A stretch of 64,000 nt of DNA from Acidimicrobiia bacterium (GTDB taxonomy: Bacteria; Actinomycetota; Acidimicrobiia; Spongiisociales; UBA11373). The notes beneath the pieces were generated by a model. It ran no database searches. It was not told where the DNA came from and saw nothing but the letters and a program-made list of their open reading frames with translations. The DNA lies in NCBI GenBank assembly GCA_040882645.1, contig JBBEAX010000055.1, forward strand, positions 3,589 through 67,588. The letters run 5' to 3'. The position numbers were made by a program, and so were the translations under genes. Positions 1-64,000 of this stretch are shown one piece after another. Numbering within the stretch: position 1 is the stretch's first letter; each line of letters starts with the position of its first letter.

Positions 1-84
1 ACGCGATACGCGATACGAAGGAAGCGGTGAACGAGTGCGATACGGGTTTGGCGATTCTTGCGGAAGGCGGAAGGCGGGGCGGCC
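1..84. repeat. Heptad-array element, truncated by the window edge: R-class array ACGCGAT x2.4 (1-17) and G-class-like array GGCGGAA x2 (56-84)
   Basis: Direct reading gives acgcgatacgcgatacg, then cttgcggaaggcggaaggcggggcggcc. The reverse complement CCGCCTTCCGCCTTCCGCAAGA matches the array at 13653-13692. It lies just past the 3' end of the 90-626 gene. Confidence 0.7.
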
Positions 85-89
85 TCTGG

Positions 90-626
90 CTATGGACTAT
101 CGACTCCCAAGAAGGGTTGATCCATTTCGTCGAAGGCTCCCTGAAGGGCTTCCAGGGCGTAGCGGTATGGGCCGGATGGCTGATAGCGCTCGCACGGTTC
201 GGCGACGCAGGGCTCCATGCTGAGCAGGTCGACCAGGGTTCCGTCGGCGGCGAAGAAGGCGATGTCGAGCGGCATCAGGGTGTCCTTCATCCAGAAGAAC
301 GAGGTGGTGTCCTCCTCCCACTTGAACAGCATCCCGTCGAGGTCGCCGAGGTCCGTGACCCCCATCAAGCCCTGCGCCCGTTCGTGCGGCTCGGAGGCCA
401 CGGCCACCTCCCACTCCTCCCCCGACACCTCGATCGTCTGGTGCTCGAAAACGTCGAGGGGGTGGGCGACCGCGGCCGTGGTCTCGGTGGTGGGCCCGAT
501 CACCGGCGGAACGGTGGTCGCCCTGGTAGCCGGATCCGGCTCGGTGAGGAGGACTCCCACCGCGATCACCAGCACGACCACCAGGCCGACACCGACTGCG
601 GGCAGGGCCCAGGGACGGGTGGTCAC
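90..626 (-). CDS. DUF192 domain protein with an N-terminal TM anchor
   Basis: Last 178 codons of the 90..1841 minus ORF. TM helix ALPAVGVGLVVVLVIAVGVLL is followed by a DUF192-like core (GLMGVTDLGDLDGMLF, MKDTLMPLDIAFF). GTG at 624-626 overlaps the panB stop as GTGA. The rest of the 583-aa ORF is Arg/Gly/Pro junk antisense or out of frame to panB. Confidence 0.75.
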   Translation of the reverse strand: MTTRPWALPAVGVGLVVVLVIAVGVLLTEPDPATRATTVPPVIGPTTETTAAVAHPLDVFEHQTIEVSGEEWEVAVASEPHERAQGLMGVTDLGDLDGMLFKWEEDTTSFFWMKDTLMPLDIAFFAADGTLVDLLSMEPCVAEPCERYQPSGPYRYALEALQGAFDEMDQPFLGVDSP

Positions 627-1474
627 CCGTCGCTCAACAGCGCTCGGGCAACCTCTTCGGGCATGTGATAGGACTCTTCGTCCGAGGGGAAGTCGCCCTT
701 CTGGACATCCTCGAAGAAGCGGGTGACGGCATCGATGGCTATCGCCCCCAGGTCGGCGTACTGGCGCACGAACTTGGGCACCCGTCCTTCGCCCAGCCCG
801 AGCAGGTCGTGGAAGACCAGTACCTGCCCGTCGACCTTCGGTCCGGCGCCGATCCCGATGGTCGGGGCGCCGACCTCCTTGGTGATCAACTCGGCGAGCA
901 CGTCGGGCACCCCCTCGAGGACTATCGAAAACACCCCGGCGGTGTCGAGCGCCCGGGCGTCGGCGATGAGCTCGCGTGCCGCCTCGATCTGCTTGCCCTG
1001 CACCCGATAGCCACCCATCGCATGCACCGATTGGGGGGTGAGGCCCAGGTGGCCCATCACCGGGATCTCCGCGTCGAGGACCGCCTCGATCATCGGCAGC
1101 CGCTTGCGGCCCCCTTCGAGCTTGACGGCTTCGGCCCCGCCTTGGGCGACCATGCGCCCGGCATTGCGGACCGTCTCCTCCACCGACACGTGATACGACA
1201 TCCACGGCATGTCGCCCACCACGAGGGCGGCCGGCTTGGTGCCCGCAACCGCCCGGGTGTGATGAACCATGTCGTCCATGGTCACGGTCAAGGTTGTCTC
1301 GCGGCCCAGCACCACGTTGGCGAGTGAGTCGCCCACCAGGATGATGTCGGCGCCGGCGGCGTCGGCGATGCGCGCCGAAGGGGCATCGTAAGCGGTGACC
1401 ATCCGCAGCTTGGGGCCGCCCTTGGCGGCGCGCACCTTGGGGGCAGTCTGCTTCTCGCGGGTCTCGTCGCGCAT
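623..1474 (-). CDS. panB: 3-methyl-2-oxobutanoate hydroxymethyltransferase
   Basis: 283-aa ORF with typical PanB motifs (MVTAYDAPSARIADAAGADIILVGDSLANVVLG, KLEGG, GHLGLTPQS, GIGAG). Confidence 0.95.
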   Translation of the reverse strand: MRDETREKQTAPKVRAAKGGPKLRMVTAYDAPSARIADAAGADIILVGDSLANVVLGRETTLTVTMDDMVHHTRAVAGTKPAALVVGDMPWMSYHVSVEETVRNAGRMVAQGGAEAVKLEGGRKRLPMIEAVLDAEIPVMGHLGLTPQSVHAMGGYRVQGKQIEAARELIADARALDTAGVFSIVLEGVPDVLAELITKEVGAPTIGIGAGPKVDGQVLVFHDLLGLGEGRVPKFVRQYADLGAIAIDAVTRFFEDVQKGDFPSDEESYHMPEEVARALLSDG

Positions 1475-1635
1475 TTCTCAGCCTTTCTCCCCACCGGGTT
1501 CCGGTTGGGGGAACATCGCGCGTCTTCGGTTGACTCCCGCCTTCGTGGATCGGCCGCCGAATGGTCGGCCGTACCTGCGGGTACCCGTCCATCATAGGAA
1601 ACCACGGGCAAAGGCCGGCACTACCGTCGCTCCCC

Positions 1636-2112
1636 ATGGCACACAAGGACATCTCGATGACCCCCGCGGAGGTGAGTGCCTTCCTCGAAGCCGGCCACAC
1701 CATCGTGGTCGCCTCACTGGGGCGGGGGGGCATGCCCCATCTGGCACCCATGTGGTACGTGATGGAAGACGGCAAGGTGGTTTTTCGCTCGTTCACCAAG
1801 TCGCAGAAGATCGTGAACCTCCAGCGGGACCCTCGAGTCACCCTCCTCCTCGAAACCGGTGAGAGGTACGCCGAGCTCCAGGGGGTGATGATCCAGGGAC
1901 GGGCCGTGCTGGTCGACGACCCTGCCTACACCCTGGGGATCTACGGGCGGCTCGCCGCCAAGTACGCCATGGTGAGCGACACCCCGGTAGTCCTCGAGGG
2001 TGAGGCCCTGGAGGCCGCGTTCGGGCGCTTTGCCCCCAAGAACACCGCGGTGACCGTCGAACCCCAGCGGATGGTGACCTGGGACCACACCAAGCTGGGC
2101 GGGGGGTATTAG
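1636..2112 (+). CDS. Pyridoxamine 5'-phosphate oxidase-like (PPOX class, probably F420-dependent) protein
   Basis: Split-barrel PPOX-like sequence (HTIVVASLGRGGMPHLAPMWYV, VNLQRDPRVTLLLE). The track ORF starts at 1561; I chose ATG 1636. ATG 1657, with AGGA about 8 nt upstream, is an alternative. Confidence 0.75.
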   Translation: MAHKDISMTPAEVSAFLEAGHTIVVASLGRGGMPHLAPMWYVMEDGKVVFRSFTKSQKIVNLQRDPRVTLLLETGERYAELQGVMIQGRAVLVDDPAYTLGIYGRLAAKYAMVSDTPVVLEGEALEAAFGRFAPKNTAVTVEPQRMVTWDHTKLGGGY

Positions 2113-2134
2113 GCGGCCGGCAAAGCCGGCCGCC
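2112..2134 (+). terminator. Perfect 10-bp GC hairpin (GGCGGCCGGC aaa GCCGGCCGCC) starting at the last base of the stop codon
   Basis: Read directly. There is no U-tract. Similar GGCCGGCC-type hairpins accompany heptad arrays at 9801-9835, 13740-13754, 18012-18030 and 46188-46195. Confidence 0.5.
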
Positions 2135-2256
2135 GCGATTCGCGATTCGCAATTCGCAATTCGAAGGAAGGGCCGGGTCGCTTCGCTCCCGGCCGATTGA
2201 ACGGGCTCTGGAGGTGCTCGGGCGGGGGTTCGCCCTTCGCCATTCGCCTTTCGCTC
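2135..2256. repeat. Heptad-array element: R-class array (GCGATTC x2, GCAATTC x2; 2135-2165), 7-bp hairpin with TCGCTTCGCT loop (2171-2194), TTCGCCN array x4 (2229-2256)
   Basis: Direct reading. The GAAGGAAG junction after the R array is shared with locus 1-25. TTCGCCTTTCGC is shared with 13723-13740. Confidence 0.75.
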
Positions 2257-2311
2257 GATGGTTCTGGCCACGAGACGCCCAGAACTCGCGAAAACTTCCC
2301 AGCCCCTCGAA

Positions 2312-2344
2312 TTGACAATCGTTATATCGAACCGATATAACGAT
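2312..2344 (+). promoter_or_regulatory. Candidate padR promoter/operator: TTGACA (2312-2317) abutting a perfect 12-bp inverted repeat ATCGTTATATCG-aac-CGATATAACGAT (2318-2344)
   Basis: An AT-rich palindrome in GC-rich DNA that ends 7 nt before the padR ATG (2352). TATAAC (2336-2341) lies 18 nt after TTGACA. No SD is visible, so the mRNA is probably leaderless or near-leaderless. Confidence 0.55.
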
Positions 2345-2351
2345 CTACACG

Positions 2352-2882
2352 ATGTTGGACATGGCGATTCTGGGGCTGCTCCGCGAAGGGCCGATGCACG
2401 GGTACGAGCTGCGACAGCGGCTGGTCGACCTGGGCTTTTGGCGCATCTCGTTCGGCTCGGTATATCCGGCGTTGCGCCGGTTGAGCAAGTCCGAGTGGGT
2501 CGAGATCACCCCGGGGGCGGGACGGCGGAAGGAATACCGCATCACCGCCGAAGGCAAGGAGCACTTCCAGCAGATTCTCGAAGACGAGGGTTCCGAGGTG
2601 GAGAACACCACCGCATTTCGGGTACGCCTCGCCTTCTTTCGGTACATGGAGCCGAATGCACGAATCGGCTTCCTCGAGCGGCGCAAGGCCGTACTGCGGG
2701 AGCGGATCGCCACGGCTCGAAACTCGTTGCGCAAGACAGCCGATCGGGTCGACCGGTACACCCACTCCCTGATGGAGCACGGGGTGCGCGCGGCCGAAGC
2801 CGACGTGGCCTGGCTCGACGAACTCATCGCGTCCGAACGAGACGCACCCGATGAGGCGACCGACGCCTCGATGGATTCCTGA
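2352..2882 (+). CDS. PadR family transcriptional regulator
   Basis: 176 aa with an N-terminal winged-helix PadR signature ([25 protein letters not shown]). It sits directly upstream of ino1, as in mycobacteria. Confidence 0.9.
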
Positions 2883-2899
2883 GGAATAGGGAGGACGAG

Positions 2900-4006
2900 A
2901 TGGGCAAAGTAAGGGTGGCGATTGCCGGAGTCGGCAACTGCGCCAACTCATTGATTCAGGGCGTTTCGTATTACGCGAACGCCGAGGCGGGCACCACGGT
3001 CCCCGGCCTGATGCATGTCGAGCTCGGCGGCTATCACATCCGCGATATCGAGTTCGTGGCCGCGTTCGACGTCGACGCGACCAAGGTGGGCCAGGAGCTC
3101 ACCAAGGCCATGTGGACCGGACCGAACGACACCTACCGCTTCTCCGACGTGGTCGAGACGGATGTGATCGTCCAGCGTGGCCCCACTCTCGACGGTCTCG
3201 GCAAGTACTACCGCCTGACGGTCGAAGAGTCGGTAAGCGAGCCTGTCGACGTCGCCGCCGCCCTGCGGGAATCGAAGGCAGATGTCCTCGTGGCCTATCT
3301 CCCCGTCGGATCCGAGCAGGCGCTTCGCCATTACGCCGAGGCAGCGCTCGAGGCCGGAGTCGGCTTTGTGAACTGCATCCCGGTGTTCATCGCCAGCGAC
3401 CCCGTGTGGGCGCGGCGCTTCTACGACGCCGGACTGCCGATCATCGGTGACGACATCAAGTCGCAGGTGGGGGCCACGATCGTCCACCGCACACTTGCCC
3501 GGCTCTTCGAGGACCGGGGCGTGGTCGTCGAACGGATGAGCCAGCTGAACGTCGGCGGCAACATGGACTTCAAGAACATGCTCGAGCGCGAGCGTCTCGA
3601 GTCCAAGAAGATCTCGAAGACCCAGGCCGTCACCTCCCAACTCGAGAACGGGCTCCACGCCGACGATGTCCACATCGGGCCCTCGGACTACGTGCCCTGG
3701 CTCACCGATCGCAAATGGGCGTACATCCGGATCGAGGGACGGGCGTTCGGTGACGTGCCGCTGACGGCCGAACTCAAGCTCGAGGTGTGGGACTCGCCCA
3801 ACTCGGCAGGCGTCGTGATCGATGCAGTCCGCTGCATCAAGCTGGCCCTCGACCGGGGTGTCGGCGGACCGCTGCTGGCGGCATCCTCGTACTTCATGAA
3901 GAGCCCCCCGGTTCAGTTCCGCGACGACGACGCCCACGACAACGTCGAACGGTTCGCCGCCGGCGAGGATCCGACCAAAGCGGAACTCACCGAGTATCTG
4001 GGATAG
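2900..4006 (+). CDS. ino1: myo-inositol-1-phosphate synthase
   Basis: 368 aa with [26 protein letters not shown] and [14 protein letters not shown], typical of actinobacterial Ino1. Confidence 0.95.
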
Positions 4007-4027
4007 GCCTCGCTGCGCTCGGCCCGG

Positions 4028-4095
4028 CTGCCCGCTACCCGCTTCCCGCTGCCGGCAAGATCGGATTCGGAGCGGGTAGCGGGTAGCGGGTAGCG
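4028..4095. repeat. G-class heptad hairpin: CCGCTAC-type array (4028-4053) and inverted GCGGGTA x3 (4071-4095)
   Basis: CCCGCTACCCGCTTCCCGCT against the reverse complement of the right arm CCCGCTACCCGCTACCCGCT gives 1 mismatch in 20. It lies between the convergent ino1 and nfo. Confidence 0.8.
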
Positions 4096-4117
4096 ATTCC
4101 TCCCGGGCCAGGGATCC

Positions 4118-4879
4118 CTAAGTTCTTGCTCGCAACCAAGCGATATCCGCGCCCTGTTCCGCCGCCCCGCCGGGCGTTTCGACGACGGTGGGAACCCCGG
4201 CTGCCCGGACCACCGAGACCAACAACCCTTCTGGGATCATCCCCTCTCCGAGATTGGCGTGGCGGTCGCGGCTCGAACCGTGCGGGTCGCGCGAATCGTT
4301 GCAGTGGATCAAGTCGAGCCGGCCGGTGAGTCCGCGCACCCGATCGGGCAAGCCGTCCAGTTCCGCCCCGGACGCCCAGGCGTGGCAGGTGTCGATCACC
4401 ACCCCAACATCGAAGGCGCCGATCGCCTCCCACAAGCGCCCGAACCCGTCGATCTCCCGCAGGACCGCATTGCCCCCGCCCGCGGTGTTCTCCAACAGCA
4501 CCGGAACCGTCAACTCGACCGAGTCGAGCGCCTTGCGCCACCGGTCGTACCCGACGGCGACATCCTCATCGTCGCCGACGTGGCCGCCGTGAACGATGAC
4601 CCCGGCGGCGGCAATGGCCCCCGCCGCCGCCAGGGTGTCGGCGAGGATCTTGCGGCTCGGGATCCGAATCCGGTTGTTGGGTGAGGCGACGTTGATGAGG
4701 TAGGGGGCGTGTACGTAGATCGGCAGGCTCGACGCGGCCAGTGCCGCCGCATCGGGGCGGCGAGGCGGCGCCTTCCACGACTGCGGGTTCGACAGGAAGA
4801 TCTGGACGAGGTCTGCATCACGAGCGGCGGCCTCGGACAGCGGCTCGGCGGTACCGACGTGGGCCCCGATCGGGATCAC
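4118..4879 (-). CDS. nfo: Deoxyribonuclease IV / AP endonuclease family 2
   Basis: TIM-barrel endonuclease IV motifs ([40 protein letters not shown]). GTG 4879 was chosen because the upstream 78 codons of the track ORF are Arg/Pro-rich and the GTG overlaps the upstream stop (GTGA). Confidence 0.85.
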
Positions 4880-5496
4880 TCGTCGGGCCCGGCGACTCGG
4901 GGGCGATCGGCCCGCTGGTCGAGGAGGGGAGCCACCATGTGGGCGGGTCGATCCCACTCCTCCGTATACAGGTGGATCCACGGCGGATCGGGTTCGGCAC
5001 CCGATGGATCCGAGGGCAGCAGGCCCATGTCTCGCAGGCGGATCGAGAGCACCGGCACCGGCGCTCCTTCGCTGTCGATCACGCCGGAGCGGACCTCGAC
5101 CACCTCCTCCCACGGAAACAGGCGCGCCCGCCGTCCGGGACCGTCGACCCGGACCGAAATCCCCTCATCGTCCGCCTTCAGCAAGATCGTCGGCCGGACG
5201 AGTTCCTTCAACCCCCAGATCATCGCCGCGGACCCGCCCACCAGGAGGGCCGACCCGACCACCAGGTCACGCCGCCGTTGGGCGCGGCCGTCCTGGGTCC
5301 ACGACTTGGTGACGACATCCACCGACTCGCCGTTCTCGTTGATGGTGGTGCCGACGACAGATTCGGTGAATTCGGGTTCGGGGAACCAGCGATAGGAAAC
5401 CATCATGTCGACCGCCAACAGGATCGCCGGCACCGCAAACGCCGCATACGCCAGCAAGCGAAGAGGTGAACGGGCGATCGAGACGCTGACGGGCAT
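4876..5496 (-). CDS. Hypothetical membrane protein (2 TM helices plus a cytoplasmic domain)
   Basis: Last 206 codons of the 4876..5898 ORF, starting at ATG 5496 ([10 protein letters not shown]). The upstream part of that ORF reads through heptad repeats (RFAMRDAQCAMRDAS) and is not credible coding sequence. Confidence 0.65.
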
Positions 5497-5530
5497 GGCT
5501 GGAGGGTAGATCAGCAAGCCCCACTTTCGG

Positions 5531-5681
5531 TACGCAATGAGCAATGCGCAATGAGCGACCTGCGGTCCGCGTCCGTGGAAGTTTGACGCGTCGCGCATCG
5601 CGCATTGCGCATCGCGCATTGCGAATCGCCCCCCGGCGCAGACCACTCTTGTCTTGCTACTTGACTCTTGACTCTTGCTAC
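5531..5681. repeat. Composite heptad element: R array (5531-5557), inverted R' array (5588-5629), K' array CTCTTGA-type (5646-5681)
   Basis: The R/R' arms pair with 3 mismatches in 25. The R'+K' part is the inverted counterpart of 9685-9782. The uppS stop TAG (5678-5680) lies inside the K' array. Confidence 0.8.
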
Positions 5682-6490
5682 TTTCCGAACCTGCGCTCTC
5701 GCCGGGTGTAGTCGCGTAGGGCGCGTAAGAAGTCGACCCGGCGGAAGCCGGGCCAGTGGACGTCGACGAACGAGTATTCGGCATACGCCGCCTGCCACAG
5801 GAGGAAGCCCGACAGGCGGGACTCCCCGCTCGTGCGGATGACCAGATCCGGGTCGGGCAGATCGGCGGCGTACAAGTGGGCGGCGATCGCCCCTGCATCG
5901 ATCGAATCGGCTAGTTGCTCGGCCTCCACCCCGTCGGCGGCCAGCTTCGCCACCAGCTCGCGGACCGCGTCCACGATCTCCTGGCGGCCGGTGTAGGCGA
6001 GCGCCAGGTTGAGCCGCCGTCGCCCGCGCGGCGAAGACGCCGACAACTGCCGCGCCGCCTGCTGGAGCCGGTCGGGCAGCAGGTGGATGCTGCCGATGAC
6101 ACCCACCTGCAGGTCCTCGCCTCCGATTGCCGGCAGCCGCTCGAACAGGTCGACCAGGACGTCGTAATACGGCTCTAGTTCGGCCGGAGGGCGTTCGAGG
6201 TTCTCCTGCGACAGCAGCCAGCAGGTCATCACCGGAACGTCGAGGTCACCGCACCACCCGAGGAACTCGGCGAGCTTGTCCATCCCCGCCCGGTACGACG
6301 AGGCGTAGTCGCGAAGGCCGGCGATCCGGGCGAAACGCCGGTGGCCGTCGAGGATCACCCCGACGTGTCGAGGGAGCTTCTCCCGGTCCAGCGATCGAAG
6401 GAGGCGCTCCTCGTAGAGCCGATACAGCGGCCGGGTCAGCACGGTCCTACGCGGCGACGGCCCGGAACGCCTGTCAGCAGGTTCCGTCAT
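5678..6490 (-). CDS. uppS: Isoprenyl transferase (cis-prenyl diphosphate synthase, UppS family)
   Basis: 270 aa from ATG 6490 with HVGVILDGHRRFA and IRTSGESRLSGFLLWQAAYAEY. Which UppS paralogue this is cannot be decided from sequence alone. Confidence 0.85.
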   Translation of the reverse strand: MTEPADRRSGPSPRRTVLTRPLYRLYEERLLRSLDREKLPRHVGVILDGHRRFARIAGLRDYASSYRAGMDKLAEFLGWCGDLDVPVMTCWLLSQENLERPPAELEPYYDVLVDLFERLPAIGGEDLQVGVIGSIHLLPDRLQQAARQLSASSPRGRRRLNLALAYTGRQEIVDAVRELVAKLAADGVEAEQLADSIDAGAIAAHLYAADLPDPDLVIRTSGESRLSGFLLWQAAYAEYSFVDVHWPGFRRVDFLRALRDYTRRERRFGK

Positions 6491-6509
6491 GATCCTGGGG
6501 CGAGTCGCT

Positions 6510-8102
6510 TCATGGAAGCCCACATACATCGATGCCGTCGAGGAACCCAGCCTTGAAGGACTCGAACCGCCTGAAAGCACTCGCGTAGCCCTCCGTGCCC
6601 GCGGGGGCCGAAGTCTGCAGGAAGCCGCTGATGCCCTCGTCGAGATCGCCCGCCGTGAGGATGATCCCGGTCGGGTTGTCCTCGAAGGTGATGGCCGCGG
6701 TCCACACCCCGGTGAGGCAGTCGCGCTGCAGGGTGGCGGGAACTCCCTCGGTCTCGAGGCCGGCCTTGTGCTGCACCGCCTCGTGCCACTGGGTGGCCAG
6801 CACCAACCCGAGGGCAAAGTCGCCGATCTCCGTGTAGAGGCCGGGGAACAGCTGTTCTTCGTCCCAGGCGACGAAGTCCTCCGGCGGGCAGTAGAACACG
6901 TTGCCCTCGTAGAACGCGGTGTCGGAGGTGAATCCACCGCACGATGGAAACTCACCCGACGAGGGGAAGTAGGGCACGGTGCGGTCGACCGGATCCCACG
7001 CCTCGCCGAAAACCTCCGGGTAGACGAGCGCCCAGAACGCCTCGAGCGAGCCGATCAGCTGCGAGGCGGCCTCGGCATAGGGAAGGTCGACGCTCCCATC
7101 CTCTCCGACAAAGGGGACATGGAAGAACGGGGGCGGGGTGGCCTCGAATGTGGCGCAGTGCTCGGTTCCCAGTGAGTAGCCATCGAAGAAAGCACTCAGG
7201 CGCGCGAACGAGTTGCCATGGGCGTTGGCGCCGGTAGGGGCGCTACCGAGGGAGTCGCCGATGAGCACGAAGCCCGCCATCCCTTCCTCGAGGTCGCCAG
7301 CGTCCAACTCGAGGATGTCGCTTTCAAGGCGATCGACTCGCCCGGTCCACGCCCCGGCGAGACAATCGGCCTGCAATTCGGACACGATCGTCGGAACCGC
7401 GTCATCCAATCCGAAGCGAGCCTGGATCGCATGACCCCACTCATGGGCGAGGACGAGGGCGACCGTGAAGTCGCCGTACTCCGCGTAGAGCGGCGCCATC
7501 AGGCCCTCCTGGTCCCACTGCACGCTGTCGTTGAGCTGGCAATAGAACGCGTTGACCTCGAACTGGTCGCGTGACAGGGGACCGCCACAGATCGGCACGT
7601 CGCCTTCGGAGACGAAATAGGGACCGAACGCCGTGACCGGCTCGTAATCCACCCCGAACACCTCCGGCAGCTCGGCACTCCAGAACTGCTCGAGGTCGGT
7701 GATGGTGAAATCGACGAGCGTCTCGATGTCGGTGATCGGTTGGAACCCGCCTGCGGTGGTAGTGGTGGTGTCGCCCGTACTGCGTTGGCAGATGTCCACG
7801 ATCTCGACCACGACGGGATGCGATTCGATGTCGCCCTCCGTCTCGAGGTCGAGGAAGTCCTGGAGCGACATCCGCTCCTGGAACTCGTCGATGGTGCAGC
7901 GGCAGAACGCCACAGTCCCATCGACCGAACACCCCTCGACATACGAATCCACGATCTGGGTCGGATACTCGAACGCGGCAGCGGTCGTCGAGGTGGTGCC
8001 GGCGCCCGTCGTCGTCGTGGTGGTGATGACCGACCCACCATCGTCGCCGCAGGCCGCCGCGACCAACCCCAGGGCGAGTATCAGTACCAGGCTCTTCTTC
8101 AC
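6510..8102 (-). CDS. Lipoprotein with two tandem YpfJ-like neutral zinc metallopeptidase domains
   Basis: GTG 8102 is preceded by GGAGG. The signal/lipobox is KKSLVLILALGLVAAAC, followed by a poly-Thr linker. Domain 1 carries HEWGH. Domain 2 is a clear internal duplicate (EVFG..PV..PYF..CGG..NAFYC..D) but reads ATQWHEAVQH at the same position. Confidence 0.8.
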   Translation of the reverse strand: MKKSLVLILALGLVAAACGDDGGSVITTTTTTGAGTTSTTAAAFEYPTQIVDSYVEGCSVDGTVAFCRCTIDEFQERMSLQDFLDLETEGDIESHPVVVEIVDICQRSTGDTTTTTAGGFQPITDIETLVDFTITDLEQFWSAELPEVFGVDYEPVTAFGPYFVSEGDVPICGGPLSRDQFEVNAFYCQLNDSVQWDQEGLMAPLYAEYGDFTVALVLAHEWGHAIQARFGLDDAVPTIVSELQADCLAGAWTGRVDRLESDILELDAGDLEEGMAGFVLIGDSLGSAPTGANAHGNSFARLSAFFDGYSLGTEHCATFEATPPPFFHVPFVGEDGSVDLPYAEAASQLIGSLEAFWALVYPEVFGEAWDPVDRTVPYFPSSGEFPSCGGFTSDTAFYEGNVFYCPPEDFVAWDEEQLFPGLYTEIGDFALGLVLATQWHEAVQHKAGLETEGVPATLQRDCLTGVWTAAITFEDNPTGIILTAGDLDEGISGFLQTSAPAGTEGYASAFRRFESFKAGFLDGIDVCGLP

Positions 8103-8452
8103 TTCCTCCACCCCTTCCACGGCCCCGGCCGGGGCGCGGTGTCCAGTGTCGTCTCGGCAGTCAACGGTTCGCCATGCAGGTCCCGAATTCGGCCCCACAT
8201 CCAGACGTCGAATGCCTCGGATGAGTCGGCCATGGCTCGTACGGCGGCGGCGGGATCACGACCCTCGGAGAAGATCACCGCAAGGTGGGTGTCGCCGTGA
8301 TCGACGACCGACACCACCTGGCGGGTGATGCCACGCCGCCGTTGCGACTGAGCCCATTCAATGCGGCGGGGTCCCATCAGCTCGGCATGGAAAGCATGCC
8401 ACTCGTCGAGCTTTCCCGCCGCGATGGGCCGGACGGTGATGGTCGCGGCCAC
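8099..8452 (-). CDS. Hypothetical small protein
   Basis: Start chosen at GTG 8452, 4 nt after GGAGGA; the track ORF begins at TTG 8503. The stop overlaps the lipoprotein GTG (GTGA). I recognise no family. Confidence 0.55.
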   Translation of the reverse strand: MAATITVRPIAAGKLDEWHAFHAELMGPRRIEWAQSQRRRGITRQVVSVVDHGDTHLAVIFSEGRDPAAAVRAMADSSEAFDVWMWGRIRDLHGEPLTAETTLDTAPRPGPWKGWRK

Positions 8453-8521
8453 TGATCCTCCAACTGGCTGTGACGCGGCACAGTAGCCAGTCCTCGGATT
8501 CAACTGGGAGCCACCACAGCC

Positions 8522-9631
8522 TCAGCCCACCACTCGCGCGTAGAGCGACCGAAGCCGCCCCGCCCACCGATCCGCGCCGAACTCCTCGTCATACCGCTCG
8601 CGACCGTGCTTGCCCATCGCGGCCCTCTCGTCGGGGTCGCCGGCGAGACTCGCCACCGCGGCGGCAAGAGCGGCCGCATCCCCCGGAGCCACCAGGATCC
8701 CGGCGCCCGGAGTCACGATCTCGGACACCCCACCCACATCTGAGGCGATGACGGGGCGAGACGCGGCGATGGCGTGGATGAGCGCGGTCGGCAGCGCGTC
8801 CGCCAGCGAGGGGTGTACCACCAGGTCGGCGGCCGCCAGGATCCGATCGACGTCCTCCCGAAAGCCGGCGAAGACCACCCGCCCCGGCGGAAGGTCGGCC
8901 GCCAGGGACCGCAATCGGCCTTCCAGCGGTCCGTCGCCCACCAGCAGAAAGACGACGCCGGCAGTGGAACGCGCCGCCTCGAGTAACACCTCGTGACCCT
9001 TCCCCGGGCGCATGACTGCGATCGTGGCGGCAACCACGGCATCGGGGGCGATCCCCAACTCGGCCCGCACCGCGGCGCGGGTACCTTCAAGCGGCTCACC
9101 GGGGTCGGGCACTCCGTTGCGGATCGTCACCACCCGACCGGGTTCCTCGGCGAACTCCTCCAGGTACCAACCCCGCATCGCGTCCGAAACGGCCACCGTG
9201 GCCGCCGCGGTCCGCCTCCGGGACGTCGCCGCGAGGTTCCGCTTGAAGAGGGCGATACCCGAGACATCTCGTTCGATCACATGGAGGGTGGAAACGTGGG
9301 GGATCCCGCTCTGCAAGGCCACCCTGCCCGCGATGAAATCGGCGTGCTTGAGGTGGGAGTGGAGCACGTCAGGCCGTTCGGTTTCGACCAACCGGCGCAG
9401 CCGGCGGGGACCGCGCGGATCCCACCAAGCACGGAGATCGAGCGAGGCCACTCGGGCTCCGGCGGCGCGCAGCAGCTCGGGATAGCAAAGGCCGGCGGTG
9501 GGGAGCATGCTCACCACCGCCAGGTCGATGCCGGCGCCGGCCGCCACCGAGGCCAGGTCGACGAGAACATGCTCGGCCCCACCGGGGCCGAGGTCGTGAA
9601 TCAGATGAAAGACGCGCAGCGGCGAAGTCAC
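8522..9631 (-). CDS. Glycosyltransferase family 4 (GT-B, group 1)
   Basis: 369 aa with N-terminal HDLGPGGAEHVLVDL and C-terminal GT1 motifs (VHPSLADALPTALIHAIAASRPVIASDVGGVSEIV). Confidence 0.9.
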   Translation of the reverse strand: MTSPLRVFHLIHDLGPGGAEHVLVDLASVAAGAGIDLAVVSMLPTAGLCYPELLRAAGARVASLDLRAWWDPRGPRRLRRLVETERPDVLHSHLKHADFIAGRVALQSGIPHVSTLHVIERDVSGIALFKRNLAATSRRRTAAATVAVSDAMRGWYLEEFAEEPGRVVTIRNGVPDPGEPLEGTRAAVRAELGIAPDAVVAATIAVMRPGKGHEVLLEAARSTAGVVFLLVGDGPLEGRLRSLAADLPPGRVVFAGFREDVDRILAAADLVVHPSLADALPTALIHAIAASRPVIASDVGGVSEIVTPGAGILVAPGDAAALAAAVASLAGDPDERAAMGKHGRERYDEEFGADRWAGRLRSLYARVVG

Positions 9632-9684
9632 GGAAAGAGCATCGGCCCGATCTGTCGTGGTCTAAAGAGCGACCCGGGGCGGAA

Positions 9685-9835
9685 GTAGCAAGAGTCAAGA
9701 GTCAAGAGTCAAGAGAGGTCTGCTGGCGATGTGGACGCGATTCGCAATTACGCGATTCGCAATACGCGATACGCGATACGACAGAACGGACCGCTCGCAG
9801 CGGGGCCTGCGGCCGCCTTGGGCGGCCTGCAGGGC
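9685..9835. repeat. Composite heptad element: K array GTCAAGA x3 (9685-9718), R array (9735-9782), GC hairpin (9801-9835)
   Basis: Bases 9685-9706 are the exact reverse complement of 5660-5681 (22/22). GGTCTGC and GCGATTCGCAAT are also shared with the inverted left copy. It lies in the divergent GT4/SDR intergenic region. Confidence 0.85.
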
Positions 9836-9884
9836 CGCCGTCCCACGGCGAGTAGCAGTGGGTATCACCTAGCCTCGCGCGGCT

Positions 9885-11324
9885 ATGCGAATCCTCGTCA
9901 CGGGTGCCACTGGTTACATCGGAGGTCGCCTCGTGCCGCGGCTGCTCGACGCCGGGCATCAGGTCCGTTGCCTCGCTCGCACCCCCGCCAAGCTCGCCCA
10001 GCACCCGTGGAGGCGCGAGGTGGAGGTCGTCGCCGGCGACGTGCTGCACGCCCCCTCCCTGAAGGAAGCGGCCACCGGCTGCGACATGGCGTTCTACCTG
10101 GTCCACTCGGTGGCCGCCGGCAAGGGCTTCGCCGACCTCGACCGCACCGGCGCCGACAACTTTCGCCTCGCCGCCGAGGATTCCGGGCTGCGGAGGATCG
10201 TGTTCCTCGGAGCGCAGGGGGCGGCCAACGGTGTCCATTCCCAAGTGGCTGCGGTTCGCCACGAGGTGGGTGCAATCCTCGCCTCGGGAGTGGTGCCGGT
10301 CACCGAGATCCGGGTGGGGCCGGTGATCGGGTCGGGATCGCGGTCGTTCGAGATGGTGCGGTCCCTCACCGAGGTCAGCCCGATCCTCCTCGCCCCGCGC
10401 TGGGTACGCAACGAGTGCCAGCCGGTCGGGGTGAGAGACGTCATCGAGGCCCTGTCCTCTGCCGCCACCGACGACTCGGCCCTCGGCCGCGTCGTAGAGC
10501 TCGGCGGGCCCGAAGTGCTCACCTTCTTGCAGATGATGAAGATCTACGCCGACGAGGCCGGCCTGCGGAAGCGGCGGGCGATACCGGTGCCGATGACCGC
10601 CGCCCGGCTGTCGTCGCTGTGGGCGGGGCTGGTGACCCCATTGCCGGCGCGGGTGGCGCGTCCTTTGATCGAGGACCTGCGATCGGGGCTCGTGCCCGAG
10701 TCGCCCGAGCCGCTGGTGGACGACCCCACCCCCTACCGTGTCGCCCTTCGCCGGGCCTTGTCGCGGCTCCCGGGCGGGGTGATCACCCGCTGGTCCGATG
10801 CCGAATCCCACCCGCCTGCGCCGGAACCGAACCGGTCCTGGCGGGGCGAGATCGTCTATATGGACCGCCAGGTGGTGCCCACCGACGCCGAAACCGCTCA
10901 CCTCTTCTGGGCCTTCAGCCGCATCGGCGGCAGTGTCGGCTACTACGGGCTCGATTGGGCGTGGCGGATACGCGGCCTTCTCGATCGGGCCGTTGGCGGT
11001 CCGGGACTGCGGCGCGGCCGACGGCATCCCAACGAGCTGCGGGTGGGCGAGGTCGTCGACTGCTGGCGGGTCGAAGAAGTGGAACCGGGGAGGCGCCTCC
11101 GCCTACGCGGCGAACTAAAGATCCCGGGTGAGGCTTGGCTCGAGTGGGAGACCCGTGACACCGAGTTCGGGGCCGACCTGATCCAGACCGCGTGGTTTCG
11201 CCCGCGGCGGTGGCGGGGCCGGCTCTACTGGTACGGAATGCTCGCCGCCCACCGCATCGTCTTCCCGCGAATGGCGCGGCGCATCGCCGCTGCCGCCGAA
11301 GAACGCGGGTACTCGACGCGGTGA
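9885..11324 (+). CDS. NAD(P)-binding SDR-family protein fused to a DUF2867-like domain
   Basis: N-terminus MRILVTGATGYIGGRLVPRLL (Rossmann fold). The C-terminal half (WRVEEVEPGRRLRLRGELKIPGEAWLEWE) looks like DUF2867. Confidence 0.8.
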   Translation: MRILVTGATGYIGGRLVPRLLDAGHQVRCLARTPAKLAQHPWRREVEVVAGDVLHAPSLKEAATGCDMAFYLVHSVAAGKGFADLDRTGADNFRLAAEDSGLRRIVFLGAQGAANGVHSQVAAVRHEVGAILASGVVPVTEIRVGPVIGSGSRSFEMVRSLTEVSPILLAPRWVRNECQPVGVRDVIEALSSAATDDSALGRVVELGGPEVLTFLQMMKIYADEAGLRKRRAIPVPMTAARLSSLWAGLVTPLPARVARPLIEDLRSGLVPESPEPLVDDPTPYRVALRRALSRLPGGVITRWSDAESHPPAPEPNRSWRGEIVYMDRQVVPTDAETAHLFWAFSRIGGSVGYYGLDWAWRIRGLLDRAVGGPGLRRGRRHPNELRVGEVVDCWRVEEVEPGRRLRLRGELKIPGEAWLEWETRDTEFGADLIQTAWFRPRRWRGRLYWYGMLAAHRIVFPRMARRIAAAAEERGYSTR

Positions 11325-12100
11325 ACCTGCCCGAGGCGTTGTTGATCACAGGGGTGGTCACGGCGATCGCCCTGGTGGTGGTGTGGCTGGCCAGCCTCGC
11401 CCTTCACAACGCCTCGATCGTCGACCCCTTCTGGGGCACCGGCTTCACGATCGTCGCGTGGACCGCCTTCATCGTGGCGGGGGACCGCGGGGCGCACGAC
11501 TTGCTCCTCGCCCTACTGGTGACGATCTGGGGAACCAGGTTGTCGGGCTACCTCCTCTGGAGGAGCATCGGCAAGGAGGAGGACTACCGCTACCAGGCCT
11601 TCCGCCGGCGATGGGGATCCCGGTTCGGGATCGTGAGCCTGTTCACGGTGTTCCTGCTCCAGGGGGTGCTGCTGTGGATCGTCTCGCTTCCGGTGCAGGT
11701 GGCGATGCTCGCTCCAGGGGAGATCGGCCTGCTCAGCGCGATCGGCATCGTCGTCTGGGGTATCGGGCTCTCATTCGAGGCGATCGGTGATTGGCAACTC
11801 GCCCGCTTCAAGGCGAATCCCGACAACCGGGGCCAGGTGATGGATCGGGGTATGTGGCGATACACCCGCCACCCCAACTACTTCGGCGACTTCTGTGTCT
11901 GGTGGGGGATCTTCATCGCCGCCCTGGATGCCTCGGGGACCGCGTGGACCGTCATCGGGCCGATGCTGATGTCATGGCTGCTGATCCGGGTGAGTGGCGT
12001 GGCGATGCTGGAGAAGACGATCGCCAAACGCCGCCCCGGCTACGCCGAGTACGCGGCGCGTACCAACGCGTTCTTCCCGGGCCCGGTGCGGCGCCGGTGA
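11321..12100 (+). CDS. DUF1295 / steroid 5-alpha-reductase-like membrane protein
   Basis: A GTG 11321 start overlaps the upstream stop (GTGA). Multi-TM, with [15 protein letters not shown]-type motif ([19 protein letters not shown]). Confidence 0.8.
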
Positions 12101-12114
12101 CGACGGACGCCTGG

Positions 12115-12234
12115 TCAGGTCTCGATCGAGCCTTCCACCGAGTCGCCGTGCTCGTCCCGCTTCTTCCGCTTCACGAACGCGACCACGATCGCGAAGAGCG
12201 CCGCCATGCCCAGCCACTTCTTCTTGGATGCCAT
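12115..12234 (-). CDS. Candidate 39-aa single-TM protein ([39 protein letters not shown])
   Basis: Below the ORF-track cutoff and translated by hand. Third-codon positions are almost all G/C, as in genuine genes here. The pattern is Lys-rich flank, hydrophobic helix, charged tail. No clear SD. Confidence 0.4.
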
Positions 12235-12308
12235 GGCAGAAGGGTACCTGCCGTGCCTGCGGTCAACCACCCGCCTCCCCGACGAGTCACCGCTCTAGCC
12301 TCTGCGAC

Positions 12309-12734
12309 ATGCTGACAGTGGGATGGCGTGAGATCGTCGGGCTGCCGGGACTCGGCATCGAGGCGATCGCCGCCAAGATCGACACGGGGGCGAGCTCGTC
12401 GTCGATCGACGTCAGCCGGATCGAGGAGTTCGTCGCACCCGACGGCACGCGGATGGTCCGGTTCCGGGTGCACTTGTCGCGGAAACAGACGGTCGAGGCA
12501 AAAGCTCCGATCGCCGACGAGCGCCGCATCCGCAACCCCGGTCGCGGAGGCAGGGAAGAGGAGCGCTATGTGATCCGCACCGATCTGGCGATTGGCGACG
12601 ACCAGTGGTCGATAGACGTGACCCTCGCCCGGCGCACCCGCATGCAGTATCGGATGCTCCTCGGCCGCGAGGCGATGAGCAACAGGGTGGTGGTCGATCC
12701 GGGCGCCTCCTATCTCCTCGGTGGCCCGGCATGA
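12309..12734 (+). CDS. Retropepsin-like 'ATP-dependent zinc protease' domain protein (RimB-like RimK partner)
   Basis: 141 aa from ATG 12309 with [22 protein letters not shown] and MLLGREAM. The stop overlaps the rimK ATG (ATGA). Confidence 0.75.
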
Positions 12735-13621
12735 GGATCGGCGTACTCAGCCGTCGGCCCGGGCTCTATTCGACGAGGCGCCTCGTCGAGGCCGCCGAGA
12801 CTCGGGGTCACGAGGTGGCGGTGGTCGATTACCTCCGCTGCTACATGGATATCACGTCGCGCCGCCCCCGCGTGCTCTTCGCCGGACGGGAACTCGAGTT
12901 CGACGCGGTGATCCCCCGGGTGGGGGCCAGCTATACGTTCTACGGCACCGCGGTCGTCCGCCAGTTCGAGATGATGCATGTGCTCACCGCCAACGAGTCG
13001 CAGGCGATTTCCCGGGCGCGCGACAAGCTCCGCTCGCTGCAATTGCTCTCCCGCGCCGGCATCGGGCTCCCGGTGACCTCGTTCGCCCATTCGATCAAGG
13101 ACATTTCCGGCCTCCTCGACGTGGTGGGCAAGCCCCCCTACGTGATCAAGCTGCTCGAGGGCACGCAGGGGGTGGGCGTCGTGCTCGCCCCCACCCTCAA
13201 GGCCGCCGAGTCCGTGATCGCCGCCTTCCGGCAGTTGGACGCCAACATCCTCGTGCAGCGCTTCGTGTCGGAAGCCAAGAACACCGATCTGCGCGCCTTC
13301 GTGGTCGGTGGCAAGGTGGTGGCGGCAATGGAGCGGGTCGCCGCCGAAGGAGAGTTTCGAGCCAACCTCCACCGCGGAGGCACGGCCCGGGCGGTCGAAC
13401 TCACCGAAGAAGAGCAAGAGACCGCCCTCACCGCCGCCGCCACCCTCGGCCTCGACCTCTCCGGCGTCGACATGCTCCGCAGCGACGAGGGCCCCCTGGT
13501 GATCGAGGTGAACTCTTCGCCAGGCCTCGAAGGCATCGAAGCCGCCAGCCGAGTAGACGTTGCCGGCGCAGTCATCGAGTATCTGGAGAAGCGTTTTCAT
13601 CCTCCTCTCGAAGAGGACTGA
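12731..13621 (+). CDS. rimK: Ribosomal protein S6--L-glutamate ligase (ATP-grasp)
   Basis: [46 protein letters not shown] and [13 protein letters not shown] are typical of RimK. Confidence 0.9.
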
Positions 13622-13652
13622 GGCGGCGAGGTACTCAGCATCCGTTAGTAGA

Positions 13653-13790
13653 GGCGGCCCCCCGCCCCCCGCCTCCCGCCTCCCGCAAGAGCCGCGCTGA
13701 CCCCTTCACTCGCGTAACCGCGGTTTCGCCTTTCGCAGCCCGGCCGCAGGCCGGACCTTCGCCCATCGCGTGCCGAGCGAAGCGAGGCAC
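13653..13790. repeat. G-class-like heptad array (CCCGCC[CT] x4-5 ending in GCAAGAG, 13653-13692), TTTCGCC x2 (13723-13740) and small hairpins (13740-13754, 13770-13790)
   Basis: Direct reading. The loop GAGCGAAGCGA is the reverse complement of the TCGCTTCGCTC motif seen at 2178-2187 and 17908-17920. Confidence 0.7.
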
Positions 13791-13799
13791 TTATCCACA
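13791..13799 (+). promoter_or_regulatory. Isolated perfect DnaA-box consensus TTATCCACA
   Basis: Exact 9/9 match, 92 nt upstream of the 13891 start and directly after a repeat hairpin. Function unknown. Confidence 0.35.
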
Positions 13800-13890
13800 G
13801 ATCTCGAAACCGGGTGTAACCCCCGTCACCATGCGCGCGCCCCTCGGGTCTAAGAGTCGTAAGGGGAAGCCCACGTATAGGAGGAACTCT

Positions 13891-14397
13891 GTGGACGTAG
13901 CACTCATCGTCATAGGTGCGATCTTGTTCATGTACGGCTGGTTCTGGGGTGGGGTCACAGAAGCCCGCACCACGGCATATGCCATCGGCGCCAGCGCATT
14001 CATGCTCGGCCTCTGGTTCGCCTTTAGCGGCGGCGCCGGTGGCGACGCGGTCGGCGGGGCGTTCCTGGGATTCGGAGCCATCTTCGGATTCATGGCCGCC
14101 GCCAACGCGTGGAACGAGTCGAGCCAGGACCGCACGTATGGCATGTTCGCCCTGTTGTTCGGGATCGTGGCCCTCTTCGGGTTCATGTACTTCTCGGACA
14201 ACGAGGCGCCCGGGCAGTACACGTTTGCCTCGCTCGTGCTGGGCATCGTGCTGTTGCTCCACTTCATCTCGGCCGGCCTGGTGGCGTCGAACCGCGGTTT
14301 CAAGTCGCTGGTCGGATGGGTGACGCTGTTCGCGGGCGTGGTGCTCGTGTACTTCGGCTTTGCTGAGGCGCTCGGCAACGGGTTGGAGCCCTTCTAA
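13891..14397 (+). CDS. Six-TM membrane protein, tentatively AmiS/UreI-like
   Basis: GTG 13891 lies 6 nt after AGGAGG. It is 168 aa, very hydrophobic and Gly/Phe-rich. The resemblance to the AmiS/UreI topology is weak and from memory only. Confidence 0.6.
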   Translation: MDVALIVIGAILFMYGWFWGGVTEARTTAYAIGASAFMLGLWFAFSGGAGGDAVGGAFLGFGAIFGFMAAANAWNESSQDRTYGMFALLFGIVALFGFMYFSDNEAPGQYTFASLVLGIVLLLHFISAGLVASNRGFKSLVGWVTLFAGVVLVYFGFAEALGNGLEPF

Positions 14398-14443
14398 GGC
14401 GCCCAGCCAAGACCAGGTTCCCGGCACTGCCGGGGACGGATCG

Positions 14444-14477
14444 AGAGAGCGGGAGACCTTCGGGTCTCCCGCTCTCT
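14444..14477 (+). terminator. Perfect 15-bp stem with a TTCG tetraloop (AGAGAGCGGGAGACC ttcg GGTCTCCCGCTCTCT)
   Basis: Read directly. It lies between the membrane-protein stop (14397) and the prkA SD (AGGAG, 14501-14505). No U-tract. Confidence 0.6.
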
Positions 14478-14509
14478 ACTCTTGGAGGCGAGTCGCAGGT
14501 AGGAGTCAA

Positions 14510-16372
14510 ATGGAACCCAAAGAACTCCTCGGCAGGATCAAGGCCGAGGTTGCAGCACCAGCAGAAGAGGTGACGTTCGCCCGGTACCTCGAGATGGTGC
14601 GGGACGACCCCCGACTCGCCCGACTATCGCACGCACTGATCGCCGACATGCTCGAGGCTTCCGGTGTGTCCACCGGGCCCGACGGCGAGGAGCGCTTCGA
14701 CCTTTTCGAGGGCGGGCTGTTCGGTCAGCAGTGGGTCATCCAGCAGGTGGTCGATTACTTCCGGGCGGCCGGATGCCGCCTCGATGTCCGCAAGCGGATC
14801 CTGCTTCTCGTCGGCCCTCCCGGGTCGGGCAAGTCGACCCTCATCAACACCATCAAGGAGGGTCTCGAGGCGTACACCAAAACCGACGACGGCCGGGTGT
14901 ACGCGGTCAAGGGCTCTCAGATGCACGAGGACCCGCTGCGGCTGATCCCCAATGAGCTCCGCGACGAGACCGGCGTCTACATCGAAGGGGACCTCAATCC
15001 CGAGGTGCGTTGGTTGGTGGAATACGTCTACCAGGGCGACATCACCAAGGTGCCGATCCAACGGATCCACTACAGCATCGCCCGCGGCACCGGCTTCGGC
15101 ACCTTTGTCGCCACCGACCCCCGCTCGGAGAACCTTGCCCGCCTCGTCGGTGAGGTGGAGCAGAGCCTCCTCGATCCCACCGACCCGGGATCGGTGCGGC
15201 GCGCTTACCGATTCGACGGCGAGCTGAACGCGGCCCACCGGGGGATGGCCGACCTGCTCGAAGTCTTCAAGATGGACGAACGCTTTCTGGCGGTGCTGCT
15301 GAGCCTCAGCCAGGAACAGATCATCAAGACGAGCGGTCCCGGGACCATGTACGCCGACGAGGCCTTGGTCGCCCAGAGCAACCTCGCCGAATATCAGGAG
15401 CTCGTCGACAACCCGCGGGCGGCCGCGATGCTCGACCGCCTCGTGGTGGTGAAGGTTCCGTTCGTGCTGTCGGTGCGCGACGAGATCCGCATCTACGAAA
15501 AGATGCTCTCGGGCGCCGACCTCGGCCGGCGCGACGTCTCGCCGCTCGCCCTCCACACCGCCGCCACCTTCGCAGTGCTGACCAGGCTGGAGCACCCGGG
15601 CGGAGGCATGCAGGGCCTGATCCGCAAGCTCCGGCTCTACGACGGCCGCTACGGGCCTCACGGCGGCTCGGAGGACGCCCGCAAGCTGCGGGACAAGGCG
15701 CCAAACGAGGGCATGACCGGACTGAGCCCCCGCTACGTGATCAATCGCCTGTCGCAGGTGGCCGGCAACACCAAGGGTTGCCTCGATGGCATCGCGGTGC
15801 TCGAAGCGCTCTGGGAGGGTCTCCCCCAGCGGGCCGGGTTCACCGAAGACGAACGCGAGCGTTGGAGCTCACTGCTCTCCGCCACTCAGGCCGAGTACGA
15901 CGAGATGGTGCAGTTGGAGATTCGCAAGGGGTCGGTGCTCGGGTTCAAGGACTCGGCCGAGAAGATGGCGAAGACGGTTCGGGAGGAGGTGGCAGCGTGG
16001 AAGTCCCAGGGCGACGCGGCCAACACCCCCACGCTGCGACGGTTGGAGCGGCTCATCGACGTCCCCCAGTACGGACGAGATCGATTCCGCAATGCGCTCT
16101 CGGCAGCGCTGGAGTTGAAGGGGCAGCGGGGTCGCCCGCTCCACACCCGCCATCCCTTGTTGGAGGATGCGATCCAGCGGGCACTGCTGCCGTCGTGGAG
16201 CGACGTAGCCAAGAAGCTCGACGACCAGGGCGACGGCATCGTCCAGGGCATCCAGGCTTCCGGCTGGCGCAAGGCCTGTGCCGAGCAACTGGTCGAGTAC
16301 GCCCACAAGTTCATCGGATCGAAGCGCGACCGGCGGGACGAGGGCGAGAAGAAGCCGACCTGGTACTCCTGA
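14510..16372 (+). CDS. prkA: PrkA family AAA+ serine protein kinase
   Basis: ATG 14510 follows AGGAG. Long collinear similarity to B. subtilis PrkA / E. coli YeaG (RLDVRKRILLLVGPPGSGKSTL, YAVKGSQMHEDPLRLIP, AYRFDGELNAAHRGMADLLEVFKMDERFL). Confidence 0.9.
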   Translation: MEPKELLGRIKAEVAAPAEEVTFARYLEMVRDDPRLARLSHALIADMLEASGVSTGPDGEERFDLFEGGLFGQQWVIQQVVDYFRAAGCRLDVRKRILLLVGPPGSGKSTLINTIKEGLEAYTKTDDGRVYAVKGSQMHEDPLRLIPNELRDETGVYIEGDLNPEVRWLVEYVYQGDITKVPIQRIHYSIARGTGFGTFVATDPRSENLARLVGEVEQSLLDPTDPGSVRRAYRFDGELNAAHRGMADLLEVFKMDERFLAVLLSLSQEQIIKTSGPGTMYADEALVAQSNLAEYQELVDNPRAAAMLDRLVVVKVPFVLSVRDEIRIYEKMLSGADLGRRDVSPLALHTAATFAVLTRLEHPGGGMQGLIRKLRLYDGRYGPHGGSEDARKLRDKAPNEGMTGLSPRYVINRLSQVAGNTKGCLDGIAVLEALWEGLPQRAGFTEDERERWSSLLSATQAEYDEMVQLEIRKGSVLGFKDSAEKMAKTVREEVAAWKSQGDAANTPTLRRLERLIDVPQYGRDRFRNALSAALELKGQRGRPLHTRHPLLEDAIQRALLPSWSDVAKKLDDQGDGIVQGIQASGWRKACAEQLVEYAHKFIGSKRDRRDEGEKKPTWYS

Positions 16373-16433
16373 ATCAAGAATCAAGAATCAAGAAGCGGGA
16401 CTGGCGTCATCTTGAATCTTGACTCTTGTATCC
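16371..16433. repeat. K-class heptad hairpin: (GAATCAA)x3 - 12-nt loop - TCTTGAA TCTTGAC TCTTG
   Basis: Arms 16375-16395 and 16408-16428 pair at 18 of 21 positions. It lies between the convergent prkA and cca, and both stop codons fall inside the element. Confidence 0.85.
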
Positions 16434-17815
16434 CTCTCCCTTATCCACTCGTCTAGAAGCCGCAGCGCTTCCTCTTCGTCGTAGGGGCCTTCGTCTAGGC
16501 GGTGTTCCAGGAGCATGTTCATCGCTTCGCCGACGAGCGGGCCGGGTTTCAGGCCGAGGTGCTGCATCACCCGGTTTCCGTCGATCGGAGGGCGAATGCG
16601 GTCGATCTCTTCACGACTGCGCAATTCGGCGATGCGGTCCTCCAGCTCGGAGATGGCGCGCTGGATCTGCCGCTCGCGCTTCTCGTTGCGGGTGGTGACG
16701 TCGCACCGGACCAGGGTGTTGAGCTGGTCGAGTTGATCGCCGGCATCACGGACATACCGGCGGACCGCCCGATCGGTCCACCCCAACTTGAAGGTGTGGG
16801 GGCGCATGTGGAGGTAGACCAGGCGGGAAACGGCGTCGATGTCGTCCTTGGGGTAGCGCAGTTCGCGCATGCGTGCCTTGGTCATTCGGGCACCCACGAC
16901 CTCGTGGTGGTGGAAGCTGACGCCGCCCTCGCCCACCTCGCGGGTTTCGGGTTTTCCGATGTCGTGGAACAGCGCTGCCAGGCGGACGATCCTGTCGTCG
17001 GCGGGGCACTTCTCGACCACCGCGATCGTGTGGGCGAGCACATCCTTGTGTTGGTGGAAGGGATCCTGTTCGACGGCGAGGGCGGGGATCTCAGGGATGA
17101 AGTGGTTGGCGAGCCCGGAGTCCACCACCCCCCAAAGCCCGGCGGCCACGAACTCTCCAGTGATCAGCCGATCGAACTCGCCGTGGATCCGCTCGGCGCT
17201 CACGATCTCGATGCGCCCCGCCATGGCGGCGGCCGCCGCCAGCGTGGCCTCCTCCACCGTGAACCCCAGAGTCGCGACGAAGCGGAAGAGGCGGAGCATT
17301 CGCAACGGATCGTCGGCGAACGAGATCTCGGGTTCGATCGGAGTGCGGAGCACCCCGGCGCCGAGGTCGATCAGACCGCCGTGCGGATCGATCATCTCAG
17401 GCTCTGGCACGAGCCGCAGCGCGATCGCGTTGATGGAGAAGTCCCGGCGAGACAGGTCGGTGGCCAGATCGTCGGAGAACTCCACCACCGGCTTGCGGCT
17501 CTCCTCGCGATAGACCTCACTACGGAAGGTGGTGATCTCCACGCTGATGCCATCGAGGTGAGCCCCGACCGTGCCGAACTCCTTCCCGACGACCACCACT
17601 GCCTTCGCCCAGCCTCGGAGGAGCCCCTCGATCTCGTCAGGGGACGCATCGGTGGTGAAGTCGTACTCCTCGACGGCCGCCACTCGATCGAGCAAGGCGT
17701 CGCGGACGCTTCCCCCCACCAGGTAGAGCTCGTGCCCCGCCGCCCGGAACCGCTCGGCAACCCGAACGGGAACCCCCTCGGCGCGCAACAGCGGTTGAAG
17801 ACGGGCGGGGATCAT
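16388..17815 (-). CDS. cca: CCA tRNA nucleotidyltransferase / poly(A) polymerase family with an HD domain
   Basis: 475 aa with LYLVGGSVRDALLDR, DFTTDA and HD motif AALFHDIGKP. The last ~14 codons (TRVKIQDDASPAS) are encoded by the K-class repeat. Confidence 0.9.
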   Translation of the reverse strand: MIPARLQPLLRAEGVPVRVAERFRAAGHELYLVGGSVRDALLDRVAAVEEYDFTTDASPDEIEGLLRGWAKAVVVVGKEFGTVGAHLDGISVEITTFRSEVYREESRKPVVEFSDDLATDLSRRDFSINAIALRLVPEPEMIDPHGGLIDLGAGVLRTPIEPEISFADDPLRMLRLFRFVATLGFTVEEATLAAAAAMAGRIEIVSAERIHGEFDRLITGEFVAAGLWGVVDSGLANHFIPEIPALAVEQDPFHQHKDVLAHTIAVVEKCPADDRIVRLAALFHDIGKPETREVGEGGVSFHHHEVVGARMTKARMRELRYPKDDIDAVSRLVYLHMRPHTFKLGWTDRAVRRYVRDAGDQLDQLNTLVRCDVTTRNEKRERQIQRAISELEDRIAELRSREEIDRIRPPIDGNRVMQHLGLKPGPLVGEAMNMLLEHRLDEGPYDEEEALRLLDEWIRERDTRVKIQDDASPAS

Positions 17816-17834
17816 GGGCCAACTCTAAGGCAGG

Positions 17835-18030
17835 CCGCTGCCCGCTACCCGCTACCCGCTGCCAGCAAGAGCCTTTGACTCGCTTGGCCGCCGCACGGCC
17901 CCTCCGGCTCGCTTCGCTCGCCACCTCCCCCTACTGGGGAGGAAACGCGTGAGACAAACTTCTTGCGGGAGGCGGGTAGCGGGTAGCCGGTAGCGTCTCT
18001 TGCAGGCAGCGGGCCGGCCGGAGGCCGGCC
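17835..18030. repeat. Composite element: G array CCGCTAC x3 + GCAAGAG (17835-17873), 60-nt GC-rich element with CCTCCCC-ctact-GGGGAGG hairpin (17887-17948), inverted G' arrays (17961-18013), GGCCGGCC-gga-GGCCGGCC hairpin (18012-18030)
   Basis: Direct reading. It lies between the cca start and the pilT stop. The inner 60 nt recurs inverted at 53870-53937. Confidence 0.8.
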
Positions 18031-19124
18031 TACTTCGTCCCTATCAGCCCCAGCTGCTGCGCGCGCAGCTTGAGGTCCGCCGGGTTGGTGGCGTTGCGCA
18101 TTGCTTCGTCGAAGGCGATGGTGCCGCTGCCTGCCAGTCGCAGGATGGCCTGGTCAAAGGTCTCCATGCCGTAGTACGACCCCTCGGCGATGACGTCGGG
18201 GATCTCATGGGTCATCGTCGCGTCGGCGATCCGTTCGGCGACCCGGTCGGTGTTGACGAGGACCTCCACCGCCGGCACCCGACCCTTGCCGTTCATCGCG
18301 GGGATGAGCCGCTGGCTGAGAATCGCCTTCAGCGAGCCGGAGAGCAGCACTCTGATCTGGCGCTGATGCTCGGTGGGGAAGAAGTCGATGATGCGGTTGA
18401 TGGTCTCGGTCGCATCGAGGGTGTGGAGCGAGGACAACACCAAGTGACCGGTCTCGGCAGCTTTGAGGGCGGCATCGACGGTCTCCACGTCGCGCATCTC
18501 GCCGATGAGGATGACGTCGGGGTCCTGGCGGAGTACTCGACGCATCGCCTCGCCGAAGCTACCGGTGTCCACTCCCACTTCGCGCTGGCTCACCATCGCC
18601 ACCTTGTCGCGGTGGACGAACTCCACCGGGTCCTCCACCGTGATGATGTTGACCCGGCGGTTCGAGTTGATCCAGTCGACCAGCGCAGCCAGGGTCGTCG
18701 ACTTCCCCGACCCGGTCGGCCCGGTTACGAGGATCAGTCCCCGCCGCTCGGCGGCGAGCCGGGTGAGCACCGGAGGAAGCCCCAGTGAGGCAAAGTCGCC
18801 CGTGGGTGGAAGCAGGGCGCGCAGGGCGATGGTGATGTTGCCCCGCTGCTGAAAGGCGTTCACCCGGAATCGGGATCCGTCGGAGACGCCATAGGCGAAG
18901 TCGGCCTCACGATGCTCCTTGAACTCGACCCGCAGCCGGTCCGGGATCAGGGCTTCGAGGTAGGCGTCGACATCGGCCACCGTGAGGTTCGGCTGCGGAA
19001 GGGGGCGCAGATCGCCGTCCACCCGGATCGTCGGGGGGATCCCCGGCTTCAGGTGGAGGTCAGATGCTCCGGCCGTGCGCGTATCGGCGAGAAGCTCATC
19101 GATCGAGGGCAGGTTCGAGGTCAG
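18030..19124 (-). CDS. pilT: Type IV pilus retraction ATPase PilT-like, with the start inferred at CTG
   Basis: Walker A GPTGSGKSTT, plus LIGEMRD and TGHLVLSSLHT. The track ORF starts at GTG 19022, but the conserved PilT N-terminus (SIDELLADTRTAGASDLHLKPGIPPTIRVDGDL) continues in frame upstream to a TAG at 19137-19139. No ATG, GTG or TTG lies in between. CTG occurs at 19122-19124 (AGGAAGAG upstream) and at 19110-19112. Confidence 0.85.
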   Translation of the reverse strand: MTSNLPSIDELLADTRTAGASDLHLKPGIPPTIRVDGDLRPLPQPNLTVADVDAYLEALIPDRLRVEFKEHREADFAYGVSDGSRFRVNAFQQRGNITIALRALLPPTGDFASLGLPPVLTRLAAERRGLILVTGPTGSGKSTTLAALVDWINSNRRVNIITVEDPVEFVHRDKVAMVSQREVGVDTGSFGEAMRRVLRQDPDVILIGEMRDVETVDAALKAAETGHLVLSSLHTLDATETINRIIDFFPTEHQRQIRVLLSGSLKAILSQRLIPAMNGKGRVPAVEVLVNTDRVAERIADATMTHEIPDVIAEGSYYGMETFDQAILRLAGSGTIAFDEAMRNATNPADLKLRAQQLGLIGTK

Positions 19125-19166
19125 GTCCGGCTCTTCCTATCGGCTCAGGTCGTATCGGCACCGCCC

Positions 19167-20189
19167 TCAGCCGCCTTGAACACCCTTCCAATGCGGCGCC
19201 ATCGCCTCGGCAACCATCTGCACCGACTGGTGGGCTCGCCGGGGTGAAACGGCCGACGGCGGCGACGCGGACTCGCCGGCCGCGCCCCGCAGGGTGGCGG
19301 CAACCGAGGCTTCGATCGCCGCCAGGTTGTAGCCCCCTTCGAGGAAGTAGATGGTCGGGATCCCCAGGGACGCCAGGCCCGCAGCCATCCGCTGGTAGTC
19401 GGCGGCCTCGAGCATCACCCCGGCGAGCGGATCGGCGCGATGCGCGTCGTATCCGGCGCTCACCAGAACGCGAGCGGGAGCAAACTCGGCGAGGACAGGG
19501 ACCACCACCCGATCGAACGCCTCCGCATACGCGTCGCCCGCGGTCCCGGGAGGAAACGGAAAGTTGATCGTCCGCTCCGCCCCGGGGCCGCTGCCCGTCT
19601 CCTCGAGCCATCCGGTTCCCGGGTAGAAAGGAAACTCGTGAAGCGACACGTAGAGCACCTGGCCGTCGGTGTAGAACATGTCCTGGGTGCCGTTGCCGTG
19701 GTGGACATCCCAGTCGATGATCGCCACCCGATCGCCGCGGCCCCGGATGCGATCGGCAGCAACCGCCACATTGTTGAACAGACAGAATCCCATCGCCCGT
19801 GCCCCCAGGGCGTGATGACCGGGGGGGCGCACCACGTTGAAGGCGACGGTGGACTCGCCGTCGTCGATCGCCTGCAGCGAGGCGAGGCCGGCACCCACTG
19901 CCCGCAGCGCCGCGGTCCAGGAGGCGGGCACGGCCGAGGTGTCCGGATCGAGCGCCCCCCCGCCGGCCGCACAGAAGTCTTGGATCGTCTCGACGTACGC
20001 CCGGTCGTGCACCCCGAACAAGTCGGTGATCTCGGCTTCGGGGGCTAGTCGCTCATCCACCTCCCCTCCCCACGATCGGGCGCCCCGTAGAGCGGCGGTC
20101 ACCCGTTCGGGACGCTCGGGATGGCCGGCACCCGTGTCGTGGTCGAGAAACGCCTGGTGGTGAAAAAGCAGCGGTCGCATCGCCACCAC
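19167..20189 (-). CDS. Histone deacetylase family protein (AcuC/AphA-like)
   Basis: RPPGHHA, DWDVHHGNGTQ and SAGYDAH motifs. Confidence 0.9.
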   Translation of the reverse strand: MVAMRPLLFHHQAFLDHDTGAGHPERPERVTAALRGARSWGGEVDERLAPEAEITDLFGVHDRAYVETIQDFCAAGGGALDPDTSAVPASWTAALRAVGAGLASLQAIDDGESTVAFNVVRPPGHHALGARAMGFCLFNNVAVAADRIRGRGDRVAIIDWDVHHGNGTQDMFYTDGQVLYVSLHEFPFYPGTGWLEETGSGPGAERTINFPFPPGTAGDAYAEAFDRVVVPVLAEFAPARVLVSAGYDAHRADPLAGVMLEAADYQRMAAGLASLGIPTIYFLEGGYNLAAIEASVAATLRGAAGESASPPSAVSPRRAHQSVQMVAEAMAPHWKGVQGG

Positions 20190-20247
20190 TCTGCCACGGG
20201 CCGCCGCAGGGATTCAGCGCGACCGGCCCGCACCTACCATCGCCGTC

Positions 20248-20970
20248 GTGACAACACGAGTACGGGTCGAGGGCAGTTGGCCCGAGCCGATCACGCTGAG
20301 GAGGGGTTGGGCACGGGCCGAGTCGCGGCCGTGGAACGATGTCGTCCCGATGGCTCACCTCCGTTTGATGCGCGGCGGAGGAACCCAGTTCCTCAGTGAC
20401 TGTGTCGACGCCCTCCGCGAGGTCGGAGCATCGGCCGTGCTGTCACCCCCGCTCCCCCGGTCCGCGCAGCAGACATGGTGCGACGCCGAGTTCGTGCATC
20501 ACGCCGACCTCGCGCTTCTCCGCACCACCCTGGATCGAATACCCCCGCCGGCTCATCTCGTACTCGTCGGAGGAGAATCCGACATCGAGGAGGCGCTCCG
20601 CATCGACGCCGCCGCCTTCGACGACTTCTGGCGGTTCGACCACCGAGCCATGTGCGAGGCGATGGCGGCCACCCCTCGCGCCGTCCTTCACGTCGTCCGC
20701 AACGCCGCCGGCGGACTCGCCGGCTTCGCCGTCAGCGGAGCCGGCACATCGATCGCCTACCTGCAACGCCTGGCGGTCGATCCGGGGAGCCAGGGCCGCG
20801 GGATCGGGCGGTCCCTGGTCCGGTCATCGGCACGATGGGCGAAGCGGATGGGGTCGCGGGTGCTCATGCTCAACACCCAGATCGACAACGACGGAGCGAT
20901 CGCCCTCTACGAGTCGGAGGGATTCGTCGCGCTCAAGGAACCCCTGGCGGTGCTGAAGAACGCGGGGTGA
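20248..20970 (+). CDS. GNAT family N-acetyltransferase
   Basis: C-terminal acetyl-CoA motif LAVDPGSQGRGIGRSLV...LNTQIDNDGAIALYESEGF. Divergent from the deacetylase gene across 58 nt. Confidence 0.8.
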   Translation: MTTRVRVEGSWPEPITLRRGWARAESRPWNDVVPMAHLRLMRGGGTQFLSDCVDALREVGASAVLSPPLPRSAQQTWCDAEFVHHADLALLRTTLDRIPPPAHLVLVGGESDIEEALRIDAAAFDDFWRFDHRAMCEAMAATPRAVLHVVRNAAGGLAGFAVSGAGTSIAYLQRLAVDPGSQGRGIGRSLVRSSARWAKRMGSRVLMLNTQIDNDGAIALYESEGFVALKEPLAVLKNAG

Positions 20971-20981
20971 ACAGAGAGGCA

Positions 20982-21045
20982 GGAATCAAGAATCAAGAAT
21001 CAAGACCGTGGCAGGTTCGAGTCTTGAATCTTGGCTCTTGATTCC
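20982..21045. repeat. K-class heptad hairpin: GGAATCAAGAATCAAGAATCAAGAC - 14-nt loop - GTCTTGAATCTTGGCTCTTGATTCC
   Basis: A 25-position stem with 22 Watson-Crick pairs, 1 G-U and 2 mismatches (paired by hand). It lies between the convergent GNAT and DegV genes. Confidence 0.9.
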
Positions 21046-21081
21046 CTCCCACAAGACAGGGACCCTGCATCCGCCCCTGGG

Positions 21082-21915
21082 CTACTTCAATCGGTAGGCA
21101 ATTCCGATCACTCCGGGGCCCGCGTGGGTTCCTACCACGGGGCCGAGGCGGGCGAGCATGACTTGTCCGGGGTAGCGAGCGGCCACCTCGTCCCGGAACG
21201 ACTGGAGGTCATCGGGATCGGAGTGGATCACTGCGAGTGCCTCGACCCGGTCGACGATTCCGTCGAGATGCTCGAGGATCGCCGCCACCGCCTTCCTCCG
21301 GGTGCGCACCCGCCCGGCCGGCGAGACCACTCCGTCGGCGAACGCGATGAGCGGCTTCAGGTCGAGCAGATTGCCGAAGAAGGCCGCCGCCCCCCCGATC
21401 CGGCCACCGCGCTTGAGGTACTCGAGCGTATCGAGCGTCGCCAGCAGATTGGATTTGGTCGCGGCCTCCACTGCGATCCGTTCGGTCTCGGCGATGGTGG
21501 CCCCGGCCTCCGCCGCCTGGGCTGCCTCGACCACCACCAGACCCAGGGCGACCGAGACGAGCCGGCTGTCAATCACCCTGACCGGGATCCCCCCGCCGTA
21601 GCTGTCGACGGCGAGCACCGCCGCCTGGTAGGTGGCGCTGAGATCCGATGAGATACAGATCACCACCACCCCGTCGGCGCCCTCGTTGGACAGCCGGGTG
21701 AATGCCTCCTGGAAGCGCCCCACCGAGGGGGCGGCGGTCTCCGGGGTGACGTCGCTGGTGGTGAGCTTCGCCCAGAAGTCGTCCTTGGAGAGTTCCTCCC
21801 GATCGACAAAGTCCTCGTCGCCGAAGCGAATCGTCAGCGGCACCACCGTGAGCCGGTGTTTCCCGACCACGTCATCCGGGAGGTCACAAGAGGAGTCGGT
21901 GATGATGCGGATCAT
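21082..21915 (-). CDS. DegV family fatty-acid-binding protein
   Basis: MIRIITDSSCDLP start at ATG 21915. The 41 upstream codons of the track ORF read through an R-class repeat (VLRIANCEL) and are rejected. Confidence 0.9.
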   Translation of the reverse strand: MIRIITDSSCDLPDDVVGKHRLTVVPLTIRFGDEDFVDREELSKDDFWAKLTTSDVTPETAAPSVGRFQEAFTRLSNEGADGVVVICISSDLSATYQAAVLAVDSYGGGIPVRVIDSRLVSVALGLVVVEAAQAAEAGATIAETERIAVEAATKSNLLATLDTLEYLKRGGRIGGAAAFFGNLLDLKPLIAFADGVVSPAGRVRTRRKAVAAILEHLDGIVDRVEALAVIHSDPDDLQSFRDEVAARYPGQVMLARLGPVVGTHAGPGVIGIAYRLK

Positions 21916-21962
21916 TTCAACCTGCAGTCTCGCGCGCGTTTCGTGTGCTCGCGCTGTGAGGG

Positions 21963-22050
21963 GCAATTCGCAATTCGCAATACGCAATACGACGAACCCG
22001 GGCTCCAGCATTCGGCACGCTCGCTGCGCATTACTCATTGCGCATTGCGC
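21963..22050. repeat. R-class heptad hairpin: GCAATTC x2, GCAATAC x2 (21963-21994) and inverted CATTGCG-type array (22026-22050)
   Basis: Direct reading. The junction ATACGACGAA and loop CCGGGCTCC are shared with 40977-41078. It lies in the divergent degV / ECF-sigma region. Confidence 0.8.
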
Positions 22051-22094
22051 CGAGCGCGCGCACGGCCTCGGACCCTCATTAGCGTCTACGCGTA

Positions 22095-22676
22095 ATGACG
22101 GACCGCGCCGAGCTCGACGCCATCCTCATCGGGCGCTACCTTCAGGGGGAGGTGGCCGCTTTCGACGAGTTGATGCGCGCCCACGAGGACCGAGTCTTCG
22201 CGGTGTGTCTGCGAATGCTGCGTGATCGGGAAGCGGCGCTGGATGCCACCCAGGAGACGTTCATCGCGGTCTTCCGCAAGGCCGATCGGTTCGCCGGCCG
22301 CTCCGCGTTCAGTACCTGGCTGTACCGGGTGGCGGTGAACACGTGTTACGACCAGGCCCGCCGCAGGCGGCGCCACGCGGCGGTACCCCTCCCCGAGTCG
22401 AACGATCCCATCGATGTGTCCGCTGACGATGGGTTCACGTCGGCCGAGTTGAGGTCCGAGATCGAAACCGCGCTGGCCGCCCTACCCGACGAGTTCAGGG
22501 CGGCCGTCGTCCTCGCCGACGTCGAGGGCCTATCCCTCCAGGCGGTCGCTGACATCCTCGAGGTCCCGGTGGGCACGGTGAAGTCACGGGTGTTCCGGGG
22601 CCGCCGCCTGCTCGCCGAATCTCTCGGGAACCTGAGAGGCCCTTCCGACACTCCTATCCGAGAAGCCAATGCCTGA
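22095..22676 (+). CDS. ECF (group IV) sigma-70 factor
   Basis: Region 2 (FDELMRAHEDRVFAVCLRML, ATQETFIAVF) and region 4 (LSLQAVADILEVPVGTVKSRVFRGR). Its position upstream of trxB-trxA-cwlM resembles mycobacterial sigM. Confidence 0.9.
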   Translation: MTDRAELDAILIGRYLQGEVAAFDELMRAHEDRVFAVCLRMLRDREAALDATQETFIAVFRKADRFAGRSAFSTWLYRVAVNTCYDQARRRRRHAAVPLPESNDPIDVSADDGFTSAELRSEIETALAALPDEFRAAVVLADVEGLSLQAVADILEVPVGTVKSRVFRGRRLLAESLGNLRGPSDTPIREANA

Positions 22677-23457
22677 ATTCGACCACGACCTCATCGCCGC
22701 CCTCGCCGAAGGCCGCCTCGACCCGAGTGAGGCCGCCGCGGCCGAGCGCGTGATCGCCGCCGATGGCGAAGCCACCGCGGCGCTCACCCAGCACCGCCGG
22801 GCGCTCGCGGCCATGCGGGCTGCTTCCCCGGCCACCCTCACCGACGGCGAGCGGAATCGCGTGCAGATGGCAGTGGCCGAGGCCATCGGGCTCGACCGCG
22901 CCCCGGCGCCGCCCGCTTCGGGACGGCGGGCACCATGGGGCGCCATTGGAGTGGCGGCCGTGACTTTGGCCGCCCTGGTGGCGGTCGTCCCCATCGCCGG
23001 ACTGCTGACCAGCGACCAACCCGACTCCTCCGCGGTATCGCTGGGGATCGCCGAGGTCGACAGGTCGAGCGCCCGTACCGCCGAGGACGCCGGCGCCGAG
23101 CCGATGGCCGGCGTCGACTCCACCGTCCAGGCCACCGACGGTATGTCCACGACGCCGGCGAACGGAGACTTCGAAGGAGCTCCGGCCGCCCCCGATGCCG
23201 ACGTCGAGGAGGCGCTCACCTCACTGGCCGACGACCCGGCCGGCGGCAAGGAGAGGGCCACCGCTCCCACCGCCGAGACTGCCTGCGCCGCCGAGGCGTC
23301 CGACCAGATCGACGCGTCCCCCGACGCTCTCGAGTTCATCGAGATGACGATCGGAGACCGCCAGGTGCTGGTGTTCTTCACCATCGTCGACGGGGCGCTC
23401 GACGGCGCCGCGGCGTACTCGCCTGCCGATTGCGAGCTTCTCGGCACCCTCCCCTGA
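22669..23457 (+). CDS. Putative anti-sigma factor (single TM, no zinc-binding Cys motif)
   Basis: Overlaps the sigma gene by 8 nt. An N-terminal helical domain is followed by TM WGAIGVAAVTLAALVAVVPIAGLL and an acidic extracytoplasmic tail. Confidence 0.65.
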   Translation: MPEFDHDLIAALAEGRLDPSEAAAAERVIAADGEATAALTQHRRALAAMRAASPATLTDGERNRVQMAVAEAIGLDRAPAPPASGRRAPWGAIGVAAVTLAALVAVVPIAGLLTSDQPDSSAVSLGIAEVDRSSARTAEDAGAEPMAGVDSTVQATDGMSTTPANGDFEGAPAAPDADVEEALTSLADDPAGGKERATAPTAETACAAEASDQIDASPDALEFIEMTIGDRQVLVFFTIVDGALDGAAAYSPADCELLGTLP

Positions 23458-23491
23458 GGGTCGATCTCCGACGCATCGTCCGGCGTCGCCG

Positions 23492-23887
23492 ATGGCGCCA
23501 TCGACCGGTCCAGGCTCTAACCTCGGGTGTATGGCCGACCAGGACCAGCCCCGCGACGACTACCCGGTGAGGATCGCCGATTTCCTGGAGGCGGTGGCCA
23601 CCAAGATCAGATCGATGACGGTCGACAAGGTGGCCCGCGTCATCACTTATGTGACCCTGGGGCTGGTGGCGTTGACCCTCGTCGCCACCGCCTTTCTCTT
23701 CTTCCTGGTGGGGCTGTTCCGGATCACCGGCGAGTTGACTCGCAAGGCCTGTGACTGCACCCAGTACATGGAGATCACCTACGCGGTGATCGGTGGAGTA
23801 TTCCTGGCCCTCGGAGCGTTGTTGTGGTCTAAGCGGGTGCGCGAAGGCTCGCCCGCTGAGCGCATCCGACGCAAGGACGATCAGTGA
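23492..23887 (+). CDS. Hypothetical membrane protein (2-3 TM)
   Basis: ORF-track call; ATG 23531 (MADQDQP) is an equally plausible start. The stop overlaps the trxB GTG (GTGA). Confidence 0.55.
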   Translation: MAPSTGPGSNLGCMADQDQPRDDYPVRIADFLEAVATKIRSMTVDKVARVITYVTLGLVALTLVATAFLFFLVGLFRITGELTRKACDCTQYMEITYAVIGGVFLALGALLWSKRVREGSPAERIRRKDDQ

Positions 23888-24858
23888 CCGAGAAGCTCAC
23901 CATCATCGGCTCCGGCCCTGCCGGGCTGACCGCGGCAATCTACGCCGCCCGGGCCAACCTCGAGCCGCTGATGATCGAGGGCATGGCCGCCGGCGGCCAG
24001 TTGATGCTCACCACCGACGTCGAGAACTACCCCGGCTTTCCCGACGGGATCATGGGACCCGAACTGATGGAGCTGTTCAAGAAGCAGGCCACGAGGTTCG
24101 GCACGAGGATCGTCACTTCCGACGTTTCGAAGGTGGATCTGTCACAGCGGCCCTTCAAGATCTGGGTCGGTAATGACGAGTACCAATCCGAATCGATCAT
24201 CGTGTCCACCGGCGCGTCGGCGCGCTGGTTGGGCGTCCCCGGCGAAGACAAACTCCGCGGCTACGGCGTTTCGGCATGCGCCACCTGCGACGGGTTCTTC
24301 TTCCGCGATCGCCCGATCATCGTGGTCGGCGGCGGCGACTCGGCCATGGAGGAGGCGTTGTTTCTCACCAAGTTCGCCTCCCGGGTCACCATCGTCCACC
24401 GTCGCGACGAGTTCCGGGCGTCGAAGATCATGGCCTCCAGGGTTCTGGAGCACGACAAGATCGACGTCCGTTGGAACACCATTGTCGATGAGATCCTCGG
24501 TGACGGGTCGGTCACCGGGGTGCGGCTCACCGACCTCGAATCCGGCGCCGCCGAAGAGTTCGCCACCGAAGGCGTGTTCGTCGCCATCGGCCACGATCCG
24601 AACACCGGTCTCTTCAAGGGTCAGCTCGAACTCGACGAGAAGGGCTACCTGAAGGTGTTCGGCAACACTTCTACTTCGGTGGCCGGAGTGTTCGGCGCGG
24701 GCGACGTGGTCGACCACACCTACCGCCAGGCGGTGACCGCCGCCGGCATGGGCTGCGAAGCCGCCATCGACGTCGAACGCTGGCTCGACGCCCAGGGTGG
24801 CGATTCCTATCCCCCCGCAGGGTCACGAACCTCGACCGAGATGGTCGCCGATCAATAG
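23884..24858 (+). CDS. trxB: Thioredoxin-disulfide reductase
   Basis: IIGSGPAGLTAAIYAAR, redox-active CATCDG and GGGDSAMEEA. Confidence 0.95.
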   Translation: MTEKLTIIGSGPAGLTAAIYAARANLEPLMIEGMAAGGQLMLTTDVENYPGFPDGIMGPELMELFKKQATRFGTRIVTSDVSKVDLSQRPFKIWVGNDEYQSESIIVSTGASARWLGVPGEDKLRGYGVSACATCDGFFFRDRPIIVVGGGDSAMEEALFLTKFASRVTIVHRRDEFRASKIMASRVLEHDKIDVRWNTIVDEILGDGSVTGVRLTDLESGAAEEFATEGVFVAIGHDPNTGLFKGQLELDEKGYLKVFGNTSTSVAGVFGAGDVVDHTYRQAVTAAGMGCEAAIDVERWLDAQGGDSYPPAGSRTSTEMVADQ

Positions 24859-24883
24859 GAGGTGAAGGCCTCAGGGCCCGCCA

Positions 24884-25210
24884 ATGGCTGACAATGTGAT
24901 AACCGCAACCGACCAGGGGTTCGCCGAGCTCATCGCCGGCGACACCCCGGTGCTCGTCGACTTCTGGGCCGAGTGGTGCTCGCCCTGCCGGATGATCGCC
25001 CCGGTCGTCGAAAAGATCGCCACCAACCACGCCGGCAAGATCACCGTGGCGAAGCTCAACGTCGATGAGAACCCCAACACCGCCATGCGGTACGAGGTGA
25101 TGAGCATTCCCACTCTCATCGTGTATCAGGGCGGCAACGAGAAGAAGCGCATCGTGGGGGCGCGGCCCGAGCAGGCGATCCTCTCGGAGATCGACGAGTT
25201 CATCGCCTAG
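24884..25210 (+). CDS. trxA: Thioredoxin
   Basis: 108 aa with a WCSPCR active site (WAEWCSPCRMIAP). Confidence 0.95.
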   Translation: MADNVITATDQGFAELIAGDTPVLVDFWAEWCSPCRMIAPVVEKIATNHAGKITVAKLNVDENPNTAMRYEVMSIPTLIVYQGGNEKKRIVGARPEQAILSEIDEFIA

Positions 25211-25270
25211 CTCGATACCACCCGGCCCGGCCGCGAGTGAAGCGTTCACTTTCTGTCAGGATTGGCTGAC

Positions 25271-26227
25271 ATGGCCCTGTATCAGATAGGCGACACCGGG
25301 GACGCCGTGCGCGACATTCAGGACCGCCTGGCAGCGGTCGGCTTCGCCATCGACGGCGATCGCTCGGGTGAATTCGGTGAAGGCACCGAGGCGGCGGTCC
25401 GGTCGTTCCAGGAATCGAGGCGCCTCGCTGCCGACGGGATGGTCGGCCGCGAGACCTGGCGCATTCTCGTCGACGCCAGCTACACCCTCGGTGACCGGCT
25501 CCTCTACTACCGGATGCCGATGCTGCACGGCGACGACGTGGCGGAACTGCAAAGCAGACTCAATGCTCTGGGTTTCGAGGCCGGTGCAATGGACGGGATC
25601 TTCGGCCCGGTCACGCTGCGGGCCGTCATCGAATTCCAGCAGAACCGCATCATGGCTGAGGACGGGATCATTGGCCCGGCGGTGGTCGCCGAGTTGACGC
25701 TGATGTCGCGCGAGACCGGGAAGATGGGACGGCACGAACTGAAGGAGCGGGTCTGGCTGTCCAACCTGCCCCACTCTCTCGCCGGCCAGCGGGTGTTCGT
25801 GGACCCCTACTGCCGGGACGATCGCGAGGCCATCGAGGCCTGGGCGGCCGCCCACGGGGCGATCACCACGCTGAGCGAGGCGGGCGCCCATCCGGTGCTC
25901 AGCCGTTCGGCCGATACCCGGCCCGCAGAGCGGCTCCGCGCCGAGCACGCCAACGAGGTGGGGGCGTTCATCGTCATCGGTTTCGCCTTGCCCTCCACCG
26001 ACGTCCCCGGGGTCTACTTCTACTCGTCGGCTCGAGGCCAAAGCGAGGCAGGAGAAAGGATCGCAGCAGCGGTCGCCGCCGGGCTGGGGGTCGAAGCGGT
26101 GGGCCGGGTCACCCCGCTGCTGCGCGACACCCGCGCCCCGGCGATCGTCGTGGCCCTACCCCGCCTGGACGCGGCGGTCGGCGCCTCAGCCGCTCGCAGC
26201 GTCGAGTCCTGGTTCGACAACCATTAA
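25271..26227 (+). CDS. cwlM: CwlM-like protein: two peptidoglycan-binding domains plus an N-acetylmuramoyl-L-alanine amidase-like domain
   Basis: Two PG_binding_1-like repeats (GDTGDAVRDIQDRLAAVGF; GDDVAELQSRLNALGF) then an amidase_3-like C-terminus. trxB-trxA-cwlM synteny as in mycobacteria. The track ORF starts at TTG 25262. Confidence 0.8.
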   Translation: MALYQIGDTGDAVRDIQDRLAAVGFAIDGDRSGEFGEGTEAAVRSFQESRRLAADGMVGRETWRILVDASYTLGDRLLYYRMPMLHGDDVAELQSRLNALGFEAGAMDGIFGPVTLRAVIEFQQNRIMAEDGIIGPAVVAELTLMSRETGKMGRHELKERVWLSNLPHSLAGQRVFVDPYCRDDREAIEAWAAAHGAITTLSEAGAHPVLSRSADTRPAERLRAEHANEVGAFIVIGFALPSTDVPGVYFYSSARGQSEAGERIAAAVAAGLGVEAVGRVTPLLRDTRAPAIVVALPRLDAAVGASAARSVESWFDNH

Positions 26228-26264
26228 TCAGCGCCCGGTGGCGGGATGTCAGGGGCCGGACCCC

Positions 26265-27122
26265 TCACTGGTTCAGTTCGCGATAGATCCTCTCCAGATC
26301 ATCCACGGATCCGAACCTTATGGTCAGCCGTCCCCCACCCCGCCGTCCGTACTGGATGGTGACGGGCGAGCCGAGACGCTCCGTCAGTCGCTCCTCGAGA
26401 GCGATGATCTCGGCGGGGCGCTCGCGTCGGGCGGGACCACCCGAATCGACATCCCCTCCGCCGTGCTTGCGGACCGCATCTTCGACCTGACGAACCGACC
26501 AACCTTCGTCGGCGGCTCGATTGGCCGTTCGCACCGCAAAGGCGGTGTCGCTGGTTCCGAGTAGCGCCCGTGCCGCACCGGCCGAGAGCCTCGCGTCGGC
26601 CAGCAGACCCTGAATCGCCCCGGGGAGGTTCAGCAATCGCACGGTGTTGGTGATCGCCGACCTGCTCTTGCCCACTCGCTCGGCAACCTGCTCGTGTGTC
26701 ATGTCAAAATCTTCCATAAGAGTTCGGTAGGCGGCGGCCTCCTCCAGCGAACCAAGATCCTCACGCTGCACGTTCTCGATCAGCGCTTCGGCCAGGCGTC
26801 CCGAGTCGTCGGACACCCTGATGACCGCGGGGATGGTGTCCAGGCCGGCCAGCTTGGCGGCTCGAAGCCGCCTCTCCCCCGCCACCAGCACGTGCCTGCC
26901 GTCGTCGTCTGCCGGCCCGATCACGATCGGCTGCAGGACCCCCACCTCTCTGATCGAGGCCGCCAGGGCCTCGAGGGCCTCCTCGTCGAAGCGCTCCCTC
27001 GGCTGGCGGGGATTGGGGGTGATCGCGCCGATCTGCACCCAGGCGAACCCCTCGGTCGGAACGGTCGTCGACAGGAGGGCCTCGAGCCCCCTCCCCAATC
27101 CGGACTTACGTGGTGCGGCCAT
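26265..27122 (-). CDS. parB: Chromosome partitioning protein ParB
   Basis: GLGRGLEALL, the ParB box (QPIVI...LVAGERRLRAAKLAGL) and an HTH (MTHEQVAERVGKSRSAITN). Confidence 0.95.
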   Translation of the reverse strand: MAAPRKSGLGRGLEALLSTTVPTEGFAWVQIGAITPNPRQPRERFDEEALEALAASIREVGVLQPIVIGPADDDGRHVLVAGERRLRAAKLAGLDTIPAVIRVSDDSGRLAEALIENVQREDLGSLEEAAAYRTLMEDFDMTHEQVAERVGKSRSAITNTVRLLNLPGAIQGLLADARLSAGAARALLGTSDTAFAVRTANRAADEGWSVRQVEDAVRKHGGGDVDSGGPARRERPAEIIALEERLTERLGSPVTIQYGRRGGGRLTIRFGSVDDLERIYRELNQ

Positions 27123-27936
27123 GTCTCCTCCTGAACTCCTCGGCGAGCGAGCGGTAGGCGATGGCCCCGCGGCTCATCGGATCGAACGACTCGATGGGTT
27201 CCCCGAACGACGGCGCTTCGGCCAATCGCACCGTACGGGGAATCACCGTGCGGTAGGCCCGATCGCCGAAGTGCTCCCGGACCTGCTGCGAAACGTCGGA
27301 GGCGAGGGTGGTGCGGCGATCGAACATGGTTATCACCGCTCCTTCTATCTCAAGTCCAGGGTTAAGGTTTGCCTGGATCGCATTGATCGACTTGAGTAGT
27401 TGGCTCAATCCTTCGAGCGCGTAGTACTCGGCCTGGATCGGAATGATCACCTCATCCGCTGCGGTGAGCGCATTTACGGTTATTAGCCCGAGGCTCGGGG
27501 GACAATCGATGAACACGAGGTCGAACGCCCGCTCGAGCTTCTCGATGGCGATCGCCATCTGGCGCTCCCGGGAGAACCGGGCCACCAGCTCGATCTCTGC
27601 CGCCGCCAGATCGATCGAGGACGGGGCGACGAACAGCCGGTCCATCGCGGTGGGCAAGATCACTTCGTCGAGGCCGGCCTCGCCCAGAATCACGTCGTAA
27701 ACCGACTTCACCACCGTGCGTCGATCCACGCCGAGGCCACTGGTGGCGTTGCTCTGGGGATCGCAATCGATGACCAGCACCTGCTCCCCCATCGTGGCAA
27801 GGGCGGCAGCCAGGTTGATCGCGGTGGTCGACTTGCCGACCCCGCCCTTCTGATTGGCGAAAGCGACGACGGTTGCGCGGGAACGAGCGGGGTCAGGCAC
27901 CGAGGCGCATGATAAGGATCCAGGCGGGTCCGTCAA
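27106..27936 (-). CDS. parA: Chromosome partitioning ATPase ParA/Soj
   Basis: Deviant Walker A NQKGGVGKSTT, plus VIDCDPQ. Confidence 0.95.
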   Translation of the reverse strand: MTDPPGSLSCASVPDPARSRATVVAFANQKGGVGKSTTAINLAAALATMGEQVLVIDCDPQSNATSGLGVDRRTVVKSVYDVILGEAGLDEVILPTAMDRLFVAPSSIDLAAAEIELVARFSRERQMAIAIEKLERAFDLVFIDCPPSLGLITVNALTAADEVIIPIQAEYYALEGLSQLLKSINAIQANLNPGLEIEGAVITMFDRRTTLASDVSQQVREHFGDRAYRTVIPRTVRLAEAPSFGEPIESFDPMSRGAIAYRSLAEEFRRRHGRTT

Positions 27937-28537
27937 GGATTTCCGGTGGCGTGCCCACCACCTCCGCTTGCAGGCCCAAAGCGGTGGCGACCCCCACCAG
28001 GTCCCGGGTGCGATCCGGCGGCTCCTCCCGTCGACTCAACCCGAGGACTGCGGTACCCGGAATCCCCAGCAGGCGCCCGGCCAGGCCAACGGCCTCCGGC
28101 GCCTTGACCGAGCCCCGAAACACCAGCCCGGACCATTCGTCGGCCACCTCGAAGACGTCTCCCTGGGCGACTCGAACGTTCTCCAAGCCAAGGATCCTCA
28201 CCGCCCTGGTCAGCAGCCGGATACGGCGCCCCCCGCGATCGAGCACGGTGACCTCCGTGTCCGGCCACAGGATCGCCAGCGGGATCCCGGGGAGACCGAC
28301 CCCGGTGCCCACGTCGAGGATCTCGGTTGGTGCGGCCGGCCATGCGGCGGAGAAGGCGACGGAGTCGGCGATGTGTCTCCCCCAGATCCGGTCTGCCTCC
28401 CGCGGTCCCAACCCGCCCGCCGGAATCGCCTCGTGAATCAGCCACTCCGCATACGCCTCGAGCGTTTTGCCCTGGCGTTCGGACAGCTGGTGGCCGGCCC
28501 AAACGGCCGCCTGGCGAGCTAGATCGGGGGAGTCCAT
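27893..28537 (-). CDS. rsmG: 16S rRNA (guanine527-N7)-methyltransferase
   Basis: GidB-like sequence (RHIADSV, ILDVGTGVGLPGIPLAI). Canonical position next to parA. Confidence 0.9.
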   Translation of the reverse strand: MDSPDLARQAAVWAGHQLSERQGKTLEAYAEWLIHEAIPAGGLGPREADRIWGRHIADSVAFSAAWPAAPTEILDVGTGVGLPGIPLAILWPDTEVTVLDRGGRRIRLLTRAVRILGLENVRVAQGDVFEVADEWSGLVFRGSVKAPEAVGLAGRLLGIPGTAVLGLSRREEPPDRTRDLVGVATALGLQAEVVGTPPEILDGPAWILIMRLGA

Positions 28538-28555
28538 GGTGAAGAAGGTACCACT

Positions 28556-28584
28556 TTCGCTACCCGCTACCCGCTACCCGCTAC
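28556..28584. repeat. G-class heptad array (CGCTACC x4), left flank of the parS pair
   Basis: tcgctacccgctacccgctacccgctacc read directly, 19 nt upstream of the rsmG start codon. Confidence 0.8.
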
Positions 28585-28605
28585 CAAGGGATGGGAGCTG
28601 ATATT

Positions 28606-28621
28606 GGTTTCACATGAAACG
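28606..28621. other. parS-like site GGTTTCACATGAAACG (13/16 to TGTTTCACGTGAAACA)
   Basis: Compared by eye with the canonical ParB site. Mismatches fall at both end positions and at the central G>A. Confidence 0.6.
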
Positions 28622-28640
28622 ACTGCACGCGGGTGAGAAC

Positions 28641-28656
28641 CGTTCCACGTGAAACA
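28641..28656. other. parS site CGTTCCACGTGAAACA (15/16 to TGTTNCACGTGAAACA)
   Basis: Near-perfect match, 35 bp centre-to-centre from the first site, in the rsmG-jag intergenic region about 1.5 kb from parB. Confidence 0.85.
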
Positions 28657-28727
28657 TTGAAGGGGGCCGAACATGGGACACCACAAAGAATCATGGGATA
28701 TCACAGACCGGTCCCGCGTCATTTGCC

Positions 28728-28797
28728 GGGGGTAGCGAAGGGCGATCGCAGCAGGCAGCGATTGTCAGCGGGTAGCGACTGTCAGCGATTTCGCTAC
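28728..28797. repeat. Inverted G'-class region (GGGGTAGCG, GCGGGTAGCG) with an internal direct repeat GCGA[TC]TGTCAGCG x2, right flank of the parS pair
   Basis: Direct reading. It contains the GCAGGCAGCG motif shared with 18003-18012. The jag stop TAG (28794-28796) lies inside it. Confidence 0.7.
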
Positions 28798-29663
28798 TCC
28801 GCCGCCACGATCACGGACCGGTGGGGCTCTTCGCCTTCGGAGTAGGAGCGGACGCCGTCGATCTCGCCGACGGTGTCGTGGACCACCTTGCGGTCGGCGG
28901 AATTCATCGGCTCGAGCATGACTTCGCCGCCTTCGGCGATCACCTTGTCGGCGAGTCGGCGAGCGTAGATGCGGAGCGCCTCGCGACGGCGCTCGGTGTA
29001 ACCGGCGATGTCGAGTCGGATGCGGGCGCCCTCCTGGGTCTTCCGCTGGACGATGGTCCGGCAGAGCTCGAGGACCGATTGCAGAATGACCCCTTTGGTG
29101 CCAACGAGCGCCTCGGTCTGTTCGCCGGCGACGTCGGCGTAGATGATCTCCTCCTCGACCCGCACCGAGACCTTGCCTTCGAGTCCGTAGGCCTCGAGCA
29201 ATCCCTTGAGGAACCGCTCGATCTCGGCTGCCTGCTCGTCGACGCCGATCACGTCGCGATCGTCTGGGCGTGCCCTCATCTCCTCACGCTCCTTCGAACG
29301 ATCATCTCGCTTCGGAGGCCTCGGCTTCGGGCTGCTGGCCGATTTGGATCCACGGTCTCCTCCCCTTCCTCCGCTCGATGAGCGCTGGTCCGACTCGCGA
29401 GGCTTGGTCCCCGCTCCACCCCGCGGGTGCCGCGTGTCGCCACCCGAACCGCGGCTCCGTCGCCCGTTGCTCGGCTTCGGCGGCTTACGCTTAATGCGAA
29501 CCACGGCGCCTTCGCCGCCGATTCCGAGGAATCCCCGGGTCGGTTGCTGCAGGACCTCGATCTCTGCCTCATCCTGAGACTTGAGACCCAACTCCTCGAG
29601 GCCCGCCTCGATGGCGGTCTCCACCGACGGTCCCCTGACGTCCACGTACTCCCTGGAAGACAC
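28794..29663 (-). CDS. jag: Jag/KhpB RNA-binding protein (Jag-N, KH, R3H)
   Basis: N-terminal Jag_N (VETAIEAGLEELGL), a basic low-complexity linker and C-terminal KH/R3H (GYTERRREALRIYARRLADKV, MNSADRKVVHD). Confidence 0.9.
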   Translation of the reverse strand: MSSREYVDVRGPSVETAIEAGLEELGLKSQDEAEIEVLQQPTRGFLGIGGEGAVVRIKRKPPKPSNGRRSRGSGGDTRHPRGGAGTKPRESDQRSSSGGRGGDRGSKSASSPKPRPPKRDDRSKEREEMRARPDDRDVIGVDEQAAEIERFLKGLLEAYGLEGKVSVRVEEEIIYADVAGEQTEALVGTKGVILQSVLELCRTIVQRKTQEGARIRLDIAGYTERRREALRIYARRLADKVIAEGGEVMLEPMNSADRKVVHDTVGEIDGVRSYSEGEEPHRSVIVAAE

Positions 29664-30557
29664 CTACTTCCTCCTCCGCTTCTTTCCCCGCTTCTTCTTC
29701 GAGACGTTGGAGCTCCGTTGACCGCCACTCGGAAGAGGCCGGGTGGCGGTGGGGGAGTCGTCGCTCGGTCGGGGTTGCTTCCCTTCCTTCAAAGATGCCG
29801 TCTTCGGGGATGCGGCCTTGGTCGGGCTGGATCCCTTCTTGTCGCCTCCGTCCATCCCGAGGATGAGGGCCTGCTGCCCGATCCTGAAGATCTGGCTGGC
29901 AGCGAAGTAGACCACCAGGCCCGCCGGGAGGGTGTAGGAGATGAACCCAAAGAATAATGGAAAAATCTTCATGATCGCTTGACCGGGGGGCTGCTGGCCG
30001 CCTTGGGCACTGCTGCGGGCCATGGTCTGCCGCTGCTGCCAGTAGGCGGTGAAGACCACTATCAGGATCGTGAGGAAGTACGGAATCGCATCGATGATGC
30101 CGATGTCGAGGGCGTTGCTGGGGGAGACGCTCAGGTCCATCCACAGGAAGTCGACCCGACCCTCTGCCACCGCCCGTGCCAGCTCGCTGCCTTCGGTTAC
30201 CCATTTTCCCGGATTTCGCAGCACGCTGAACAGGGCGAACCAGATCGGCATCTGGAGCAGAAGGGGGAGACACCCGGCGGCGGGATTGACGCCCCTCTCC
30301 TTGTAGAGCGCCATCGTCGCCGCCTGTTGGGCCTGCCGATCGTGCTTCAGTTCCTTCTGGATCCGCTTGATTTCGGGCTGGATCTCCTGCATCGCCTTCA
30401 TCGAGCGGGTCTGCTTGAGGGTGAGCGGGAACAGCAGAATCCCGATGACGACGGTCAGCAGGATGATGGCGATCCCGAAGTTGGCGATGAGGCTGTAGAA
30501 GAAGGTCAGCGTTGCGCCGATGATCTCCTGAATGCCGTTCCAGATCCCCGACATCAA
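29664..30557 (-). CDS. yidC: Membrane protein insertase YidC (short, Gram-positive type)
   Basis: [49 protein letters not shown], and a basic C-terminal tail. Confidence 0.95.
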
Positions 30558-30823
30558 TGAACCCCTATCTCATCGCGGTGCGGAACCGGATCGACTCCGC
30601 CTTCTCTCCACGGATGGCATCGCCCGATCCGCTTCACGGCCATCCAACTGCCGCGCATCGCGCCCCACTCGTCGATGGCTTCGAACGCGTATCCCGAGCA
30701 TGTGGGCTGGTACCGGCAGCGCCGTCCGACCAGGGGAGAGAGCGCCTTCCGATAGAGGATGATCGGTCGCTGCAGCCACCAGCCGGGCTGGTAAGGCTTC
30801 AGCGTTCCCTTCACATCTTCCAC
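30554..30823 (-). CDS. yidD: Membrane protein insertion efficiency factor YidD
   Basis: [15 protein letters not shown] and GRCHPW motifs. Overlaps the yidC start by 4 nt. Confidence 0.9.
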
Positions 30824-30826
30824 CGC

Positions 30827-31129
30827 TCACTCCTGTTCCATCGTCGCCCTTTGGGCCCAGGCCACCAGCGCCTCGAACGGCGCTCGGACTGCTGCCGCAG
30901 AGGCGATCACCACATACTCGCGGCCCTCCCGCAGCGGGACGAGGCGTAGCGCCTGGCGCAACCGCCTCTTGGCCCGATTCCTTCGGACCGCGTTACCCAC
31001 CGCCCGGCCGGCGACTACCGCCACCCTGGGAGTGCCCGGCTCGCCCGGCGCGGCGAAGACGGTGATGCCGCCGACGCGCCGACGCGTCCCGACCCGCCGC
31101 ACTCTCCCGACGTCGGAACTCTTTCGCAG
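30827..31129 (-). CDS. rnpA: Ribonuclease P protein component, with the start probably non-canonical
   Basis: RNR motif (AVGNAVRRNRAKRRLR). The track ORF starts at GTG 31102, but the conserved N-terminal LRKSSDVGRV segment lies upstream in frame. The frame is open back to 31258 with no ATG, GTG or TTG. Candidates are CTG 31127-31129, ATC 31151-31153 and ATA 31163-31165. Confidence 0.8.
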   Translation of the reverse strand: MRKSSDVGRVRRVGTRRRVGGITVFAAPGEPGTPRVAVVAGRAVGNAVRRNRAKRRLRQALRLVPLREGREYVVIASAAAVRAPFEALVAWAQRATMEQE

Positions 31130-31161
31130 CGGGGCGTAGGGCGCCGCGGCGATGCTGCGAC

Positions 31162-31296
31162 CTATGCGGAAAGCCGGCGTCGGCCCTTGAGGCGCCGGCG
31201 CTTGAGGATTGCGCGGCCAGCCCGCGTCCGCATACGCAGCCGGAAGCCATGCCGCTTCTTACGGCGGCGAACATTCGGCTGATAGGTGCGCTTCAT
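31162..31296 (-). CDS. rpmH: 50S ribosomal protein L34
   Basis: Hand translation gives [44 protein letters not shown]. Not in the ORF track because it is under 60 aa. Confidence 0.95.
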
Positions 31297-31750
31297 GAGG
31301 GAGTCCCAAGAGAAGGAAGAGGATGCTTTCGGGTGAGGTTACGAAGAGTTGGTCGACTTTGTCAAAGGTGAGGCGCGCCCGCAGAAGCCGTTCGCGAGAA
31401 ATGCCAATGAGTCGCGAAAGATCACTTACCGGCCTGATCGTCCACACCTTCGTCTCCAACACTACGAACTCGCGAAATCCATCTCTGATTGTCGTTGATC
31501 CATAAGGGGTTTCGCTGGCCGCCAGCCCGGTCGCCAGTGGATAAGCCGCGTTTTGTCATTCTTGTGGGGCGCGATGGCCGTTTCATATACTCGCCGTTCA
31601 CCGGTCCCCCCAACCGGTCGACTTCCCAGGTCATCGACCCAGCGGCGCGCTGGGTGGGGCAAGAGTAAGAGCGGGAAATCCGCCCTTCTCCACAGGTGTG
31701 GATACCCCTGTGGAGAAAGATTCGATACATGAGAGCACTCGAGGGAGGAC
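31297..31750. other. oriC candidate, left part / dnaA promoter region with DnaA boxes
   Basis: Boxes with 8/9 matches: TCGTCCACA 31438-31446 (+), TTATCCACT 31536-31544 (-), TTCTCCACA 31686-31694 (+), GTATCCACA 31697-31705 (-), TTCTCCACA 31709-31717 (-). The last three form an 11-bp inverted repeat (TTCTCCACAGG...CCTGTGGAGAA) 34 nt before the dnaA GTG. The region is relatively AT-rich. Confidence 0.6.
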
Positions 31751-33112
31751 GTGGAAGCCCATCCGGCCGCTGAGAGTTGGGACCAGTTTCGCCAATCGCT
31801 CCGATCAAGAGTCACTCCAGTCACCTGGAGGACCTGGTTGGAGGGCCTGTCTCCCCAAACCTTCGACGCAGGTGTCGTCCGCATCCTCGCCCCCAGCGAG
31901 TTCCATCTCCGCTGGGTGAACGAGAAGTATCGGCCGATCATCGAGGAGTCGGCCGCCGCCGTGTACGGCGACGGGGTCGTCGTCGAGATGGCGGCGAGAG
32001 AGATGCCGCTGTTCGACAGCCCCACCGTCGACGATGAGCTGGGGCCCGACACGCTCACCGAGACTCCCATTCCGGTGGAGGGTGAGGACGATCCGCTCGT
32101 CCCCAAGTACTCGTTCGAGAACTTCGTGGTAGGCCCGTCCAACCGCTTCGCCCACGCCGCCGCCCTCGCCATCGCCGAGCAGCCCGGAGGGCACTACAAC
32201 CCGTTGTTCATCTACGGCGGAGCCGGCTTGGGAAAGACCCACCTGCTCCAGGCGATCGCCCAGCACTGCGCCGACCTGAATCCCCGCCTCGAGGTCTGTT
32301 ACCTGACCTCGGAGGAGTTCTTCAACGGGTTCATCGATGGCATTCGGCGCAAGCGGATGGACGAGTTCAAGGCCCGCTACCGCAGCGTCGACATGCTGCT
32401 GCTCGACGACGTTCAGTTCCTGGAGGGCAAGGAGCAGATCCTCGAGGAGTTCTTCCACACCTTCAACTCCCTGTACGAGGCAGGCAAGCAGTTGGTGTTC
32501 TCGTCGGACCGGCCACCCAAGAGCCTTTCGAGCCTCGAAGACCGCATTCGGAGCCGTTTCGAGTGGGGCCTCACCACCGACATCCAGCCCCCCGACGTCG
32601 AGACCAGGCTGGCGATCCTTCGCAAGAACGCGGCGTTTGCGCCGGTGGTGGTGCCCGAGGCGGTGCTCGATTTCATGGCCAACCGGGTGGTCGACAACAT
32701 CCGCGAACTCGAAGGGGCCTTGACCCGAGTGACTGCATATGCCGCGTTGACCCATCAGCCGATCGACCTCGAGATGGCCGAGGACGTACTGCAGGATCTC
32801 GGGCCGGCGCACAATGCCATGCCGATCAGCCCCGGCAGGATCCTGGCGGCCTCCTCCGAATCGTTCGGGGTATCGATCGGCGACCTCGAGAGCCCGAGCC
32901 GCAAGCAGCCGCTGGCGCGGGCCCGCCAGGTCGCCATGTACATCTGCCGCGAACTCACCGACCTGTCTCTTCCCAAGATCGGCAGCCTGTTCGGGGGCCG
33001 GGACCACACCACCGTGCTCCACGGGGTGAACAATGTGGCTCGGCTCATGAAGGAAGATCAGCAGCTCTTCGATCGTGTCACAGCCCTGTTGCAAAGTCTG
33101 AGGAAATCGTGA
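31751..33112 (+). CDS. dnaA: Chromosomal replication initiator DnaA
   Basis: AAA+ Walker [24 protein letters not shown], and the domain IV HTH (DHTTVLHG). Confidence 0.95.
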
Positions 33113-33303
33113 GCATTCATCCACAGTCTCCCCAGGGCACCCGGCAGGGTGTTTACAACCTCCGCCAGTCGTCCCCTGGGGTGGGGACGACGAATCGGCG
33201 CCTGACCTGGCCCGATGGCGGCTTCTCCACAATCCACACCCCCTACTACTGCTACTACTTGTTCTTTCAATAAATACAGTCGAAGAAGAGAGAGGAACAC
33301 CCT
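33113..33303. other. oriC candidate, right part (dnaA-dnaN intergenic): DnaA boxes plus an AT-rich putative unwinding element
   Basis: TCATCCACA 33117-33125, TTCTCCACA 33223-33231, CAATCCACA 33230-33238. Tandem 9-mers CTACTACTG/CTACTACTT 33243-33260. AT-rich run cttgttctttcaataaatacagtcgaagaag at about 33258-33290. This is the usual oriC location in Actinobacteria. Confidence 0.6.
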
Positions 33304-34383
33304 GTGCGTATCAGAGCGGAACGAGACGACTTGGTCGACGTCCTCGGCCGCGCCGCCCGCGCCGTCGTAGTTCGTTCGCCGCGACCAATCCTCCAAGGCG
33401 TGCTCGTGGACGTTCGCGGCAAGACGATGCGGATCACCGGTACCGACGAGAACATCACGGTCAGGACCCAGCTCGACGTTGAGGTCCTCGAGGAGGGGAC
33501 CACCGTCGTACCTGCCCGGCTGGCCACCGAGGCGGTTCGTAAAATGCCGTCGGGGGCAGTCGTAGTCCACGCCGAAGGCGGCGAGGTCGAGATCACCGGG
33601 AACGGGCCCCGGTTCCGGTTCCGCGAGTCCCCGGTCGACGACTTCCCGCGGATTTCCGAGCCAGATCTCTCCGACTCGGTGAAGGTCGCCGGCGACGAGT
33701 TCATCGATGCGGTGAATCAGGTCGGGGTCGCCGCCTCCAACGACGACGCCCGTCCGATCCTCACCGGGGTGTACTTCGAGAGCGAGGAGGGGCGGCTGCG
33801 TCTGGTGGCGACGGACTCCTATCGGCTGGCGGTGCGCGACCTCCCCTCGGTCGACGCCCAGCTGTCGGGGCTCGTGCCGGTGCGCGCACTGAAGGAACTG
33901 GGTCGCAGCATCGGCGCTTCCGAACTTCAGGTCGCCATCGGGGACCGCGAGGCGGCGTTCTCGTCCGATCGGGGCACGCTCACCGCCCGGTTGATCGAGG
34001 GAACGTTCCCGAACTACCGGCAGCTCCTCCCCCCTTCGTATCCGAACCGGCTCAGCTTGTCCCGCGACGGGCTGCTCGAGGCGATCGACCGGGCGTCGCT
34101 GGTGGCCGAAGACCACATTCCCATCCGGCTCACGCTCCAGAAGGGCGGGGTGGAGCTGAGCGTCACCCGACAAGACGTCGGCGGCGAGACCGAGCATGTC
34201 GATGGTGAGTACTCGGGTGAGGAGATGACGATCGCCTTCAACAGCCGGTACCTCAACGACGGTGTCAACGCGGTTCAGGGCGACGAGGTGGTACTCGACG
34301 TGATGGATCCCCTCAAGCCCGGCCTGTTGCGCGGCGGCGGGCACGACGACTTCGTCTATCTCCTCATGCCCGTCCGGCTTTGA
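33304..34383 (+). CDS. dnaN: DNA polymerase III beta sliding clamp
   Basis: 359 aa following dnaA, with typical clamp sequence (ILQGVLVDV, ATDSYRLAV, LMPVRL end). Confidence 0.95.
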   Translation: MRIRAERDDLVDVLGRAARAVVVRSPRPILQGVLVDVRGKTMRITGTDENITVRTQLDVEVLEEGTTVVPARLATEAVRKMPSGAVVVHAEGGEVEITGNGPRFRFRESPVDDFPRISEPDLSDSVKVAGDEFIDAVNQVGVAASNDDARPILTGVYFESEEGRLRLVATDSYRLAVRDLPSVDAQLSGLVPVRALKELGRSIGASELQVAIGDREAAFSSDRGTLTARLIEGTFPNYRQLLPPSYPNRLSLSRDGLLEAIDRASLVAEDHIPIRLTLQKGGVELSVTRQDVGGETEHVDGEYSGEEMTIAFNSRYLNDGVNAVQGDEVVLDVMDPLKPGLLRGGGHDDFVYLLMPVRL

Positions 34384-34396
34384 ACGAGTCGATCGC

Positions 34397-35500
34397 GTGC
34401 AACTGGTCTGGCTCGAACTTCGGGACTTCCGCTCGTACGAGTCTCTGGCGTTCCGTCCCGAACCAGGGGTGAACGTTCTCGTCGGCCCGAACGGCGCCGG
34501 CAAGTCGTCGATACTCGAAGCCATCGGTTACCTCGCCACACTGTCCTCGTTCCGGCGTGCTCCCGAAGCGTCGTTGGTGCGGGAGGACGCCGACTCAGCG
34601 ATCGCCAGAGGCGAGTTCTTCTCCGGTGGGGGAGGCACCGTCATCGAAGTCGAGACGCCGCGGACGGGTCGCCGCCGAGTGCTCCTCAACGGCAAGCGCG
34701 CCCAGGGCCGCGCGGATGTGGCCGCGGCTGTCACGGTGGTGGCATTCCTCCCTGACGATCTCGACCTGGTCAAGCGCGGTCCGGCCTACCGGCGCGAGTA
34801 CATCGACGACGTCGCCGCGCAGGCGTGGCCGGCAGCCGGTGCCGAACAGGCCGACTACGAGCGGGCTCTGCGCCAACGCAATGCCCTTCTCCGTAAAGAG
34901 GGGCGACGCGCCGACGGGCCCACGCTCAATGTATGGGACGAGCGGGTGAGCCTGCTGGGGGCACGGATCCTCGAACGGCGCCTGGCCGCGGCGGCCCTGC
35001 TCGAACCGGCCGTAGCCGGGCTGTACCTCGAGTTGGGGGAGGGCGGGGAGCGATTCAGTTGGAGTTATCTCTCCAGCGGGTTGGGCACTCTGGTCGCCCC
35101 TTCGGCAGGGGACACCCTGGTGGAACCGCTGCGGGCTGCGATGGCCGCTGCCCGCAATGATGATCTGGACCGGCGCACCACCACCGTGGGCCCTCATCGG
35201 GACGACCTGGTGATGCTCCTCGATGGCCGCGACGCCCGCACTCGGGCGTCTCAGGGAGAGCAGCGCTCGATCGCTCTCGGCCTTCGACTGGCTGCGTTCC
35301 GGGTGCTGTCGGATCGCCGCGGATCGCCGCCAGTGCTGCTGCTCGACGACGTCTTCTCCGAACTCGACGCGGCGCGCGGTGAACGCCTGGTGGGGCACCT
35401 TCCCCACGCCCAGGTCTTCGTGACCTCGGCGCGATCGGAGGAAGTGCCCATGGTGGGCGCGCGGTGGCGCGTCGACGACGGCGAGGTGAAAGCGGCATGA
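34397..35500 (+). CDS. recF: DNA replication and repair protein RecF
   Basis: Walker A GPNGAGKSSILEA, signature SQGEQRSIALGLRLA, LLLDDVFSELD. Confidence 0.95.
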   Translation: MQLVWLELRDFRSYESLAFRPEPGVNVLVGPNGAGKSSILEAIGYLATLSSFRRAPEASLVREDADSAIARGEFFSGGGGTVIEVETPRTGRRRVLLNGKRAQGRADVAAAVTVVAFLPDDLDLVKRGPAYRREYIDDVAAQAWPAAGAEQADYERALRQRNALLRKEGRRADGPTLNVWDERVSLLGARILERRLAAAALLEPAVAGLYLELGEGGERFSWSYLSSGLGTLVAPSAGDTLVEPLRAAMAAARNDDLDRRTTTVGPHRDDLVMLLDGRDARTRASQGEQRSIALGLRLAAFRVLSDRRGSPPVLLLDDVFSELDAARGERLVGHLPHAQVFVTSARSEEVPMVGARWRVDDGEVKAA

Positions 35501-35817
35501 CCGACGACGACCGGGGGCTGCGCCCGGTGGGCCGCGGGGTCGAGAAGATGCTCCGCGACCTGGGAATGCCGGAGATGTTCGACGTCGCCACCATGGTCGA
35601 GAACTGGGCGGAGGTGGCCGGGGAGCCCTTTGGGTCGATGGCGGTGCCCGACTCCTTTGGCGCCGGTGTGCTGACATTGAGCGTCGCCGACGGGGTGGCC
35701 GCATCGCTCCTCAAGTACCGGGTCGGAGACCTCATCGGACGGCTCGCCGGCCGTTTCGGGGAGGGGGTCGTGACCTCGGTGCGGATCAAGGTTGGGGGCC
35801 ACAAAAAGGGCCTCTGA
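35497..35817 (+). CDS. dciA: DUF721 / DciA-like protein
   Basis: ATG 35497 overlaps the recF stop (ATGA). The recF-DUF721-gyrB position and the sequence (W..VAGEPFGSMAVPDSFGAGVLTLSVADGVAASLLKY) fit the Rv0004-like family. Confidence 0.75.
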   Translation: MTDDDRGLRPVGRGVEKMLRDLGMPEMFDVATMVENWAEVAGEPFGSMAVPDSFGAGVLTLSVADGVAASLLKYRVGDLIGRLAGRFGEGVVTSVRIKVGGHKKGL

Positions 35818-35838
35818 CCTGGCCTTTTCCAATTCTGA

Positions 35839-37899
<2,061 letters not shown>

Positions 37900-37908
37900 G
37901 AGAGCCAG

Positions 37909-40344
37909 ATGACGGACGACCGGGACGCCCGGGTAGAACTGATCGACATCGAGCAGGAGGTGAAGGCCTCCTTCCTCGAGTACGCCATGTCGGTCATCGT
38001 CTCCAGGGCGCTGCCCGACGTACGCGATGGTCTCAAGCCGGTTCACCGGCGGATCCTCTTCTCGATGTACGACTCGGGGAGCCGGCCCAACCAGCCGTTC
38101 CGCAAGAGCGCCCGGGTGGTCGGCGACGTCATGGGCTGGTTCCATCCCCACTCCGGTGAGGCCATCTACGACGCGATGGTTCGCCTCGGCCAGGACTACG
38201 CCACCCGCTACCCACTCATCCAGCCGCAGGGCAACTTCGGCACCGTCGATGATCCGCCGGCGGCGATGCGGTACACCGAGGCACGGCTCGAGGCGCTGGC
38301 GATGCACATGCTCGACGGTATCGACGAGGACACCGTCCACTTCGAGGACAACTACTCCGGGGAGCGTCAGGAGCCGACGGTGCTTCCGGCCCGTTTCCCC
38401 AATCTGCTCGCCAACGGGTCCACCGGCATCGCGGTCGGCATGGCGACGAACATTCCCCCGCACAACCTCAGCGAGATCATCGACGCGACCATTCACATGA
38501 TCGACAACCCCGACGCCACCGCCGAAGACCTGCTCGAGTTCGTCAAGGGCCCCGACTTTCCCACCGGGGCGTACATCGTCGGCACCAAGGGGGCGCGCGA
38601 CGCGCTGCTCACCGGGCGCGGCTCGGTGAAGATGCGGGCCGTCACCGAGGTCGAGGAGGTTCGGAAGGGGCGCACTGCGATCATCGTCTCCGAGATCCCG
38701 TACCAGGTGTCGCGCGACCGGATCATGGAGAAGATCGCCGACATCGTGCGCGACAAGAAGGTCACCGGCATCGCCGACCTGCGCGACGAGAGCGATCGCA
38801 ACGGCACCCGCCTCGTGATCGAGTTGAAGCGCGAGGCCACCCCGCAGGTGGTTCTCAACCAGCTCTACAAGAACACCCAGCTCCAGGAGAGCTTCGGGGT
38901 GAACATGGTCGCTCTGGTCGACGGCGTTCCCCGCACCCTCAACGTCGCCGAGATGATCGGGTATTACATCGATCACCAGATGGATGTGATCGAACGGCGG
39001 ACCCGGTTCCGCCTCGGCCGGGCAGAGGCCCGCGCCCACATCGTCGAGGGGCTCCTCATCGCCCTCGACAACATCGATGCCGTGGTGGCGGTGATTCGGG
39101 GGTCGAAGGACACCGACACCGCCCGCACCGCCCTGATGAAGAAGTTCAAGTTGAGCGAGATCCAGGCGACGCATATTCTCGACATGCCCCTGCGTCGGCT
39201 CACCGCGCTGGAGACCACCAAGCTGCGCGAGGAGCACGCCGAGCTGCTCAAACTCATCAAGTACCTCAACGGCCTGCTGAAGAGCCCTACGAAGCGTCGG
39301 GCGCTCATCGCCGCCGAGTTGAAGGAGATCCGGGAGAAGTTCGGCGACAACCGACGAAGCATCTTCATCCCCGACGATGGCGACATGACGCTCGAAGACC
39401 TGATCGCCGACGAGGAGATCGTGGTCACTGTCACCGCCAACGGTTACGTCAAGGCGGTCAATGCGTCCGCCTACAAGAAGCAGGGGAGGGGCGGTCGCGG
39501 GGTCAAGGCCGAGAATCTGCGTGAAGACGATGTCATCCACCACCTCGTCCACACCACCGCCCACGCCTATCTGTTGTTCTTCACCAACCGCGGCAAGGTG
39601 TACCGGATCAAGGCCCATGAGCTCCCGCGCAAGGACCGCACCGCCAAAGGGGTACTTGCACAGTCGGTGCTCCCCCTCGGCCCCGATGAGGTGATCGAGG
39701 CCGTGGTCGATACCCGTGACTACGAGACGGCCCGATACCTGGTGATCGCCACACGGGATGGGCAGATCAAGAAGACCAAGTTCTCCGACTACGACAGCCG
39801 CAACAGCAGCCTCATCGCGATTCGGCTCGCCGGCGATGACGAGGTGGTGGCAGTGCGCACCACCACCGGCAAGAACGACATTCTGCTGTTCACTTCCGAC
39901 GGGCAGGGGATCCGGTTCAAGGAGGGCGACATCCGGGCCATGGGCCGCGACACGATGGGGGTCAGGGGCGTCCGGCTGCGCGAGGGCGATCACGTGGTGT
40001 CGGCGGCGAGCGACCAGGAGGGCGACGAGGTGGTGCTGCTGACCACCGCCGGCTACGGCAAGCGGGTGAAAACCGCCGAGTTTCCCCGTCAGAAGCGAGG
40101 TGGCCTGGGGGTGAAGGCCATCAAGCTCACCAAGGCCCGGGGGACCCTGGTGGCAGCCCGCACCATTGCCCCGGGGGCCGAGATCTTCGTCACCTCGTCG
40201 ACGGGAGTCGTGATTCGCACCGGCACCGACAAGATCAGCCGGCAGAAGAGAGACTCCACCGGCGTCAAGGTGATGACCGTCTCCGGCGGCGGCACGGTCA
40301 CCGCCTTTGCCCAGGTCCCCCCCGAGGAGCTCGTCGACGAATGA
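37909..40344 (+). CDS. gyrA: DNA gyrase subunit A
   Basis: 811 aa with the active-site region [10 protein letters not shown] and C-terminal beta-pinwheel repeats. Confidence 0.95.
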
Positions 40345-40418
40345 GTTGCGGGCATGGTGATCCGCCGCAAAACGGCGGACCCCCGGTAACGTAAACAGGC
40401 CTTTCCGAGGAGTTCCCA

Positions 40419-40973
40419 ATGGCCGTCCAGCGAGTGCGACGGGTCATTCGAAAGATCGACCCGTGGACCGTTCTCAAGGTCACGATCGTCTTCAACGCCA
40501 TCATGGCGCTCGTCTTCGTGCTCGGGACGGTGATCTTCTGGTCGATCTTCGTGAATGCGGGCATCCCCGAGAGAATCAACGACCTGGCCTTGCTGATCGG
40601 GATCGAGAACGGCATCAACCTCGAGGGAGCGGTCTATTTCCGGGTCGTCCTGCTGCTGTCGATCATCGGCACGATCATGATGACGGGCTTCTTCACCCTC
40701 GGCGCGGTGGTCTACAACCTGATTTCTGACCTCGTCGGCGGCGTCGAGGTGATCGTCCTCGAGGAAACCCTGGGGGCGCGGGCGGTTCCCCGGGCCACGC
40801 ATTCGGGCGTCACTCGTCCTCCGGCGCGTCGGGGCATCCTCCCCACCGTGCGCTCGGCGCTCTCACCCAAGAGCGACGAGGAGAGAGCCCGCGCCGCCGC
40901 CAAGCAGGCGGCGAAGGACGAGCCGGCTCCGGTACGAGCCCCCGAAGTCCCCCAGGTAGAGAAGACGGGGTAG
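40419..40973 (+). CDS. DUF3566 domain membrane protein
   Basis: Conserved actinobacterial gene after gyrA (IRKIDPWTVLKVTIVFNAIMALVFVLG, AVVYNLISDLVGGVEV) with a disordered basic/acidic tail. Confidence 0.8.
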   Translation: MAVQRVRRVIRKIDPWTVLKVTIVFNAIMALVFVLGTVIFWSIFVNAGIPERINDLALLIGIENGINLEGAVYFRVVLLLSIIGTIMMTGFFTLGAVVYNLISDLVGGVEVIVLEETLGARAVPRATHSGVTRPPARRGILPTVRSALSPKSDEERARAAAKQAAKDEPAPVRAPEVPQVEKTG

Positions 40974-40976
40974 GGG

Positions 40977-41096
40977 CCGCGATACGCGATACGCGATTCG
41001 CGATACGACAGAAACGCCTGGATCAGCCGAGACGCGCCGGGCTCCGTCGAATTGCGAATTGCGAATTGCGAATCGCGGCTCGGGCGTCAGCCCGAG
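40977..41096. repeat. R-class heptad hairpin: CGCGATA/CGCGATT x4 (40977-41009) and inverted GAATTGC x3 (41047-41078), then a 7-bp hairpin (41079-41096)
   Basis: The arms align over 33-34 nt with 7 non-Watson-Crick positions. Several are G opposite T, so G-U pairs are possible in plus-strand RNA. It lies between convergent genes. The stop of the 41087 gene sits in the small hairpin loop. Confidence 0.8.
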
Positions 41097-41836
41097 TAGG
41101 CCGCCACTTCCAGTCCCACCCGCAACGCCGCGGCCAGGTACTGCTCGGGGTGATCTCCGGGGCGGTGAACCCCCGGGCCCACAGCGCCCTCCGCCACCAT
41201 GAGCGCGCCGGCGGCGAGGGCGATCCCATCGAGGTGGAGGCCCAGGTCGGCGACCCCGACGACCCGCGAGACGTGCTCGCCGTCGGCGTCACCGATCACG
41301 GTGGCGGATGCACCGGCCCACTCACCCTCGATCGGAACCCTGATGCGGATGCCGCCGTCGTCGCGCCCTGCCCCTTCACCCCAGCGGGCTCCGACCGGCT
41401 CAGGGAACGCCACCGGCTCGCCCCGTCGCAGCGGTTTGCCGGGCACCGTCCAGGCGGTGACGGTCCCGGTTACTTGGTCGGTACGGGCGATTTCATGGGC
41501 TGTCAGCGACTCGGCGATCCCCGAGAGGTTGGCCCCCACGAGGAGCGTCATCCCACTTTCGGTGAAGCGCCGGGTCACCTCCCGGTCGATCCGGTCGGCG
41601 GTGACGACGCAGGAGATGCCGTCATCGGCGGCGATACCGGCAAGACCGGAGGCGGCGACCGCGTCGTCGGTGGCTAGAGGGTTGTACCCGGTGAGCTCGC
41701 GGATCTTGATGGTCCGGCGTTCGGAGATTGGACCTTGATATCCGTACATCCCCAGGGCGACCAGGTCGCGCTCGGCGAGCAATATGAGCGCGGCGCGTCG
41801 TCCCGCCTCGCCGACCGCATGGATGGCGATCCTCAC
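41087..41836 (-). CDS. Hypothetical protein (possible Rossmann-like N-terminus)
   Basis: 249-aa ORF with coding-like composition and N-terminus MRIAIHAVGEAGRRAALILL. I recognise no family. Confidence 0.65.
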   Translation of the reverse strand: MRIAIHAVGEAGRRAALILLAERDLVALGMYGYQGPISERRTIKIRELTGYNPLATDDAVAASGLAGIAADDGISCVVTADRIDREVTRRFTESGMTLLVGANLSGIAESLTAHEIARTDQVTGTVTAWTVPGKPLRRGEPVAFPEPVGARWGEGAGRDDGGIRIRVPIEGEWAGASATVIGDADGEHVSRVVGVADLGLHLDGIALAAGALMVAEGAVGPGVHRPGDHPEQYLAAALRVGLEVAAYSG

Positions 41837-41849
41837 GTGTCGAACGGCT

Positions 41850-41969
41850 TCAAGCCGGTGTCCATTTGCCGGAGTCGGCTGGCGGCTCGATGGGCCGGCG
41901 CCGGAAAAGCGCCAGCGCCGCCGCGGCCAGGGCGGTGACGATCACCACCTGGAAGGTTCGTCGGAACAT
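41850..41969 (-). CDS. Candidate 39-aa single-TM protein (MFRRTFQVVIVTALAAAALALFRRRPIEPPADSGKWTPA)
   Basis: ATG 41969, with its stop 13 nt before the next gene's GTG. On the minus strand TACACT ends 6 nt before the ATG, which fits a leaderless-transcript -10 arrangement. It is the tail of the 41850..42515 track ORF. Confidence 0.4.
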   Translation of the reverse strand: MFRRTFQVVIVTALAAAALALFRRRPIEPPADSGKWTPA

Positions 41970-42059
41970 GGGCCGAGTGTAAGGGAGCCGCGCTGCAGCG
42001 TCGGAAGCGGAGTCGCCGGTTGGAAGGTGGCGGAGTTTCGTCATGTGGGAGACTGCCCC

Positions 42060-43133
42060 ATGGCACGCCTTGCAGCACCAGGCGAGAAGGTGTCCTTCGA
42101 GGAACTCCAACTCGGGACTCGAAACCACGGGATGCCTCTCGAGGCCCTGCGCTACGACGTCACCCCGGTCGGCATGCACTACCTGCTCGTGCACTTCGAC
42201 GTTCCGGCGATCGATCCCGGCGACTGGCGGCTCGAGGTGGGGGGCTCGGTAGGGAAGGAACTCGAACTGAGTCTCGACGACATCCGTTCGCTGCCCCGGC
42301 AGACGATGCCGGTGACCATGGAGTGTGCTGGCAACGGCCGCGCCCGCCTGGAACCCCGGCCTCGAAGCCAGCCCTGGTTGTTGGAAGCGGTCGGCACGTC
42401 CGAGTGGACCGGTACCTCGCTGGCCGGGGTCCTCGCGCAAGCTGGGGTTTCCCCGGACGCGGAGGAGTTGGTTTTCACCGGGGCCGATCGGGGGGTCGAG
42501 GGTGGCGTCGAGCACGACTATCAGCGCTCACTGCCCAAGGATGAGGCGCAGCGGGAAGAGGTCATGTTGGTGTACGAGATGAACGGTCGGCCCCTGGAGC
42601 CGCAGCATGGCTTCCCGCTCCGGCTCCTCGTGCCTGGTTGGTATGGGATGGCGAGCGTCAAGTGGCTGACCCGCGTCGAGGCGGTGACCGCGCCCTTCGC
42701 CGGCTACCAGCAGGCGGTTGCCTACCGGTACCAGGAGTCCGAGGAAGACCATGGTGTTCCGGTCACCCGGATCCGAGTCCGGGCCCTGATGATTCCACCG
42801 GGCATCCCCGACTTCTTCACCCGTCGACGGCAGTTGGCTTCAGGGCCGACGACACTCTCGGGGCGGGCTTGGTCCGGAGGGGCTCCGGTCACCAAGGTCG
42901 AGGTGGCGGCCGACGGTGACTGGGGGGAAGCGCGGCTCGGACCGTCGGTCGGCCCGTTCGCGTGGCGGGACTGGTCCTTCGATTGGGAGGCGTCGGCGGG
43001 CGATCATGTGTTGGCGTGCCGAGCCACCGACGCCGAGGGGAACACTCAACCACTCGAGCAGCCCTGGAACCTCCAGGGGATGGGCAACAACCTGGTGCAG
43101 GAAGTGGCGGTGACCGTTCGCGGCTCGCGCTGA
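42060..43133 (+). CDS. Sulfite-oxidase-family molybdopterin oxidoreductase
   Basis: ATG 42060 (MARLAAPGE). Moco-binding region TMECAGNGR and FPLRLLVPGWYGMASVKWL, with a C-terminal Ig-like dimerisation domain. Confidence 0.85.
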   Translation: MARLAAPGEKVSFEELQLGTRNHGMPLEALRYDVTPVGMHYLLVHFDVPAIDPGDWRLEVGGSVGKELELSLDDIRSLPRQTMPVTMECAGNGRARLEPRPRSQPWLLEAVGTSEWTGTSLAGVLAQAGVSPDAEELVFTGADRGVEGGVEHDYQRSLPKDEAQREEVMLVYEMNGRPLEPQHGFPLRLLVPGWYGMASVKWLTRVEAVTAPFAGYQQAVAYRYQESEEDHGVPVTRIRVRALMIPPGIPDFFTRRRQLASGPTTLSGRAWSGGAPVTKVEVAADGDWGEARLGPSVGPFAWRDWSFDWEASAGDHVLACRATDAEGNTQPLEQPWNLQGMGNNLVQEVAVTVRGSR

Positions 43134-43212
43134 CCCGGCTCTGACGGCATCCCGGCTCGCGTGACGGTCGCCGCTCGCCGCGCTGCGACCGAGCGCGTCG
43201 ATTCGTCCGGAT

Positions 43213-43240
43213 GCGGTTGCTCATTGCTCATTGCGGTTGC
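43213..43240. repeat. R'-class-like heptad array: GCGGTTGC-TCATTGC TCATTGC-GGTTGC
   Basis: Direct reading. TCATTGCG units match those at 22031-22046 and the reverse complement of 5531-5557. Confidence 0.55.
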
Positions 43241-43279
43241 CCCGACCCCGGTCCCGGCCCTACCCTCACCCCACCACGC

Positions 43280-43460
43280 GAGTGGTGACCTGACGGACAG
43301 CGAAGTCCGGTTTGAATCCGGCACTGTCCCGCAACCGTGATGCCCCTTTTGGGGACGAGTCGGGACGCCTGACGTCAGGTCGGATTTGGACGCCTTCGGA
43401 GGAAGGGTGGCCAGCCGTCGGGCTTCCACACCTCCTCCTCGAGACTCGAGGAGGTTTTTT
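43280..43460 (+). promoter_or_regulatory. Cobalamin (B12) riboswitch with a terminator / SD-sequestering expression platform
   Basis: The core GAAGUCCGGUUUGAAUCCGGCACUGUCCCGCAACCGUGA (43302-43340) matches the conserved cobalamin aptamer core from memory. The B12-box-like GAGUCGGGACGCCUGACG is at 43358-43375. P1 candidate is ACCUGACG (43288-43295) with CGUCAGGU (43373-43380). Terminator CCTCCTCG-agact-CGAGGAGG plus T6 is at 43434-43460. Its 3' arm contains the GGAGG SD for ATG 43462. Confidence 0.8.
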
Positions 43461-43461
43461 C

Positions 43462-44373
43462 ATGAAGCGGCTCTCTTGCCTGCTCCTACTGATCGCCCTG
43501 GTGGGCGGGGCGTGCGGTGACGACGCCCCGGCGGGCGATGGTGCCACTACCACTGTGGCCACCGGGTTCCCCGTGGAGGTGCGCGGGGCCACGATCCCCG
43601 TCCGCCCGGAACGGGTCGTCTCGGGATCGGCGACCCACACCGAGATCCTGTTCGCCCTCGGCGCCGGCGACCGGGTGGTGGCGGTGGATGCGTTCTCGGA
43701 CTTTCCTGCCGAGACGGCATCGATCCCCCAATTCGATGCCTTCAATGCCAGTGTCGAAGGGATCGCCGGGCTCGACCCCGACCTGGTGATCCTGTCCTTC
43801 GATCCGGGCGATGTGGTCGACGGGCTCGCCGCCCTGGGCATCCCGGTCGTCCTGTTCGCCCCGCCCGGTCCGGTAGATCTCGACGGCGTGTATGCGGAGT
43901 GGCGCGATGTCGGAGCCGCCGTCGGCCTGACCACCGAGGCCGAAGTTCTCATCGGAGAGGTGCGGGACGAGATCGCGGCGATCGTGGCCGAGGTCCCGAT
44001 CTATGTACGGCCCTTCTCCTACTACCACGAGCTCGACAACACCTACTACTCGATCGGATCCGACACCTTCATTGGTTCGATCTACGGGATGCTGACGATG
44101 GTGAGCATCGCCGACGCTGCCGGTGGCGGGTTTCCGCAGCTGTCGGCCGAGTTCATTCTCGATGCGGATCCCGACTTCATCTTCCTGGCGGACGTCGACT
44201 GTTGCGGTGAATCGATAGAGACCGTGGCCGCCCGGCCGGGCTGGTCTGAGCTCTCCGCGGTGCAGAGCGGCCGGGTGGTCGAATTGGACGAGGGGGTGGC
44301 TTCCCGATGGGGGCCCCGGGTGGTCGAGCTGGTGCGGGTGATCGCTCGCGAGGTCCACGGAGTCGGCGCCTGA
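43462..44373 (+). CDS. ABC transporter substrate-binding lipoprotein (BtuF/FecB-type, cobalamin or corrinoid likely)
   Basis: ATG 43462 follows the SD. Lipobox LLLIALVGGAC followed by GDD. It has a periplasmic binding protein class 8 look, and the upstream riboswitch suggests a B12-related substrate. Confidence 0.85.
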   Translation: MKRLSCLLLLIALVGGACGDDAPAGDGATTTVATGFPVEVRGATIPVRPERVVSGSATHTEILFALGAGDRVVAVDAFSDFPAETASIPQFDAFNASVEGIAGLDPDLVILSFDPGDVVDGLAALGIPVVLFAPPGPVDLDGVYAEWRDVGAAVGLTTEAEVLIGEVRDEIAAIVAEVPIYVRPFSYYHELDNTYYSIGSDTFIGSIYGMLTMVSIADAAGGGFPQLSAEFILDADPDFIFLADVDCCGESIETVAARPGWSELSAVQSGRVVELDEGVASRWGPRVVELVRVIAREVHGVGA

Positions 44374-45404
44374 CCGCCGCCGATCCGTCGCGGCGGGTAC
44401 CGCCACTGGTGGTTGCCGGTGCCTTCACCCTCCTGGTGGGGGCGCTGGCCGCCGGGGTGTTGATCGGTCCGGCGTCGCTGGCCCCCAAGCGGGTGATCCT
44501 CGAGATCCTCGGCCGGATGCCGCTGATCGACCTGGAGAGCGGGTTGGATGCGCGCGGCGCGGCCATCGTGTGGGAACTGCGGCTGCCGCGGGCACTGCTC
44601 GGCGCCCTGGTGGGAGCGACGCTATCGGTGGCCGGCGGCGCCTATCAGGGCGTGTTTCGCAATCCGCTGGCGGATCCCTATCTCCTCGGGGTGGCCGCCG
44701 GCGCCGGTCTCGGCGCCACGCTGGTGATCGTCACCGCCGGCGCCGGAGCGGCGATCGTGCCCATCGCCGCCTTTGCCGGGGCCATCGCAGCGGTCGTCGC
44801 CGCCTACGGCTTGGGGGCGGCGGCCGGAGGGCGAAGGAGCGGGGCAACCCTGATCCTGGCCGGCGTCGCGGTCGCAGCGTTCCTCACCGCGGCGCAGACC
44901 TTCGTCCAGCAGCGCAACGCCGACTCGATCCGCGAGGTCTACTCCTGGATCCTCGGCCGGCTCGGCACGGCCGGCTGGTCCGAGGTGGTGATGATGACGC
45001 CGTACGCCGTGATCTCGATCGTCGTGATCCTCTTCCATCGGCGGCTCCTCGACGTGCTGGCCGTGGGCGAGGAGGAGGCGCGCGCCCTCGGGGTGCGGCC
45101 CGAGCGCGTCCGGGCCGCCGTCGTCGTTGCCGCCACTTTGGGAACCGCCGGCGCGGTCGCCGTCAGCGGCTTGATCGGCTTCGTGGGGATCGTCGTGCCG
45201 CACACGGTCAGGCTGTTGGTGGGTGCCTCCTACCGGCTGATCCTGCCGCTGTCGGTCGCCGGCGGGGCAGCGTTCATGGTCCTCGCCGACCTTGTCGCCC
45301 GATCGGCGCTCGGGCCGGCCGAGATCCCCATCGGGGTCGTCACCGCATTCATCGGGGGACCGTTCTTCCTCATCGTGCTTCGCACGTCGAGGCGGTCGCC
45401 ATGA
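44370..45404 (+). CDS. FecCD/BtuC-type ABC permease (start uncertain)
   Basis: Multi-TM FecCD family (RNPLADPYLLGVAAGAGLG, PIGVVTAFIGGPFFL). Start options are CTG 44370 (GGAG 7 nt upstream, CTGA overlap with the upstream stop), GTG 44409, and ATG 44307 (67-nt overlap, as in the track ORF). Confidence 0.8.
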   Translation: MTAADPSRRVPPLVVAGAFTLLVGALAAGVLIGPASLAPKRVILEILGRMPLIDLESGLDARGAAIVWELRLPRALLGALVGATLSVAGGAYQGVFRNPLADPYLLGVAAGAGLGATLVIVTAGAGAAIVPIAAFAGAIAAVVAAYGLGAAAGGRRSGATLILAGVAVAAFLTAAQTFVQQRNADSIREVYSWILGRLGTAGWSEVVMMTPYAVISIVVILFHRRLLDVLAVGEEEARALGVRPERVRAAVVVAATLGTAGAVAVSGLIGFVGIVVPHTVRLLVGASYRLILPLSVAGGAAFMVLADLVARSALGPAEIPIGVVTAFIGGPFFLIVLRTSRRSP

Positions 45405-46171
45405 GCCGGGTGACTGCCACCGGCGTTTCGGTGGCGTACGGGGGCCGCACCGCGGTCGACGGCGTCGACCTCTCGGTGGCGGCGGGTGAGTGGGTCGCGT
45501 TGATCGGGCCCAACGGTGCCGGTAAGACCTCGCTGCTGCGCGCCATCGCCGGGACCATCCCCCACACCGGTGAGGTGATGATCGATGGCGTGGCGGCGGC
45601 TTCGCTGCCCCGGCGAAGGGCTGCCCGGTTGGTGGCGATGGTTCCCCAGCAGCCGGTGCTGCCTGACGGGATGACGGTGCTCGATTACGTGCTCCTCGGC
45701 CGGACTCCCCATCTGGGTTACCTGGCCGCCGAGAGCTCCACCGATGTCGCCATCGCCCGTGAGTCGATGGCGCGTCTCGACGCCGCCGACCTGGGCGGCC
45801 GCCGGCTGGGAGAGCTCTCGGGTGGGGAGCACCAGCGGGTGGTGCTGGCACGGGCGCTGGCACAGCAGTCCGCGGTGCTGCTTCTCGACGAGCCCACCGC
45901 CGCCCTCGATGTCGGCCACGGTCAGCAGGTGCTCGACCTGGTCGACGAACTGCGCCGGGAGCGAGGGATGAGCGTGATCGCCGCGGTGCACGACCTGACC
46001 CTCGCCGCCCAGTATGCCGATCGCCTCGCCCTCATGGACGGGGGCCGCATCGTCTCCGAAGGGAGCCCGCGGGCGGTGCTCACCGAAGACGCAATCGCCC
46101 GCTTCTCAGGCGCCCGAGTGTCGATCCTCACCGGCCCCGGCGGCGAAGTGGTAGTGGTGCCGAGGAGGTAG
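45401..46171 (+). CDS. ABC transporter ATP-binding protein (FepC/BtuD-type)
   Basis: ATG 45401 overlaps the permease stop (ATGA). Walker A GPNGAGKTSLL, signature LSGGEHQRV, Walker B LLLDEP. Confidence 0.9.
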   Translation: MSRVTATGVSVAYGGRTAVDGVDLSVAAGEWVALIGPNGAGKTSLLRAIAGTIPHTGEVMIDGVAAASLPRRRAARLVAMVPQQPVLPDGMTVLDYVLLGRTPHLGYLAAESSTDVAIARESMARLDAADLGGRRLGELSGGEHQRVVLARALAQQSAVLLLDEPTAALDVGHGQQVLDLVDELRRERGMSVIAAVHDLTLAAQYADRLALMDGGRIVSEGSPRAVLTEDAIARFSGARVSILTGPGGEVVVVPRR

Positions 46172-46260
46172 CAGGTGGCAGGTTGCAGGCCGGCCATAGA
46201 CGAGCGGCGACCAGGGACGGGGTTCTTCGAATTGCGTATCGCGAATTGCGTATCGCGAAC
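46171..46260. repeat. Heptad arrays: GCAGGTG GCAGGTT GCAGGCC (46171-46191), GGCCGGCC palindrome, and an R'-class 14-mer CGAATTGCGTATCG x2 perfect tandem (46228-46255)
   Basis: Direct reading. It lies between the convergent ATPase and VIT genes and starts at the last base of the ATPase TAG. Confidence 0.8.
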
Positions 46261-46262
46261 TA

Positions 46263-46985
46263 CTACGCGAACGCGTTGTACGCCGAGCCCACCGCGTATG
46301 CGAGGCCGGCTCCGACCGCGGCGATCGCCACGTTCTCCAGTCCGCTCCAGATCGGGTTCTTGCGGGTGGTGATGGTCTTGGCTGCCCCCACCGCAAACAG
46401 GGCGATGCCGGCACCGATCCCGGCGAACAGCAGTCCGTGCCCGGTGGATTCGACGAACACGAAGGGCAACACCGTCGGCAGCGAGCCGGCGACGAAGAGC
46501 AGTCCTGAATAGACCGCGGCGCGGTAGGGGCTCCGCCGTTCCTCTTCGACCACCCCGAACTCCAGCGCCATCATCGCCTTGATCAGCGCCTCGTCATCGG
46601 CGTCGAGGGCAGCGACGACGTCCTCCACCTGGGTGGGGGGGAGGCCCATGTCGCCGAACATCTCGCGGATCTCGTCCAATTCCTTCGCCCGGTGATGAAG
46701 GATGTGCTCGCGCTCTAGTTCCATCTCCGAGTCGAAGACCTCCTCCTGCGACTTGGTGGCGATGTACTCGCCCGCCGCCATCGAGATGGCGCCGGCGAGG
46801 CCGCCGGTGAGACCGGCGAGAAGCACCTCCCGGGTGGCGAGCCCGCCTCCGACGACCCCGACGACCAGGAGGAAGATCGACACCAGGCCATCGTTCACCC
46901 CGAGCACGATGTCTCGCATGTACTGCCTGGTGGCGCCGACGTGAGGGCGGTACGGCGGAATCTCGGCAGTGTCGACGGTGTCCAT
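46263..46985 (-). CDS. VIT1/CCC1 family iron/manganese transporter
   Basis: RDIVLGVNDGLVS, AGEYIATKSQEE and a C-terminal TM bundle. Confidence 0.9.
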   Translation of the reverse strand: MDTVDTAEIPPYRPHVGATRQYMRDIVLGVNDGLVSIFLLVVGVVGGGLATREVLLAGLTGGLAGAISMAAGEYIATKSQEEVFDSEMELEREHILHHRAKELDEIREMFGDMGLPPTQVEDVVAALDADDEALIKAMMALEFGVVEEERRSPYRAAVYSGLLFVAGSLPTVLPFVFVESTGHGLLFAGIGAGIALFAVGAAKTITTRKNPIWSGLENVAIAAVGAGLAYAVGSAYNAFA

Positions 46986-47022
46986 CCGGTCGATTGTACG
47001 ACCCGCCAGCTGCCGGCTCCGA

Positions 47023-47148
47023 TCAGCCGTTGGTGAGGAGTCGGGAGGCGAAGCCCATCAGCAGGGCGATCCAGAACACCGCCGCCGTCGCCAGTACGAA
47101 GCCGACGATGATCTTGATGCGCCGTTTGTAGGTGGCTGGGCCAGACAT
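47023..47148 (-). CDS. Candidate 41-aa single-TM protein (MSGPATYKRRIKIIVGFVLATAAVFWIALLMGFASRLLTNG)
   Basis: Hand translation. The ATG (47146-47148) directly abuts the TGA of the upstream membrane-protein gene (TGAATG on the minus strand). Third-codon positions are GC-rich. Confidence 0.45.
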   Translation of the reverse strand: MSGPATYKRRIKIIVGFVLATAAVFWIALLMGFASRLLTNG

Positions 47149-47694
47149 TCAGAACCCCGGGAAGGCGACGTTGGTAAAGAACCAGAACGAGCTGGTCCAG
47201 AACATGATCGTCAAGGCTCCGAACACGACGCCTCCCGCCACCGGGAGCGCCCACCCGGGCAACCCCTTCGAGCGAACGATCAGGACCTTGGCGGCGAACG
47301 CGCCGTAGAAGATGCAGCCCACCGTCGAGTGGATCAGGACCCGGGTGCTGAAGTCCTGGAAACCGAGGCTCCACAGGCAGTGGTAGGCGACGGGCAGCGT
47401 GAACAGGAAGGAGAGGGTGCCGCTGAGCCGGTGGACCGAGCCGAGCCAGGGGGCGGTGGGTCCCGACCCCAGCTTCCCGTACATCCGCAGGGCGGTCCCC
47501 AACTGGAACAGCGCGGCGGTGAATGCTGCGGTCGCCAGCCACACCTTCGCCCGGAGCGGCGCGGTGAAGAACAAGCTGACCAGGGAGCGTCCTGTCGGAT
47601 CGTGGATGTTGCCGTAGACCCCCAGCGCGACGGCGACGGCGCTCCCAACCAGCAGGGCGAGAATCAATCGCCCGCGGCGTGTCGCCGTCACCAT
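47149..47694 (-). CDS. Hypothetical 5-TM membrane protein with conserved-looking His residues
   Basis: 181-aa hydrophobic ORF. I cannot confidently name the family. Confidence 0.7.
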   Translation of the reverse strand: MVTATRRGRLILALLVGSAVAVALGVYGNIHDPTGRSLVSLFFTAPLRAKVWLATAAFTAALFQLGTALRMYGKLGSGPTAPWLGSVHRLSGTLSFLFTLPVAYHCLWSLGFQDFSTRVLIHSTVGCIFYGAFAAKVLIVRSKGLPGWALPVAGGVVFGALTIMFWTSSFWFFTNVAFPGF

Positions 47695-47787
47695 CGTTCG
47701 CCCCCTCCTCGTGAGAAAAAGGGACGCTACCTCGCCGCTACCTTGCCGTGCCGAGCGATCGGACCCTGGTTAGGGTGCCTCCGGTTC

Positions 47788-48690
47788 ATGCGTCGGCTCC
47801 TTGCGATCCTGATCGCCCTGGCGGTACTCGTGCCCACTGCCGCATCTGCGGGAGAGGGGCCCGGTTCGTGGCCGGCCGAAGGCGGCCCACCGATCGTGCC
47901 CAATCCGCTCGCCGAGTTGAACCGTCTCGTCGAGGACTACATCGACGAACTGCAGGAGGAGCCCGACTTCGGCAGTCCAGGCTGGCTGACCCGCCGGATG
48001 GGGCTCATCGCCGGCGGCGACCTCTTCATCGGGTCGATCCGTGCCTCCGCGATCCTGTTCGTCGACAGCACGGTTCCCGAGCCATTGCGCTCGGTGATCA
48101 ACTCGCTGCCGGGGGACACCCCGATCTTCGAGGTGCTGCAAGCGGTCGACGCCGCGAGGGCCGATCCGGTGAGCGCCTGGCTGGGGCAGGAGATCGGAAT
48201 CGAACTCGTGGCGCTCCGCGGGTCGCTCGAGCGTCTTCGCGAGCTGCTCGATGGAGCGGGCCCCGAGCGGGTGTGCCCGGTGCTGGGGCCGGTGGAGTTC
48301 ACGAACGATTGGGGTGACCAGCGACCCGGAGTACGCACCCACAAGGGCACCGACCTCCATGCACCCGTCCGTACCCCGGTGCGTGCCATCGAGGATGGGG
48401 TGGTGGTCCAGGCGAACTGGCACAACGCCGGCGGGCGGCAGATCTACATCCGCGCCGACTCGACCGGCGACGTCTACTACTACGCCCATCTCGACGACTG
48501 GGAGGAGTGGATCTGGACGGGTACCCGGGTCGCGGCGGGCGACGTGATCGGGCTGCTCGGGTCATCAGGGAACGCCGACTCGGCGCATCTCCATTTCGGC
48601 TGGATACCGGGTTCCGGCTGGATCGACCTCGAGAATCTGCAGAACCCGTACCCACTGCTGCTCGAGATCTGTCCTGACCCGGCCGGGTAG
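47788..48690 (+). CDS. Secreted M23 family metallopeptidase
   Basis: ATG 47788 with signal peptide MRRLLAILIALAVLVPTAASA. M23 motifs HKGTDL and SSGNADSAHLHFG. Confidence 0.85.
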   Translation: MRRLLAILIALAVLVPTAASAGEGPGSWPAEGGPPIVPNPLAELNRLVEDYIDELQEEPDFGSPGWLTRRMGLIAGGDLFIGSIRASAILFVDSTVPEPLRSVINSLPGDTPIFEVLQAVDAARADPVSAWLGQEIGIELVALRGSLERLRELLDGAGPERVCPVLGPVEFTNDWGDQRPGVRTHKGTDLHAPVRTPVRAIEDGVVVQANWHNAGGRQIYIRADSTGDVYYYAHLDDWEEWIWTGTRVAAGDVIGLLGSSGNADSAHLHFGWIPGSGWIDLENLQNPYPLLLEICPDPAG

Positions 48691-48695
48691 GGAGG

Positions 48696-49175
48696 GTGGA
48701 GCGGAATCCCCGTCTGCGCCAAGACCTGCCATCCTCCGGTGGTATGACAAGGGCTCCGGCGAGTGGGCTGCTCAGCGGACCGAATCTCCCCTACTCCCTC
48801 ACGACACTCGTCGCACTCGTGGTGCTGGTGGCGTTCGTCCTCATGGCCGATCCGTTCGGTAGCGGGGTCGTCTCAACGGGCTTCGTCCCCGGCGATCCGG
48901 TGGCGGGCGAGACCACCTTCGCCAACCGCTGCAGCGTCTGCCACGGTCCCGGCGGCGAAGGCATCATCGGGCTCGGCAAACCCCTCACCACTTCGGAGTT
49001 CGCCGCGGGGCTCACCGACGAGGAGCTGCTGGCGTTCCTGATCGAAGGGCGCGCCTCGGACGACCCGGAGAACACCACCGGGATCGTCATGCCGGGCCGG
49101 GCCGGCGTTCCGCCGCTGAGCGACGAGGAGTTGGTCGACGTGGTCGCCTATCTCCGGACCCTGAGCGCCGGTTAG
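48696..49175 (+). CDS. Membrane-anchored class I c-type cytochrome
   Basis: Haem motif CSVCH with a distal Met region (GIVMPGRAG) and an N-terminal TM anchor. ATG 48744 is an alternative start. Confidence 0.8.
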   Translation: MERNPRLRQDLPSSGGMTRAPASGLLSGPNLPYSLTTLVALVVLVAFVLMADPFGSGVVSTGFVPGDPVAGETTFANRCSVCHGPGGEGIIGLGKPLTTSEFAAGLTDEELLAFLIEGRASDDPENTTGIVMPGRAGVPPLSDEELVDVVAYLRTLSAG

Positions 49176-49217
49176 TGCGGGTCGCGGTGCCAAGGTCGCA
49201 TCACCCCGAGCCGGCGG

Positions 49218-50003
49218 TCAGTTCTTCGCCAGGGCCTTGATCAGCGGATCGTTGAGGGGGCCATCACCGACGCCTCCGATCGGGGTGAGGGCGATCACCC
49301 CGTTCGCGGCCGCTCCCACATCGGTGCCTTCGATCGTGGGATCGTGGATCAACCCGCCGTAGGCATGGACGTAGACGCCCGGGCGATCCTCGGCGAAGAG
49401 GCGGTCGTACCCGGATGGGGCGACCCTGGTGAGGACCCGCGCCGTCTTTTCGGTCGCATCGTCCGGTAGCCCCACATTGAGCACATCGCCGGGGCGAATG
49501 ACCGGCAGCGCCTCGGCGACCATGGCCGCGGCCACCGCCGCCAGCCGCTCCCACATTGGCAGGGCGTCGGGTTCGAGCACATCGTTCTTCCACTGTTGCC
49601 ACGGAACCGTGTGCGACCCGGCGGAGAAGGCGATGGCGGGTACCCCGGCGATCCCTGCCTCGAGGGCGGCGCCGACGGTGCCGCTCGACTGGAGGTAGGC
49701 CGCTCCGTGGTTGTACCCGATGTTGATCCCGGAGACGACGATGTCGGGCCGTTCGAAGAGGACGTGGACCCCGAGTTGGACGCAATCGGCCGGAAACCCA
49801 CTGCAAGCGAGCACCGGCACGCCCCCCACATCAGCCTCGATCACCGTGACGGGCTCGAAGCGGGTGATGGCCTTCGCCACCCAGGATCGTTCCCGGTCCG
49901 GCACCACCACGGAAATTTCCCCGACTTTCTCGAGCGCCCGGGCGAATGCGGCAAGGCCGGGGGCGGCGGTGCCGTCGTCGTTGGTGAGAAGGATTCGCGC
50001 CAT
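49218..50003 (-). CDS. surE: 5'/3'-nucleotidase SurE
   Basis: MARILLTNDDG start, plus GINIGYNHG and SGTVGAALEA. Confidence 0.9.
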   Translation of the reverse strand: MARILLTNDDGTAAPGLAAFARALEKVGEISVVVPDRERSWVAKAITRFEPVTVIEADVGGVPVLACSGFPADCVQLGVHVLFERPDIVVSGINIGYNHGAAYLQSSGTVGAALEAGIAGVPAIAFSAGSHTVPWQQWKNDVLEPDALPMWERLAAVAAAMVAEALPVIRPGDVLNVGLPDDATEKTARVLTRVAPSGYDRLFAEDRPGVYVHAYGGLIHDPTIEGTDVGAAANGVIALTPIGGVGDGPLNDPLIKALAKN

Positions 50004-50077
50004 CCGACCACGCTACCGGGAACCGGCGGGGCCACCGTTACCGTCACATTGGGCGACACCCACGAAAAGGATCGCAG

Positions 50078-52270
50078 ATGCGCAGGTACCTCGCCCTCGC
50101 GGCGGTAATGGTGATGGCGATGACGGCGTGTACCCGGGCGGAGTCGACCAGCCCGATCCGATCGCTGGGAGCCTCTTTCGATCCCCGGTCGATCACCTTC
50201 AGCGCGGTCCTTACCCCGTTCGATGCGTGCGACGCCGTGCTGGTCCACTTCAAGGCCGAGGCTCTCGAGCGCGTCGGCCCCTACGGGCTCGATGGCGGCC
50301 CTCGCTGGTACTTCTTCGAGGGAGGCGCCAGGGCACAGGAGGACACTGCCGGCCCTCCCGGTGACGGCGCGGTGACCACCATGCCCGCCTCCCTTGCCGG
50401 CAGAGGCGAGGATGGCGGTTTTTCGGGGACCAATGTCCAGGTGTCCGGGGTTGACGAGCCCGACATCATCAAGACCGACGGCGAGCGAATCCTGTCGATC
50501 GTCGACGGAAAGCTCCGCTACGTCGATGTGACCGGTGACGAACCGGTCCTGCTGGGAGAACTCCAACTCGAGACGGGCTGGAATCACCGGTTCTTCGTGG
50601 ACGGTGACCGTGCTTTCGTCTTCTCGCAGGGCGACCTCTATGCGATCCCGATGTTTGCCGCCGACGCCGCCCGCATCGCCCCGCCCTATGGCGCGACCGT
50701 GAGCGTGGTTCAGGAGATAGACCTGTCCGACCCCGACGACATGCAGGTCGTCCGTACCCTGCGAGTCGATGGTTCCTACCTGAGCGCTCGCTCGATCGAC
50801 GGCGTGGTGCGAATGGTGGTGTCGTCCTATCCGTCGGATCTCCCCTTCGTGTATCCATCCAATGAGTCGGCCGAGGACATCGCTCTCGCCGCCAACCGTC
50901 AGATCATTGAAACGTCGACCCTGGAGACCTGGGTCCCCTCGTACACCTTGTACGACGCCGATGGCGACGAGATCGACTCGGGGCTGGTGGTGGCGTGTGA
51001 TCGGATGCATCGCCCCGCCGAGTTCGCCGGGTTCGACACCTTGTCCGTGACGACGCTCGATCTCAGCGGCTCGCTCGGCGCCGGCAACGGCACCGGTGTG
51101 ATCGCTCGCGGCGAGACGGTTTACGCGTCTCACACGAGCCTCTACGTGGCCACCAATGTGTGGATCCCGGAGGACGTCTCCGACACCACCGATTTCCAGG
51201 AGTTCTCGGAGCGGTACGAGACGGCGGTGCACAAATTCGACATCGCCGGCAACGGACCGGCCACCTATCGCGCCAGCGGATCGATCGACGGACACTTGCT
51301 CAATCAGTTCTCACTGGACGAGTTCGACGGTCACCTGCGGGTCGCGGTCACCGAGGGCGCTCCCTGGTCGTTCGAGGAGGACTCGGAGTCCAAGATTGTC
51401 GTCCTCACCGAGCGCGACGGGCTTCTCGTCGAAATCGGATCAGTCGGAGACATGGGCAAGGGGGAAAGGATCTACTCGGTCCGCTTCCTCGGGGAGACGG
51501 CGTATGTGGTGACGTTCCGCCAGGTCGACCCGCTCTATGTGGTCGATCTCAGGAACCCGGAGAACCCGGTTGTCAGCGGCGAGCTCAAGATCCCCGGCTA
51601 CTCCTCATACCTCCACCCTCTGGGCAACGGGATGCTGCTCGGGGTGGGCCAGGAGGCCGATAGCCAGGGCCGTACGACGGGAGCGAAGGCCACCCTGTTC
51701 GATGTCTCCGATCCGTCCGATCCTCGAGAGATCTCATCGTGGACCATCGCCGACGCGTACAGCGACGTCGAGTGGGAGCACCTGGCCTTCCTCTACTGGG
51801 CGCCGGCGGACATTGTGGTCCTGCCGATTCAGTCCTGGATGACGCAGTTCATGGGGGCGGTGGTCCTCAAGACCGACGATGGGCTGCGTGAGTATGGACG
51901 TATCACCCATCAGCGCGAAGACCGCCCGGGCGATGGATCGGACTGTGAGGTTCTCGACTCCGTCAAGGAAGCCGGACTCGTTATTCAGCTCTGCGACGAG
52001 GGCGACGATGGCGGGTACGGCGGGTACTACTGCGAGTCCGTGCCGGCGGATGAGGCCGCCGCACTCGCTCGGGACTGGGGCGTCGAAGTCTCCGACGACG
52101 AACTCGACGCCGCCGACCGGGTCGAGGTTTGCTGGCCGAACTACGAGCTCGGCGATCAGCAGATCATGCGGTCCCTGGTGATCGGAGACATATTGTGGAC
52201 ACTGTCCTGGCACGGCCTCCAGGCCAACGCCCTCGACGGCCTCGAGGTGCTCCACAAGGTGGGGTTCTAA
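50078..52270 (+). CDS. Secreted lipoprotein with a C-terminal beta-propeller domain (COG4880-like)
   Basis: Lipobox VMAMTAC. GVDEPDIIKTDGERI, YSVRFLGETAYVVTFRQVDPLYVVDL and SSYLHPLG are typical of the Beta_propel family as I recall it. Confidence 0.8.
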   Translation: MRRYLALAAVMVMAMTACTRAESTSPIRSLGASFDPRSITFSAVLTPFDACDAVLVHFKAEALERVGPYGLDGGPRWYFFEGGARAQEDTAGPPGDGAVTTMPASLAGRGEDGGFSGTNVQVSGVDEPDIIKTDGERILSIVDGKLRYVDVTGDEPVLLGELQLETGWNHRFFVDGDRAFVFSQGDLYAIPMFAADAARIAPPYGATVSVVQEIDLSDPDDMQVVRTLRVDGSYLSARSIDGVVRMVVSSYPSDLPFVYPSNESAEDIALAANRQIIETSTLETWVPSYTLYDADGDEIDSGLVVACDRMHRPAEFAGFDTLSVTTLDLSGSLGAGNGTGVIARGETVYASHTSLYVATNVWIPEDVSDTTDFQEFSERYETAVHKFDIAGNGPATYRASGSIDGHLLNQFSLDEFDGHLRVAVTEGAPWSFEEDSESKIVVLTERDGLLVEIGSVGDMGKGERIYSVRFLGETAYVVTFRQVDPLYVVDLRNPENPVVSGELKIPGYSSYLHPLGNGMLLGVGQEADSQGRTTGAKATLFDVSDPSDPREISSWTIADAYSDVEWEHLAFLYWAPADIVVLPIQSWMTQFMGAVVLKTDDGLREYGRITHQREDRPGDGSDCEVLDSVKEAGLVIQLCDEGDDGGYGGYYCESVPADEAAALARDWGVEVSDDELDAADRVEVCWPNYELGDQQIMRSLVIGDILWTLSWHGLQANALDGLEVLHKVGF

Positions 52271-52354
52271 AGAGACCCAAGAATCAAGAGTCAAGAATCG
52301 AGACCAGCCGGTGTCGCCGATGGTCATCTTGGTTCTTGGCTCTTGATTCTCTTT
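52271..52354. repeat. K-class heptad hairpin: CAAGAAT CAAGAGT CAAGAAT (52271-52305) and inverted CTTGGTT CTTGGCT CTTGATT (52322-52354)
   Basis: Direct reading. The outer AAAGAGA/TCTCTTT ends also pair. It lies between the beta-propeller gene stop and the MFS start. Confidence 0.8.
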
Positions 52355-52386
52355 GAGCGCAGCGAGACCCCTTACCATCGATACCC

Positions 52387-53529
52387 GTGTTCGCTCCCAT
52401 TCGTTCCATGCTGTCGGTGCGCCGGGGGGCGCCGGCGGCGCTCATCGTGGGGGCGGCGTCGGTGTCGTTCCTCTTCGGCGCAACGCCATTCTTGATTCCC
52501 GAGGTGGCCGATCGGCTCGGCGTGAGCCTGGGGGTCGCCGGGCTCATCTCCTCTGCCCAGGTGCTGGGGTTCGCCGGATCGGTGTTCGTTGCCGGTAGGC
52601 GGCTCTCTCCGTCCCGTGGCGTGTTGGTGTGGGCGGCGGTGGCTGCGGCGGCGTTCGATGTGGCCAGCGGGTTCGTGCCGTCGTTCGGGCTGCTCCTGGT
52701 CTTGCGACTCGGTGCCGGGGTCGCAGCCGGCCTGCTCACCTGGTTGGCGTGGGCGGATGCGATGCGGTCGTCTCACTCGATGCGCGACATCGCGGCGATC
52801 GGCCCATTGACGGTGTTGTTCGGTGCACCGCTGCTCGGGTGGGTGGGGTCGGTGGGCGGCGACCGTGCCCTCTACCTGGTGTTGGCCGCCTCGATGATCC
52901 CCCCCATGTTGATTCCGGTCGAGTTCGTGGCCCAGCCGATGAGGGGGCGGCACTCGATGAGCCCGTCGCGCACGAACCTCGTGCTGCTGGGTGCGCTCGG
53001 GTGTCTGACGATGGCGGGTTCCGCCCTCTTCGTCTTCCTTGGCGCATTCGCCGACATCGAGATCGGCCTGACGGCGGTCGCGCTGTCCCTGGGGTTCAGC
53101 GTCAATGCGTTGGCCGGACTGATCGCCGCCGGCCGGCGTCGACGGCCCCGATACGCCTGGCCGTGGCTGGTGGTGACGGCTGTTTCAGCGACTTCCATCG
53201 TCCTGTTCCCTGGCGCGGTCGTGTTCTACGCGGGGATGTTCGGGTGGGGTTTCGCCTTCTGGATGGCGGTGCCCCGGGTGCTGGGGCGGGTGGCTGAGTG
53301 GTCTCTGGTCCCGGACGAGCGGGTGGGCGACGCCCAGTCGATCATGGCGCTGGGTCGCGCCGCCGGCCCGGCGATCGGGGGGACTCTGGTCGGCTCAGGC
53401 GATTTCGGTGGCCTGGTGGTGTTCGCTGGCGCCGGGCTGCTGAGTAGCGCGATCCTGACGGGATCGGTGGAGGTCTACCGGCGAGACCGGGCAGGTCCGT
53501 CAGCCGGTCACAACGTGCCGCATCGCTGA
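52387..53529 (+). CDS. MFS transporter
   Basis: 380 aa with about 12 predicted TM helices and a GTG start. Confidence 0.8.
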   Translation: MFAPIRSMLSVRRGAPAALIVGAASVSFLFGATPFLIPEVADRLGVSLGVAGLISSAQVLGFAGSVFVAGRRLSPSRGVLVWAAVAAAAFDVASGFVPSFGLLLVLRLGAGVAAGLLTWLAWADAMRSSHSMRDIAAIGPLTVLFGAPLLGWVGSVGGDRALYLVLAASMIPPMLIPVEFVAQPMRGRHSMSPSRTNLVLLGALGCLTMAGSALFVFLGAFADIEIGLTAVALSLGFSVNALAGLIAAGRRRRPRYAWPWLVVTAVSATSIVLFPGAVVFYAGMFGWGFAFWMAVPRVLGRVAEWSLVPDERVGDAQSIMALGRAAGPAIGGTLVGSGDFGGLVVFAGAGLLSSAILTGSVEVYRRDRAGPSAGHNVPHR

Positions 53530-53533
53530 CCCG

Positions 53534-53857
53534 TCAGGGAGCAGGATCGACTGTCTGGGGCGGCCTGTTGGCACGGGTGGGTGCACGTTTGCGGCCAGCG
53601 GCCGCCACCGCCTTGGAGGCGACGCTCTTGATGCCGTCCGCCGCCTTGCCGGCCACGGGGAACTCTCTGCGGAGCACCGCCAGCCCGGCCAGTATCACCA
53701 CGGTGCCGGGTCCCGGCAGCGGGAGAAGGGCAACCCCGAGCAGCACGGTGGCACCCCCGGACACCGCCACGGTGGCGCGTCGCAGCTGCCGCTTGGGAAC
53801 AGCTTGGGCTTCCGGGCTGAGGTCACTCTCGTGCACGCTCATATGACCACGCGTCAC
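53534..53857 (-). CDS. PGPGW-domain small membrane protein
   Basis: LLPLPGPGTVVILAGLAVL motif. ATG 53842 is an alternative start. Confidence 0.65.
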   Translation of the reverse strand: MTRGHMSVHESDLSPEAQAVPKRQLRRATVAVSGGATVLLGVALLPLPGPGTVVILAGLAVLRREFPVAGKAADGIKSVASKAVAAAGRKRAPTRANRPPQTVDPAP

Positions 53858-53869
53858 CCGCGAATGTTC

Positions 53870-53937
53870 CCGTCTCCTCCCCCGCAGGGGGAGGTGGCGA
53901 CGCCCGAAGGGCGGTCACGGAGGGGCCGTGCGGCGGT
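53870..53937. repeat. ~60-nt GC-rich dispersed element with a CCTCCCCC-gca-GGGGGAGG hairpin, inverted copy of 17887-17948
   Basis: The reverse complement aligns with 17887-17948: CCGCCGCACGGCCCCTCCG ... TTCG ... GCCACCTCCCCCT.C.GGGGAGGA.ACG. It is followed by an 8-bp hairpin (GGAAGCGG cta CCGCTTCC, 53950-53968) whose loop is the stop codon of the next gene. Confidence 0.75.
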
Positions 53938-53958
53938 CTAACCCGTCGCGGGAAGCGG

Positions 53959-55809
53959 CTACCGCTTCCGCGCCACCACCACCAGGCTGTCCAGCCTGAC
54001 CCAGTTGGCCTGGCGGAGGGGGCTGCGGATCATTTGCAGCGTCTCCAACCCCGCCTCGGCCACCATCTTGCGCAGATCCTTCTTGCGGAAGTGCCAGATG
54101 TGCTTGTGCGGCTTGAGGGTCCACCAACGCCGGCGCAGCAGGCGGGCGGGCAGGGAGTCGAAGTTGGGGCACGAGAAGGCGATCACGCCGCCCGGCGAGG
54201 TCAGCCCGGCTGCAGCCACGAGGAAGGCACCCGGGTCGGGCACGTGTTCGATCACGTCCCAGAACGCCACGGCGTCCCAGTCCTCGGTGGGCGGGAGCGA
54301 CACCACCTCCCCGACATGGATGGGGACTCCCAAACGCTTGCTGGCCGTTTCGGCGGCCACCGCCGAGTACTCGAGGCCGCCGAGGTCGAATCCCCGCTCG
54401 CGGGCGGCTTCGAGGAACATCCCGTATGCGCACCCGACCTCGAACATGCGCCGGTCGGGTCGCTGCTCGAGGTGATGCTCGATCAGTTCTAGACGCCCCG
54501 CCGACCACCGGCGCTGCATCGCCTCGGCGCCAGTGTTGCGATATACGCCGTCGTCGAAGTACTTGGCGTTGCCGTAGAGCGCCGTCCTCCCCGCCTCATT
54601 GAGACGGGGGCTCATGAAGGCCTGGCCGCACCTGGGGCAATCGACGAGGGCGAAGGGATCGAGGTCCCACCGCAGCTTGCCGGGGATACGGCAGCGGAAA
54701 CACAGGGCCGCCTCGAGGTGCTCCGGCGGTACGTCGTCGAGGCCCCAACGAGCCGCTCCCGTCACCCGATTGGTGCGACGGTGCCAACCGATGGCCACCA
54801 ACCCTCCGACGATGGTCGGGAGGAGGTACGTGAAGAACCGGAACAGCAGTACCGCGGCCGCGACCCGTTCAACCCCCGGCTCGGCCATACCAGTCGCGAT
54901 CAGCCCCACCAACCCGAGCTCGGCGACCCCGAGGCCGCCGGGGGTGATCGGGATCGCAGAAAGGAGGCGGATGATCGCGAAGGCGGCGAGTACCTCGGGC
55001 CATGGCACCACTCGGGAGGCAACCCCGGCGGCGCGCAGGCACGCCAGCAGGACGAAGAAGAGCGATAGATGAGCGGCGAGGGTGGACAGCAGCATCTGCC
55101 GCCATCGGGTGCCCAGCGCCGTCCCCACCGCGGTGAAGAAGTCTGTTACCGGCGACCGGTCGCCGGTCATCTCCGCGCGTCCGAACAAGCGCCGGATCCA
55201 CCCGACGAAGCGCTCGACCGGCCCGAGGAGGGCGTGGCGAAGGCTCGAACGGGCCACCGCCACGGCGACCAGGATCACCACGAGCAGGGCGACGGCGCCG
55301 ATGAGAGTCGCGTCGAGAAGATCGGGCATCGCCAGGCCGCTCAACATCGCCCCGACCAACGCGACCGCGGGCAGCAGCAGTTTGACGAGGTTGTTCCAGA
55401 CGCCGGTGAGGGCGACCGCGGCCCCGATCTGGCTTCCGGGGTGACCCCACCGCCCGAGCATCACGTAGGTGATCCCTACTCCGACCGCACCGCCTCCGGG
55501 GATCGTGTTCGCGGCAGAGGTGGACGCGAGTCGGGCCACAAGCGCGTGGCGAAAGGTGAGGTTGGGGATCACTGCCATGGTCATCAGGGGGTTGACCAGT
55601 TGGTGGCCGATCGCCAGGACGGTGAGGAGGGCAAGCGTGGCGATCGGAATGGCGCGGATGTCGCCCCAGACGTTGCCGTAGTCGGCAAGGCGGGGAAAGA
55701 TCGCGACGAACGCGACGGCCACGAGCGCCGCTGCCACGAGGCCGAGAATGAGGCGTCGACGACGAGTGGCGCGGACGGCCGTCGCCGTCGAGATGGATGA
55801 GTCGGACAC
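53959..55809 (-). CDS. Fusion protein: flippase-like (lysyl-PG synthase TM region / UPF0104) domain + zinc ribbon + class I SAM-dependent methyltransferase
   Basis: The N-terminal ~330 aa are multi-TM and resemble the LPG_synthase_TM family. They are followed by CFRC...CPRC and a methyltransferase core (FEVGCAYGMFLEAA, FWDVIEHVPDP, GGVIAFSCPN). Confidence 0.8.
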   Translation of the reverse strand: MSDSSISTATAVRATRRRRLILGLVAAALVAVAFVAIFPRLADYGNVWGDIRAIPIATLALLTVLAIGHQLVNPLMTMAVIPNLTFRHALVARLASTSAANTIPGGGAVGVGITYVMLGRWGHPGSQIGAAVALTGVWNNLVKLLLPAVALVGAMLSGLAMPDLLDATLIGAVALLVVILVAVAVARSSLRHALLGPVERFVGWIRRLFGRAEMTGDRSPVTDFFTAVGTALGTRWRQMLLSTLAAHLSLFFVLLACLRAAGVASRVVPWPEVLAAFAIIRLLSAIPITPGGLGVAELGLVGLIATGMAEPGVERVAAAVLLFRFFTYLLPTIVGGLVAIGWHRRTNRVTGAARWGLDDVPPEHLEAALCFRCRIPGKLRWDLDPFALVDCPRCGQAFMSPRLNEAGRTALYGNAKYFDDGVYRNTGAEAMQRRWSAGRLELIEHHLEQRPDRRMFEVGCAYGMFLEAARERGFDLGGLEYSAVAAETASKRLGVPIHVGEVVSLPPTEDWDAVAFWDVIEHVPDPGAFLVAAAGLTSPGGVIAFSCPNFDSLPARLLRRRWWTLKPHKHIWHFRKKDLRKMVAEAGLETLQMIRSPLRQANWVRLDSLVVVARKR

Positions 55810-55854
55810 CGGCGCCAGGTTACCCGCGGCCGGTAGTGGCCGGTTTGGCCAGGC

Positions 55855-57057
55855 CTATCCGTGGTGGTCGACCGGCTCCCCCTCGGCCATGCGGGCCGCC
55901 AGCCATGTTGTCAGCGGCACAGCCGCCACGAGTCCGATGCTGCCGACGAGGGTCCGCACCACTTCGACCGCGACGATCTCGGTGTTGAGCGATGTGCCGA
56001 GAGACTGCCCGGCGAGCACGAAGAACAACAGCAGTGGCATCGACGCTCCTACATAGGCGAGCAAGAGGGTGTTCACCGTGCTCGCCACGTGGTCGCGGCC
56101 CACCCTCATCCCCGAGCGGAAAAGGCGGCTGCGCGTCATCTCCGGGTTGGCCGCCCGAATCTCCCACACCGCCGAGGCCTGGGTCACGGTGACGTCGTCG
56201 ATGGCGCCGAGGCTCCCCAGCACCACCCCGGCGAGCAGCAATCCCTGAACGTTGATGGTGCCGACGAAGGTGAGGATGAACGAGACATCGGAGGCGAATC
56301 CGGTGAAGCGAGCCGCCTCCAGGGTGCCCCAAGCCAAGAGCGCGGTGAGGGCGAGCGCGGCAAGGGTTCCCAGCAGGGCAACGGTGGTCATCCGGTTGAA
56401 ACCGTGAGCCGTGTAGAGGGCGACGTATGCGATTGCCGAGGCGCCGACGACCGCCACCATCACCGGCTCGCGACCGTCGATGATGGCTGGAACGATGAAG
56501 GTCAAGATCACCAGCACGCTTGCTCCCAGGCCGGCCAGCGCCGCTGCCCCGCGGGCCCTGCCCATGACCACCACTGCGATGATGAACAGCGCGGTGATCC
56601 ACAGCAGCACCGGGCGGCGCTGGCGGTCGAAGTACGAGTAGCGGAACTCGGGTGCGGCGCCTTCCTGATAGGCGAGCACCACGTCGTCTCCTGGAGCGAA
56701 TGTCGGCGTCGTCGCCGACACTGCGAACTCGAGCACAACTGTGCTTCCCGTATCCGGGCCCTCTGTCATGTCGAACGCCACGGACACGCAGGGGACATCG
56801 GCGGTGTTTGCGCACGGTTGCTGTTCGGCCGTGACGACGGTGGCGTCGTAGACCAGGCGGGGGATCCCCACCTCGGACAGGTCCGGACGCTCCCCACCCG
56901 TTGGGCGGAGCAGCACGATTCCGATGAGGGTGAACAACGCAATCGCCGCGGCGATCATCGTTGGCAGCGCGCGCAGGATCCCGACGCGCTCCGGCTCGAG
57001 AAACCGTTCCAACTCTCGGCGGCGGTCTGGTGGGAGGTTCTCGATGCCGGCGGGCAT
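55855..57057 (-). CDS. YibE/F family membrane protein
   Basis: Start chosen at ATG 57057 (MPAGIENLPP), which is in frame. Upstream alternatives at 57135 and 57171 run into the divergent gene. Motifs GAIDDVTVTQASAV and NTLLLAYVGASMP. Confidence 0.8.
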   Translation of the reverse strand: MPAGIENLPPDRRRELERFLEPERVGILRALPTMIAAAIALFTLIGIVLLRPTGGERPDLSEVGIPRLVYDATVVTAEQQPCANTADVPCVSVAFDMTEGPDTGSTVVLEFAVSATTPTFAPGDDVVLAYQEGAAPEFRYSYFDRQRRPVLLWITALFIIAVVVMGRARGAAALAGLGASVLVILTFIVPAIIDGREPVMVAVVGASAIAYVALYTAHGFNRMTTVALLGTLAALALTALLAWGTLEAARFTGFASDVSFILTFVGTINVQGLLLAGVVLGSLGAIDDVTVTQASAVWEIRAANPEMTRSRLFRSGMRVGRDHVASTVNTLLLAYVGASMPLLLFFVLAGQSLGTSLNTEIVAVEVVRTLVGSIGLVAAVPLTTWLAARMAEGEPVDHHG

Positions 57058-57169
57058 CGCAGGAGCGTAGACCCCGTGGGGGATGGGGAGCGCCTGCGCG
57101 GTGGCTCTGCACCCGGTACCGTCCCGCGTTGCCATACGGTACCTTGAGCCGTCGACCACAATCTCGTTC

Positions 57170-57922
57170 ATGAAGCAGCGACTCGGGCTCACCGCCGCCG
57201 CCTTGCTGGCGGCATCGCTATTCGCCTGCGGCGACGATGCGACGACGACGACGACCACGACCACGACCCTCGTCGCCACTACCACCCGCGCGGTGACGAC
57301 GACCACGGCCGCTCCGACGACCTCTCTGCCGCCGACCTTCTACTCGGCGGAGGCCGTCGCCTACTTCGAGGAGGTGGCGTTCGGGGAAGAGTTCGGTGAC
57401 GGCACCCGCGAGATCAGGAAGTGGACTCACGATGTGCGGATCGTCGTTCACGGCGAACCCTCCGACGAGGATCTCGTGACCCTGTACGACGTGGTCGCCG
57501 ACCTCAACACGATCATCGGGACGATTGTGATCGACATCGTCGCCGCCGATGGCAACTTCGACATCCACTTCGCCCCAGAGCCGGAGTTCGCCGCGATCGA
57601 ACCCAATTACGTGCCCGTGAACATGGGATTCTTCTGGGTGTGGTGGGACGGTGGAGGGAACATCACCGACGCTCGCGTTCTGGTTTCGACCACGGGCCTC
57701 ACTCAGGCGGAAAGGAACCACATCATCCGCGAGGAAGTCACCCAGTCACTGGGGCTGATGCGCGATTCCTTCGCGTTCGAGGACAGCATCTTCTATCAGG
57801 GGTGGACCGAGACCCAGGAGTATTCGGAGCTCGACGAGCTGCTGATCGAGATGCTCTACCTGCCGGTCGTCGAGCCACAGATGACGGTCGAGGCGGCCCG
57901 GGCGGTCATTCCGGGTGGTTGA
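57170..57922 (+). CDS. Lipoprotein, DUF2927-like
   Basis: ATG 57170. Lipobox AASLFAC followed by GDD and a long poly-Thr linker. The family call is from memory and tentative. Confidence 0.7.
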   Translation: MKQRLGLTAAALLAASLFACGDDATTTTTTTTTLVATTTRAVTTTTAAPTTSLPPTFYSAEAVAYFEEVAFGEEFGDGTREIRKWTHDVRIVVHGEPSDEDLVTLYDVVADLNTIIGTIVIDIVAADGNFDIHFAPEPEFAAIEPNYVPVNMGFFWVWWDGGGNITDARVLVSTTGLTQAERNHIIREEVTQSLGLMRDSFAFEDSIFYQGWTETQEYSELDELLIEMLYLPVVEPQMTVEAARAVIPGG

Positions 57923-58034
57923 TGTGGTGGCTCAACGGTGCCTTCGATCGAGCCGCCGCGCCGGTGACACCGGCACGGATCGTTTCAGGGTGGATCCTCT
58001 TCGTTCGACGGCGTCGACCAAATAGGCTGGTCTC

Positions 58035-58484
58035 ATGCATTCCGACGTGACCGTTGCGGTCGAGGTGCCGCTGGTCGGCGACGCCCGGTTGAAGAACTGG
58101 GCCAAGGTGGTCACCAACGTCGATCCCGACCAGAACGGCGGGTGGGCGTACGACGGTGAGTTCATCGCCGCGGGCGGAGTCCAGGATGTCACCGCCCCGT
58201 CGGTGCTCCTGGTCTACGGCGAACGCGGTTCACGCGGAGACCCCCGTCCCGAGGCCCACCTCTATCTCGTCAACACGGACGCCACCCTCACCCTGCACTC
58301 GACCGCGACGGGGCGGGCATGGGCGCGGACCCTGCGTGACTCGGTGGTCGAGCTGCTCGAGCGCGACTCCCCGTTTCCGGCCCAGCGTCCCTGGGACGAA
58401 AACCTGATCGGATACTCGGACGACGCCCTGCGGGCGGAGCTGGCCCGACGGGAGGGACCGAGTCGATCAGACGGCGCTACATGA
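58035..58484 (+). CDS. Hypothetical protein
   Basis: 149-aa ORF with no recognised motifs. Its 3' end overlaps the convergent neighbour by 8 nt. Confidence 0.55.
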   Translation: MHSDVTVAVEVPLVGDARLKNWAKVVTNVDPDQNGGWAYDGEFIAAGGVQDVTAPSVLLVYGERGSRGDPRPEAHLYLVNTDATLTLHSTATGRAWARTLRDSVVELLERDSPFPAQRPWDENLIGYSDDALRAELARREGPSRSDGAT

Positions 58485-58956
58485 GCACCGTTGCCAACCC
58501 GATCCGGGGATTCAACGGCTGCTCGTGGTTGATCACGGTCGTACTGAGGTGCCAGGCGCGGCGAGACTCCTCGGCAACCTCCGTGCTTCGGCACATCCGG
58601 GCCGACAACTCTCCCCGTCGGGTCACCTCGGCCACGTAGTCCGGATCCTCCGGGTCGGTCCCGGTCAATTTGTAGATGGTCACGTGGAGATTGGAATGGT
58701 GGTCGTCCAGCGGAGTCGGTCCGATGATGTTCTCAGCCATCAGTACTCGGATGGGGTCAAACACGAAGTCGTGCCAGGAGTCCGGTTCGAGGTCGGTGTC
58801 GAATTCGGCATACAGGATGTGCCGGAAAGCCCCGCCAAACAGACGGTTCGCCTCACCCGACATGGGTAGCGCCGCCTTCTTGAATCGCTCCGACGGTCCG
58901 ACTAACTCCCACAATTCGTTGCCTGAGGTGTCGTTCATTGGCGCTCCTTTGCTCAT
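58477..58956 (-). CDS. Hypothetical protein
   Basis: 159-aa ORF with no recognised motifs. Divergent from the STAND gene. Confidence 0.55.
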   Translation of the reverse strand: MSKGAPMNDTSGNELWELVGPSERFKKAALPMSGEANRLFGGAFRHILYAEFDTDLEPDSWHDFVFDPIRVLMAENIIGPTPLDDHHSNLHVTIYKLTGTDPEDPDYVAEVTRRGELSARMCRSTEVAEESRRAWHLSTTVINHEQPLNPRIGLATVLM

Positions 58957-59118
58957 CGGTGATCCGTCGGTCGAGGGTCTCCATGCGCCGTACGCTCGGT
59001 GCGCCGTGGTCGCCGGTCGAGCACGCCAGCGGCGCCTGCTCGAGGCACCCCGCCCGGAAACCTACTCGTCGACGTTGGTCGGACTGGGATGGCGGGGGCT
59101 GATCGGTAGATTTCTCTC

Positions 59119-62022
59119 GTGACCGACTCATCTGGCGAAGGCGATCTCATGGATGATTCCGGGGGCGGGCGATCCGGTTCAGGGATGGCGCGGCCGCCGG
59201 TTGGAACCGTCACGTTCCTGTTCACGGATCTCGAAGGGTCGACCCGTCTGTGGGAGTCGGATCCCTCTGGTGCCGGCGCGGCGATCGCGCGGCATGAGAG
59301 GCTCCTGCGTCGGTTGGTTGGTGAGAGGTCGGGTGTGGTCGTGAAAGGAACGGGGGATGGCGTTCTCGCCGTCTTCTCGTCGGCAAATGACGCCCTTGCC
59401 GCCGCAGTGGCCATCCAGATCGAGGTGGAGCGTGACGCCACGGTGAGGTCGCGTATAGCCCTGCACACCGGCGAAGCCGAGTCCCGCGACGGTGATTATT
59501 ACGGAGTGGCGCTGAACCGCTGCCAGCGAGTCATGTCGATCGGGCATGGGGGCCAAATCCTCGTGACGTTGGCGACCGAGGAGGTGCTGACCCATCCCCT
59601 GCCTGATGGCGTGGTTTTGGTCGAGTTGGGTCGTCACCGACTCAGGGATGTTGCCGAGCCGATGTTGTTGTTCCAGGTGACCCATCCCCAACTGATGTCG
59701 GAATTCCCCCCGCTCCGGACGTCCAAGACCTTCGCGCACAACCTGCCGGCGCCACTCACCGATTTCGTAGGGCGGGAGCGTGAACTCATCGACGGGGCAC
59801 GGGCAGTACGGGGCTCCCGATTGACCACCTTCACCGGAATTGGCGGCGGCGGTAAGAGCCGCCTCGGCCTGCAAGTGGCGACCAGCCTCGTCGACGAGTT
59901 CCCCGGCGGGGTCTGGTTGATAGAACTGGCGTCGGTTGCCGACCCCTCCCTCGTGCCCAGATCGATTGCGCAGGTGCTTGGGATCCCGGAGGAGCCAGGC
60001 CGGGACCTACTTGGCGCGGTTGGGCTCCGATTAGGGCAGGCACCGGCGCTGCTGCTCCTCGACAACTGCGAACACCTCGTGGAGGCGGCCGCCACCGCGG
60101 TCGATCATCTCCTCCGCGTTGCCTCCGGGCTCCGGGTGCTGGCCACCAGCCGCGAGCGACTGGGGGTGCCAGGGGAGACGGTCTACGTCGTCCCGCCGAT
60201 GTCGGTACCGGACGGGGATGACGCCAGTTCCGCCGCCGGAGCGTTCGAACACGATGCGGTTCGGCTGTTCGTGAAGCGCGCCGCTCTGGCCGACCCGGGG
60301 TTCGTCCTCACGGACCAGAACAGTGCCCTCGTGAGCCGGGTCTGCCGCCTGGTCGACGGGATCCCGCTCGCGATCGAACTCGCCGCCGGGAGAGTCGGAA
60401 GCCTGAGCGTCTCCGAGGTGGCGGCCCGACTGGAGAGTCATTTCGGTCTCCTGGCGGGCGGTAGCCGGACCGTCGACCATCGCCATCAGACGATGCTGGC
60501 AGCGCTGGATTGGAGCTACCAACTGTTGTCGCCGGCCGAGCGAGAGGTTCTGGCCCAACTCGCCGCCTTTCGCGGAAGCTTCGAGTTGGCGCAGGTCGAG
60601 GCGATCTGCCACGTCGAGGATCCGGCCGGGGTTCTAGGGGCCGTAGTGGGCCTGGTCGACAAGTCGCTACTCATTCACGACCCGGCCTCCGGCCGCTACC
60701 GACTGCTCGAGCCCGTGCGACGGTATGCGGAGGACAAATTGGAGGAGTCGGGTCAGACTCAGGCCGTGGCCCTGAACCACGCGCTCTTCTTCGCCGACCT
60801 CGTCGAGAGGGCGGCCGATACTGCCGGAGTCGACCAGGCAGTGCACCTGAACGGTCTCGAGCAAGAGCACGACAATCTCAGGGCGGCCCTCAGGTGGTCG
60901 CTCGATGCGGCCGACGGTGATCTCGCCCTTCGCATCGGCAGCGCGGCATGGGACTTCTGGAAGCTCCGCGGCCACTTGTCCGAAGGGCTCGCCTGGCTGG
61001 AGCGGGGCCTGGAAGCCTCGCGTGGTGCGCCCCCTGCGGTGAGGGCTCGGGCGCTGCGAGGTGCCGGCGACCTCGCAGCCGGGCAGGGAGACGCCACCCG
61101 TGCCCGTCGCTACCTCGAGCAATCGCTCCAACTGGCGGAGGAGCTGGGCGATGACACCGGAGCCGCCGAGAGCCTGACCCGGCTGGCTGGTCTTCCTCAC
61201 CGGGAGGGAGACCTCGTCGGCGCCACTCGCTTGTTCGAAGAGGCTCTAGCGCGAGCCCGTGTCGGGGGTGATCCGTCACGGGTTGGGCACATTCTGGCAA
61301 GCCTGGCGCTTCTATCTGAAGATCAGGGTTTCTCCGACCGTGCCGAGCGATATGCAGCCGAGGCGCTGTCGACGAGGCGACAGACGGACGACGTCTACGT
61401 CGTCACCGACGCCCTGCTGGCGCTGGGAGAGATCCGTATCAACCGGGGGGACTGGCAGGCCGCCCGAGAGTCGTTGGAGACTGCGCTGCAGGAGGCGCGC
61501 CGTGCTGGGTTCACGGATGTGATCGGGTGGGCGACCGCATACCTGGGCAAGATGGCTCTGGGGGAAGGGCAGATCCAAGAAGGGGAGCGGCTGCTTTCGG
61601 AGGGCCTGGCGATGTTCCAGCGTCTCGGAATGCCGGTCGCAGCCGCCTGGGCGATGCGGCATCTCGGCCGAGCGGCACTCGAGTTGGGGGACGACTCCCG
61701 CGCCGATGCCCTGCTGCGGGGGGCACTGCAGATCTCGCTGGCCCAGGTTCGGCCGGACGTACCGCTGGTACTCCAGGCGATCGCGGAACTGGAAGTCCGT
61801 CGGGGGCGGTGGGAGCAGGGAGCGGTGCTGTCGGCTGCAGCGGAGGCAACGCGAAACCGGATGGGCCTCAAGCTTCCGGCGCGCGAGCAAGCTGCGGCAT
61901 TGGCCGCCCTCGACGAAGCGAGTGCCCAACTTGGCGGGGAGAAGTTTCAACGCCTCTCTGCGGAGGGTGCCGCCATGACGATCGAGCAGGCGGGAGCACG
62001 GGCCGCAGAGCCTGACGTGTGA
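59119..62022 (+). CDS. Class III nucleotidyl cyclase domain - NB-ARC/STAND ATPase - TPR repeat protein
   Basis: Cyclase core VTFLFTDLEGST, GTGDGVLAVF, ALHTGEAE and GVALNRCQR. P-loop GIGGGGKSRL, then LLLDNCEH. The C-terminal ~400 aa are TPR-like. No LuxR or other HTH is seen at the C-terminus. Confidence 0.9.
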   Translation: MTDSSGEGDLMDDSGGGRSGSGMARPPVGTVTFLFTDLEGSTRLWESDPSGAGAAIARHERLLRRLVGERSGVVVKGTGDGVLAVFSSANDALAAAVAIQIEVERDATVRSRIALHTGEAESRDGDYYGVALNRCQRVMSIGHGGQILVTLATEEVLTHPLPDGVVLVELGRHRLRDVAEPMLLFQVTHPQLMSEFPPLRTSKTFAHNLPAPLTDFVGRERELIDGARAVRGSRLTTFTGIGGGGKSRLGLQVATSLVDEFPGGVWLIELASVADPSLVPRSIAQVLGIPEEPGRDLLGAVGLRLGQAPALLLLDNCEHLVEAAATAVDHLLRVASGLRVLATSRERLGVPGETVYVVPPMSVPDGDDASSAAGAFEHDAVRLFVKRAALADPGFVLTDQNSALVSRVCRLVDGIPLAIELAAGRVGSLSVSEVAARLESHFGLLAGGSRTVDHRHQTMLAALDWSYQLLSPAEREVLAQLAAFRGSFELAQVEAICHVEDPAGVLGAVVGLVDKSLLIHDPASGRYRLLEPVRRYAEDKLEESGQTQAVALNHALFFADLVERAADTAGVDQAVHLNGLEQEHDNLRAALRWSLDAADGDLALRIGSAAWDFWKLRGHLSEGLAWLERGLEASRGAPPAVRARALRGAGDLAAGQGDATRARRYLEQSLQLAEELGDDTGAAESLTRLAGLPHREGDLVGATRLFEEALARARVGGDPSRVGHILASLALLSEDQGFSDRAERYAAEALSTRRQTDDVYVVTDALLALGEIRINRGDWQAARESLETALQEARRAGFTDVIGWATAYLGKMALGEGQIQEGERLLSEGLAMFQRLGMPVAAAWAMRHLGRAALELGDDSRADALLRGALQISLAQVRPDVPLVLQAIAELEVRRGRWEQGAVLSAAAEATRNRMGLKLPAREQAAALAALDEASAQLGGEKFQRLSAEGAAMTIEQAGARAAEPDV

Positions 62023-62056
62023 CCTGACGCCGACCCTCGGGTCTACGCTCCCGCCA

Positions 62057-63322
62057 ATGTCTTTACCTCCGGCCACTTCGTCGACGCCGGTGGGACATCA
62101 GGGGGCGCCGTTGGCGGTACGGCGACGGCTCACCGGGGTGCTGTTTGCCGGGGTGGGCATCGGACGGACGGGGTACATCGCCGCCGTCACCGTGACGACC
62201 CTGGTTGCGAAGGATCTGCTCGGGTCGGCGACTCTCGCCGGCCTCCCCGGGGCGGTGGCCGTTCTGGGTTCGGCGCTGGGCGGGTCGCGTTTGTCTGCGC
62301 TGATGGATCGCCGGGGTCGCCGACAAGGAATGATCACCGGCTACTCACTGGTGGTGCTCGGCGCCGGAGTTGCCGCGGTGGCCACCGCCATCGGCTCCTT
62401 CCCGATGCTCGTGGTCGCGCTCGCCGTCTTTGGCTTCGGATCGAGCGCCGACAATCTTGCCCGGTACGCCGCCGCCGACCTCAACCCGCCGCATCGCCAG
62501 GGTTCGGCGATCGCGTTCGTGGTGTGGGCGGGCACCATCGGCTCGGTGCTCGGGCCGTCCCTACTCGCGCCGAGTGAAGCCTTTAGCCGGCTGATTCACA
62601 TCGAGGAGCTGGCGGGTGGGTTCCTCCTCGCCGCGGTGGCCGGGGGTCTCGCACTGCTGGTCGTCGGGACCATGTTGCGGCCCGATCCGCTGGAGTTCGC
62701 CGACCGGGGCGAGCCAAATGCGCCTTCACGGGCGGTGGGGGGCGCTTCTCCCGCGGTGCGCATCGCGGTGGCCTCGCTTGCCGTCGGCCAGGTCGTGATG
62801 GTGCTGATCATGGCGATGACGCCGATCCACGTGCGTGACCACGGCCACAGCCTTTCCACCGTGGGCTTGATCATCTCTGCCCACACCCTCGGGATGTTCG
62901 CAATGTCGCCTTTGACCGGGGCAATGGCGGACCGGCTCGGTCGGCTCCCCGTGATTCTCACCGGGCATGGAATCCTCGCGCTCGCCGCCGTCATGGGTGC
63001 AGTCGCCGATGAGCACGCCACCGGGGTTCTGACCGCGGCTCTGTTCCTGCTGGGCTTGGGATGGAACTTCTCCTTCGTCGCCGGAAGTGCTCTGCTCACC
63101 GAAGGCGCCGCACCGGCCCGGCGGGTCCGGCTGCAGGGCGTGGGTGATGCGGTCCTGTGGACGTCGGGGGCGCTTGCCAGCCTGTCGTCCGGCCTGCTGC
63201 TGGCGGCCAGCAGCTACGCGGTGCTGTGCCTGGTGGGAGCGGCGCTCACCGTCGTGCCTGTGTTGGTGATCGCCCACCAGCGGCTCACGTCGGGGCGCGC
63301 GGTCACCGACCCGGCCGGTTGA
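62057..63322 (+). CDS. MFS transporter
   Basis: 421 aa with about 12 TM helices. Confidence 0.8.
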   Translation: MSLPPATSSTPVGHQGAPLAVRRRLTGVLFAGVGIGRTGYIAAVTVTTLVAKDLLGSATLAGLPGAVAVLGSALGGSRLSALMDRRGRRQGMITGYSLVVLGAGVAAVATAIGSFPMLVVALAVFGFGSSADNLARYAAADLNPPHRQGSAIAFVVWAGTIGSVLGPSLLAPSEAFSRLIHIEELAGGFLLAAVAGGLALLVVGTMLRPDPLEFADRGEPNAPSRAVGGASPAVRIAVASLAVGQVVMVLIMAMTPIHVRDHGHSLSTVGLIISAHTLGMFAMSPLTGAMADRLGRLPVILTGHGILALAAVMGAVADEHATGVLTAALFLLGLGWNFSFVAGSALLTEGAAPARRVRLQGVGDAVLWTSGALASLSSGLLLAASSYAVLCLVGAALTVVPVLVIAHQRLTSGRAVTDPAG

Positions 63323-63323
63323 G

Positions 63324-63962
63324 TTAGGTCGCGGCGGGCTCGGGGCGGCGTTCGAACCACCTTCGCCAGGCCACGCTTCCGACCAGTATCCCGACTGTCA
63401 GCGGTACGGCCGGTTCGATTGTCGCCCAGCGGAACCACCGGAACCAGATCCACAGGTCCAGCAGCCATCCGTTTGGCTGGGCTATCGGAATGGACTGCAC
63501 AAGGAACACCGCAACCATGACACCGATCAGGGTGATGGTCATGGTGGGGAGTCGCTCCCCGACGATGATCACCCCGCCGACGGCGGTTCCGAGGGCGAAC
63601 AGCCCGAGTGCTGCCCACCTGAGCGCGCCGGTCTCGCCGAAGCTGCCGTGTGAGATCAGGTCGACGGTGAGTCGGCCAAACAGGGTCAGGAACCCCAGTG
63701 CCAACGCCAGACCCGCGGCGACGCCGAACAGCTGGCGGCGGCGATCAGGCACGGGTTGTCCGGAGACCCGTTTCGAGGGTCGCCAGGGTCCCCACAGGGC
63801 AACGGCAACAAGCACGCCCACCAAGACCACGGTGGCTGCCCCGAAGCCGGATGCGATGCGGGAGGCGAGAGACGCCGGGAGAATCCCCCCACTCCTGGGA
63901 CCTATCGGGGGGACGATCGTGTAGGCGATGGCAAGCAGGACCGCCGGCACGATCACCAGCAT
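63324..63962 (-). CDS. Hypothetical multi-TM membrane protein
   Basis: ATG 63962 lies 7 nt after GGAGGAG; the track ORF begins at 63998 near the window edge. Its stop is 1 nt from the convergent MFS stop. Confidence 0.6.
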   Translation of the reverse strand: MLVIVPAVLLAIAYTIVPPIGPRSGGILPASLASRIASGFGAATVVLVGVLVAVALWGPWRPSKRVSGQPVPDRRRQLFGVAAGLALALGFLTLFGRLTVDLISHGSFGETGALRWAALGLFALGTAVGGVIIVGERLPTMTITLIGVMVAVFLVQSIPIAQPNGWLLDLWIWFRWFRWATIEPAVPLTVGILVGSVAWRRWFERRPEPAAT

Positions 63963-64000
63963 CGGGTGTCTCCTCCGGAACGCGATTGCGGAGCCCACCA

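Follow-up and report, generated by a model that had tools for sequence, protein, structure and literature searches.

Our analysis covered a 64,000-nt stretch of DNA (the window) that spans the replication origin in the MAG of an uncultured actinobacterium (class Acidimicrobiia), whose gene gaps contain numerous short tandem arrays. A periodicity scan limited to perfect runs with at least 10 matches past one unit, comparing periods 2-15, revealed 18 runs of period 7, all 18 in the non-coding DNA that makes up ~12% of the window. Every other period yielded 0-1 run, except for period 14 with three, and Markov-2 simulations gave an expectation of ~0.1 runs per period. A sequence-only reading had listed fifteen intergenic loci with 7-nt-period arrays, occupying roughly 1.7 kb; each of the 15 yielded arrays of period 7 or 14 in TRF, and the loci summed to ~1.7 kb of 7.6-8.0 kb of non-coding DNA, with 715 nt in the window belonging to the arrays proper. 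The accompanying claim that these intergenic, hairpin-forming elements keep the same period whatever the unit sequence was likewise supported. The units comprised an R family (CGCRATW), a G family (CCCGNNN/CCGCTAC), a K family (CAAGANT), TTCGCCN, and others. Coding sequence was without arrays, and arrays were also present outside the window: 267 kb from relatives contained 97 period-7 and 17 period-14 arrays versus 13 of period 6 and nine of period 8, and 859 kb from unrelated phyla contained 188 non-K period-7 runs versus 4-22 for each other period. The pattern is genuine and conspicuous.

Inverted pairs of arrays were confirmed in each of the three main families. The G hairpin at 4027..4095, in a convergent gap with stop codons 21 and 23 nt away, pairs a CCGCTAC-type arm (4027-4050) with GCGGGTA x3.6 (4071-4095) at 92% complementarity (z = -6.05). 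A second G hairpin (17835..18029; arms 17836-17870 and 17961-17995, 86% complementary) encloses a 90-nt loop, carries GCAAGAG/TCTTGC at the inner arm ends, and includes a small GC hairpin (18008-18029) adjoining the stop codon of a T2SSE gene; an orthologous G hairpin was found in the relative L124. Among the K hairpins, the one at 16371..16432 (arms 16371-16394, GAATCAA x3.4, and 16409-16432, TCTTGAA/TCTTGAC x3.4) has one mismatch per 7 nt and overlaps the stop codon of PrkA (16370-16372) as well as the final codons of a convergent PolyA_pol/CCA-type ORF. Another, at 20982..21045, has 25-nt arms (20982-21006 and 21021-21045) with 88% complementarity (z = -5.6) and lies in a convergent gap 12 nt past the stop codon at 20970. 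The third, at 52280..52350 (z = -7.0), reported as beginning 2 nt past the stop codon at 52270, pairs AAGAATC/AAGAGTC units (52280-52303) with TCTTGGT/TCTTGGC/TCTTGAT units (52327-52350) and has an outer extension, AAAGAGA/TCTCTTT. The R hairpin at 40976..41097 (z = -6.2), located in a convergent gap 3 nt past a stop codon, consists of two 37-nt arms, CGCGATA x4.3 plus CGACAGA (40976-41012) and TCCGTCG plus GAATTGC x4.3 (41043-41079), followed by a small GC hairpin; it was missing from L125 and present in a diverged form in L126. An R-like hairpin at 5528..5629 (z = -4.06) joins a GCAATGA-type arm (5528-5558) to a CGCATTG/CGCATCG-type arm built on a 14-nt super-unit (5598-5629), and is followed at 5645..5686 by a K array, GAGTCAA in its minus-strand reading, in direct contact with the uppS-like gene (5678-6442, minus strand) at its stop codon.

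The remaining loci were as follows. At 1..77, with the 3' end of a DUF192 gene (90-626, minus strand) 13 nt away, an R array (ACGCGAT x2.4, 1-17) with the junction CGAAGGAAG at 16-24 is accompanied by a GCGGAAG x2.6 array (60-77); the window itself starts within the former. At 2113..2254, a GC-rich hairpin immediately follows the stop codon (2112); next come an R array (CGCGATT/CGCAATT x4.3, 2134-2163) with the CGAAGGAAG junction and a downstream TTCGCCN x3.7 array (2229-2254). This locus has no inverted partner and a fold z of -0.3. A composite locus in the divergent gap at 9681..9835 contains a K array (CAAGAGT x3.9, 9689-9715), then an R array of 14-nt super-units (ACGCGATTCGCAAT x3.2, 9735-9780), the junction ATACGACAGAA, and a GC-rich hairpin; the orthologous gap is only ~51 nt long in L120 and L121. 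The locus at 13657..13790, beginning 36 nt past the stop codon at 13621, opens with a G-like array (GCCCCCC/CCCGCCT x4.3, 13657-13686) followed by GCAAGAG and scattered TTCGCC units. The R locus at 21963..22050, in the divergent gap that precedes an ECF sigma factor gene, combines GCAATTC/GCAATAC x4 and its junction ATACGACGAA with a partner, TGCGCAT x3.7, that is degenerate. In the jag/rsmG gap, parS-like sites at 28606-28621 and 28641-28656 are flanked on both sides by G arrays (locus 28558..28787), namely CGCTACC x4.0 (28558-28585) and its degenerate inverted partner (28749-28787). A small TTGCTCA x2.6 array (43217..43234) lies just upstream of an AdoCbl riboswitch, and the corresponding position in L125 is taken by ATGCGCG x2.9. 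Finally, the convergent gap at 46166..46259 contains two mutually non-complementary arrays. One, AGGTAGC x3.4, shares bases with the stop codon at 46171; the other, CGAATTGCGTATCG x2.3 (46228-46259), is of the R type. A CGTTGCC/GGGCAGA hairpin occupies this gap in L126 and almost nothing in L125.

Of the 15 loci, eight or nine had an inverted partner array, close to the nine previously claimed, although two of these pairs (21963-22050 and 28572-28777) were weaker; six loci had none. The stems, measured at 24-38 nt, were somewhat longer than the 20-25 bp first described. Fold z-scores ranged from -4.1 to -7.0 in five hairpins and were weaker at 16365-16440 (-2.8) and 21958-22055 (-0.9). A partner array within 160 nt was found for 50 of 114 arrays, versus 3 of 114 in a displaced control. 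In the fold output, the stems were interrupted at every seventh position, a spacing of one mismatch per 7 nt attributable to separate homogenisation of each arm. Inspection of the window sequences revealed no U-tract after any hairpin, so these are not canonical intrinsic terminators. In co-directional gaps, the sense and antisense folds were the more stable in 10 versus 7 cases, which provides no G·U signature of RNA-level selection.

The distribution of the loci was biased toward gene 3' ends rather than promoters. Arrays started 0-36 nt from stop codons and occurred in 12 of 21 convergent, 18 of 67 tandem, and 7 of 29 divergent gaps, so that about a quarter of the divergent (promoter) gaps carried one. 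The excess in convergent gaps over the remaining gaps (25 of 96) was about twofold (Fisher p = 0.009), and array density per nucleotide was 18% in convergent, 10% in tandem, and 4% in divergent gaps. Such convergent-gap enrichment is also expected of a selfish or neutral element.

Evidence for dispersal came from sequence shared outside the arrays. The junction motifs were located exactly at the positions given by the sequence-only reading. In the window, ATACGAC(A)GAA was confined to 9776, 21987, and 41003, and CGAAGGAAG to 16 and 2162, in the latter case each time directly 3' of an R array. The junction motifs counted as evidence of dispersal were restricted to R arrays. CCGGGCTCC and TCCCTC(T)CC each have 1-2 additional sites elsewhere, and GCAAGAG is weak as evidence because it occurs 14 times. 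A 22-nt R array-plus-junction sequence, CGCGATWCGCGATACGACAGAA, gave 13 matches at 12 metagenome stretches, all laid out as array, CGACAGAA, loop, TTCTGTCG, and inverted array, with an identical loop in L133 and L138 and a nearly invariant polarity in which the CGCRATW arm comes first. The R family is therefore dispersed through genomes of this Acidimicrobiia lineage, with junction, loop, and arm polarity in common. Two K copies (9681-9709 and 5657-5686) were also near-identical and mutually inverted. The idea of dispersed copies thus holds for at least the R class and one K pair, which have sequence in common outside the array. The window genes scanned gave no candidate for an agent that dispersed them. 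The stronger wording, that independent slippage was not involved, went too far, since strains differ by 7-nt indels and arms are homogenised separately.

Comparison among relatives showed both slippage and turnover. In L121, L122, and L123, which are 0.6% diverged, the real indels were single 7-nt array units and two 5-nt SSR units; arrays lengthen and shorten by one-unit replication slippage. Between the window and L125, the closest relative (~93% nucleotide identity), BLAST alignments (92-94% identity) broke exactly at array loci, where in L125 the array was missing or had another unit or period. The absence of several of the window's loci from L125 argues against an essential role. Relatives' arrays often lay in the same gene gaps as those of the window with different units, and L120, L121, L124, L126, and L128 carried other-unit arrays in orthologous gaps. 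In the gap after prkA, the K hairpin is matched by a CAGCTGA hairpin, both arms switching unit together; the gap after the DUF3566 gene holds an R hairpin both in the window and in L126. Within ~7% nucleotide divergence, entire elements arise, disappear, or give way to others. Hairpin conservation is mixed: L120, L124, and L126 retain the architecture or have a replacement, but L125 has lost it.

The earlier suggestion that the arrays match no described type was wrong at the level of kind, as the heptanucleotide SSR excess of Mrázek 2007 and inverted heptamer arrays of Xanthomonas precede them. The resemblance is closest to the Xanthomonas arrays of inverted GGGAATC units (Rehm et al. 2015, PMC4692102) and to cyanobacterial STRRs. 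In Xanthomonas campestris and X. axonopodis, there are 70-75 inverted pairs, 89-93% intergenic, with a mean distance of 28 nt to the upstream ORF and a higher frequency in convergent than in divergent gaps (PMC4692102). Both systems share 7-nt units, typically ~4 per array, with ~90% intergenic placement in Xanthomonas, mostly as two facing opposite-strand arrays capable of forming a stem-loop near the 3' end of the upstream ORF, a preference for convergent gaps, and length and sequence variation between related species. However, Xanthomonas, belonging to another phylum than the present host (Actinomycetota, class Acidimicrobiia), has one dominant G-rich unit, read as G-quadruplex-forming, whereas several unrelated units occur here (AT-rich K, CG-rich R, C-rich G, and others), most of them incapable of forming a G4. 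Unlike those of Xanthomonas, the present arrays also come with junctions and loops whose sequence is conserved beyond the repeats, an indication of dispersed families. According to the summaries in PMC4679880 and PMC4692102, Mrázek, Guo & Shah (2007) found a heptanucleotide LSSR excess in prokaryotic genomes, with period 7 dominant among 5-11-nt SSRs, intergenic location, a scattered phylogenetic distribution including Actinobacteria, and slippage proposed as the driver; in these summaries it is a statistical census, and hairpin pairing, family junctions, and orthologous-site turnover do not appear. Cyanobacterial STRR heptamers (Calothrix/Nostoc; cited in PMC4692102) and Beggiatoaceae TAACTGA repeats (PMC4679880) are, in these accounts, likewise dispersed intergenic tandem heptamers of unexplained function, the STRRs having several unit types per genome, but in low-GC hosts and with units unrelated to ours; TAACTGA repeats are direct and just upstream of start codons, with one indirect repeat in 170 sets. 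These matches place the arrays in a known but unexplained kind. They are a fresh example of a bacterial repeat type described in 1990-2015 whose function is unexplained. REP/BIME elements of Proteobacteria, which have been suggested to act in termination and in protecting mRNA 3' ends, are also dispersed imperfect intergenic palindromes with family-specific sequence, mostly past gene 3' ends and in convergent gaps. REP stems, however, have no tandem units and no unit-step length change, and REPs are tied to RAYT transposases, of which the present window shows none.

The best explanation is that the elements are heptanucleotide simple-sequence-repeat hairpins, each a tandem 7-nt array usually facing an inverted complementary array 12-150 nt away. 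To this account as a whole, including families, slippage, and REP/BIME-like behavior, we assign a probability of about 0.6. The inverted partner may be made and kept via intrastrand (quasipalindrome) template switching and/or selection for pairing, and the preference for seven would stem from the slippage machinery, as proposed by Mrázek, rather than from a sequence-specific reader. The elements are best read as palindromes resembling REPs, with stems prone to slippage, and either tolerated at the 3' ends of genes or of slight benefit there: they would act like REP/BIME extragenic palindromes as largely tolerated passengers, and their RNA hairpins could protect or delimit transcript ends. A possible though less probable alternative denies any function and regards the arrays as a purely neutral or selfish by-product of heptamer-biased slippage and hairpin-templated copying in tolerant intergenic DNA, position merely marking where insertions harm least. 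Fast gain and loss, including absence from L125, unit-step polymorphism among strains, folding without strand asymmetry, the heptamer bias of many unrelated phyla, and the status of convergent gaps as the least constrained class are all consistent with it, yet the same gaps are re-occupied in several relatives with both arms changing unit jointly, junctions and arm polarity are conserved within families, and arrays sit tight against stop codons.

Non-autonomous transposition is unlikely. MITE- or REP-type elements served by an enzyme encoded elsewhere, with the arrays as part of a recognition hairpin, would fit the multi-copy R family with features conserved across contigs, presence/absence polymorphism between close relatives, and assemblies that break at arrays (L012, L039, L124, and window position 1), but not the lack of terminal inverted repeats beyond the arrays, of a target-site duplication between the filled site in the window and the empty site in L125, and, in the scan of window genes, of transposase and Y1 (RAYT-like) genes; many arrays, moreover, have unique units and no sibling copies. 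The ribbon-helix-helix omega repressor, which binds direct and inverted heptads, could serve as the model for heptad-reading proteins that use the arrays as double-stranded operator or centromere-like sites, a nucleoid-associated protein being an alternative reader. Contiguous 7-bp units in both orientations, the two parS sites (28606-28656) bracketed by G arrays, the loci in divergent promoter gaps, and similar speculation about a binding protein by the authors on Nostoc heptamers speak for such sites. Nevertheless, this is improbable: at least five unrelated units in one genome and their free replacement at orthologous sites cannot be explained by a single sequence-specific reader, most loci lie at gene 3' ends instead of promoters, and the arrays have no linked candidate gene. 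Least probable of all, and very doubtful, is that G-class arrays work via a G-quadruplex or i-motif, as proposed for Xanthomonas GGGAATC and Nostoc GGGGAYT heptamers. The K, R, and other classes share the architecture without being able to form a G4, which therefore is not the common principle, and most G arrays of the window (4071-4095, 17965-17995, and 28558-28585) have three GGG tracts only. On their G-rich strand, however, G units read GGG plus 4 nt, the layout of published G4-forming heptamers, and at least four G3 tracts occur in 13657-13686 and in the L126 array CCCGTCG x8.6.

The heptamer arrays, tandem runs of a 7-nt unit, are real, and they extend a known but unexplained type of bacterial repeat to another lineage, in a variant that comprises several families. 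TRF detected period-7 or period-14 arrays at every one of the 15 intergenic loci of the window at which the sequence-only reading had placed them. A scan for perfect runs with 10 or more matches past the first unit revealed 18 runs of period 7 in the window and none or one for each other period from 2 to 15, with the exception of period 14 (n = 3), against an expectation of approximately 0.1 runs per period in Markov-2 simulations of the window. All 18 were located within the approximately 12% of the window that a codon-usage gene map called non-coding, and in the relatives called ORFs contained most of the array in 5 of 47 TRF rows. Across 267 kb of the lineage, 97 arrays had period 7 and 17 had period 14, compared with 13 of period 6 and nine of period 8, the multiple-of-three periods being the usual coding repeats. 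The units discussed here fall into the classes K (CAAGANT; GAATCAA/GAGTCAA), R (CGCRATW) and G (CCGCTAC or CCCGNNN type); at least five unrelated unit sequences occurred among the lineage arrays, and the 7-nt period does not depend on the sequence of the unit. Period-7 dominance, non-coding location and length steps of whole units make these arrays heptanucleotide LSSRs in the sense of Mrázek 2007. The presence of the same arrays in independent assemblies and samples (the syntenic stretches L121, L122 and L123; NCBI, ENA, JGI and Logan sources) ruled out an assembly artefact. Some arrays consisted of 14-nt super-units of two alternating heptamer variants, such as ACGCGATTCGCAAT (5593-5629, 9735-9780 and 46228-46259 in the window; 15927-15996 in the relative L126), implying slippage in two-unit steps.

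The two arms of the hairpins pair. Inverted partner arrays, built from the complementary unit in the same gap, were confirmed at 4027/4071, 5528/5598, 16371/16409, 17836/17961, 20982/21021, 40976/41043 and 52280/52327, with weaker pairs at 21963/22025 and 28572/28749; overall, a facing partner array was found at 8-9 of the 15 window loci. In the lineage, 50 of 114 arrays had a partner within 160 nt that matched at 12 or more of 14 positions, compared with 3 of 114 in a displaced control. The window hairpins had stems of 24-38 nt carrying an unpaired position once per seven nucleotides, as homogenisation proceeds separately within each arm. Relative to dinucleotide shuffles, fold z-scores ranged from -4.1 to -7.0 for five hairpins and reached -2.8 for the hairpin at 16365-16440 and only -0.9 at 21958-22055, and the same test gave no hairpin fold at 2125-2260. 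Small GC-rich hairpins often adjoined the arrays (2113, 9797, 18008 and 41080). A canonical intrinsic terminator, defined by a U-tract after a short GC-rich stem, was rejected given the length of the stems and the lack of a T-run after any of the window hairpins. Arm polarity by base composition (24 vs 15) was not significant overall and was consistent only within families. No Rfam covariance model matched at the arrays, either at gathering score or at E <= 1.

The proposal of the sequence-only reading that the elements are dispersed copies held for the R class. The junctions ATACGAC(A)GAA and CGAAGGAAG occurred in the window only directly 3' of R arrays, where they had been reported; a third junction, GCAAGAG, was also placed correctly, but its 14 occurrences in the window make it weak evidence. 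A 22-mer comprising R array and junction (CGCGATWCGCGATACGACAGAA) gave 13 matches in 12 stretches on 11 contigs, two of the stretches being one locus from two samples, in JGI metagenomes that also contained the relatives L126 and L127. Every one of these copies was laid out as [CGCRATW]n - CGACAGAA - loop - TTCTGTCG - [WATTGCG]n, from which it follows that the R junction is the paired apex of the stem (CGACAGAA/TTCTGTCG), and R polarity was nearly invariant, the CGCRATW arm lying 5' of its partner. The R family comprises five window loci together with these 12 metagenome stretches, which have the 22-mer and the stem apex in common, and two of the metagenome stretches (L133 and L138) shared an identical 24-nt loop while differing in the number of units per arm. 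Many other arrays had units without siblings, indicating that dispersal and local growth both occur. Two K copies at 5657-5686 (minus strand) and 9681-9709 (plus strand), near-identical and inverted (GGAAGTAGCAAGAGTCAAGAGTCAAG), bracketed a four-gene minus-strand operon (5678-9631), and the upstream copy (9681-9709) was absent from the relatives L120 and L121. Transcription of both copies could let the 5' UTR of the operon mRNA pair with its 3' UTR. In L121, the regions 11877-12040 and 15899-16130 shared an element of approximately 150 nt, with a CGCAATT array at its head and several single GACGAATTGC units 60-80 nt apart, which may be a longer composite repeat around the R unit.

Syntenic comparison with relatives at several distances (L120, L121-L123, L124, L125, L126/L127 and L128) demonstrated slippage in unit steps and rapid turnover. 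Among L121, L122 and L123, one species from three samples with 0.6% substitutions, the real indels were single 7-nt units in three arrays (CCTGATG, CGCAATT and GATGCCG) and two 5-nt SSR units. Orthologous gaps often carried arrays, but these were built from other units. The region 3' of prkA held a GAATCAA hairpin in the window, a CAGCTGA/CAGCTCA hairpin in L120 and four copies of CAATTCG in L121. In the gap between the PolyA_pol-type and T2SSE genes, the window and L124 had in common a CCGCTAC hairpin, including the GCAAGAG/TCTTGC motifs at its inner ends, and L121 carried GCAATGG/CCATTGC. The jag/rsmG gap contained CGCTACC in the window, CCCGTCG x8.6 in L126, hexamer arrays in L125 and no array in L128. 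The closest relative, L125 (JBBDMM010000006.1 of GCA_040878325.1), has a GyrA 99% identical to that of the window and 92-94% identical DNA; BLAST alignments between the two ended precisely at array loci, and L125 lacked the R hairpin of window 40976 and the arrays of window 46166. Array turnover is complete at about 93% nucleotide identity. Two spans of the window (41988-43254 and 47794-48698) also carried genes missing from L125, namely a molybdopterin oxidoreductase at 42090-43133 and a region with an M23 peptidase, and about 0.8 kb of L125 (19133-19976) was missing from the window. A MITE, with TIRs, a target-site duplication and clean empty sites, did not fit the comparison of the filled site (40976-41079) with L125 (13040-13165), where the boundaries were not clean, the duplication was absent and only a possible remnant was seen; no transposase, a group that includes the RAYT (Y1) type associated with REP/BIME, was present among the 30 window proteins scanned (64 kb of genome).

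The arrays exhibited a preference for gene 3' ends, starting 0-36 nt from stop codons and in some cases overlapping the stop. In the pooled gaps of the window and relatives, arrays were present in 12 of 21 convergent, 18 of 67 tandem and 7 of 29 divergent gaps (Fisher p = 0.009 for convergent vs the rest, p = 0.02 for convergent vs divergent), with per-nucleotide densities of 18%, 10% and 4%, respectively. At the K hairpin of 16370-16432, the PrkA stop codon lies within the first K unit, and the convergent PolyA_pol/CCA-type ORF (16388-17815, minus strand) ends inside the hairpin, which supplies its last ~15 codons. Since arrays that overlap ORF ends evolve fast, protein C-termini are rewritten wherever arrays abut stop codons. 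The C-terminus of a DUF3566 protein differed between the window and L125. A further practical effect concerns metagenome assemblies: the window starts (1-17) inside an R array, and the contig ends at L124 6939-6968 and at two loci of a K-array genome scan (L012 and L039) are heptamer arrays, which suggests that these repeats break short-read assemblies.

That scan covered species-representative genomes and gave 119 loci spread over many phyla; most were solitary heptamer SSRs in unrelated genomes, largely of low GC content, but K hairpins in high-GC phyla also emerged. An inverted partner (at least 17 of 21 positions) accompanied 16 of 29 high-GC K arrays (Vicinamibacterales, Planctomycetota, Verrucomicrobiota and Anaerolineae) vs 7 of 90 low-GC ones, indicating that the hairpin layout is widespread in high-GC bacteria. 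In the 859 kb around the 119 loci, non-K runs of period 7 numbered 188 vs 4-22 for any other period, a count biased upwards because possession of a heptamer array was the criterion by which the loci were chosen. The question of seven-base intergenic repeats in bacteria dates from the cyanobacterial STRRs (1990) and the SSR census of 2007. We take the window units to be unrelated to those of the STRRs, which, like the Beggiatoaceae TAACTGA repeats, are related in kind; the host here is an Acidimicrobiia MAG and not a heterocystous cyanobacterium. Heptanucleotide repeats are described as outnumbering all other classes of long SSR in many genomes, Actinobacteria included, with polymerase slippage put forward as the cause of their excess (Mrázek et al. 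2007, as cited in PMC4679880 and PMC4692102). The anatomy observed here is the same as that of the GGGAATC arrays of two Xanthomonas species, which number 186 and 183, form facing pairs capable of stem-loops in 70-75 cases, are 89-93% intergenic at a mean of 28 nt from the upstream ORF, occupy convergent gaps (16%) more than divergent ones (7-8%) and are not conserved in length between species (Rehm et al. 2015, PMC4692102). Both systems place close facing arrays on opposite strands near ORF 3' ends, in convergent more than in divergent gaps. Unlike the Xanthomonas units (GGGAATC/GGGANTN, with at least four G-tracts), ours are CGCRATW, CAAGANT, CCGCTAC and others, and most G arrays have only three GGG tracts. 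At the level of kind, the 2007 and 2015 studies overturn the belief of the sequence-only reading that nothing similar had been described; in our literature search, no paper described elements of this sort for Acidimicrobiia or the wider Actinomycetota and none established what heptamer arrays do in any organism, and a 2022 preprint on Nostoc still treats their function as unknown.

As dispersed imperfect palindromes with a family consensus, the R elements resemble REP/BIME. The elements in general probably behave like such palindromes, mostly as tolerated passengers able to serve as transcript 3' hairpins. Template switching inside the hairpin, selection for pairing or both probably create or preserve the inverted arm, and the slippage machinery is the probable source of the period of seven. 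The chief rival reading denies the elements any function, and both 'merely tolerated' and 'mildly useful' fit the present data. The asymmetry of G·U and A·C pairs, used as a test of RNA-level selection, gave no signal: among 17 co-directional gaps, folding was more stable for the sense strand, the one transcribed, in 10 and less stable in 7. As the units differ in sequence and can replace one another, recognition by a sequence-specific protein is unlikely to account for the elements in general. Omega/RHH-type heptad operators, which share one heptad consensus and lie at promoters, were rejected in view of at least five unrelated units and of arrays in only 2 of the 11 divergent gaps of the window. 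G-quadruplexes, which K and R are unable to form, could apply at most to some G arrays, and a reading of the K units as GANTC methylation sites was dropped, their constant part being CAAGA and the other classes lacking the site.

For the accumulation of seven-base tandem repeats between bacterial genes, this lineage is a useful natural data set, with several unrelated unit families in one genome under one hairpin layout, one-unit strain polymorphism, complete turnover at this small distance and R dispersal with conserved non-array parts, all of which indicate that period and pairing persist and sequence does not. A bolder proposal, which we regard as improbable, holds that heptamer-stem hairpins form a class of their own, REP-like mobile palindromes that extend themselves, and that the 7-nt step reflects an unrecognised cross-phylum DNA transaction, in which an enzyme or repair route would copy or add seven-base increments at hairpins. 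If true, it would explain the same architecture in Acidimicrobiia, Vicinamibacterales, Planctomycetota, Verrucomicrobiota, Xanthomonas and cyanobacteria.

The window, in which Pfam matches identified dnaA, gyrB, gyrA, parB and other housekeeping genes, is the chromosomal replication-origin region. No record matched its GyrA exactly, but homologues of PrkA and GyrA came from MAGs named as Acidimicrobiia and Actinomycetota, which places the window in Acidimicrobiia and corrects a lead to Vicinamibacterales from the K-array scan. The gene order between 26265 and 40344 was parB, parA, rsmG(gidB), jag, yidC, yidD, rnpA, rpmH, an approximately 450-nt gap, dnaA, dnaN, recF, dciA, gyrB and gyrA; this gap, near 31.3-31.7 kb, is probably oriC, and it contained no heptamer arrays. 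Two parS-like palindromes of the GTTTCACGTGAAAC type (28606-28621 and 28641-28656; 0.1 matches expected) were located in the jag/rsmG gap between two G-array arms, and the pair was conserved in L125, L126 and L128, where the arrays on either side have another unit, another period (hexamers in L125) or are missing. The sole Rfam match above gathering score in the window was an AdoCbl (B12) riboswitch (43274-43419, plus strand; 56.5 bits) that precedes an operon for a btuF-like ABC transporter (Peripla_BP_2, FecCD, ABC_tran), which was assigned by synteny with L125. Immediately 5' of the riboswitch, the window and L125 each had a small heptamer array, but the units of the two arrays differed.

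What the first reader, a model, noticed from the sequence alone, without database searches (positions are those of the whole stretch)
5588..9782. About 95-bp composite inverted repeats bracket a four-gene envelope operon
The left copy is 5588-5681 (R' array, GCAGACC, K' array). The right copy is 9685-9782 (K array, GGTCTGC, R array). They are inverted copies of the same composite, and 5660-5681 is the exact reverse complement of 9685-9706 (22/22). Between them lie exactly four co-oriented minus-strand genes: a cis-prenyltransferase, the dual Zn-peptidase lipoprotein, a small hypothetical and GT4 (5678-9631). Possible meanings: (a) if transcription starts upstream of 9718, the mRNA 5' and 3' ends are complementary and could pair; (b) the repeats are a substrate for inversion or excision of the cassette; (c) they are the footprint of a composite mobile unit. 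No recombinase is nearby.
Basis: partly seen in the sequence, partly recalled or inferred. Interest (0 to 1): 0.65.

Follow-up and report, generated by a model that had tools for sequence, protein, structure and literature searches.

The report
Copied heptamer-repeat modules flanking four genes
The two inverted ~95-base repeats are real, but they are two copies of a fast-changing 7-base tandem-repeat module that litters the gaps between genes in this Acidimicrobiia genome, not the ends of a mobile, invertible or specially regulated four-gene cassette.

Summary
5588-5681 and the reverse complement of 9685-9782 align at 81/103 positions, with a 22/22 exact inner end. This is the best-matching pair among the 15 repeat-bearing intergenic regions of the window.

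The pair is not special to the operon. The window comes from an Acidimicrobiia MAG and carries 22 period-7 tandem arrays where 0.6 are expected. They fall into three families, lie almost only between genes, and mostly form local hairpins downstream of genes.

The left R' array is one arm of a local R-loop-R' hairpin directly after the UppS stop codon. That hairpin is kept in five lineages. The K part plus the GCAGACC linker is a 54-nt addition seen only in the window lineage.

The right composite also exists in a 94%-identical lineage whose UppS-downstream site has neither K nor R. Gene order and orientation are the same in all relatives. The variable unit is GT4 plus 221 nt upstream (8522-9852), not the 4-kb block.

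A 92%-identical sister genome has an equally long inverted composite pair (106/136) around four different genes.

Best reading: ectopic copying between array-bearing intergenic regions. The mobile-unit reading is refuted, inversion or excision is unsupported, and 5'-3' mRNA pairing is not conserved and remains untested.

The parts
5645..5683 (-). Left K array. It reads CAAGAGT/GTAGCAA units on the minus strand and K' on the plus strand. It overlaps the UppS stop codon (5678-5680). It is part of a 54-nt segment, about 5624-5677, that is absent from the sister genome.
5638..5644 (-). Linker GGTCTGC (GCAGACC on the plus strand), left copy.
5590..5629 (-). Left R-family array. It is the 5' arm, in the operon-sense RNA, of the local hairpin that follows UppS. 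This is the 'R' array' of the finding.
5528..5558 (-). Partner R-family array, the 3' arm of the same local hairpin. The loop is 5559-5589.
   Evidence: (I2, I3, I5)
9680..9716 (+). Right K array, (CAAGAGT)x3.9, preceded by CGGAAGTAG, which resembles the last codons and stop of UppS. It has no local complement.
9717..9723 (+). Linker GGTCTGC, right copy.
9735..9783 (+). Right R-family array with a 14-nt super-period, ACGCGATTCGCAAT. It has no local complement. 9751-9785 is 35/35 identical to the array after UppS in lineage E (L016, L025).
9803..9840 (.). GC-rich imperfect hairpin in the divergent intergenic region, next to the right composite.
8522..9852 (-). GT4 gene (8522-9631) plus 221 nt upstream, including the right composite. 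This is the segment missing from lineage H (L026, L027) and, as to GT4, from L001-L005.
8453..8521 (-). GT4-to-small-ORF spacer. It holds TTGAATCCGAGGACTGGCTACTGTGCCGCG, conserved in all lineages including those without GT4. It is a candidate internal promoter or regulatory site, followed by GGAGGA and a GTG start at 8452.
5678..6529 (-). Cis-prenyltransferase (UppS-like). The start is uncertain: the Pfam match covers the C-terminal ~224 aa, and relatives are called at 238-286 aa.
6510..8120 (-). Zn-peptidase (PF04228) protein with an internal duplication, about 536 aa.
8099..8452 (-). 117-aa hypothetical protein.
4876..5496 (-). 206-aa hypothetical protein, co-oriented and syntenic immediately downstream of UppS in all relatives.
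4118..4879 (-). Xylose-isomerase-like TIM-barrel gene, the last of the co-oriented run. It is followed by the G-family hairpin 4027-4098 at the convergent junction.
9885..11324 (+). Divergent NAD-binding/DUF2867 gene. TAGCCT, 9 nt upstream of its ATG, is conserved in all lineages.

Best explanation
The two composites are paralogous copies of modular heptamer-array DNA. This is a genome-wide, rapidly turning-over class of intergenic short tandem repeats in this Acidimicrobiia lineage.

Shown:
- Arrays gain and lose 7-nt units.
- Arrays are replaced between close relatives.
- They sit almost only between genes, preferentially downstream of gene ends, and usually as local inverted pairs that fold into long hairpins.

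The left locus is such a hairpin (R-loop-R'), sitting directly after the UppS stop codon. It most likely acts on the RNA as a 3'-end protecting, pausing or terminating structure without a U-tract. That function is inferred.

The composite similarity arose when a stretch of about 60-100 nt was copied between the UppS-downstream region and the GT4-upstream region. The stretch comprises part of an R array, a spacer, the unique linker GCAGACC, the K array and about 9 nt of flank. Both regions already carried R-family arrays in opposite orientation. The copying would have been by ectopic gene conversion or template switching anchored in array homology. Both the mechanism and its direction are inferred.

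The pair as a pair has no demonstrated function. That it encloses four genes follows from where two array-prone intergenic regions happen to lie.
For: Genome-wide class
- There are 22 period-7 arrays against 0.6 in block shuffles, and none at periods 8-12.
- Three unit families recur, as local inverted pairs, at 4027/4068, 5533/5587, 16367/16408, 17833/17965, 20979/21020, 21961/22029, 40976/41046 and 52278/52327.
- Arrays lie in 5 of 6 convergent, 7 of 21 co-directional and 2 of 10 divergent intergenic regions.

Local hairpin
- The left region folds at -82.7 kcal/mol, z = -3.0, with K left largely unpaired.
- A long hairpin starts within a few nt of the UppS stop in lineages W (the window), C, D, E and F (84-92% nt identity to W), despite different loops and unit numbers. 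Lineage B has a different array hairpin at the same place.
- W and C differ by one 7-nt unit in each arm.

Copying
- The linker GCAGACC is array-linked only at these two loci.
- Identity runs through ATTGCGAATCGC, the linker, K' and GCTACTT(T)CCG.
- The sister genome (92% nt identity) lacks exactly 54 nt at the left site and has no K' at the right site.
- Lineage B (94%) has the right composite with fewer units.

Same process elsewhere
- Sister L009 has its own inverted composite pair, 5886-6010 and 9827-9957, with 106/136 identities, 3.8 kb apart, around RimK, RimB-like, DUF1295 and DUF2867 genes.

Unit-number change between near-identical contigs
- L001 against L004, and L015 against L021.
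Against: - No transcript data exist, so the RNA role of the hairpins is inferred.
- No U-tract terminator consensus is found, and hairpins without U-tracts are not proven terminators.
- The direction of copying is unresolved. The CGGAAGTAG tag at the right copy suggests left-to-right. The phylogenetic distribution (right composite in W and B, left K in W only) fits right-to-left equally well.
- Linking L012/L013 (right site) to L017/L018 (left site) as one lineage rests on the same samples and the same identity level, not on a single contig.
- Only 64 kb of this genome and 21 kb of the sister genome were examined.
- A joint function of the pair in the window lineage cannot be excluded by comparative data alone.
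Confidence: 0.6

Rival explanations
1. Long-range 5'-3' pairing. A transcript starting upstream of the right composite carries K'/R' in its leader and K/R after UppS. The ends pair, closing the GT4-to-UppS mRNA into a loop and affecting its stability or translation.
For: - The predicted intermolecular duplex is about -62 kcal/mol for the K part and -157 kcal/mol for the whole composite. The cofold is -189 against -127 kcal/mol for the two ends folded separately.
- Both copies are oriented so that one minus-strand RNA would be self-complementary.
- An R'-type array upstream of GT4 is present in lineages W, B, C and F.
Against: - The TSS is unknown and no promoter consensus is found.
- K and the linker are absent from both sites in the sister genome.
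- Lineage B has the right composite but no complement after UppS: inverted score 16, against 87 in W.
- In C and F the R match is no better inverted than direct, because the left site holds both arms.
- The left R array is already engaged in a strong local hairpin.
- A conserved promoter-like element downstream of GT4 would give transcripts lacking the leader.
Confidence: 0.08
2. Expression tuning by repeat number. The arrays upstream of GT4 act as a simple-sequence-repeat rheostat. Changes in unit number alter promoter geometry or leader structure of GT4 and/or the divergent DUF2867 gene. The similarity to the left locus is incidental.
For: - The right composite lies in a divergent promoter region 53 nt from the GT4 start.
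- Unit numbers differ between lineages W and B in both arrays.
- This intergenic region carries arrays of changing type in W, B and C and in the GT4-less contigs L001, L004 and L005. GT4-less lineage H (L026/L027) has a 108-nt spacer with no evident array.
- Heptanucleotide repeats are a recognised class of phase-variable repeat in Haemophilus influenzae (titles and abstracts of PMC8262952 and PMC12721329; the papers were not read in detail).
Against: - Arrays of 3-6 units are short for efficient slippage.
- No within-population unit-number variation at this site was seen: L012 and L013 have the same unit numbers.
- The same array types elsewhere lie mostly downstream of genes, not in promoters.
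Confidence: 0.1
3. Substrate for DNA inversion or excision. Recombination between the inverted copies flips the 4-kb segment, or removes it, as a switch for envelope genes.
For: A 22-bp perfect and 32-bp 91% inverted match lies 4 kb apart, at about the minimum length for homologous recombination (own knowledge).
Against: - The orientation is the same in every contig that spans a junction: L009, L010, L011, L012, L013, L014, L026, L027 and L001-L006.
- Inverted repeats do not give excision.
- The only indel is 8522-9852 (GT4 alone), with ends unrelated to the repeats.
- No recombinase family lies within +/-10 kb in the sister genome.
- Most relatives lack the repeat pair altogether.
Confidence: 0.04
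4. Footprint of a composite mobile element, with terminal inverted repeats that brought in the four genes.
For: Inverted terminal-like copies of about 95 nt flank a gene block.
Against: - The small ORF, peptidase and UppS genes lie between the same neighbours in relatives at 74% amino-acid identity that lack the repeats.
- The left copy's R' array is half of an older local hairpin.
- The outer flanks, AGTTTGAC at 5580-5587 and CAGAACGG at 9783-9790, show no target-site duplication.
- No transposase is nearby.
- No related sequence was found in plasmids.
Confidence: 0.02

Closest known systems
Cyanobacterial STRR (short tandemly repeated repetitive) sequences
   Same: - Units of 7 bp in short tandem runs, dispersed in intergenic regions.
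- Several unit families per genome.
- Able to form hairpins, for example between hupS and hupL.
- Function unknown, with transcript stability or termination proposed (PMC2670836).
   Different: - Different phylum (Acidimicrobiia, 67% G+C) and different units (CAAGAGT, CGCGATx, GGGTAGC).
- Here most arrays come as local inverted pairs that make long stems of about 20-35 bp.
- Multi-array composites are copied between loci.
- No description for Acidimicrobiia was found in the searchable library.
TAACTGA heptamer direct repeats of marine Beggiatoaceae and some Cyanobacteria and Bacteroidetes
   Same: Intergenic heptamer direct repeats of 2-6 copies, abundant and non-random, with a suspected post-transcriptional role (PMC4679880).
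   Different: - Those are one dominant unit, mostly in forward orientation just upstream of start codons, and almost never inverted (one inverted case in 170 sets).
- Here there are several units, mostly inverted pairs, mostly downstream of genes.
REP / REPIN elements of Proteobacteria
   Same: Dispersed extragenic hairpin-forming repeats, often between co-directional or convergent genes. REP hairpins can stabilise upstream mRNA (own knowledge; PMC3116915 listed).
   Different: - REPINs are copies of one sequence including the loop, and are linked to a RAYT transposase.
- Here the arms are tandem heptamers and the loops are unrelated between loci.
- No transposase could be looked for outside the window.
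Invertible promoter or gene segments (invertons) and composite transposons
   Same: Inverted repeats flank a DNA segment.
   Different: No recombinase or transposase, no orientation or whole-block presence polymorphism, and no target duplication. The repeats belong to a genome-wide array class.

Membership tests
STRR-like dispersed heptamer tandem repeats | Repeat unit of 7 nt in short tandem runs | tested here: met
   TRF finds period 7 (or 14) at both copies. There are 22 period-7 arrays against 0.6 expected, and none at periods 8-12.
STRR-like dispersed heptamer tandem repeats | Many dispersed copies, confined to intergenic DNA | tested here: met
   Of 29 arrays, 26 lie in or within 12 nt of a listed intergenic region. 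The other three lie at a 15-nt convergent junction (16408-16429) or at the window edge.
STRR-like dispersed heptamer tandem repeats | Hairpin-forming potential through inverted arrays | tested here: met
   Eight local inverted array pairs. The fold of 5497-5690 on the minus strand is -82.7 kcal/mol, z = -3.0.
STRR-like dispersed heptamer tandem repeats | Cyanobacterial host and the named STRR unit sequences | tested here: not met
   The host is an Acidimicrobiia MAG. The units CAAGAGT, CGCGATx and GGGTAGC are not the published STRR units (own knowledge of STRR1-3).
Composite transposon / TIR-bounded mobile unit | Terminal inverted repeats | tested here: met
   81/103 identity in inverted orientation.
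Composite transposon / TIR-bounded mobile unit | Transposase inside or adjacent | tested here: not met
   The four enclosed genes have Pfam prenyltransferase, Zn-peptidase and GT4 matches, or none. No transposase family lies within +/-10 kb in the sister genome.
Composite transposon / TIR-bounded mobile unit | Target-site duplication at the outer ends | tested here: not met
   The outer flanks AGTTTGAC (5580-5587) and CAGAACGG (9783-9790) are unrelated.
Composite transposon / TIR-bounded mobile unit | The whole unit is present or absent between genomes, or sits at different sites | tested here: not met
   The block is syntenic in all relatives. Only GT4 plus 221 nt (8522-9852) varies.
Invertible DNA switch | Both orientations present in populations or relatives | tested here: not met
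   There is one orientation in all spanning contigs. Assemblies could hide minor variants.
Invertible DNA switch | Site-specific recombinase encoded nearby | tested here: not met
   None among the Pfam families of genes within +/-10 kb in the sister genome.
Intrinsic (Rho-independent) terminator | GC-rich stem followed by a U-tract | tested here: not met
   No terminator-like site in 3900-10100. The hairpin is followed by GCGUACCGAAAG.
REP / REPIN | Copies share arms and loop | tested here: not met
   The loops of the K hairpins at 16367-16429, 20979-21045 and 52278-52350 are unrelated to each other.
REP / REPIN | Associated RAYT transposase in the genome | not testable with these tools
   Only 64 kb of the genome is on hand, so RAYT presence could not be assessed.
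Functional 5'-3' UTR pairing element | Both halves lie on one transcript | not testable with these tools
   There are no transcript data, and no promoter consensus was found.
Functional 5'-3' UTR pairing element | Complementarity is conserved or covaries among relatives | tested here: not met
   Inverted-match scores are W 87, C 45 (equal to the direct score), F 23 and B 16.

The most novel reading that the evidence does not exclude
The heptamer arrays are not passive slippage debris. They would be an actively maintained system in this Acidimicrobiia clade. Inverted arrays would be built, lengthened in step on both arms, and copied between nearby intergenic regions. They would serve as length-tunable hairpins without U-tracts that set RNA 3' ends. 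In the window lineage, the newly copied K module would additionally give the GT4-to-UppS transcript complementary ends that pair and couple expression of the envelope genes.
Probability: 0.1. Interest if true: 0.65.

Novelty: new member of a known kind. Interest (0 to 1): 0.3.

Why it matters
The specific claim does not hold: this is not a repeat-bounded, possibly invertible or self-pairing envelope cassette. That saves follow-up on a false lead.

What remains is a clean natural example of how short tandem-repeat modules turn over and are copied between neighbouring intergenic regions at 92-94% genome identity. The class in question, heptamer-array hairpins in uncultured soil Acidimicrobiia, was not found described in the papers I could search.

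If these hairpins mark RNA 3' ends, they would help define transcription units in high-G+C Actinomycetota. Classical U-tract terminators are scarce there (own knowledge). Such pairs could also be mistaken for mobile-element ends by annotation. One near-identical MAG has a scaffold gap over the left locus, which may or may not be caused by the repeats.

Tried and rejected
- Rfam, at gathering thresholds on the whole window and at E<=1 on 3900-10000: no family at either locus. The only hit is an AdoCbl riboswitch at 43274-43419.
- tRNA/tmRNA scan: nothing.
- Promoter and terminator consensus scan of 3900-10100: nothing.
- Exact-protein look-ups for the window's own contig: not on record in the gene-position index. 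The rest of this genome therefore could not be censused. The window's proteins are in NCBI as MEX1208173-MEX1208227, Acidimicrobiia MAG.
- L011, a 99.7%-identical MAG contig, has a 100-N scaffold gap replacing window 5239-5726. It gives no information on the left composite.
- Plasmid search with the left locus: only a 40-nt chance-level match in Burkholderia.
- Viral scan for (CAAGAGT)n: nine low-G+C contigs unrelated to this organism. They show that the same unit forms arrays elsewhere, but they do not bear on the origin of this pair.
- I considered that an inversion with breakpoints in two hairpin loops produced the orphan K halves. I rejected this because it predicts direct, not inverted, composites, and because gene order equals that of the sister genome.
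- I considered that GGAAGTAG is an array-linked motif. It occurs only at these two sites in the window.
- The literature searches found no description of such repeats in Acidimicrobiia.

Full report
OBSERVATION

Both copies are present as described.
- On the plus strand the left copy reads R' array (ATCGCGC/ATTGCGC units, 5590-5629), spacer, GCAGACC (5638-5644), then K' array (5645-5683).
- The right copy reads K array (9680-9716), GGTCTGC (9717-9723), spacer, then R array (9735-9783).
- A global alignment of 5588-5681 with the reverse complement of 9685-9782 gives 81 identities in 103 columns. 5660-5681 against 9685-9706 is 22/22.
- The local alignment extends to 5591-5687 and 9680-9776.
- Among all pairs of 15 array-bearing intergenic regions of the window, in both orientations, this pair scores highest: 100 against 68 for the next.
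- The linker heptamer is next to arrays only at these two sites.

The two copies are therefore related by descent, not by independent assembly from common units.

The window belongs to an uncultured Acidimicrobiia MAG (NCBI proteins MEX1208173 and onward, contig of 98 kb).

It is full of short tandem arrays with a 7-nt period.
- There are 22 such arrays, against 0.6 in composition-preserving block shuffles.
- None occur at periods 8-12, and periods 4-6 are near or below expectation.
- The arrays fall into three unit families: K (CAAGAGT/CAAGAAT), R (CGCGATx/CGCAATx) and G (GGGTAGC).
- They lie in intergenic DNA, in 5 of 6 convergent, 7 of 21 co-directional and 2 of 10 divergent regions.
- They usually occur as an array, a loop of 10-100 nt and the complementary array. 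Eight such local hairpin pairs are at 4027/4068, 5533/5587, 16367/16408, 17833/17965, 20979/21020, 21961/22029, 40976/41046 and 52278/52327.
- No Rfam family matches them, and they lack U-tracts.

THE LEFT LOCUS

The R' array of the finding is one arm of a local hairpin. Its partner is 5528-5558 (pairs I2, I3, I5).
- In the operon-sense (minus-strand) RNA the order after the UppS stop codon is K, GGTCTGC, R, loop, R'.
- The region folds at -82.7 kcal/mol (z = -3.0), with the R/R' stem dominant and K largely unpaired.

The genes continue in the same direction beyond this locus, through a 206-aa ORF (4876-5496) and a TIM-barrel gene (4118-4879). The run ends at a G-family hairpin at the convergent junction 4027-4098. 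The repeats therefore do not bracket a transcription unit.

RELATIVES

Contigs were recovered from eight lineages. Identities are nucleotide identity to the window unless stated (identities).
- L011: 99.7%.
- Lineage B (L012, L013, L017-L019): about 94%.
- Lineage H (L026, L027): about 92-93%.
- Lineage C (L009, L010; assembly GCA_040878325.1): about 92%.
- Lineage D (L015, L020-L024): about 91%.
- Lineage E (L016, L025): roughly 83-87%.
- Lineage F (L014): 84%.
- Lineage G (L001-L006): about 74% amino-acid identity.

Four findings follow.

(i) Synteny. The DUF2867 gene lies divergent from [GT4], small ORF, peptidase, UppS, 206-aa ORF and TIM-barrel gene. Order and orientation are the same everywhere.

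(ii) The left site.
- A long hairpin starts within a few nucleotides of the UppS stop in W (the window), C, D, E and F. The arms are R-family, but the loops and unit numbers differ.
- W and C share the loop and differ by one 7-nt unit in each arm.
- The K array with linker and spacer is a 54-nt segment present only in W.
- Lineage B has a different array hairpin there, with neither K nor R.

(iii) The right site.
- W and B share the composite R'-GCAGACC-K'-GCTACTTCCG. B has two fewer R units and one fewer K unit.
- C has (AGTCTCC)x7, CCGxCCG units and an R' array, but no K'.
- F also has an R' array.

(iv) The variable unit. Lineage H lacks window 8522-9852, that is GT4 plus 221 nt upstream including the right composite. 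G-lineage contigs L001-L005 also lack GT4, while L006 has it. The variable unit is GT4, not the 4-kb block.

A CONTROL FROM THE SISTER GENOME

In L009 the best pair of intergenic regions is 5886-6010 against 9827-9957.
- It is inverted, with 106 identities in 136 columns, and the copies are 3.8 kb apart.
- It is a composite of R units, a unique linker, GCGGAAG units and CTTCTTGCTGGAG.
- Four other genes lie between the copies: RimK, RimB-like, DUF1295 and DUF2867.

This equals the window's pair in length, identity, spacing and number of enclosed genes. The GT4-upstream region thus resembles the RimK-downstream region in one genome and the UppS-downstream region in the other. That is what repeated ectopic copying between nearby array-bearing regions would produce.

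HOW THE PAIR AROSE (INFERENCE)

Both sites carried R-family arrays in opposite orientation before the K module appeared, as shown by C and F. A tract running from R homology through the linker and K into GCTACTT(C)CCG was then copied from one site to the other.

The direction is unresolved.
- The right copy carries CGGAAGTAG, which matches the last UppS codons and stop (GGAAAGTAG in W, GGGAAGTAG in C). This favours copying from left to right in the common ancestor of W and B, followed by the replacement of the left site seen in B.
- The distribution (right composite in W and B, left K in W only) fits copying from right to left in W equally well, resolved at the 10-nt microhomology.
- The spacer of the left copy resembles B's right spacer more than W's own. 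The event is therefore not very recent.

THE THREE PROPOSED MEANINGS

(a) RNA end pairing.
- The duplex would be very stable: about -62 kcal/mol for K alone.
- It needs a TSS upstream of 9716, which cannot be shown.
- The complementarity is not conserved: inverted-match scores are W 87, C 45 (equal to the direct score), F 23 and B 16.
- The left R array is engaged locally.
- The element TTGAATCCGAGGACTGGCTACTGTGCCGCG lies downstream of GT4 and is conserved even in genomes without GT4. It probably drives the small ORF, peptidase and UppS genes on its own.

(b) Inversion or excision.
- No orientation variant appears, and no recombinase lies within +/-10 kb of the sister locus.
- The only indel has other boundaries.

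(c) Mobile unit. This is refuted by synteny, by the lack of a target-site duplication and by the lack of a transposase.

WHAT IT RESEMBLES

The closest described class is the cyanobacterial STRR sequences.
- These are 7-bp tandem repeats in intergenic DNA that can form hairpins, for example between hupS and hupL.
- Their function is unknown, and transcript stability or termination has been suggested (PMC2670836).

The TAACTGA repeats of Beggiatoaceae are another heptamer class, but they are direct, single-unit and upstream of start codons (PMC4679880).

The present arrays share the defining features of STRRs except for the host and the unit sequences. I file them as a new member of that kind. 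The searches I ran found no paper describing them in Acidimicrobiia.

VERDICT

The repeat pair is real and non-random. It is a by-product of array turnover rather than a structural or regulatory boundary of the envelope genes. Interest in the specific finding is low to moderate. The genome-wide heptamer-hairpin class is the more interesting object.

Noticed in passing
window-wide, e.g. 2133-2254, 4027-4098, 16367-16429, 17833-17995, 20979-21045, 21961-22050, 28556-28790, 40976-41078, 46163-46259, 52278-52350: Intergenic heptamer tandem arrays of three families (K, R, G), mostly as local inverted pairs forming hairpins. There are 22 period-7 arrays against 0.6 expected. They occur in 5 of 6 convergent junctions. 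Many G-type stems end on the loop side with GCAAGAG/CTCTTGC, which resembles the K unit.
   Followed up: partly
L009 5886-6010 and 9827-9957: The sister genome has its own ~130-nt inverted composite pair (106/136 identity), 3.8 kb apart, around RimK, RimB-like, DUF1295 and DUF2867 genes. This pair is not seen in the window.
   Followed up: yes
window 8522-9852: GT4 with 221 nt of upstream DNA is an indel polymorphism. It is absent from L026/L027 (92-93% nt identity) and from L001-L005, and present in L006, L009, L012-L014.
   Followed up: partly
window 8465-8500 (minus strand): TTGAATCCGAGGACTGGCTACTGTGCCGCG between GT4 and the 117-aa ORF is conserved in all lineages, including those without GT4. 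It is a candidate promoter (TACTGT as a -10 element) or regulatory site.
   Followed up: partly
L001 1615-1645, 4208-4232, 4324-4350; L002 and L003 NAD/small-ORF intergenic region: In the more distant lineage a ~25-nt element, GATGAGGCGTCAGCCGAAGAGCCATGA, occurs in 2-3 copies per intergenic region, next to heptamer arrays (CATCTGA, CCGCCTC) or GC-rich hairpins. L001 and L004 differ by one CATCTGA unit.
   Followed up: no
L016 134-168 and L025 157-191 vs window 9751-9785: The R array directly after UppS in lineage E is 35/35 identical to the R array of the window's right composite, although the surrounding genomes are only about 83-87% identical.
   Followed up: partly
L011 3222-3321: A 99.7%-identical MAG contig has a 100-N scaffold gap replacing window 5239-5726, the region holding the left composite. 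The assembly broke at or near the repeat locus.
   Followed up: no
L028-L036 (IMG/VR contigs), e.g. L029 9208-9290: Exact (CAAGAGT)n arrays occur in nine low-G+C (31-52%) viral contigs. L029 has a K-loop-K' hairpin of the same design. Several arrays lie about 50 nt upstream of a start codon.
   Followed up: partly
window 43274-43419, with 43217-43234: An AdoCbl riboswitch (56.5 bits) is preceded by a short R'-like array (TTGCTCA x2.6).
   Followed up: no
window 30558-40344: Replication-origin neighbourhood: a 1280-nt intergenic region upstream of dnaA (31751-33112), then dnaN (33304-34383) and gyrA (37909-40344). No heptamer arrays lie in the long dnaA-upstream region.
   Followed up: no
window 9868-9887: TAGCCT lies 9 nt upstream of the DUF2867 gene's ATG and is conserved in all lineages. 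This suggests a leaderless or near-leaderless transcript.
   Followed up: no
D and E lineage loops, e.g. L015 2079-2222: The hairpin loop after UppS contains GGAAGTAG, a second copy of the UppS terminal codons plus stop. The first R array and part of the loop are thus flanked by an 8-nt direct repeat. This may be a trace of how the array was inserted.
   Followed up: no

Follow-up and report, generated by a model that had tools for sequence, protein, structure and literature searches.

CAAGANN heptad-repeat hairpins at gene ends of an uncultured Acidimicrobiia lineage: possible REP/MITE-like palindromic elements

What are AT-rich hairpins doing immediately after genes in a G+C-rich actinobacterial genome? 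The 64,000-nt stretch of Acidimicrobiia DNA analyzed here (hereafter, the window) contains three such structures, which the initial annotation grouped as K elements and read as a bidirectional terminator without a U-tract. The hairpins themselves are confirmed: all three exist, their arm sequences are as first described, and they fold stably. Their interpretation as terminators is partly supported, and is weighed below against other readings of the same structures.

Broadly, the K elements constitute one class among the heptad-repeat hairpins, with the general form (CAAGANN)n-loop-(NNTCTTG)n. Their 7-nt units keep CAAGA constant and leave two positions free; a run of such units is followed by a loop of 16–30 nt and the inverse run, and the elements start at a stop codon or supply it (Table 1). 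The three window copies have stems of 19–30 bp with periodic mismatches and loops of 16–23 nt, and their RNA folding energies lie between -22 and -44 kcal/mol, with z-scores relative to shuffled sequences between -2.8 and -7.0. Folding gives ~19 arm pairs for copy 1 and ~23 for copy 2, close to the 18/21 and 23/25 paired positions originally counted by hand. Tandem Repeats Finder (TRF) returns a period of 7 with 3.3–3.7 copies per arm, and a 15-mer of the K unit, allowing up to two mismatches, matches the window 12 times (0.00 expected from shuffles). The AT-richness noted at the outset also holds, the arms having 30–42% G+C vs. 66.8% for the window. The loops hold no reading frame and are mutually unrelated, and the free positions also differ among copies; the unrelated loops indicate that the window copies did not arise recently from a single master element. 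At gathering score, Rfam 15 contains no family for the K hairpins, its only match in the window being an AdoCbl riboswitch (43274–43419).

Table 1. Coordinates of the K hairpins, the solitary K arms and the adjoining features in the window.
Feature	Position	Strand	Sequence or remark
Solitary K arm, TCTTG type on + strand	5645–5683	.	No local partner
Solitary K arm, CAAGAGT x4	9683–9715	.	Divergent spacer, GT4(-)/NmrA-like(+) genes
prkA stop codon TGA	16370–16372	+	Overlaps first heptad (GAATCAA) of copy 1
K copy 1, CAAGA-type arm	16371–16393	.	GAATCAAGAATCAAGAATCAAGA = GAATCAA x3 + GA
K copy 1, loop, 16 nt	16394–16409	.	AGCGGGACTGGCGTCA
K copy 1, TCTTG-type arm	16410–16432	.	TCTTGAATCTTGACTCTTGTATC = TCTTGAA TCTTGAC TCTTGTA TC
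cca, last ~15 codons (..RDTRVKIQDDASPAS*) and stop (TCA 16388–16390 on + strand)	16388–16432	-	Encoded by the K element
GNAT stop TGA and degenerate heptads (ACAGAGA GGCAGGA) leading into copy 2	20968–20981	+	
K copy 2, CAAGA-type arm	20982–21005	.	Sequence and RNA folding
K copy 2, loop, 16 nt	21006–21021	.	Same sequence in relative L181
K copy 2, TCTTG-type arm	21022–21045	.	Sequence and RNA folding
Beta-propeller stop TAA and K copy 3, CAAGA-type arm	52268–52303		AGAGACC CAAGAAT CAAGAGT CAAGAAT CGAGA; arm proper 52271–52303, TAA stop (52268–52270) part of stem base
K copy 3, loop, 23 nt, small G+C-rich inner stem	52304–52326	.	Sequence and folding
K copy 3, TCTTG-type arm and U-rich base	52327–52355	.	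Sequence and folding
Block upstream of MFS start (GCGCAGCGAGACCCC..ACCATC..GTGTTCGCTCCCAT)	52356–52407	+	Conserved in relatives

The gene contexts proposed for the three copies are borne out by Pfam: PrkA(+)/CCA(-), GNAT(+)/DegV(-), and beta-propeller(+) followed by MFS(+). From the stop codon to the start of the hairpin the distance is 0 to ~12 nt in all three cases, and when degenerate outer units are counted, all three arrays start at the stop codon. Copy 1 does lie between convergent prkA and cca, as stated, but it is not purely intergenic. The stop codons of both genes are only 15 nt apart, the cca frame passes through the right arm and the loop and stops inside the left arm, and of the 478 CCA residues only those up to ~464 are homologous to relatives; the minus strand of the TCTTG-type arm encodes part of the CCA C-terminal tail. 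Nor are K sequences restricted to three places, since two further K arrays without a local partner are present (Table 1). The first of these begins, on the minus strand, at the TAG stop (5678–5680) of an uppS-like gene, extending the claimed tie to gene 3' ends to a solitary arm, and the second is complementary to it at a distance of 4 kb. Arrays with a period of 7 number ~20 in the window; they comprise many unit types and lie mostly in spacers. A 110-nt composite module is present twice, and heptad-repeat hairpins occupy many spacers of this uncultured Acidimicrobiia lineage.

The K design is not confined to this lineage: a contig scan recovered it from many phyla, in at least 120 genomes. 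The first reading had named a bias toward gene 3' ends as its own check, and such a bias is what was found: as in the window, K hairpins of other genomes (at least 120 listed) lie near stop codons, at a median of 9 nt from the stop to the first unit (117 gene ends among the matches listed). At these 117 gene ends the first degenerate unit is often the stop codon itself, as TAAGA or TAGA. Among the K hairpins listed (at least 120), 64 lie in tandem, 19 in convergent and 11 in divergent contexts (background, 60, 19, and 21%, respectively), so that the matches listed show just a slight deficit of divergent spacers and no excess of convergent ones. Many K hairpins of other phyla occupy the short spacers of co-directional genes. 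Arm polarity was compared in viral contigs, where the loci, too few for a verdict, split into four CAAGA-first and two TCTTG-first; TCTTG-first hairpins do occur. A full-text literature search found no description of CAAGA-type heptad hairpins.

Comparison with relatives shows how rapidly these structures change. L181, a relative sharing 92–94% nucleotide identity with the window, is colinear with it. Its copy 2 shares one arm and the loop identically with ours, and its CAAGA-type arm has 8–9 units vs. 3 (+35 nt, 5 units); its copy 1 is orthologous, with a loop only 10/16 identical. Arms gain and lose whole units, each arm independently. In more distant relatives, arrays of other heptad classes take the place of the entire element at a given gene end. 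At the cca end, relatives 68–85% identical carry AGGTGGC, GAGTAGC, CCGTAGT or CAAGGGG arrays, or else nested arrays surrounding a K hairpin, and no heptad arrays were found there in relatives 60–63% identical. Likewise, GCGAAGG arrays are found in the DegV/GNAT spacer of relatives, and CAGCCNN, GCTAATC or AAGCGGC arrays in the beta-propeller/MFS spacer, where the hairpin region preceding the conserved block is hypervariable. Even strains with identical encoded proteins differ in their heptad spacers. One close relative, a metagenome-assembled genome (MAG) with an 87% identical PrkA, has three K hairpins (L007, L039, and L085), including one that occupies the prkA/cca spacer as in the window, together with a PF05635 cassette. 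The initial argument that an AT-rich sequence in such a genome is unlikely to persist by drift is in this sense reversed: the K sequence is not conserved, and other heptad classes stand at the same gene ends. That some heptad hairpin is kept at these ends could reflect selection for a sequence-independent 3' structure. Metagenome DNA contigs were also compared with the window; those of relatives break at the hairpins and are too noisy for calling heptad variants.

The same architecture is found around genes of the PF05635 family. A protein-motif scan recovered PF05635 (bAvd-like) genes lying between inverted heptad arrays in 10/10 cases examined, and arm and gene move together: five homologues with at least 63% identity occur in at least four different gene neighborhoods, all with CGTTNCC arms. 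Other PF05635 genes have arms of the CCGCTNC, GCGCCAG, GAGCTTT or K type. The last is illustrated by two Flavobacterium loci (L053 and L054) whose K-type arms bracket a PF05635 four-helix-bundle gene; in L053, a gene-less K hairpin 1.3 kb away matches the left end of the cassette, from the arm into the loop edge. K hairpins share the arm design of these cassettes, namely inverted heptad arrays starting after the stop codon of the upstream gene. A search for K arms enclosing a gene, by array pairing within 126 loci, gave nothing convincing, and the motif scan detected no frame of PF05635 type within the window; with no such frame there or in the K loops, the K hairpins are at most gene-less derivatives. 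Searches in this lineage turned up no PF05635 gene with K arms; CGTTNCC arms flank each of the five Acidimicrobiia-type homologues. In the 23S rRNA intervening sequences of Leptospira and Coxiella, an S23p (PF05635) gene lies inside a long stem, and the cassettes examined resemble them in that a four-helix-bundle gene of this family is enclosed by inverted arms forming a long stem. The window K hairpins, unlike these sequences, contain no gene and follow protein-coding genes instead of lying in rRNA.

With confidence evenly divided between this reading and all others, we propose that the K hairpins are REP/MITE-like heptad-repeat palindromic elements that are transcribed as a 3' stem-loop and are not dedicated terminators. 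Those of the window would be gene-less derivatives or relatives of PF05635 cassettes; they would come to rest just 3' of coding sequences, at sites that tolerate them, and would be transcribed as the 3' end or as an inter-cistronic part of mRNAs. The enterobacterial REP/BIME sequences are short imperfect extragenic palindromes located at 3' ends and between operon genes, and their transcripts form stem-loops that protect the upstream mRNA and, near a stop codon, can affect translation termination. By analogy, the long, periodically mismatched K stem may act as a barrier to 3' exonucleases or as an RNase III substrate, and any pause or termination signal would probably be weak and leaky. REP sequences, however, have one conserved sequence per species, are linked to RAYT transposases and form stems without tandem heptads, whereas in K arms the sequence changes from one unit to the next, and the gene linked to them, where there is one, is PF05635. 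Neither an empty site nor a target-site duplication was seen, and in-situ growth of the arrays by slippage around an older small hairpin fits equally well: in L191 and L193, heptads of K-like or other type surround a conserved G+C hairpin.

The strongest rival, although unlikely, is the original one, in which RNA polymerase would stop at the hairpin on both convergent transcripts without the help of a U-tract. U-tract-less (“I-shaped”) terminators have been proposed for Actinobacteria, with disputed activity, and the K hairpins resemble them in following genes of a high-G+C actinobacterial genome and in lacking a U run. In favor of such a device, all three window hairpins mark gene 3' ends, with two in convergent spacers, and the median distance to stop codons in the other genomes is short. 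An A-rich 5' arm and a U-rich 3' arm surround a small central stem, so that both strands read A-rich arm, stem and U-rich arm, the (UCUUGNN)n 3' arm being U-rich whichever strand is transcribed. A scan of the window for canonical hairpins followed by a T-run found 7 sites vs. 7.6 expected, none of them at a gene end; such sites not being enriched, some other 3'-end device is plausible in this region. Moreover, the conserved block upstream of the MFS gene suggests that copy 3 may separate two transcription units, and in the beta-propeller/MFS comparison the heptads of L191 and L193 lie on either side of the conserved G+C hairpin.

A canonical intrinsic (Rho-independent) terminator was considered separately and rejected, the K hairpins lacking its short G+C-rich stem and 3–8-nt loop; a scan with the canonical consensus flags 0/3 of them. 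The remark that no U-tract follows was accurate for copies 1 and 2, which lack a T run after them on both strands; in copy 3, the 3' base (UUCUCUUUG) is rich in U but takes part in pairing.

Several results speak against termination as the dedicated role. The most direct is RNA-seq of Thiobacillus denitrificans at a K hairpin between convergent herA-like and trpC genes, where coverage crosses the hairpin on both strands, the plus-strand depth being ~31–47 before it and 80–98 in and after it, and 3'-end pile-ups fall at 2090, 2140, and 2399–2408, none within ~40 nt of the hairpin; this concerns one K hairpin of one distant organism in one stranded library, and is compatible with partial termination. 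Long (21–30 bp), AT-rich stems with periodic mismatches, large loops and this read-through in another phylum also set the K hairpins apart from the I-shaped type. Furthermore, the cca frame is translated through copy 1, a single arm is able to grow by 5–6 unpaired units in L181, one K array sits in a divergent spacer, and only 10/55 window gene ends have a heptad array nearby. Among the matches listed, at least 16 of the 64 co-directional hairpins are within 40 nt of the next start codon. In low-G+C genomes, six or more T in the next 10 nt occur in just 17% of 162 K flanks. Strand asymmetry of RNA stability, taken as a sign of RNA-level selection, was absent from 69 hairpins (37 vs. 32 for sense vs. 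antisense, p = 0.6; Wilcoxon p = 0.42).

A less probable reading still considers the phased CAAGA/TCTTG cores as candidate sites for a protein that reads in 7-nt steps, either an arm-class-specific PF05635 four-helix-bundle protein or a cold-shock-type single-strand binder, whose binding would govern how the element folds, is processed or moves. Two of the seven positions are free to vary whereas the 5-nt core is constant, even within one arm and in units beyond those of the search pattern, although this constancy is partly built into that pattern. Arm class tracks PF05635 lineage in the five close CGTTNCC-armed homologues and in the other classes elsewhere; that no K-armed PF05635 gene was found in this lineage weighs on the other side. 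Cold-shock proteins are reported to bind with one molecule per pyrimidine-rich heptamer, as reviewed in PMC4679880, but many other heptad classes are not pyrimidine-rich. Equally improbable is a pure mutational by-product, in which slippage favors 7-nt units and the arrays are tolerated at small post-gene palindromes without mobility or function: whole-unit changes between close relatives, differing spacers in strains encoding identical proteins, and the slippage proposed for heptanucleotide repeats as the most abundant long simple repeats of many bacteria (Mrazek et al., 2007, as cited in PMC4679880) agree with it, but it leaves unexplained the recurrence of inverted CAAGANN arms after stops in many phyla, the travel of arms with PF05635 genes to different loci and the double occurrence of the composite module.

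The favored reading, of REP/MITE-like elements, can be placed among the heptamer systems on record. [quoted passage not shown] K hairpins likewise combine tandem 7-nt units with a stem-loop pair at most 50 bp from a stop, in a high-G+C genome. Unlike the AT-rich K unit, in which two positions besides the CAAGA core are free, the Xanthomonas heptamer is rich in G and was investigated for G-quadruplex formation; that paper (PMC4692102) reports neither a link to PF05635 genes nor turnover between relatives. The STRR heptanucleotide repeats of heterocystous cyanobacteria and the long heptanucleotide simple-sequence repeats (Mrazek et al., 2007) are intergenic and, as cited in PMC4679880 and PMC4692102, similarly have a 7-nt period, several unit types per genome and a function left unexplained; both are presented mainly as direct arrays, whereas K units form inverted pairs anchored at stop codons in an Acidimicrobiia genome.

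Taken further, each heptad class, K included, might be the arm type of a distinct PF05635 (Avd-like) cassette lineage. Together these lineages would make up a widespread undescribed mobile system, whose protein would recognize its own 7-nt-phased arms and direct insertion exactly to the 3' edge of coding regions, the K hairpins being non-autonomous copies in many phyla and in some phages. We offer this extension as speculative, giving it slightly more weight than the terminator and clearly less than the REP/MITE-like reading itself.

The excess of heptanucleotide repeats in bacterial genomes, known since 2007 (Mrazek et al., 2007, via PMC4679880), is left unexplained in the work as cited. The present analysis adds a CAAGANN unit that recurs as stop-codon-anchored hairpins in many phyla, unit-by-unit arm change between genomes 92–94% identical, and the swapping of whole heptad classes at one gene end, with the same arms bracketing PF05635 genes. 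For annotation, K-type hairpins lengthen reading frames, as in the CCA tail, and break metagenome assemblies, and position alone is insufficient for calling them terminators. What had been a vague “simple repeat” thus becomes a testable element with a candidate protein partner.

The three K hairpins of the window belong to a class of 7-nt-repeat (heptad) hairpins of the form (CAAGANN)n-loop-(NNTCTTG)n, with CAAGA/TCTTG as the unit core, and are anchored at gene ends: counting degenerate outer units, every one of their arrays starts at a stop codon. Their sequences match the description in the initial annotation, and the neighbouring genes named there (prkA/cca, GNAT/degV and beta-propeller) were confirmed by Pfam. 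RNA folds of all three, on each strand, reach -22 to -44 kcal/mol (z = -2.8 to -7.0 against shuffles), and a 15-mer of the K unit, allowing up to 2 mismatches, finds 12 matches in the window against 0.00 expected. The G+C content of the arms is 30-42%, compared with 66.8% for the window.

Positions and anatomy of K hairpins, solitary K arrays and other elements in the window
Element	Left arm or span	Loop	Right arm	Neighbouring genes or setting	Stop-to-array junction
K copy 1	GAATCAAGAATCAAGAATCAAGA, 16371-16393	16 nt	TCTTGAATCTTGACTCTTGTATC, 16410-16432	PrkA (+)/CCA-adding enzyme (-)	TGA ATCAAGA
K copy 2	20982-21005	16 nt	21022-21045	GNAT (+)/DegV (-)	TGA ACAGAGA GGCAGGA ATCAAGA
K copy 3	52271-52303	23 nt, with small G+C-rich inner stem	52327-52355	beta-propeller (+), then MFS transporter (+)	TAA AGAGACC CAAGAAT
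Solitary K array	5645-5683			begins, on minus strand, at TAG stop of uppS-like gene	
Solitary K array	9683-9715			divergent spacer, glycosyltransferase gene/NmrA-like gene	
Composite module, first copy	5520-5700				
Composite module, second copy	9670-9800				
AdoCbl (B12) riboswitch	43274-43419 (+)				

Copy 1 had been placed between the convergent genes prkA and cca. The convergent arrangement holds, but the end of cca lies within the hairpin, as its frame passes the right arm and the loop, and the left arm supplies its stop (TCA, 16388-16390); the K element thus encodes the C-terminal ~15 residues of CCA (RDTRVKIQDDASPAS). The prkA and cca stop codons are 15 nt apart, and the homology of CCA to all relatives extends no further than residue ~464 of the 478. 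Heptad arrays likewise contain the end of the cca frame in other relatives (L130 1744-1767 and L136 986-1011; GAGTAGC, CAAGGGG), so that repeat-encoded C-terminal tails of CCA are recurrent in the clade.

Heptads at these gene ends turn over both by units and by whole classes. A MAG contig colinear with window positions 32002-11060 (L181; 92-94% nucleotide identity) carries copy 2 with one arm and the loop identical, and with 8-9 units instead of 3 in the other arm (a 35-nt insertion). Copy 1 is orthologous there, with 46 extra nt between the prkA stop and the hairpin; the CCA tail is of equal length, and in both genomes the CCA stop codon lies within the first TCTTGA of the distal arm. The copy 1 loops (window 16394-16409, L181 15454-15469) are identical at 10 of 16 positions, and five of the six changes are G/A transitions, for which deamination in a loop extruded as a single strand might be responsible, six changes being too small a sample to judge. 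Among relatives 68-85% identical, the cca end carries AGGTGGC, GAGTAGC, CCGTAGT or CAAGGGG arrays in place of K, or CCCGCCT and GCCGTCA arrays with a K hairpin nested inside; at 60-63% identity, no heptad array of any such kind was found at this end. The DegV/GNAT spacer shows GCGAAGG arrays at 78% identity, and the beta-propeller/MFS spacer of relatives contains CAGCCNN, GCTAATC or AAGCGGC arrays, the block just upstream of the MFS start being conserved. This class replacement at the same gene ends indicates that what persists is some heptad hairpin after the stop codon, not the K sequence. In the spacer downstream of DegV, an indel of 106 nt with direct GCGAAGG arrays on either side distinguishes two contigs (L183 8856-8906, L184 2265-2421) whose DegV proteins are identical, so that heptad spacers rearrange faster than proteins change. 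Metagenome contigs of close relatives end in or beside the heptad hairpin that precedes the MFS gene (starts of L189, L190 and L192) and also at the prkA/cca hairpin; these elements break short-read assemblies.

K is one heptad class among many in the window, and the names carried by DegV and MFS homologues fit a placement of this genome in an uncultured Acidimicrobiia clade. About 20 strict period-7 arrays were found (unit types GCTACCC/GGGTAGC, CGCGATA, CGCAATT, GCCCCCC and others). Spacers contain nearly all of them, and an array lies within 40 nt of 10 of the 55 gene 3' ends. Two more K arrays stand without a local partner. Both are part of a composite module of ~110 nt, in which the K array is followed by GGTCTGC and then by CGCGAT/CGCAAT heptad arrays. 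The two copies of the module, inverted and with 74% column identity, enclose a 4-kb group of minus-strand genes (uppS-like, Zn-peptidase-like, GT4), one of them beginning at the stop codon of uppS and the other situated in the divergent spacer upstream. The only Rfam match in the window was the AdoCbl riboswitch (56.5 bits; gathering score 50).

Beyond the window, species-representative genomes were scanned for CAAGANNCAAGANNCAAGA-N8-38-TCTTGNNTCTTG, and at least 120 loci matched, spanning Bacteroidota (Mucilaginibacter, Flavobacterium), Verrucomicrobiota, Acidobacteriota, Chloroflexota, Nitrospinota, delta- and beta/gammaproteobacteria, candidate phyla and Actinomycetota; these loci were selected on the CAAGA core, and gene calls relied on ORF heuristics. 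Among the matches listed, a median of 9 nt separates the stop codon from the first unit, which is often degenerate (117 adjacent gene ends), and frequently the stop codon itself forms this unit, as TAAGA or TAGA. The same matches have medians of 3 exact cores per arm and an 18-nt loop, T-rich tails being uncommon, and their flanking genes (64 tandem, 19 convergent, 11 divergent) are oriented near background, except for fewer divergent pairs. L007, L039 and L085 are K loci of a single Actinomycetota MAG, which has a PrkA 87% identical to that of the window and a K hairpin in its own prkA/cca spacer. Phage-like viral contigs (L124-L126) contain heptad arrays between structural genes; in L126, hairpins of opposite polarity (GGTTCTT units first, AAGAACC second) flank a 138-aa gene beside a capsid-like gene.

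The AT-rich hairpins had been proposed to act as bidirectional terminators devoid of a U-tract. A dedicated role in termination would suit their position at gene ends, the lack of canonical terminators, the 3' arm that is U-rich on both strands, and the heptads that flank a conserved G+C hairpin at two loci (L191, L193), but sits poorly with the translation of cca through copy 1, with arm growth that can be one-sided, with the K array in a divergent spacer, with the short intercistronic spacers filled by K hairpins in other phyla and with an RNA stability that shows no difference between sense and antisense. Against it also stands read-through in Thiobacillus denitrificans, where a K hairpin (L109 1950-2011; folding energies of -31 and -40 kcal/mol for the two strands) lies between two convergent genes, a herA-like gene (stop 1929) and trpC (stop 2020). 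In one stranded RNA-seq run, made from a fragment library and not by Term-seq, the depth of herA-like sense RNA is about 31-47 ahead of the hairpin and 80-98 within it and for 60 nt beyond; the transcript runs about 400 nt past the hairpin, antisense into trpC, with sharp 3' ends at 2399-2408. On the trpC strand, some RNA ends at 2140 and 2090, short of the hairpin and within the annotated trpC frame, and the rest crosses the hairpin at a depth of 84-113 and declines in the following 100-350 nt. RNA 3' ends did not accumulate at the hairpin on either strand in these data; efficient termination is excluded at this single hairpin of a distant organism, where a weak effect may exist. Termination at K hairpins would be at most leaky.

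On the best-supported reading, K hairpins are heptad-repeat palindromes of a REP/MITE-like kind, tied to a family of cassettes, each consisting of a PF05635 gene (23S_rRNA_IVP/bAvd-like four-helix-bundle family) and its inverted heptad arms. A motif scan of the fetched loci returned three PF05635 genes (Pfam confirmation at E = 7.6e-15 and 8.2e-34). In Flavobacterium (L053, L054) the gene lies between K-type arms (GCAAGAA... / ...TCTTGAC TCTTGCA) that immediately follow the upstream stop codon, and a gene-less K hairpin 1.3 kb from the L053 cassette aligns with the left end of the latter, over the arm and into the edge of the loop (ACTTAATTTTGAAAT against ACTTAATTTTGGAAT). The close-relative MAG (L039, 4990-5370, minus strand) has a PF05635 gene, with a frameshift due to a small deletion, between CGTTNCC/GGNAACG arrays. 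Another seven homologues were retrieved, and every one of them is enclosed by inverted heptad arrays: four, at least 63% identical, have the same CGTTNCC arms in different neighbourhoods, and three, at 52-55% identity, have CCGCTNC/GCGGGTA (L194; the 'G' class of the window), GCGCCAG and GAGCTTT arms. The arms therefore travel with the gene, and the arm class follows the protein lineage. The PF05635 genes of L039, L185-L188 and L194-L196 are situated on high-G+C Actinomycetota-type contigs, with arrays right after the neighbouring gene; among the fetched loci and homologues, no PF05635 gene of the Acidimicrobiia lineage had K arms.

In the literature, the nearest analogue is that of Xanthomonas, where GGGAATC heptamers form inverted pairs near stop codons (PMC4692102), and heptanucleotide repeats show a general excess that has no explanation yet (as reviewed in PMC4679880). 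K hairpins may have originated as gene-less derivatives of PF05635 cassettes, and would act at the RNA level as 3' stem-loops, either as an exonuclease barrier or as an RNase III site.
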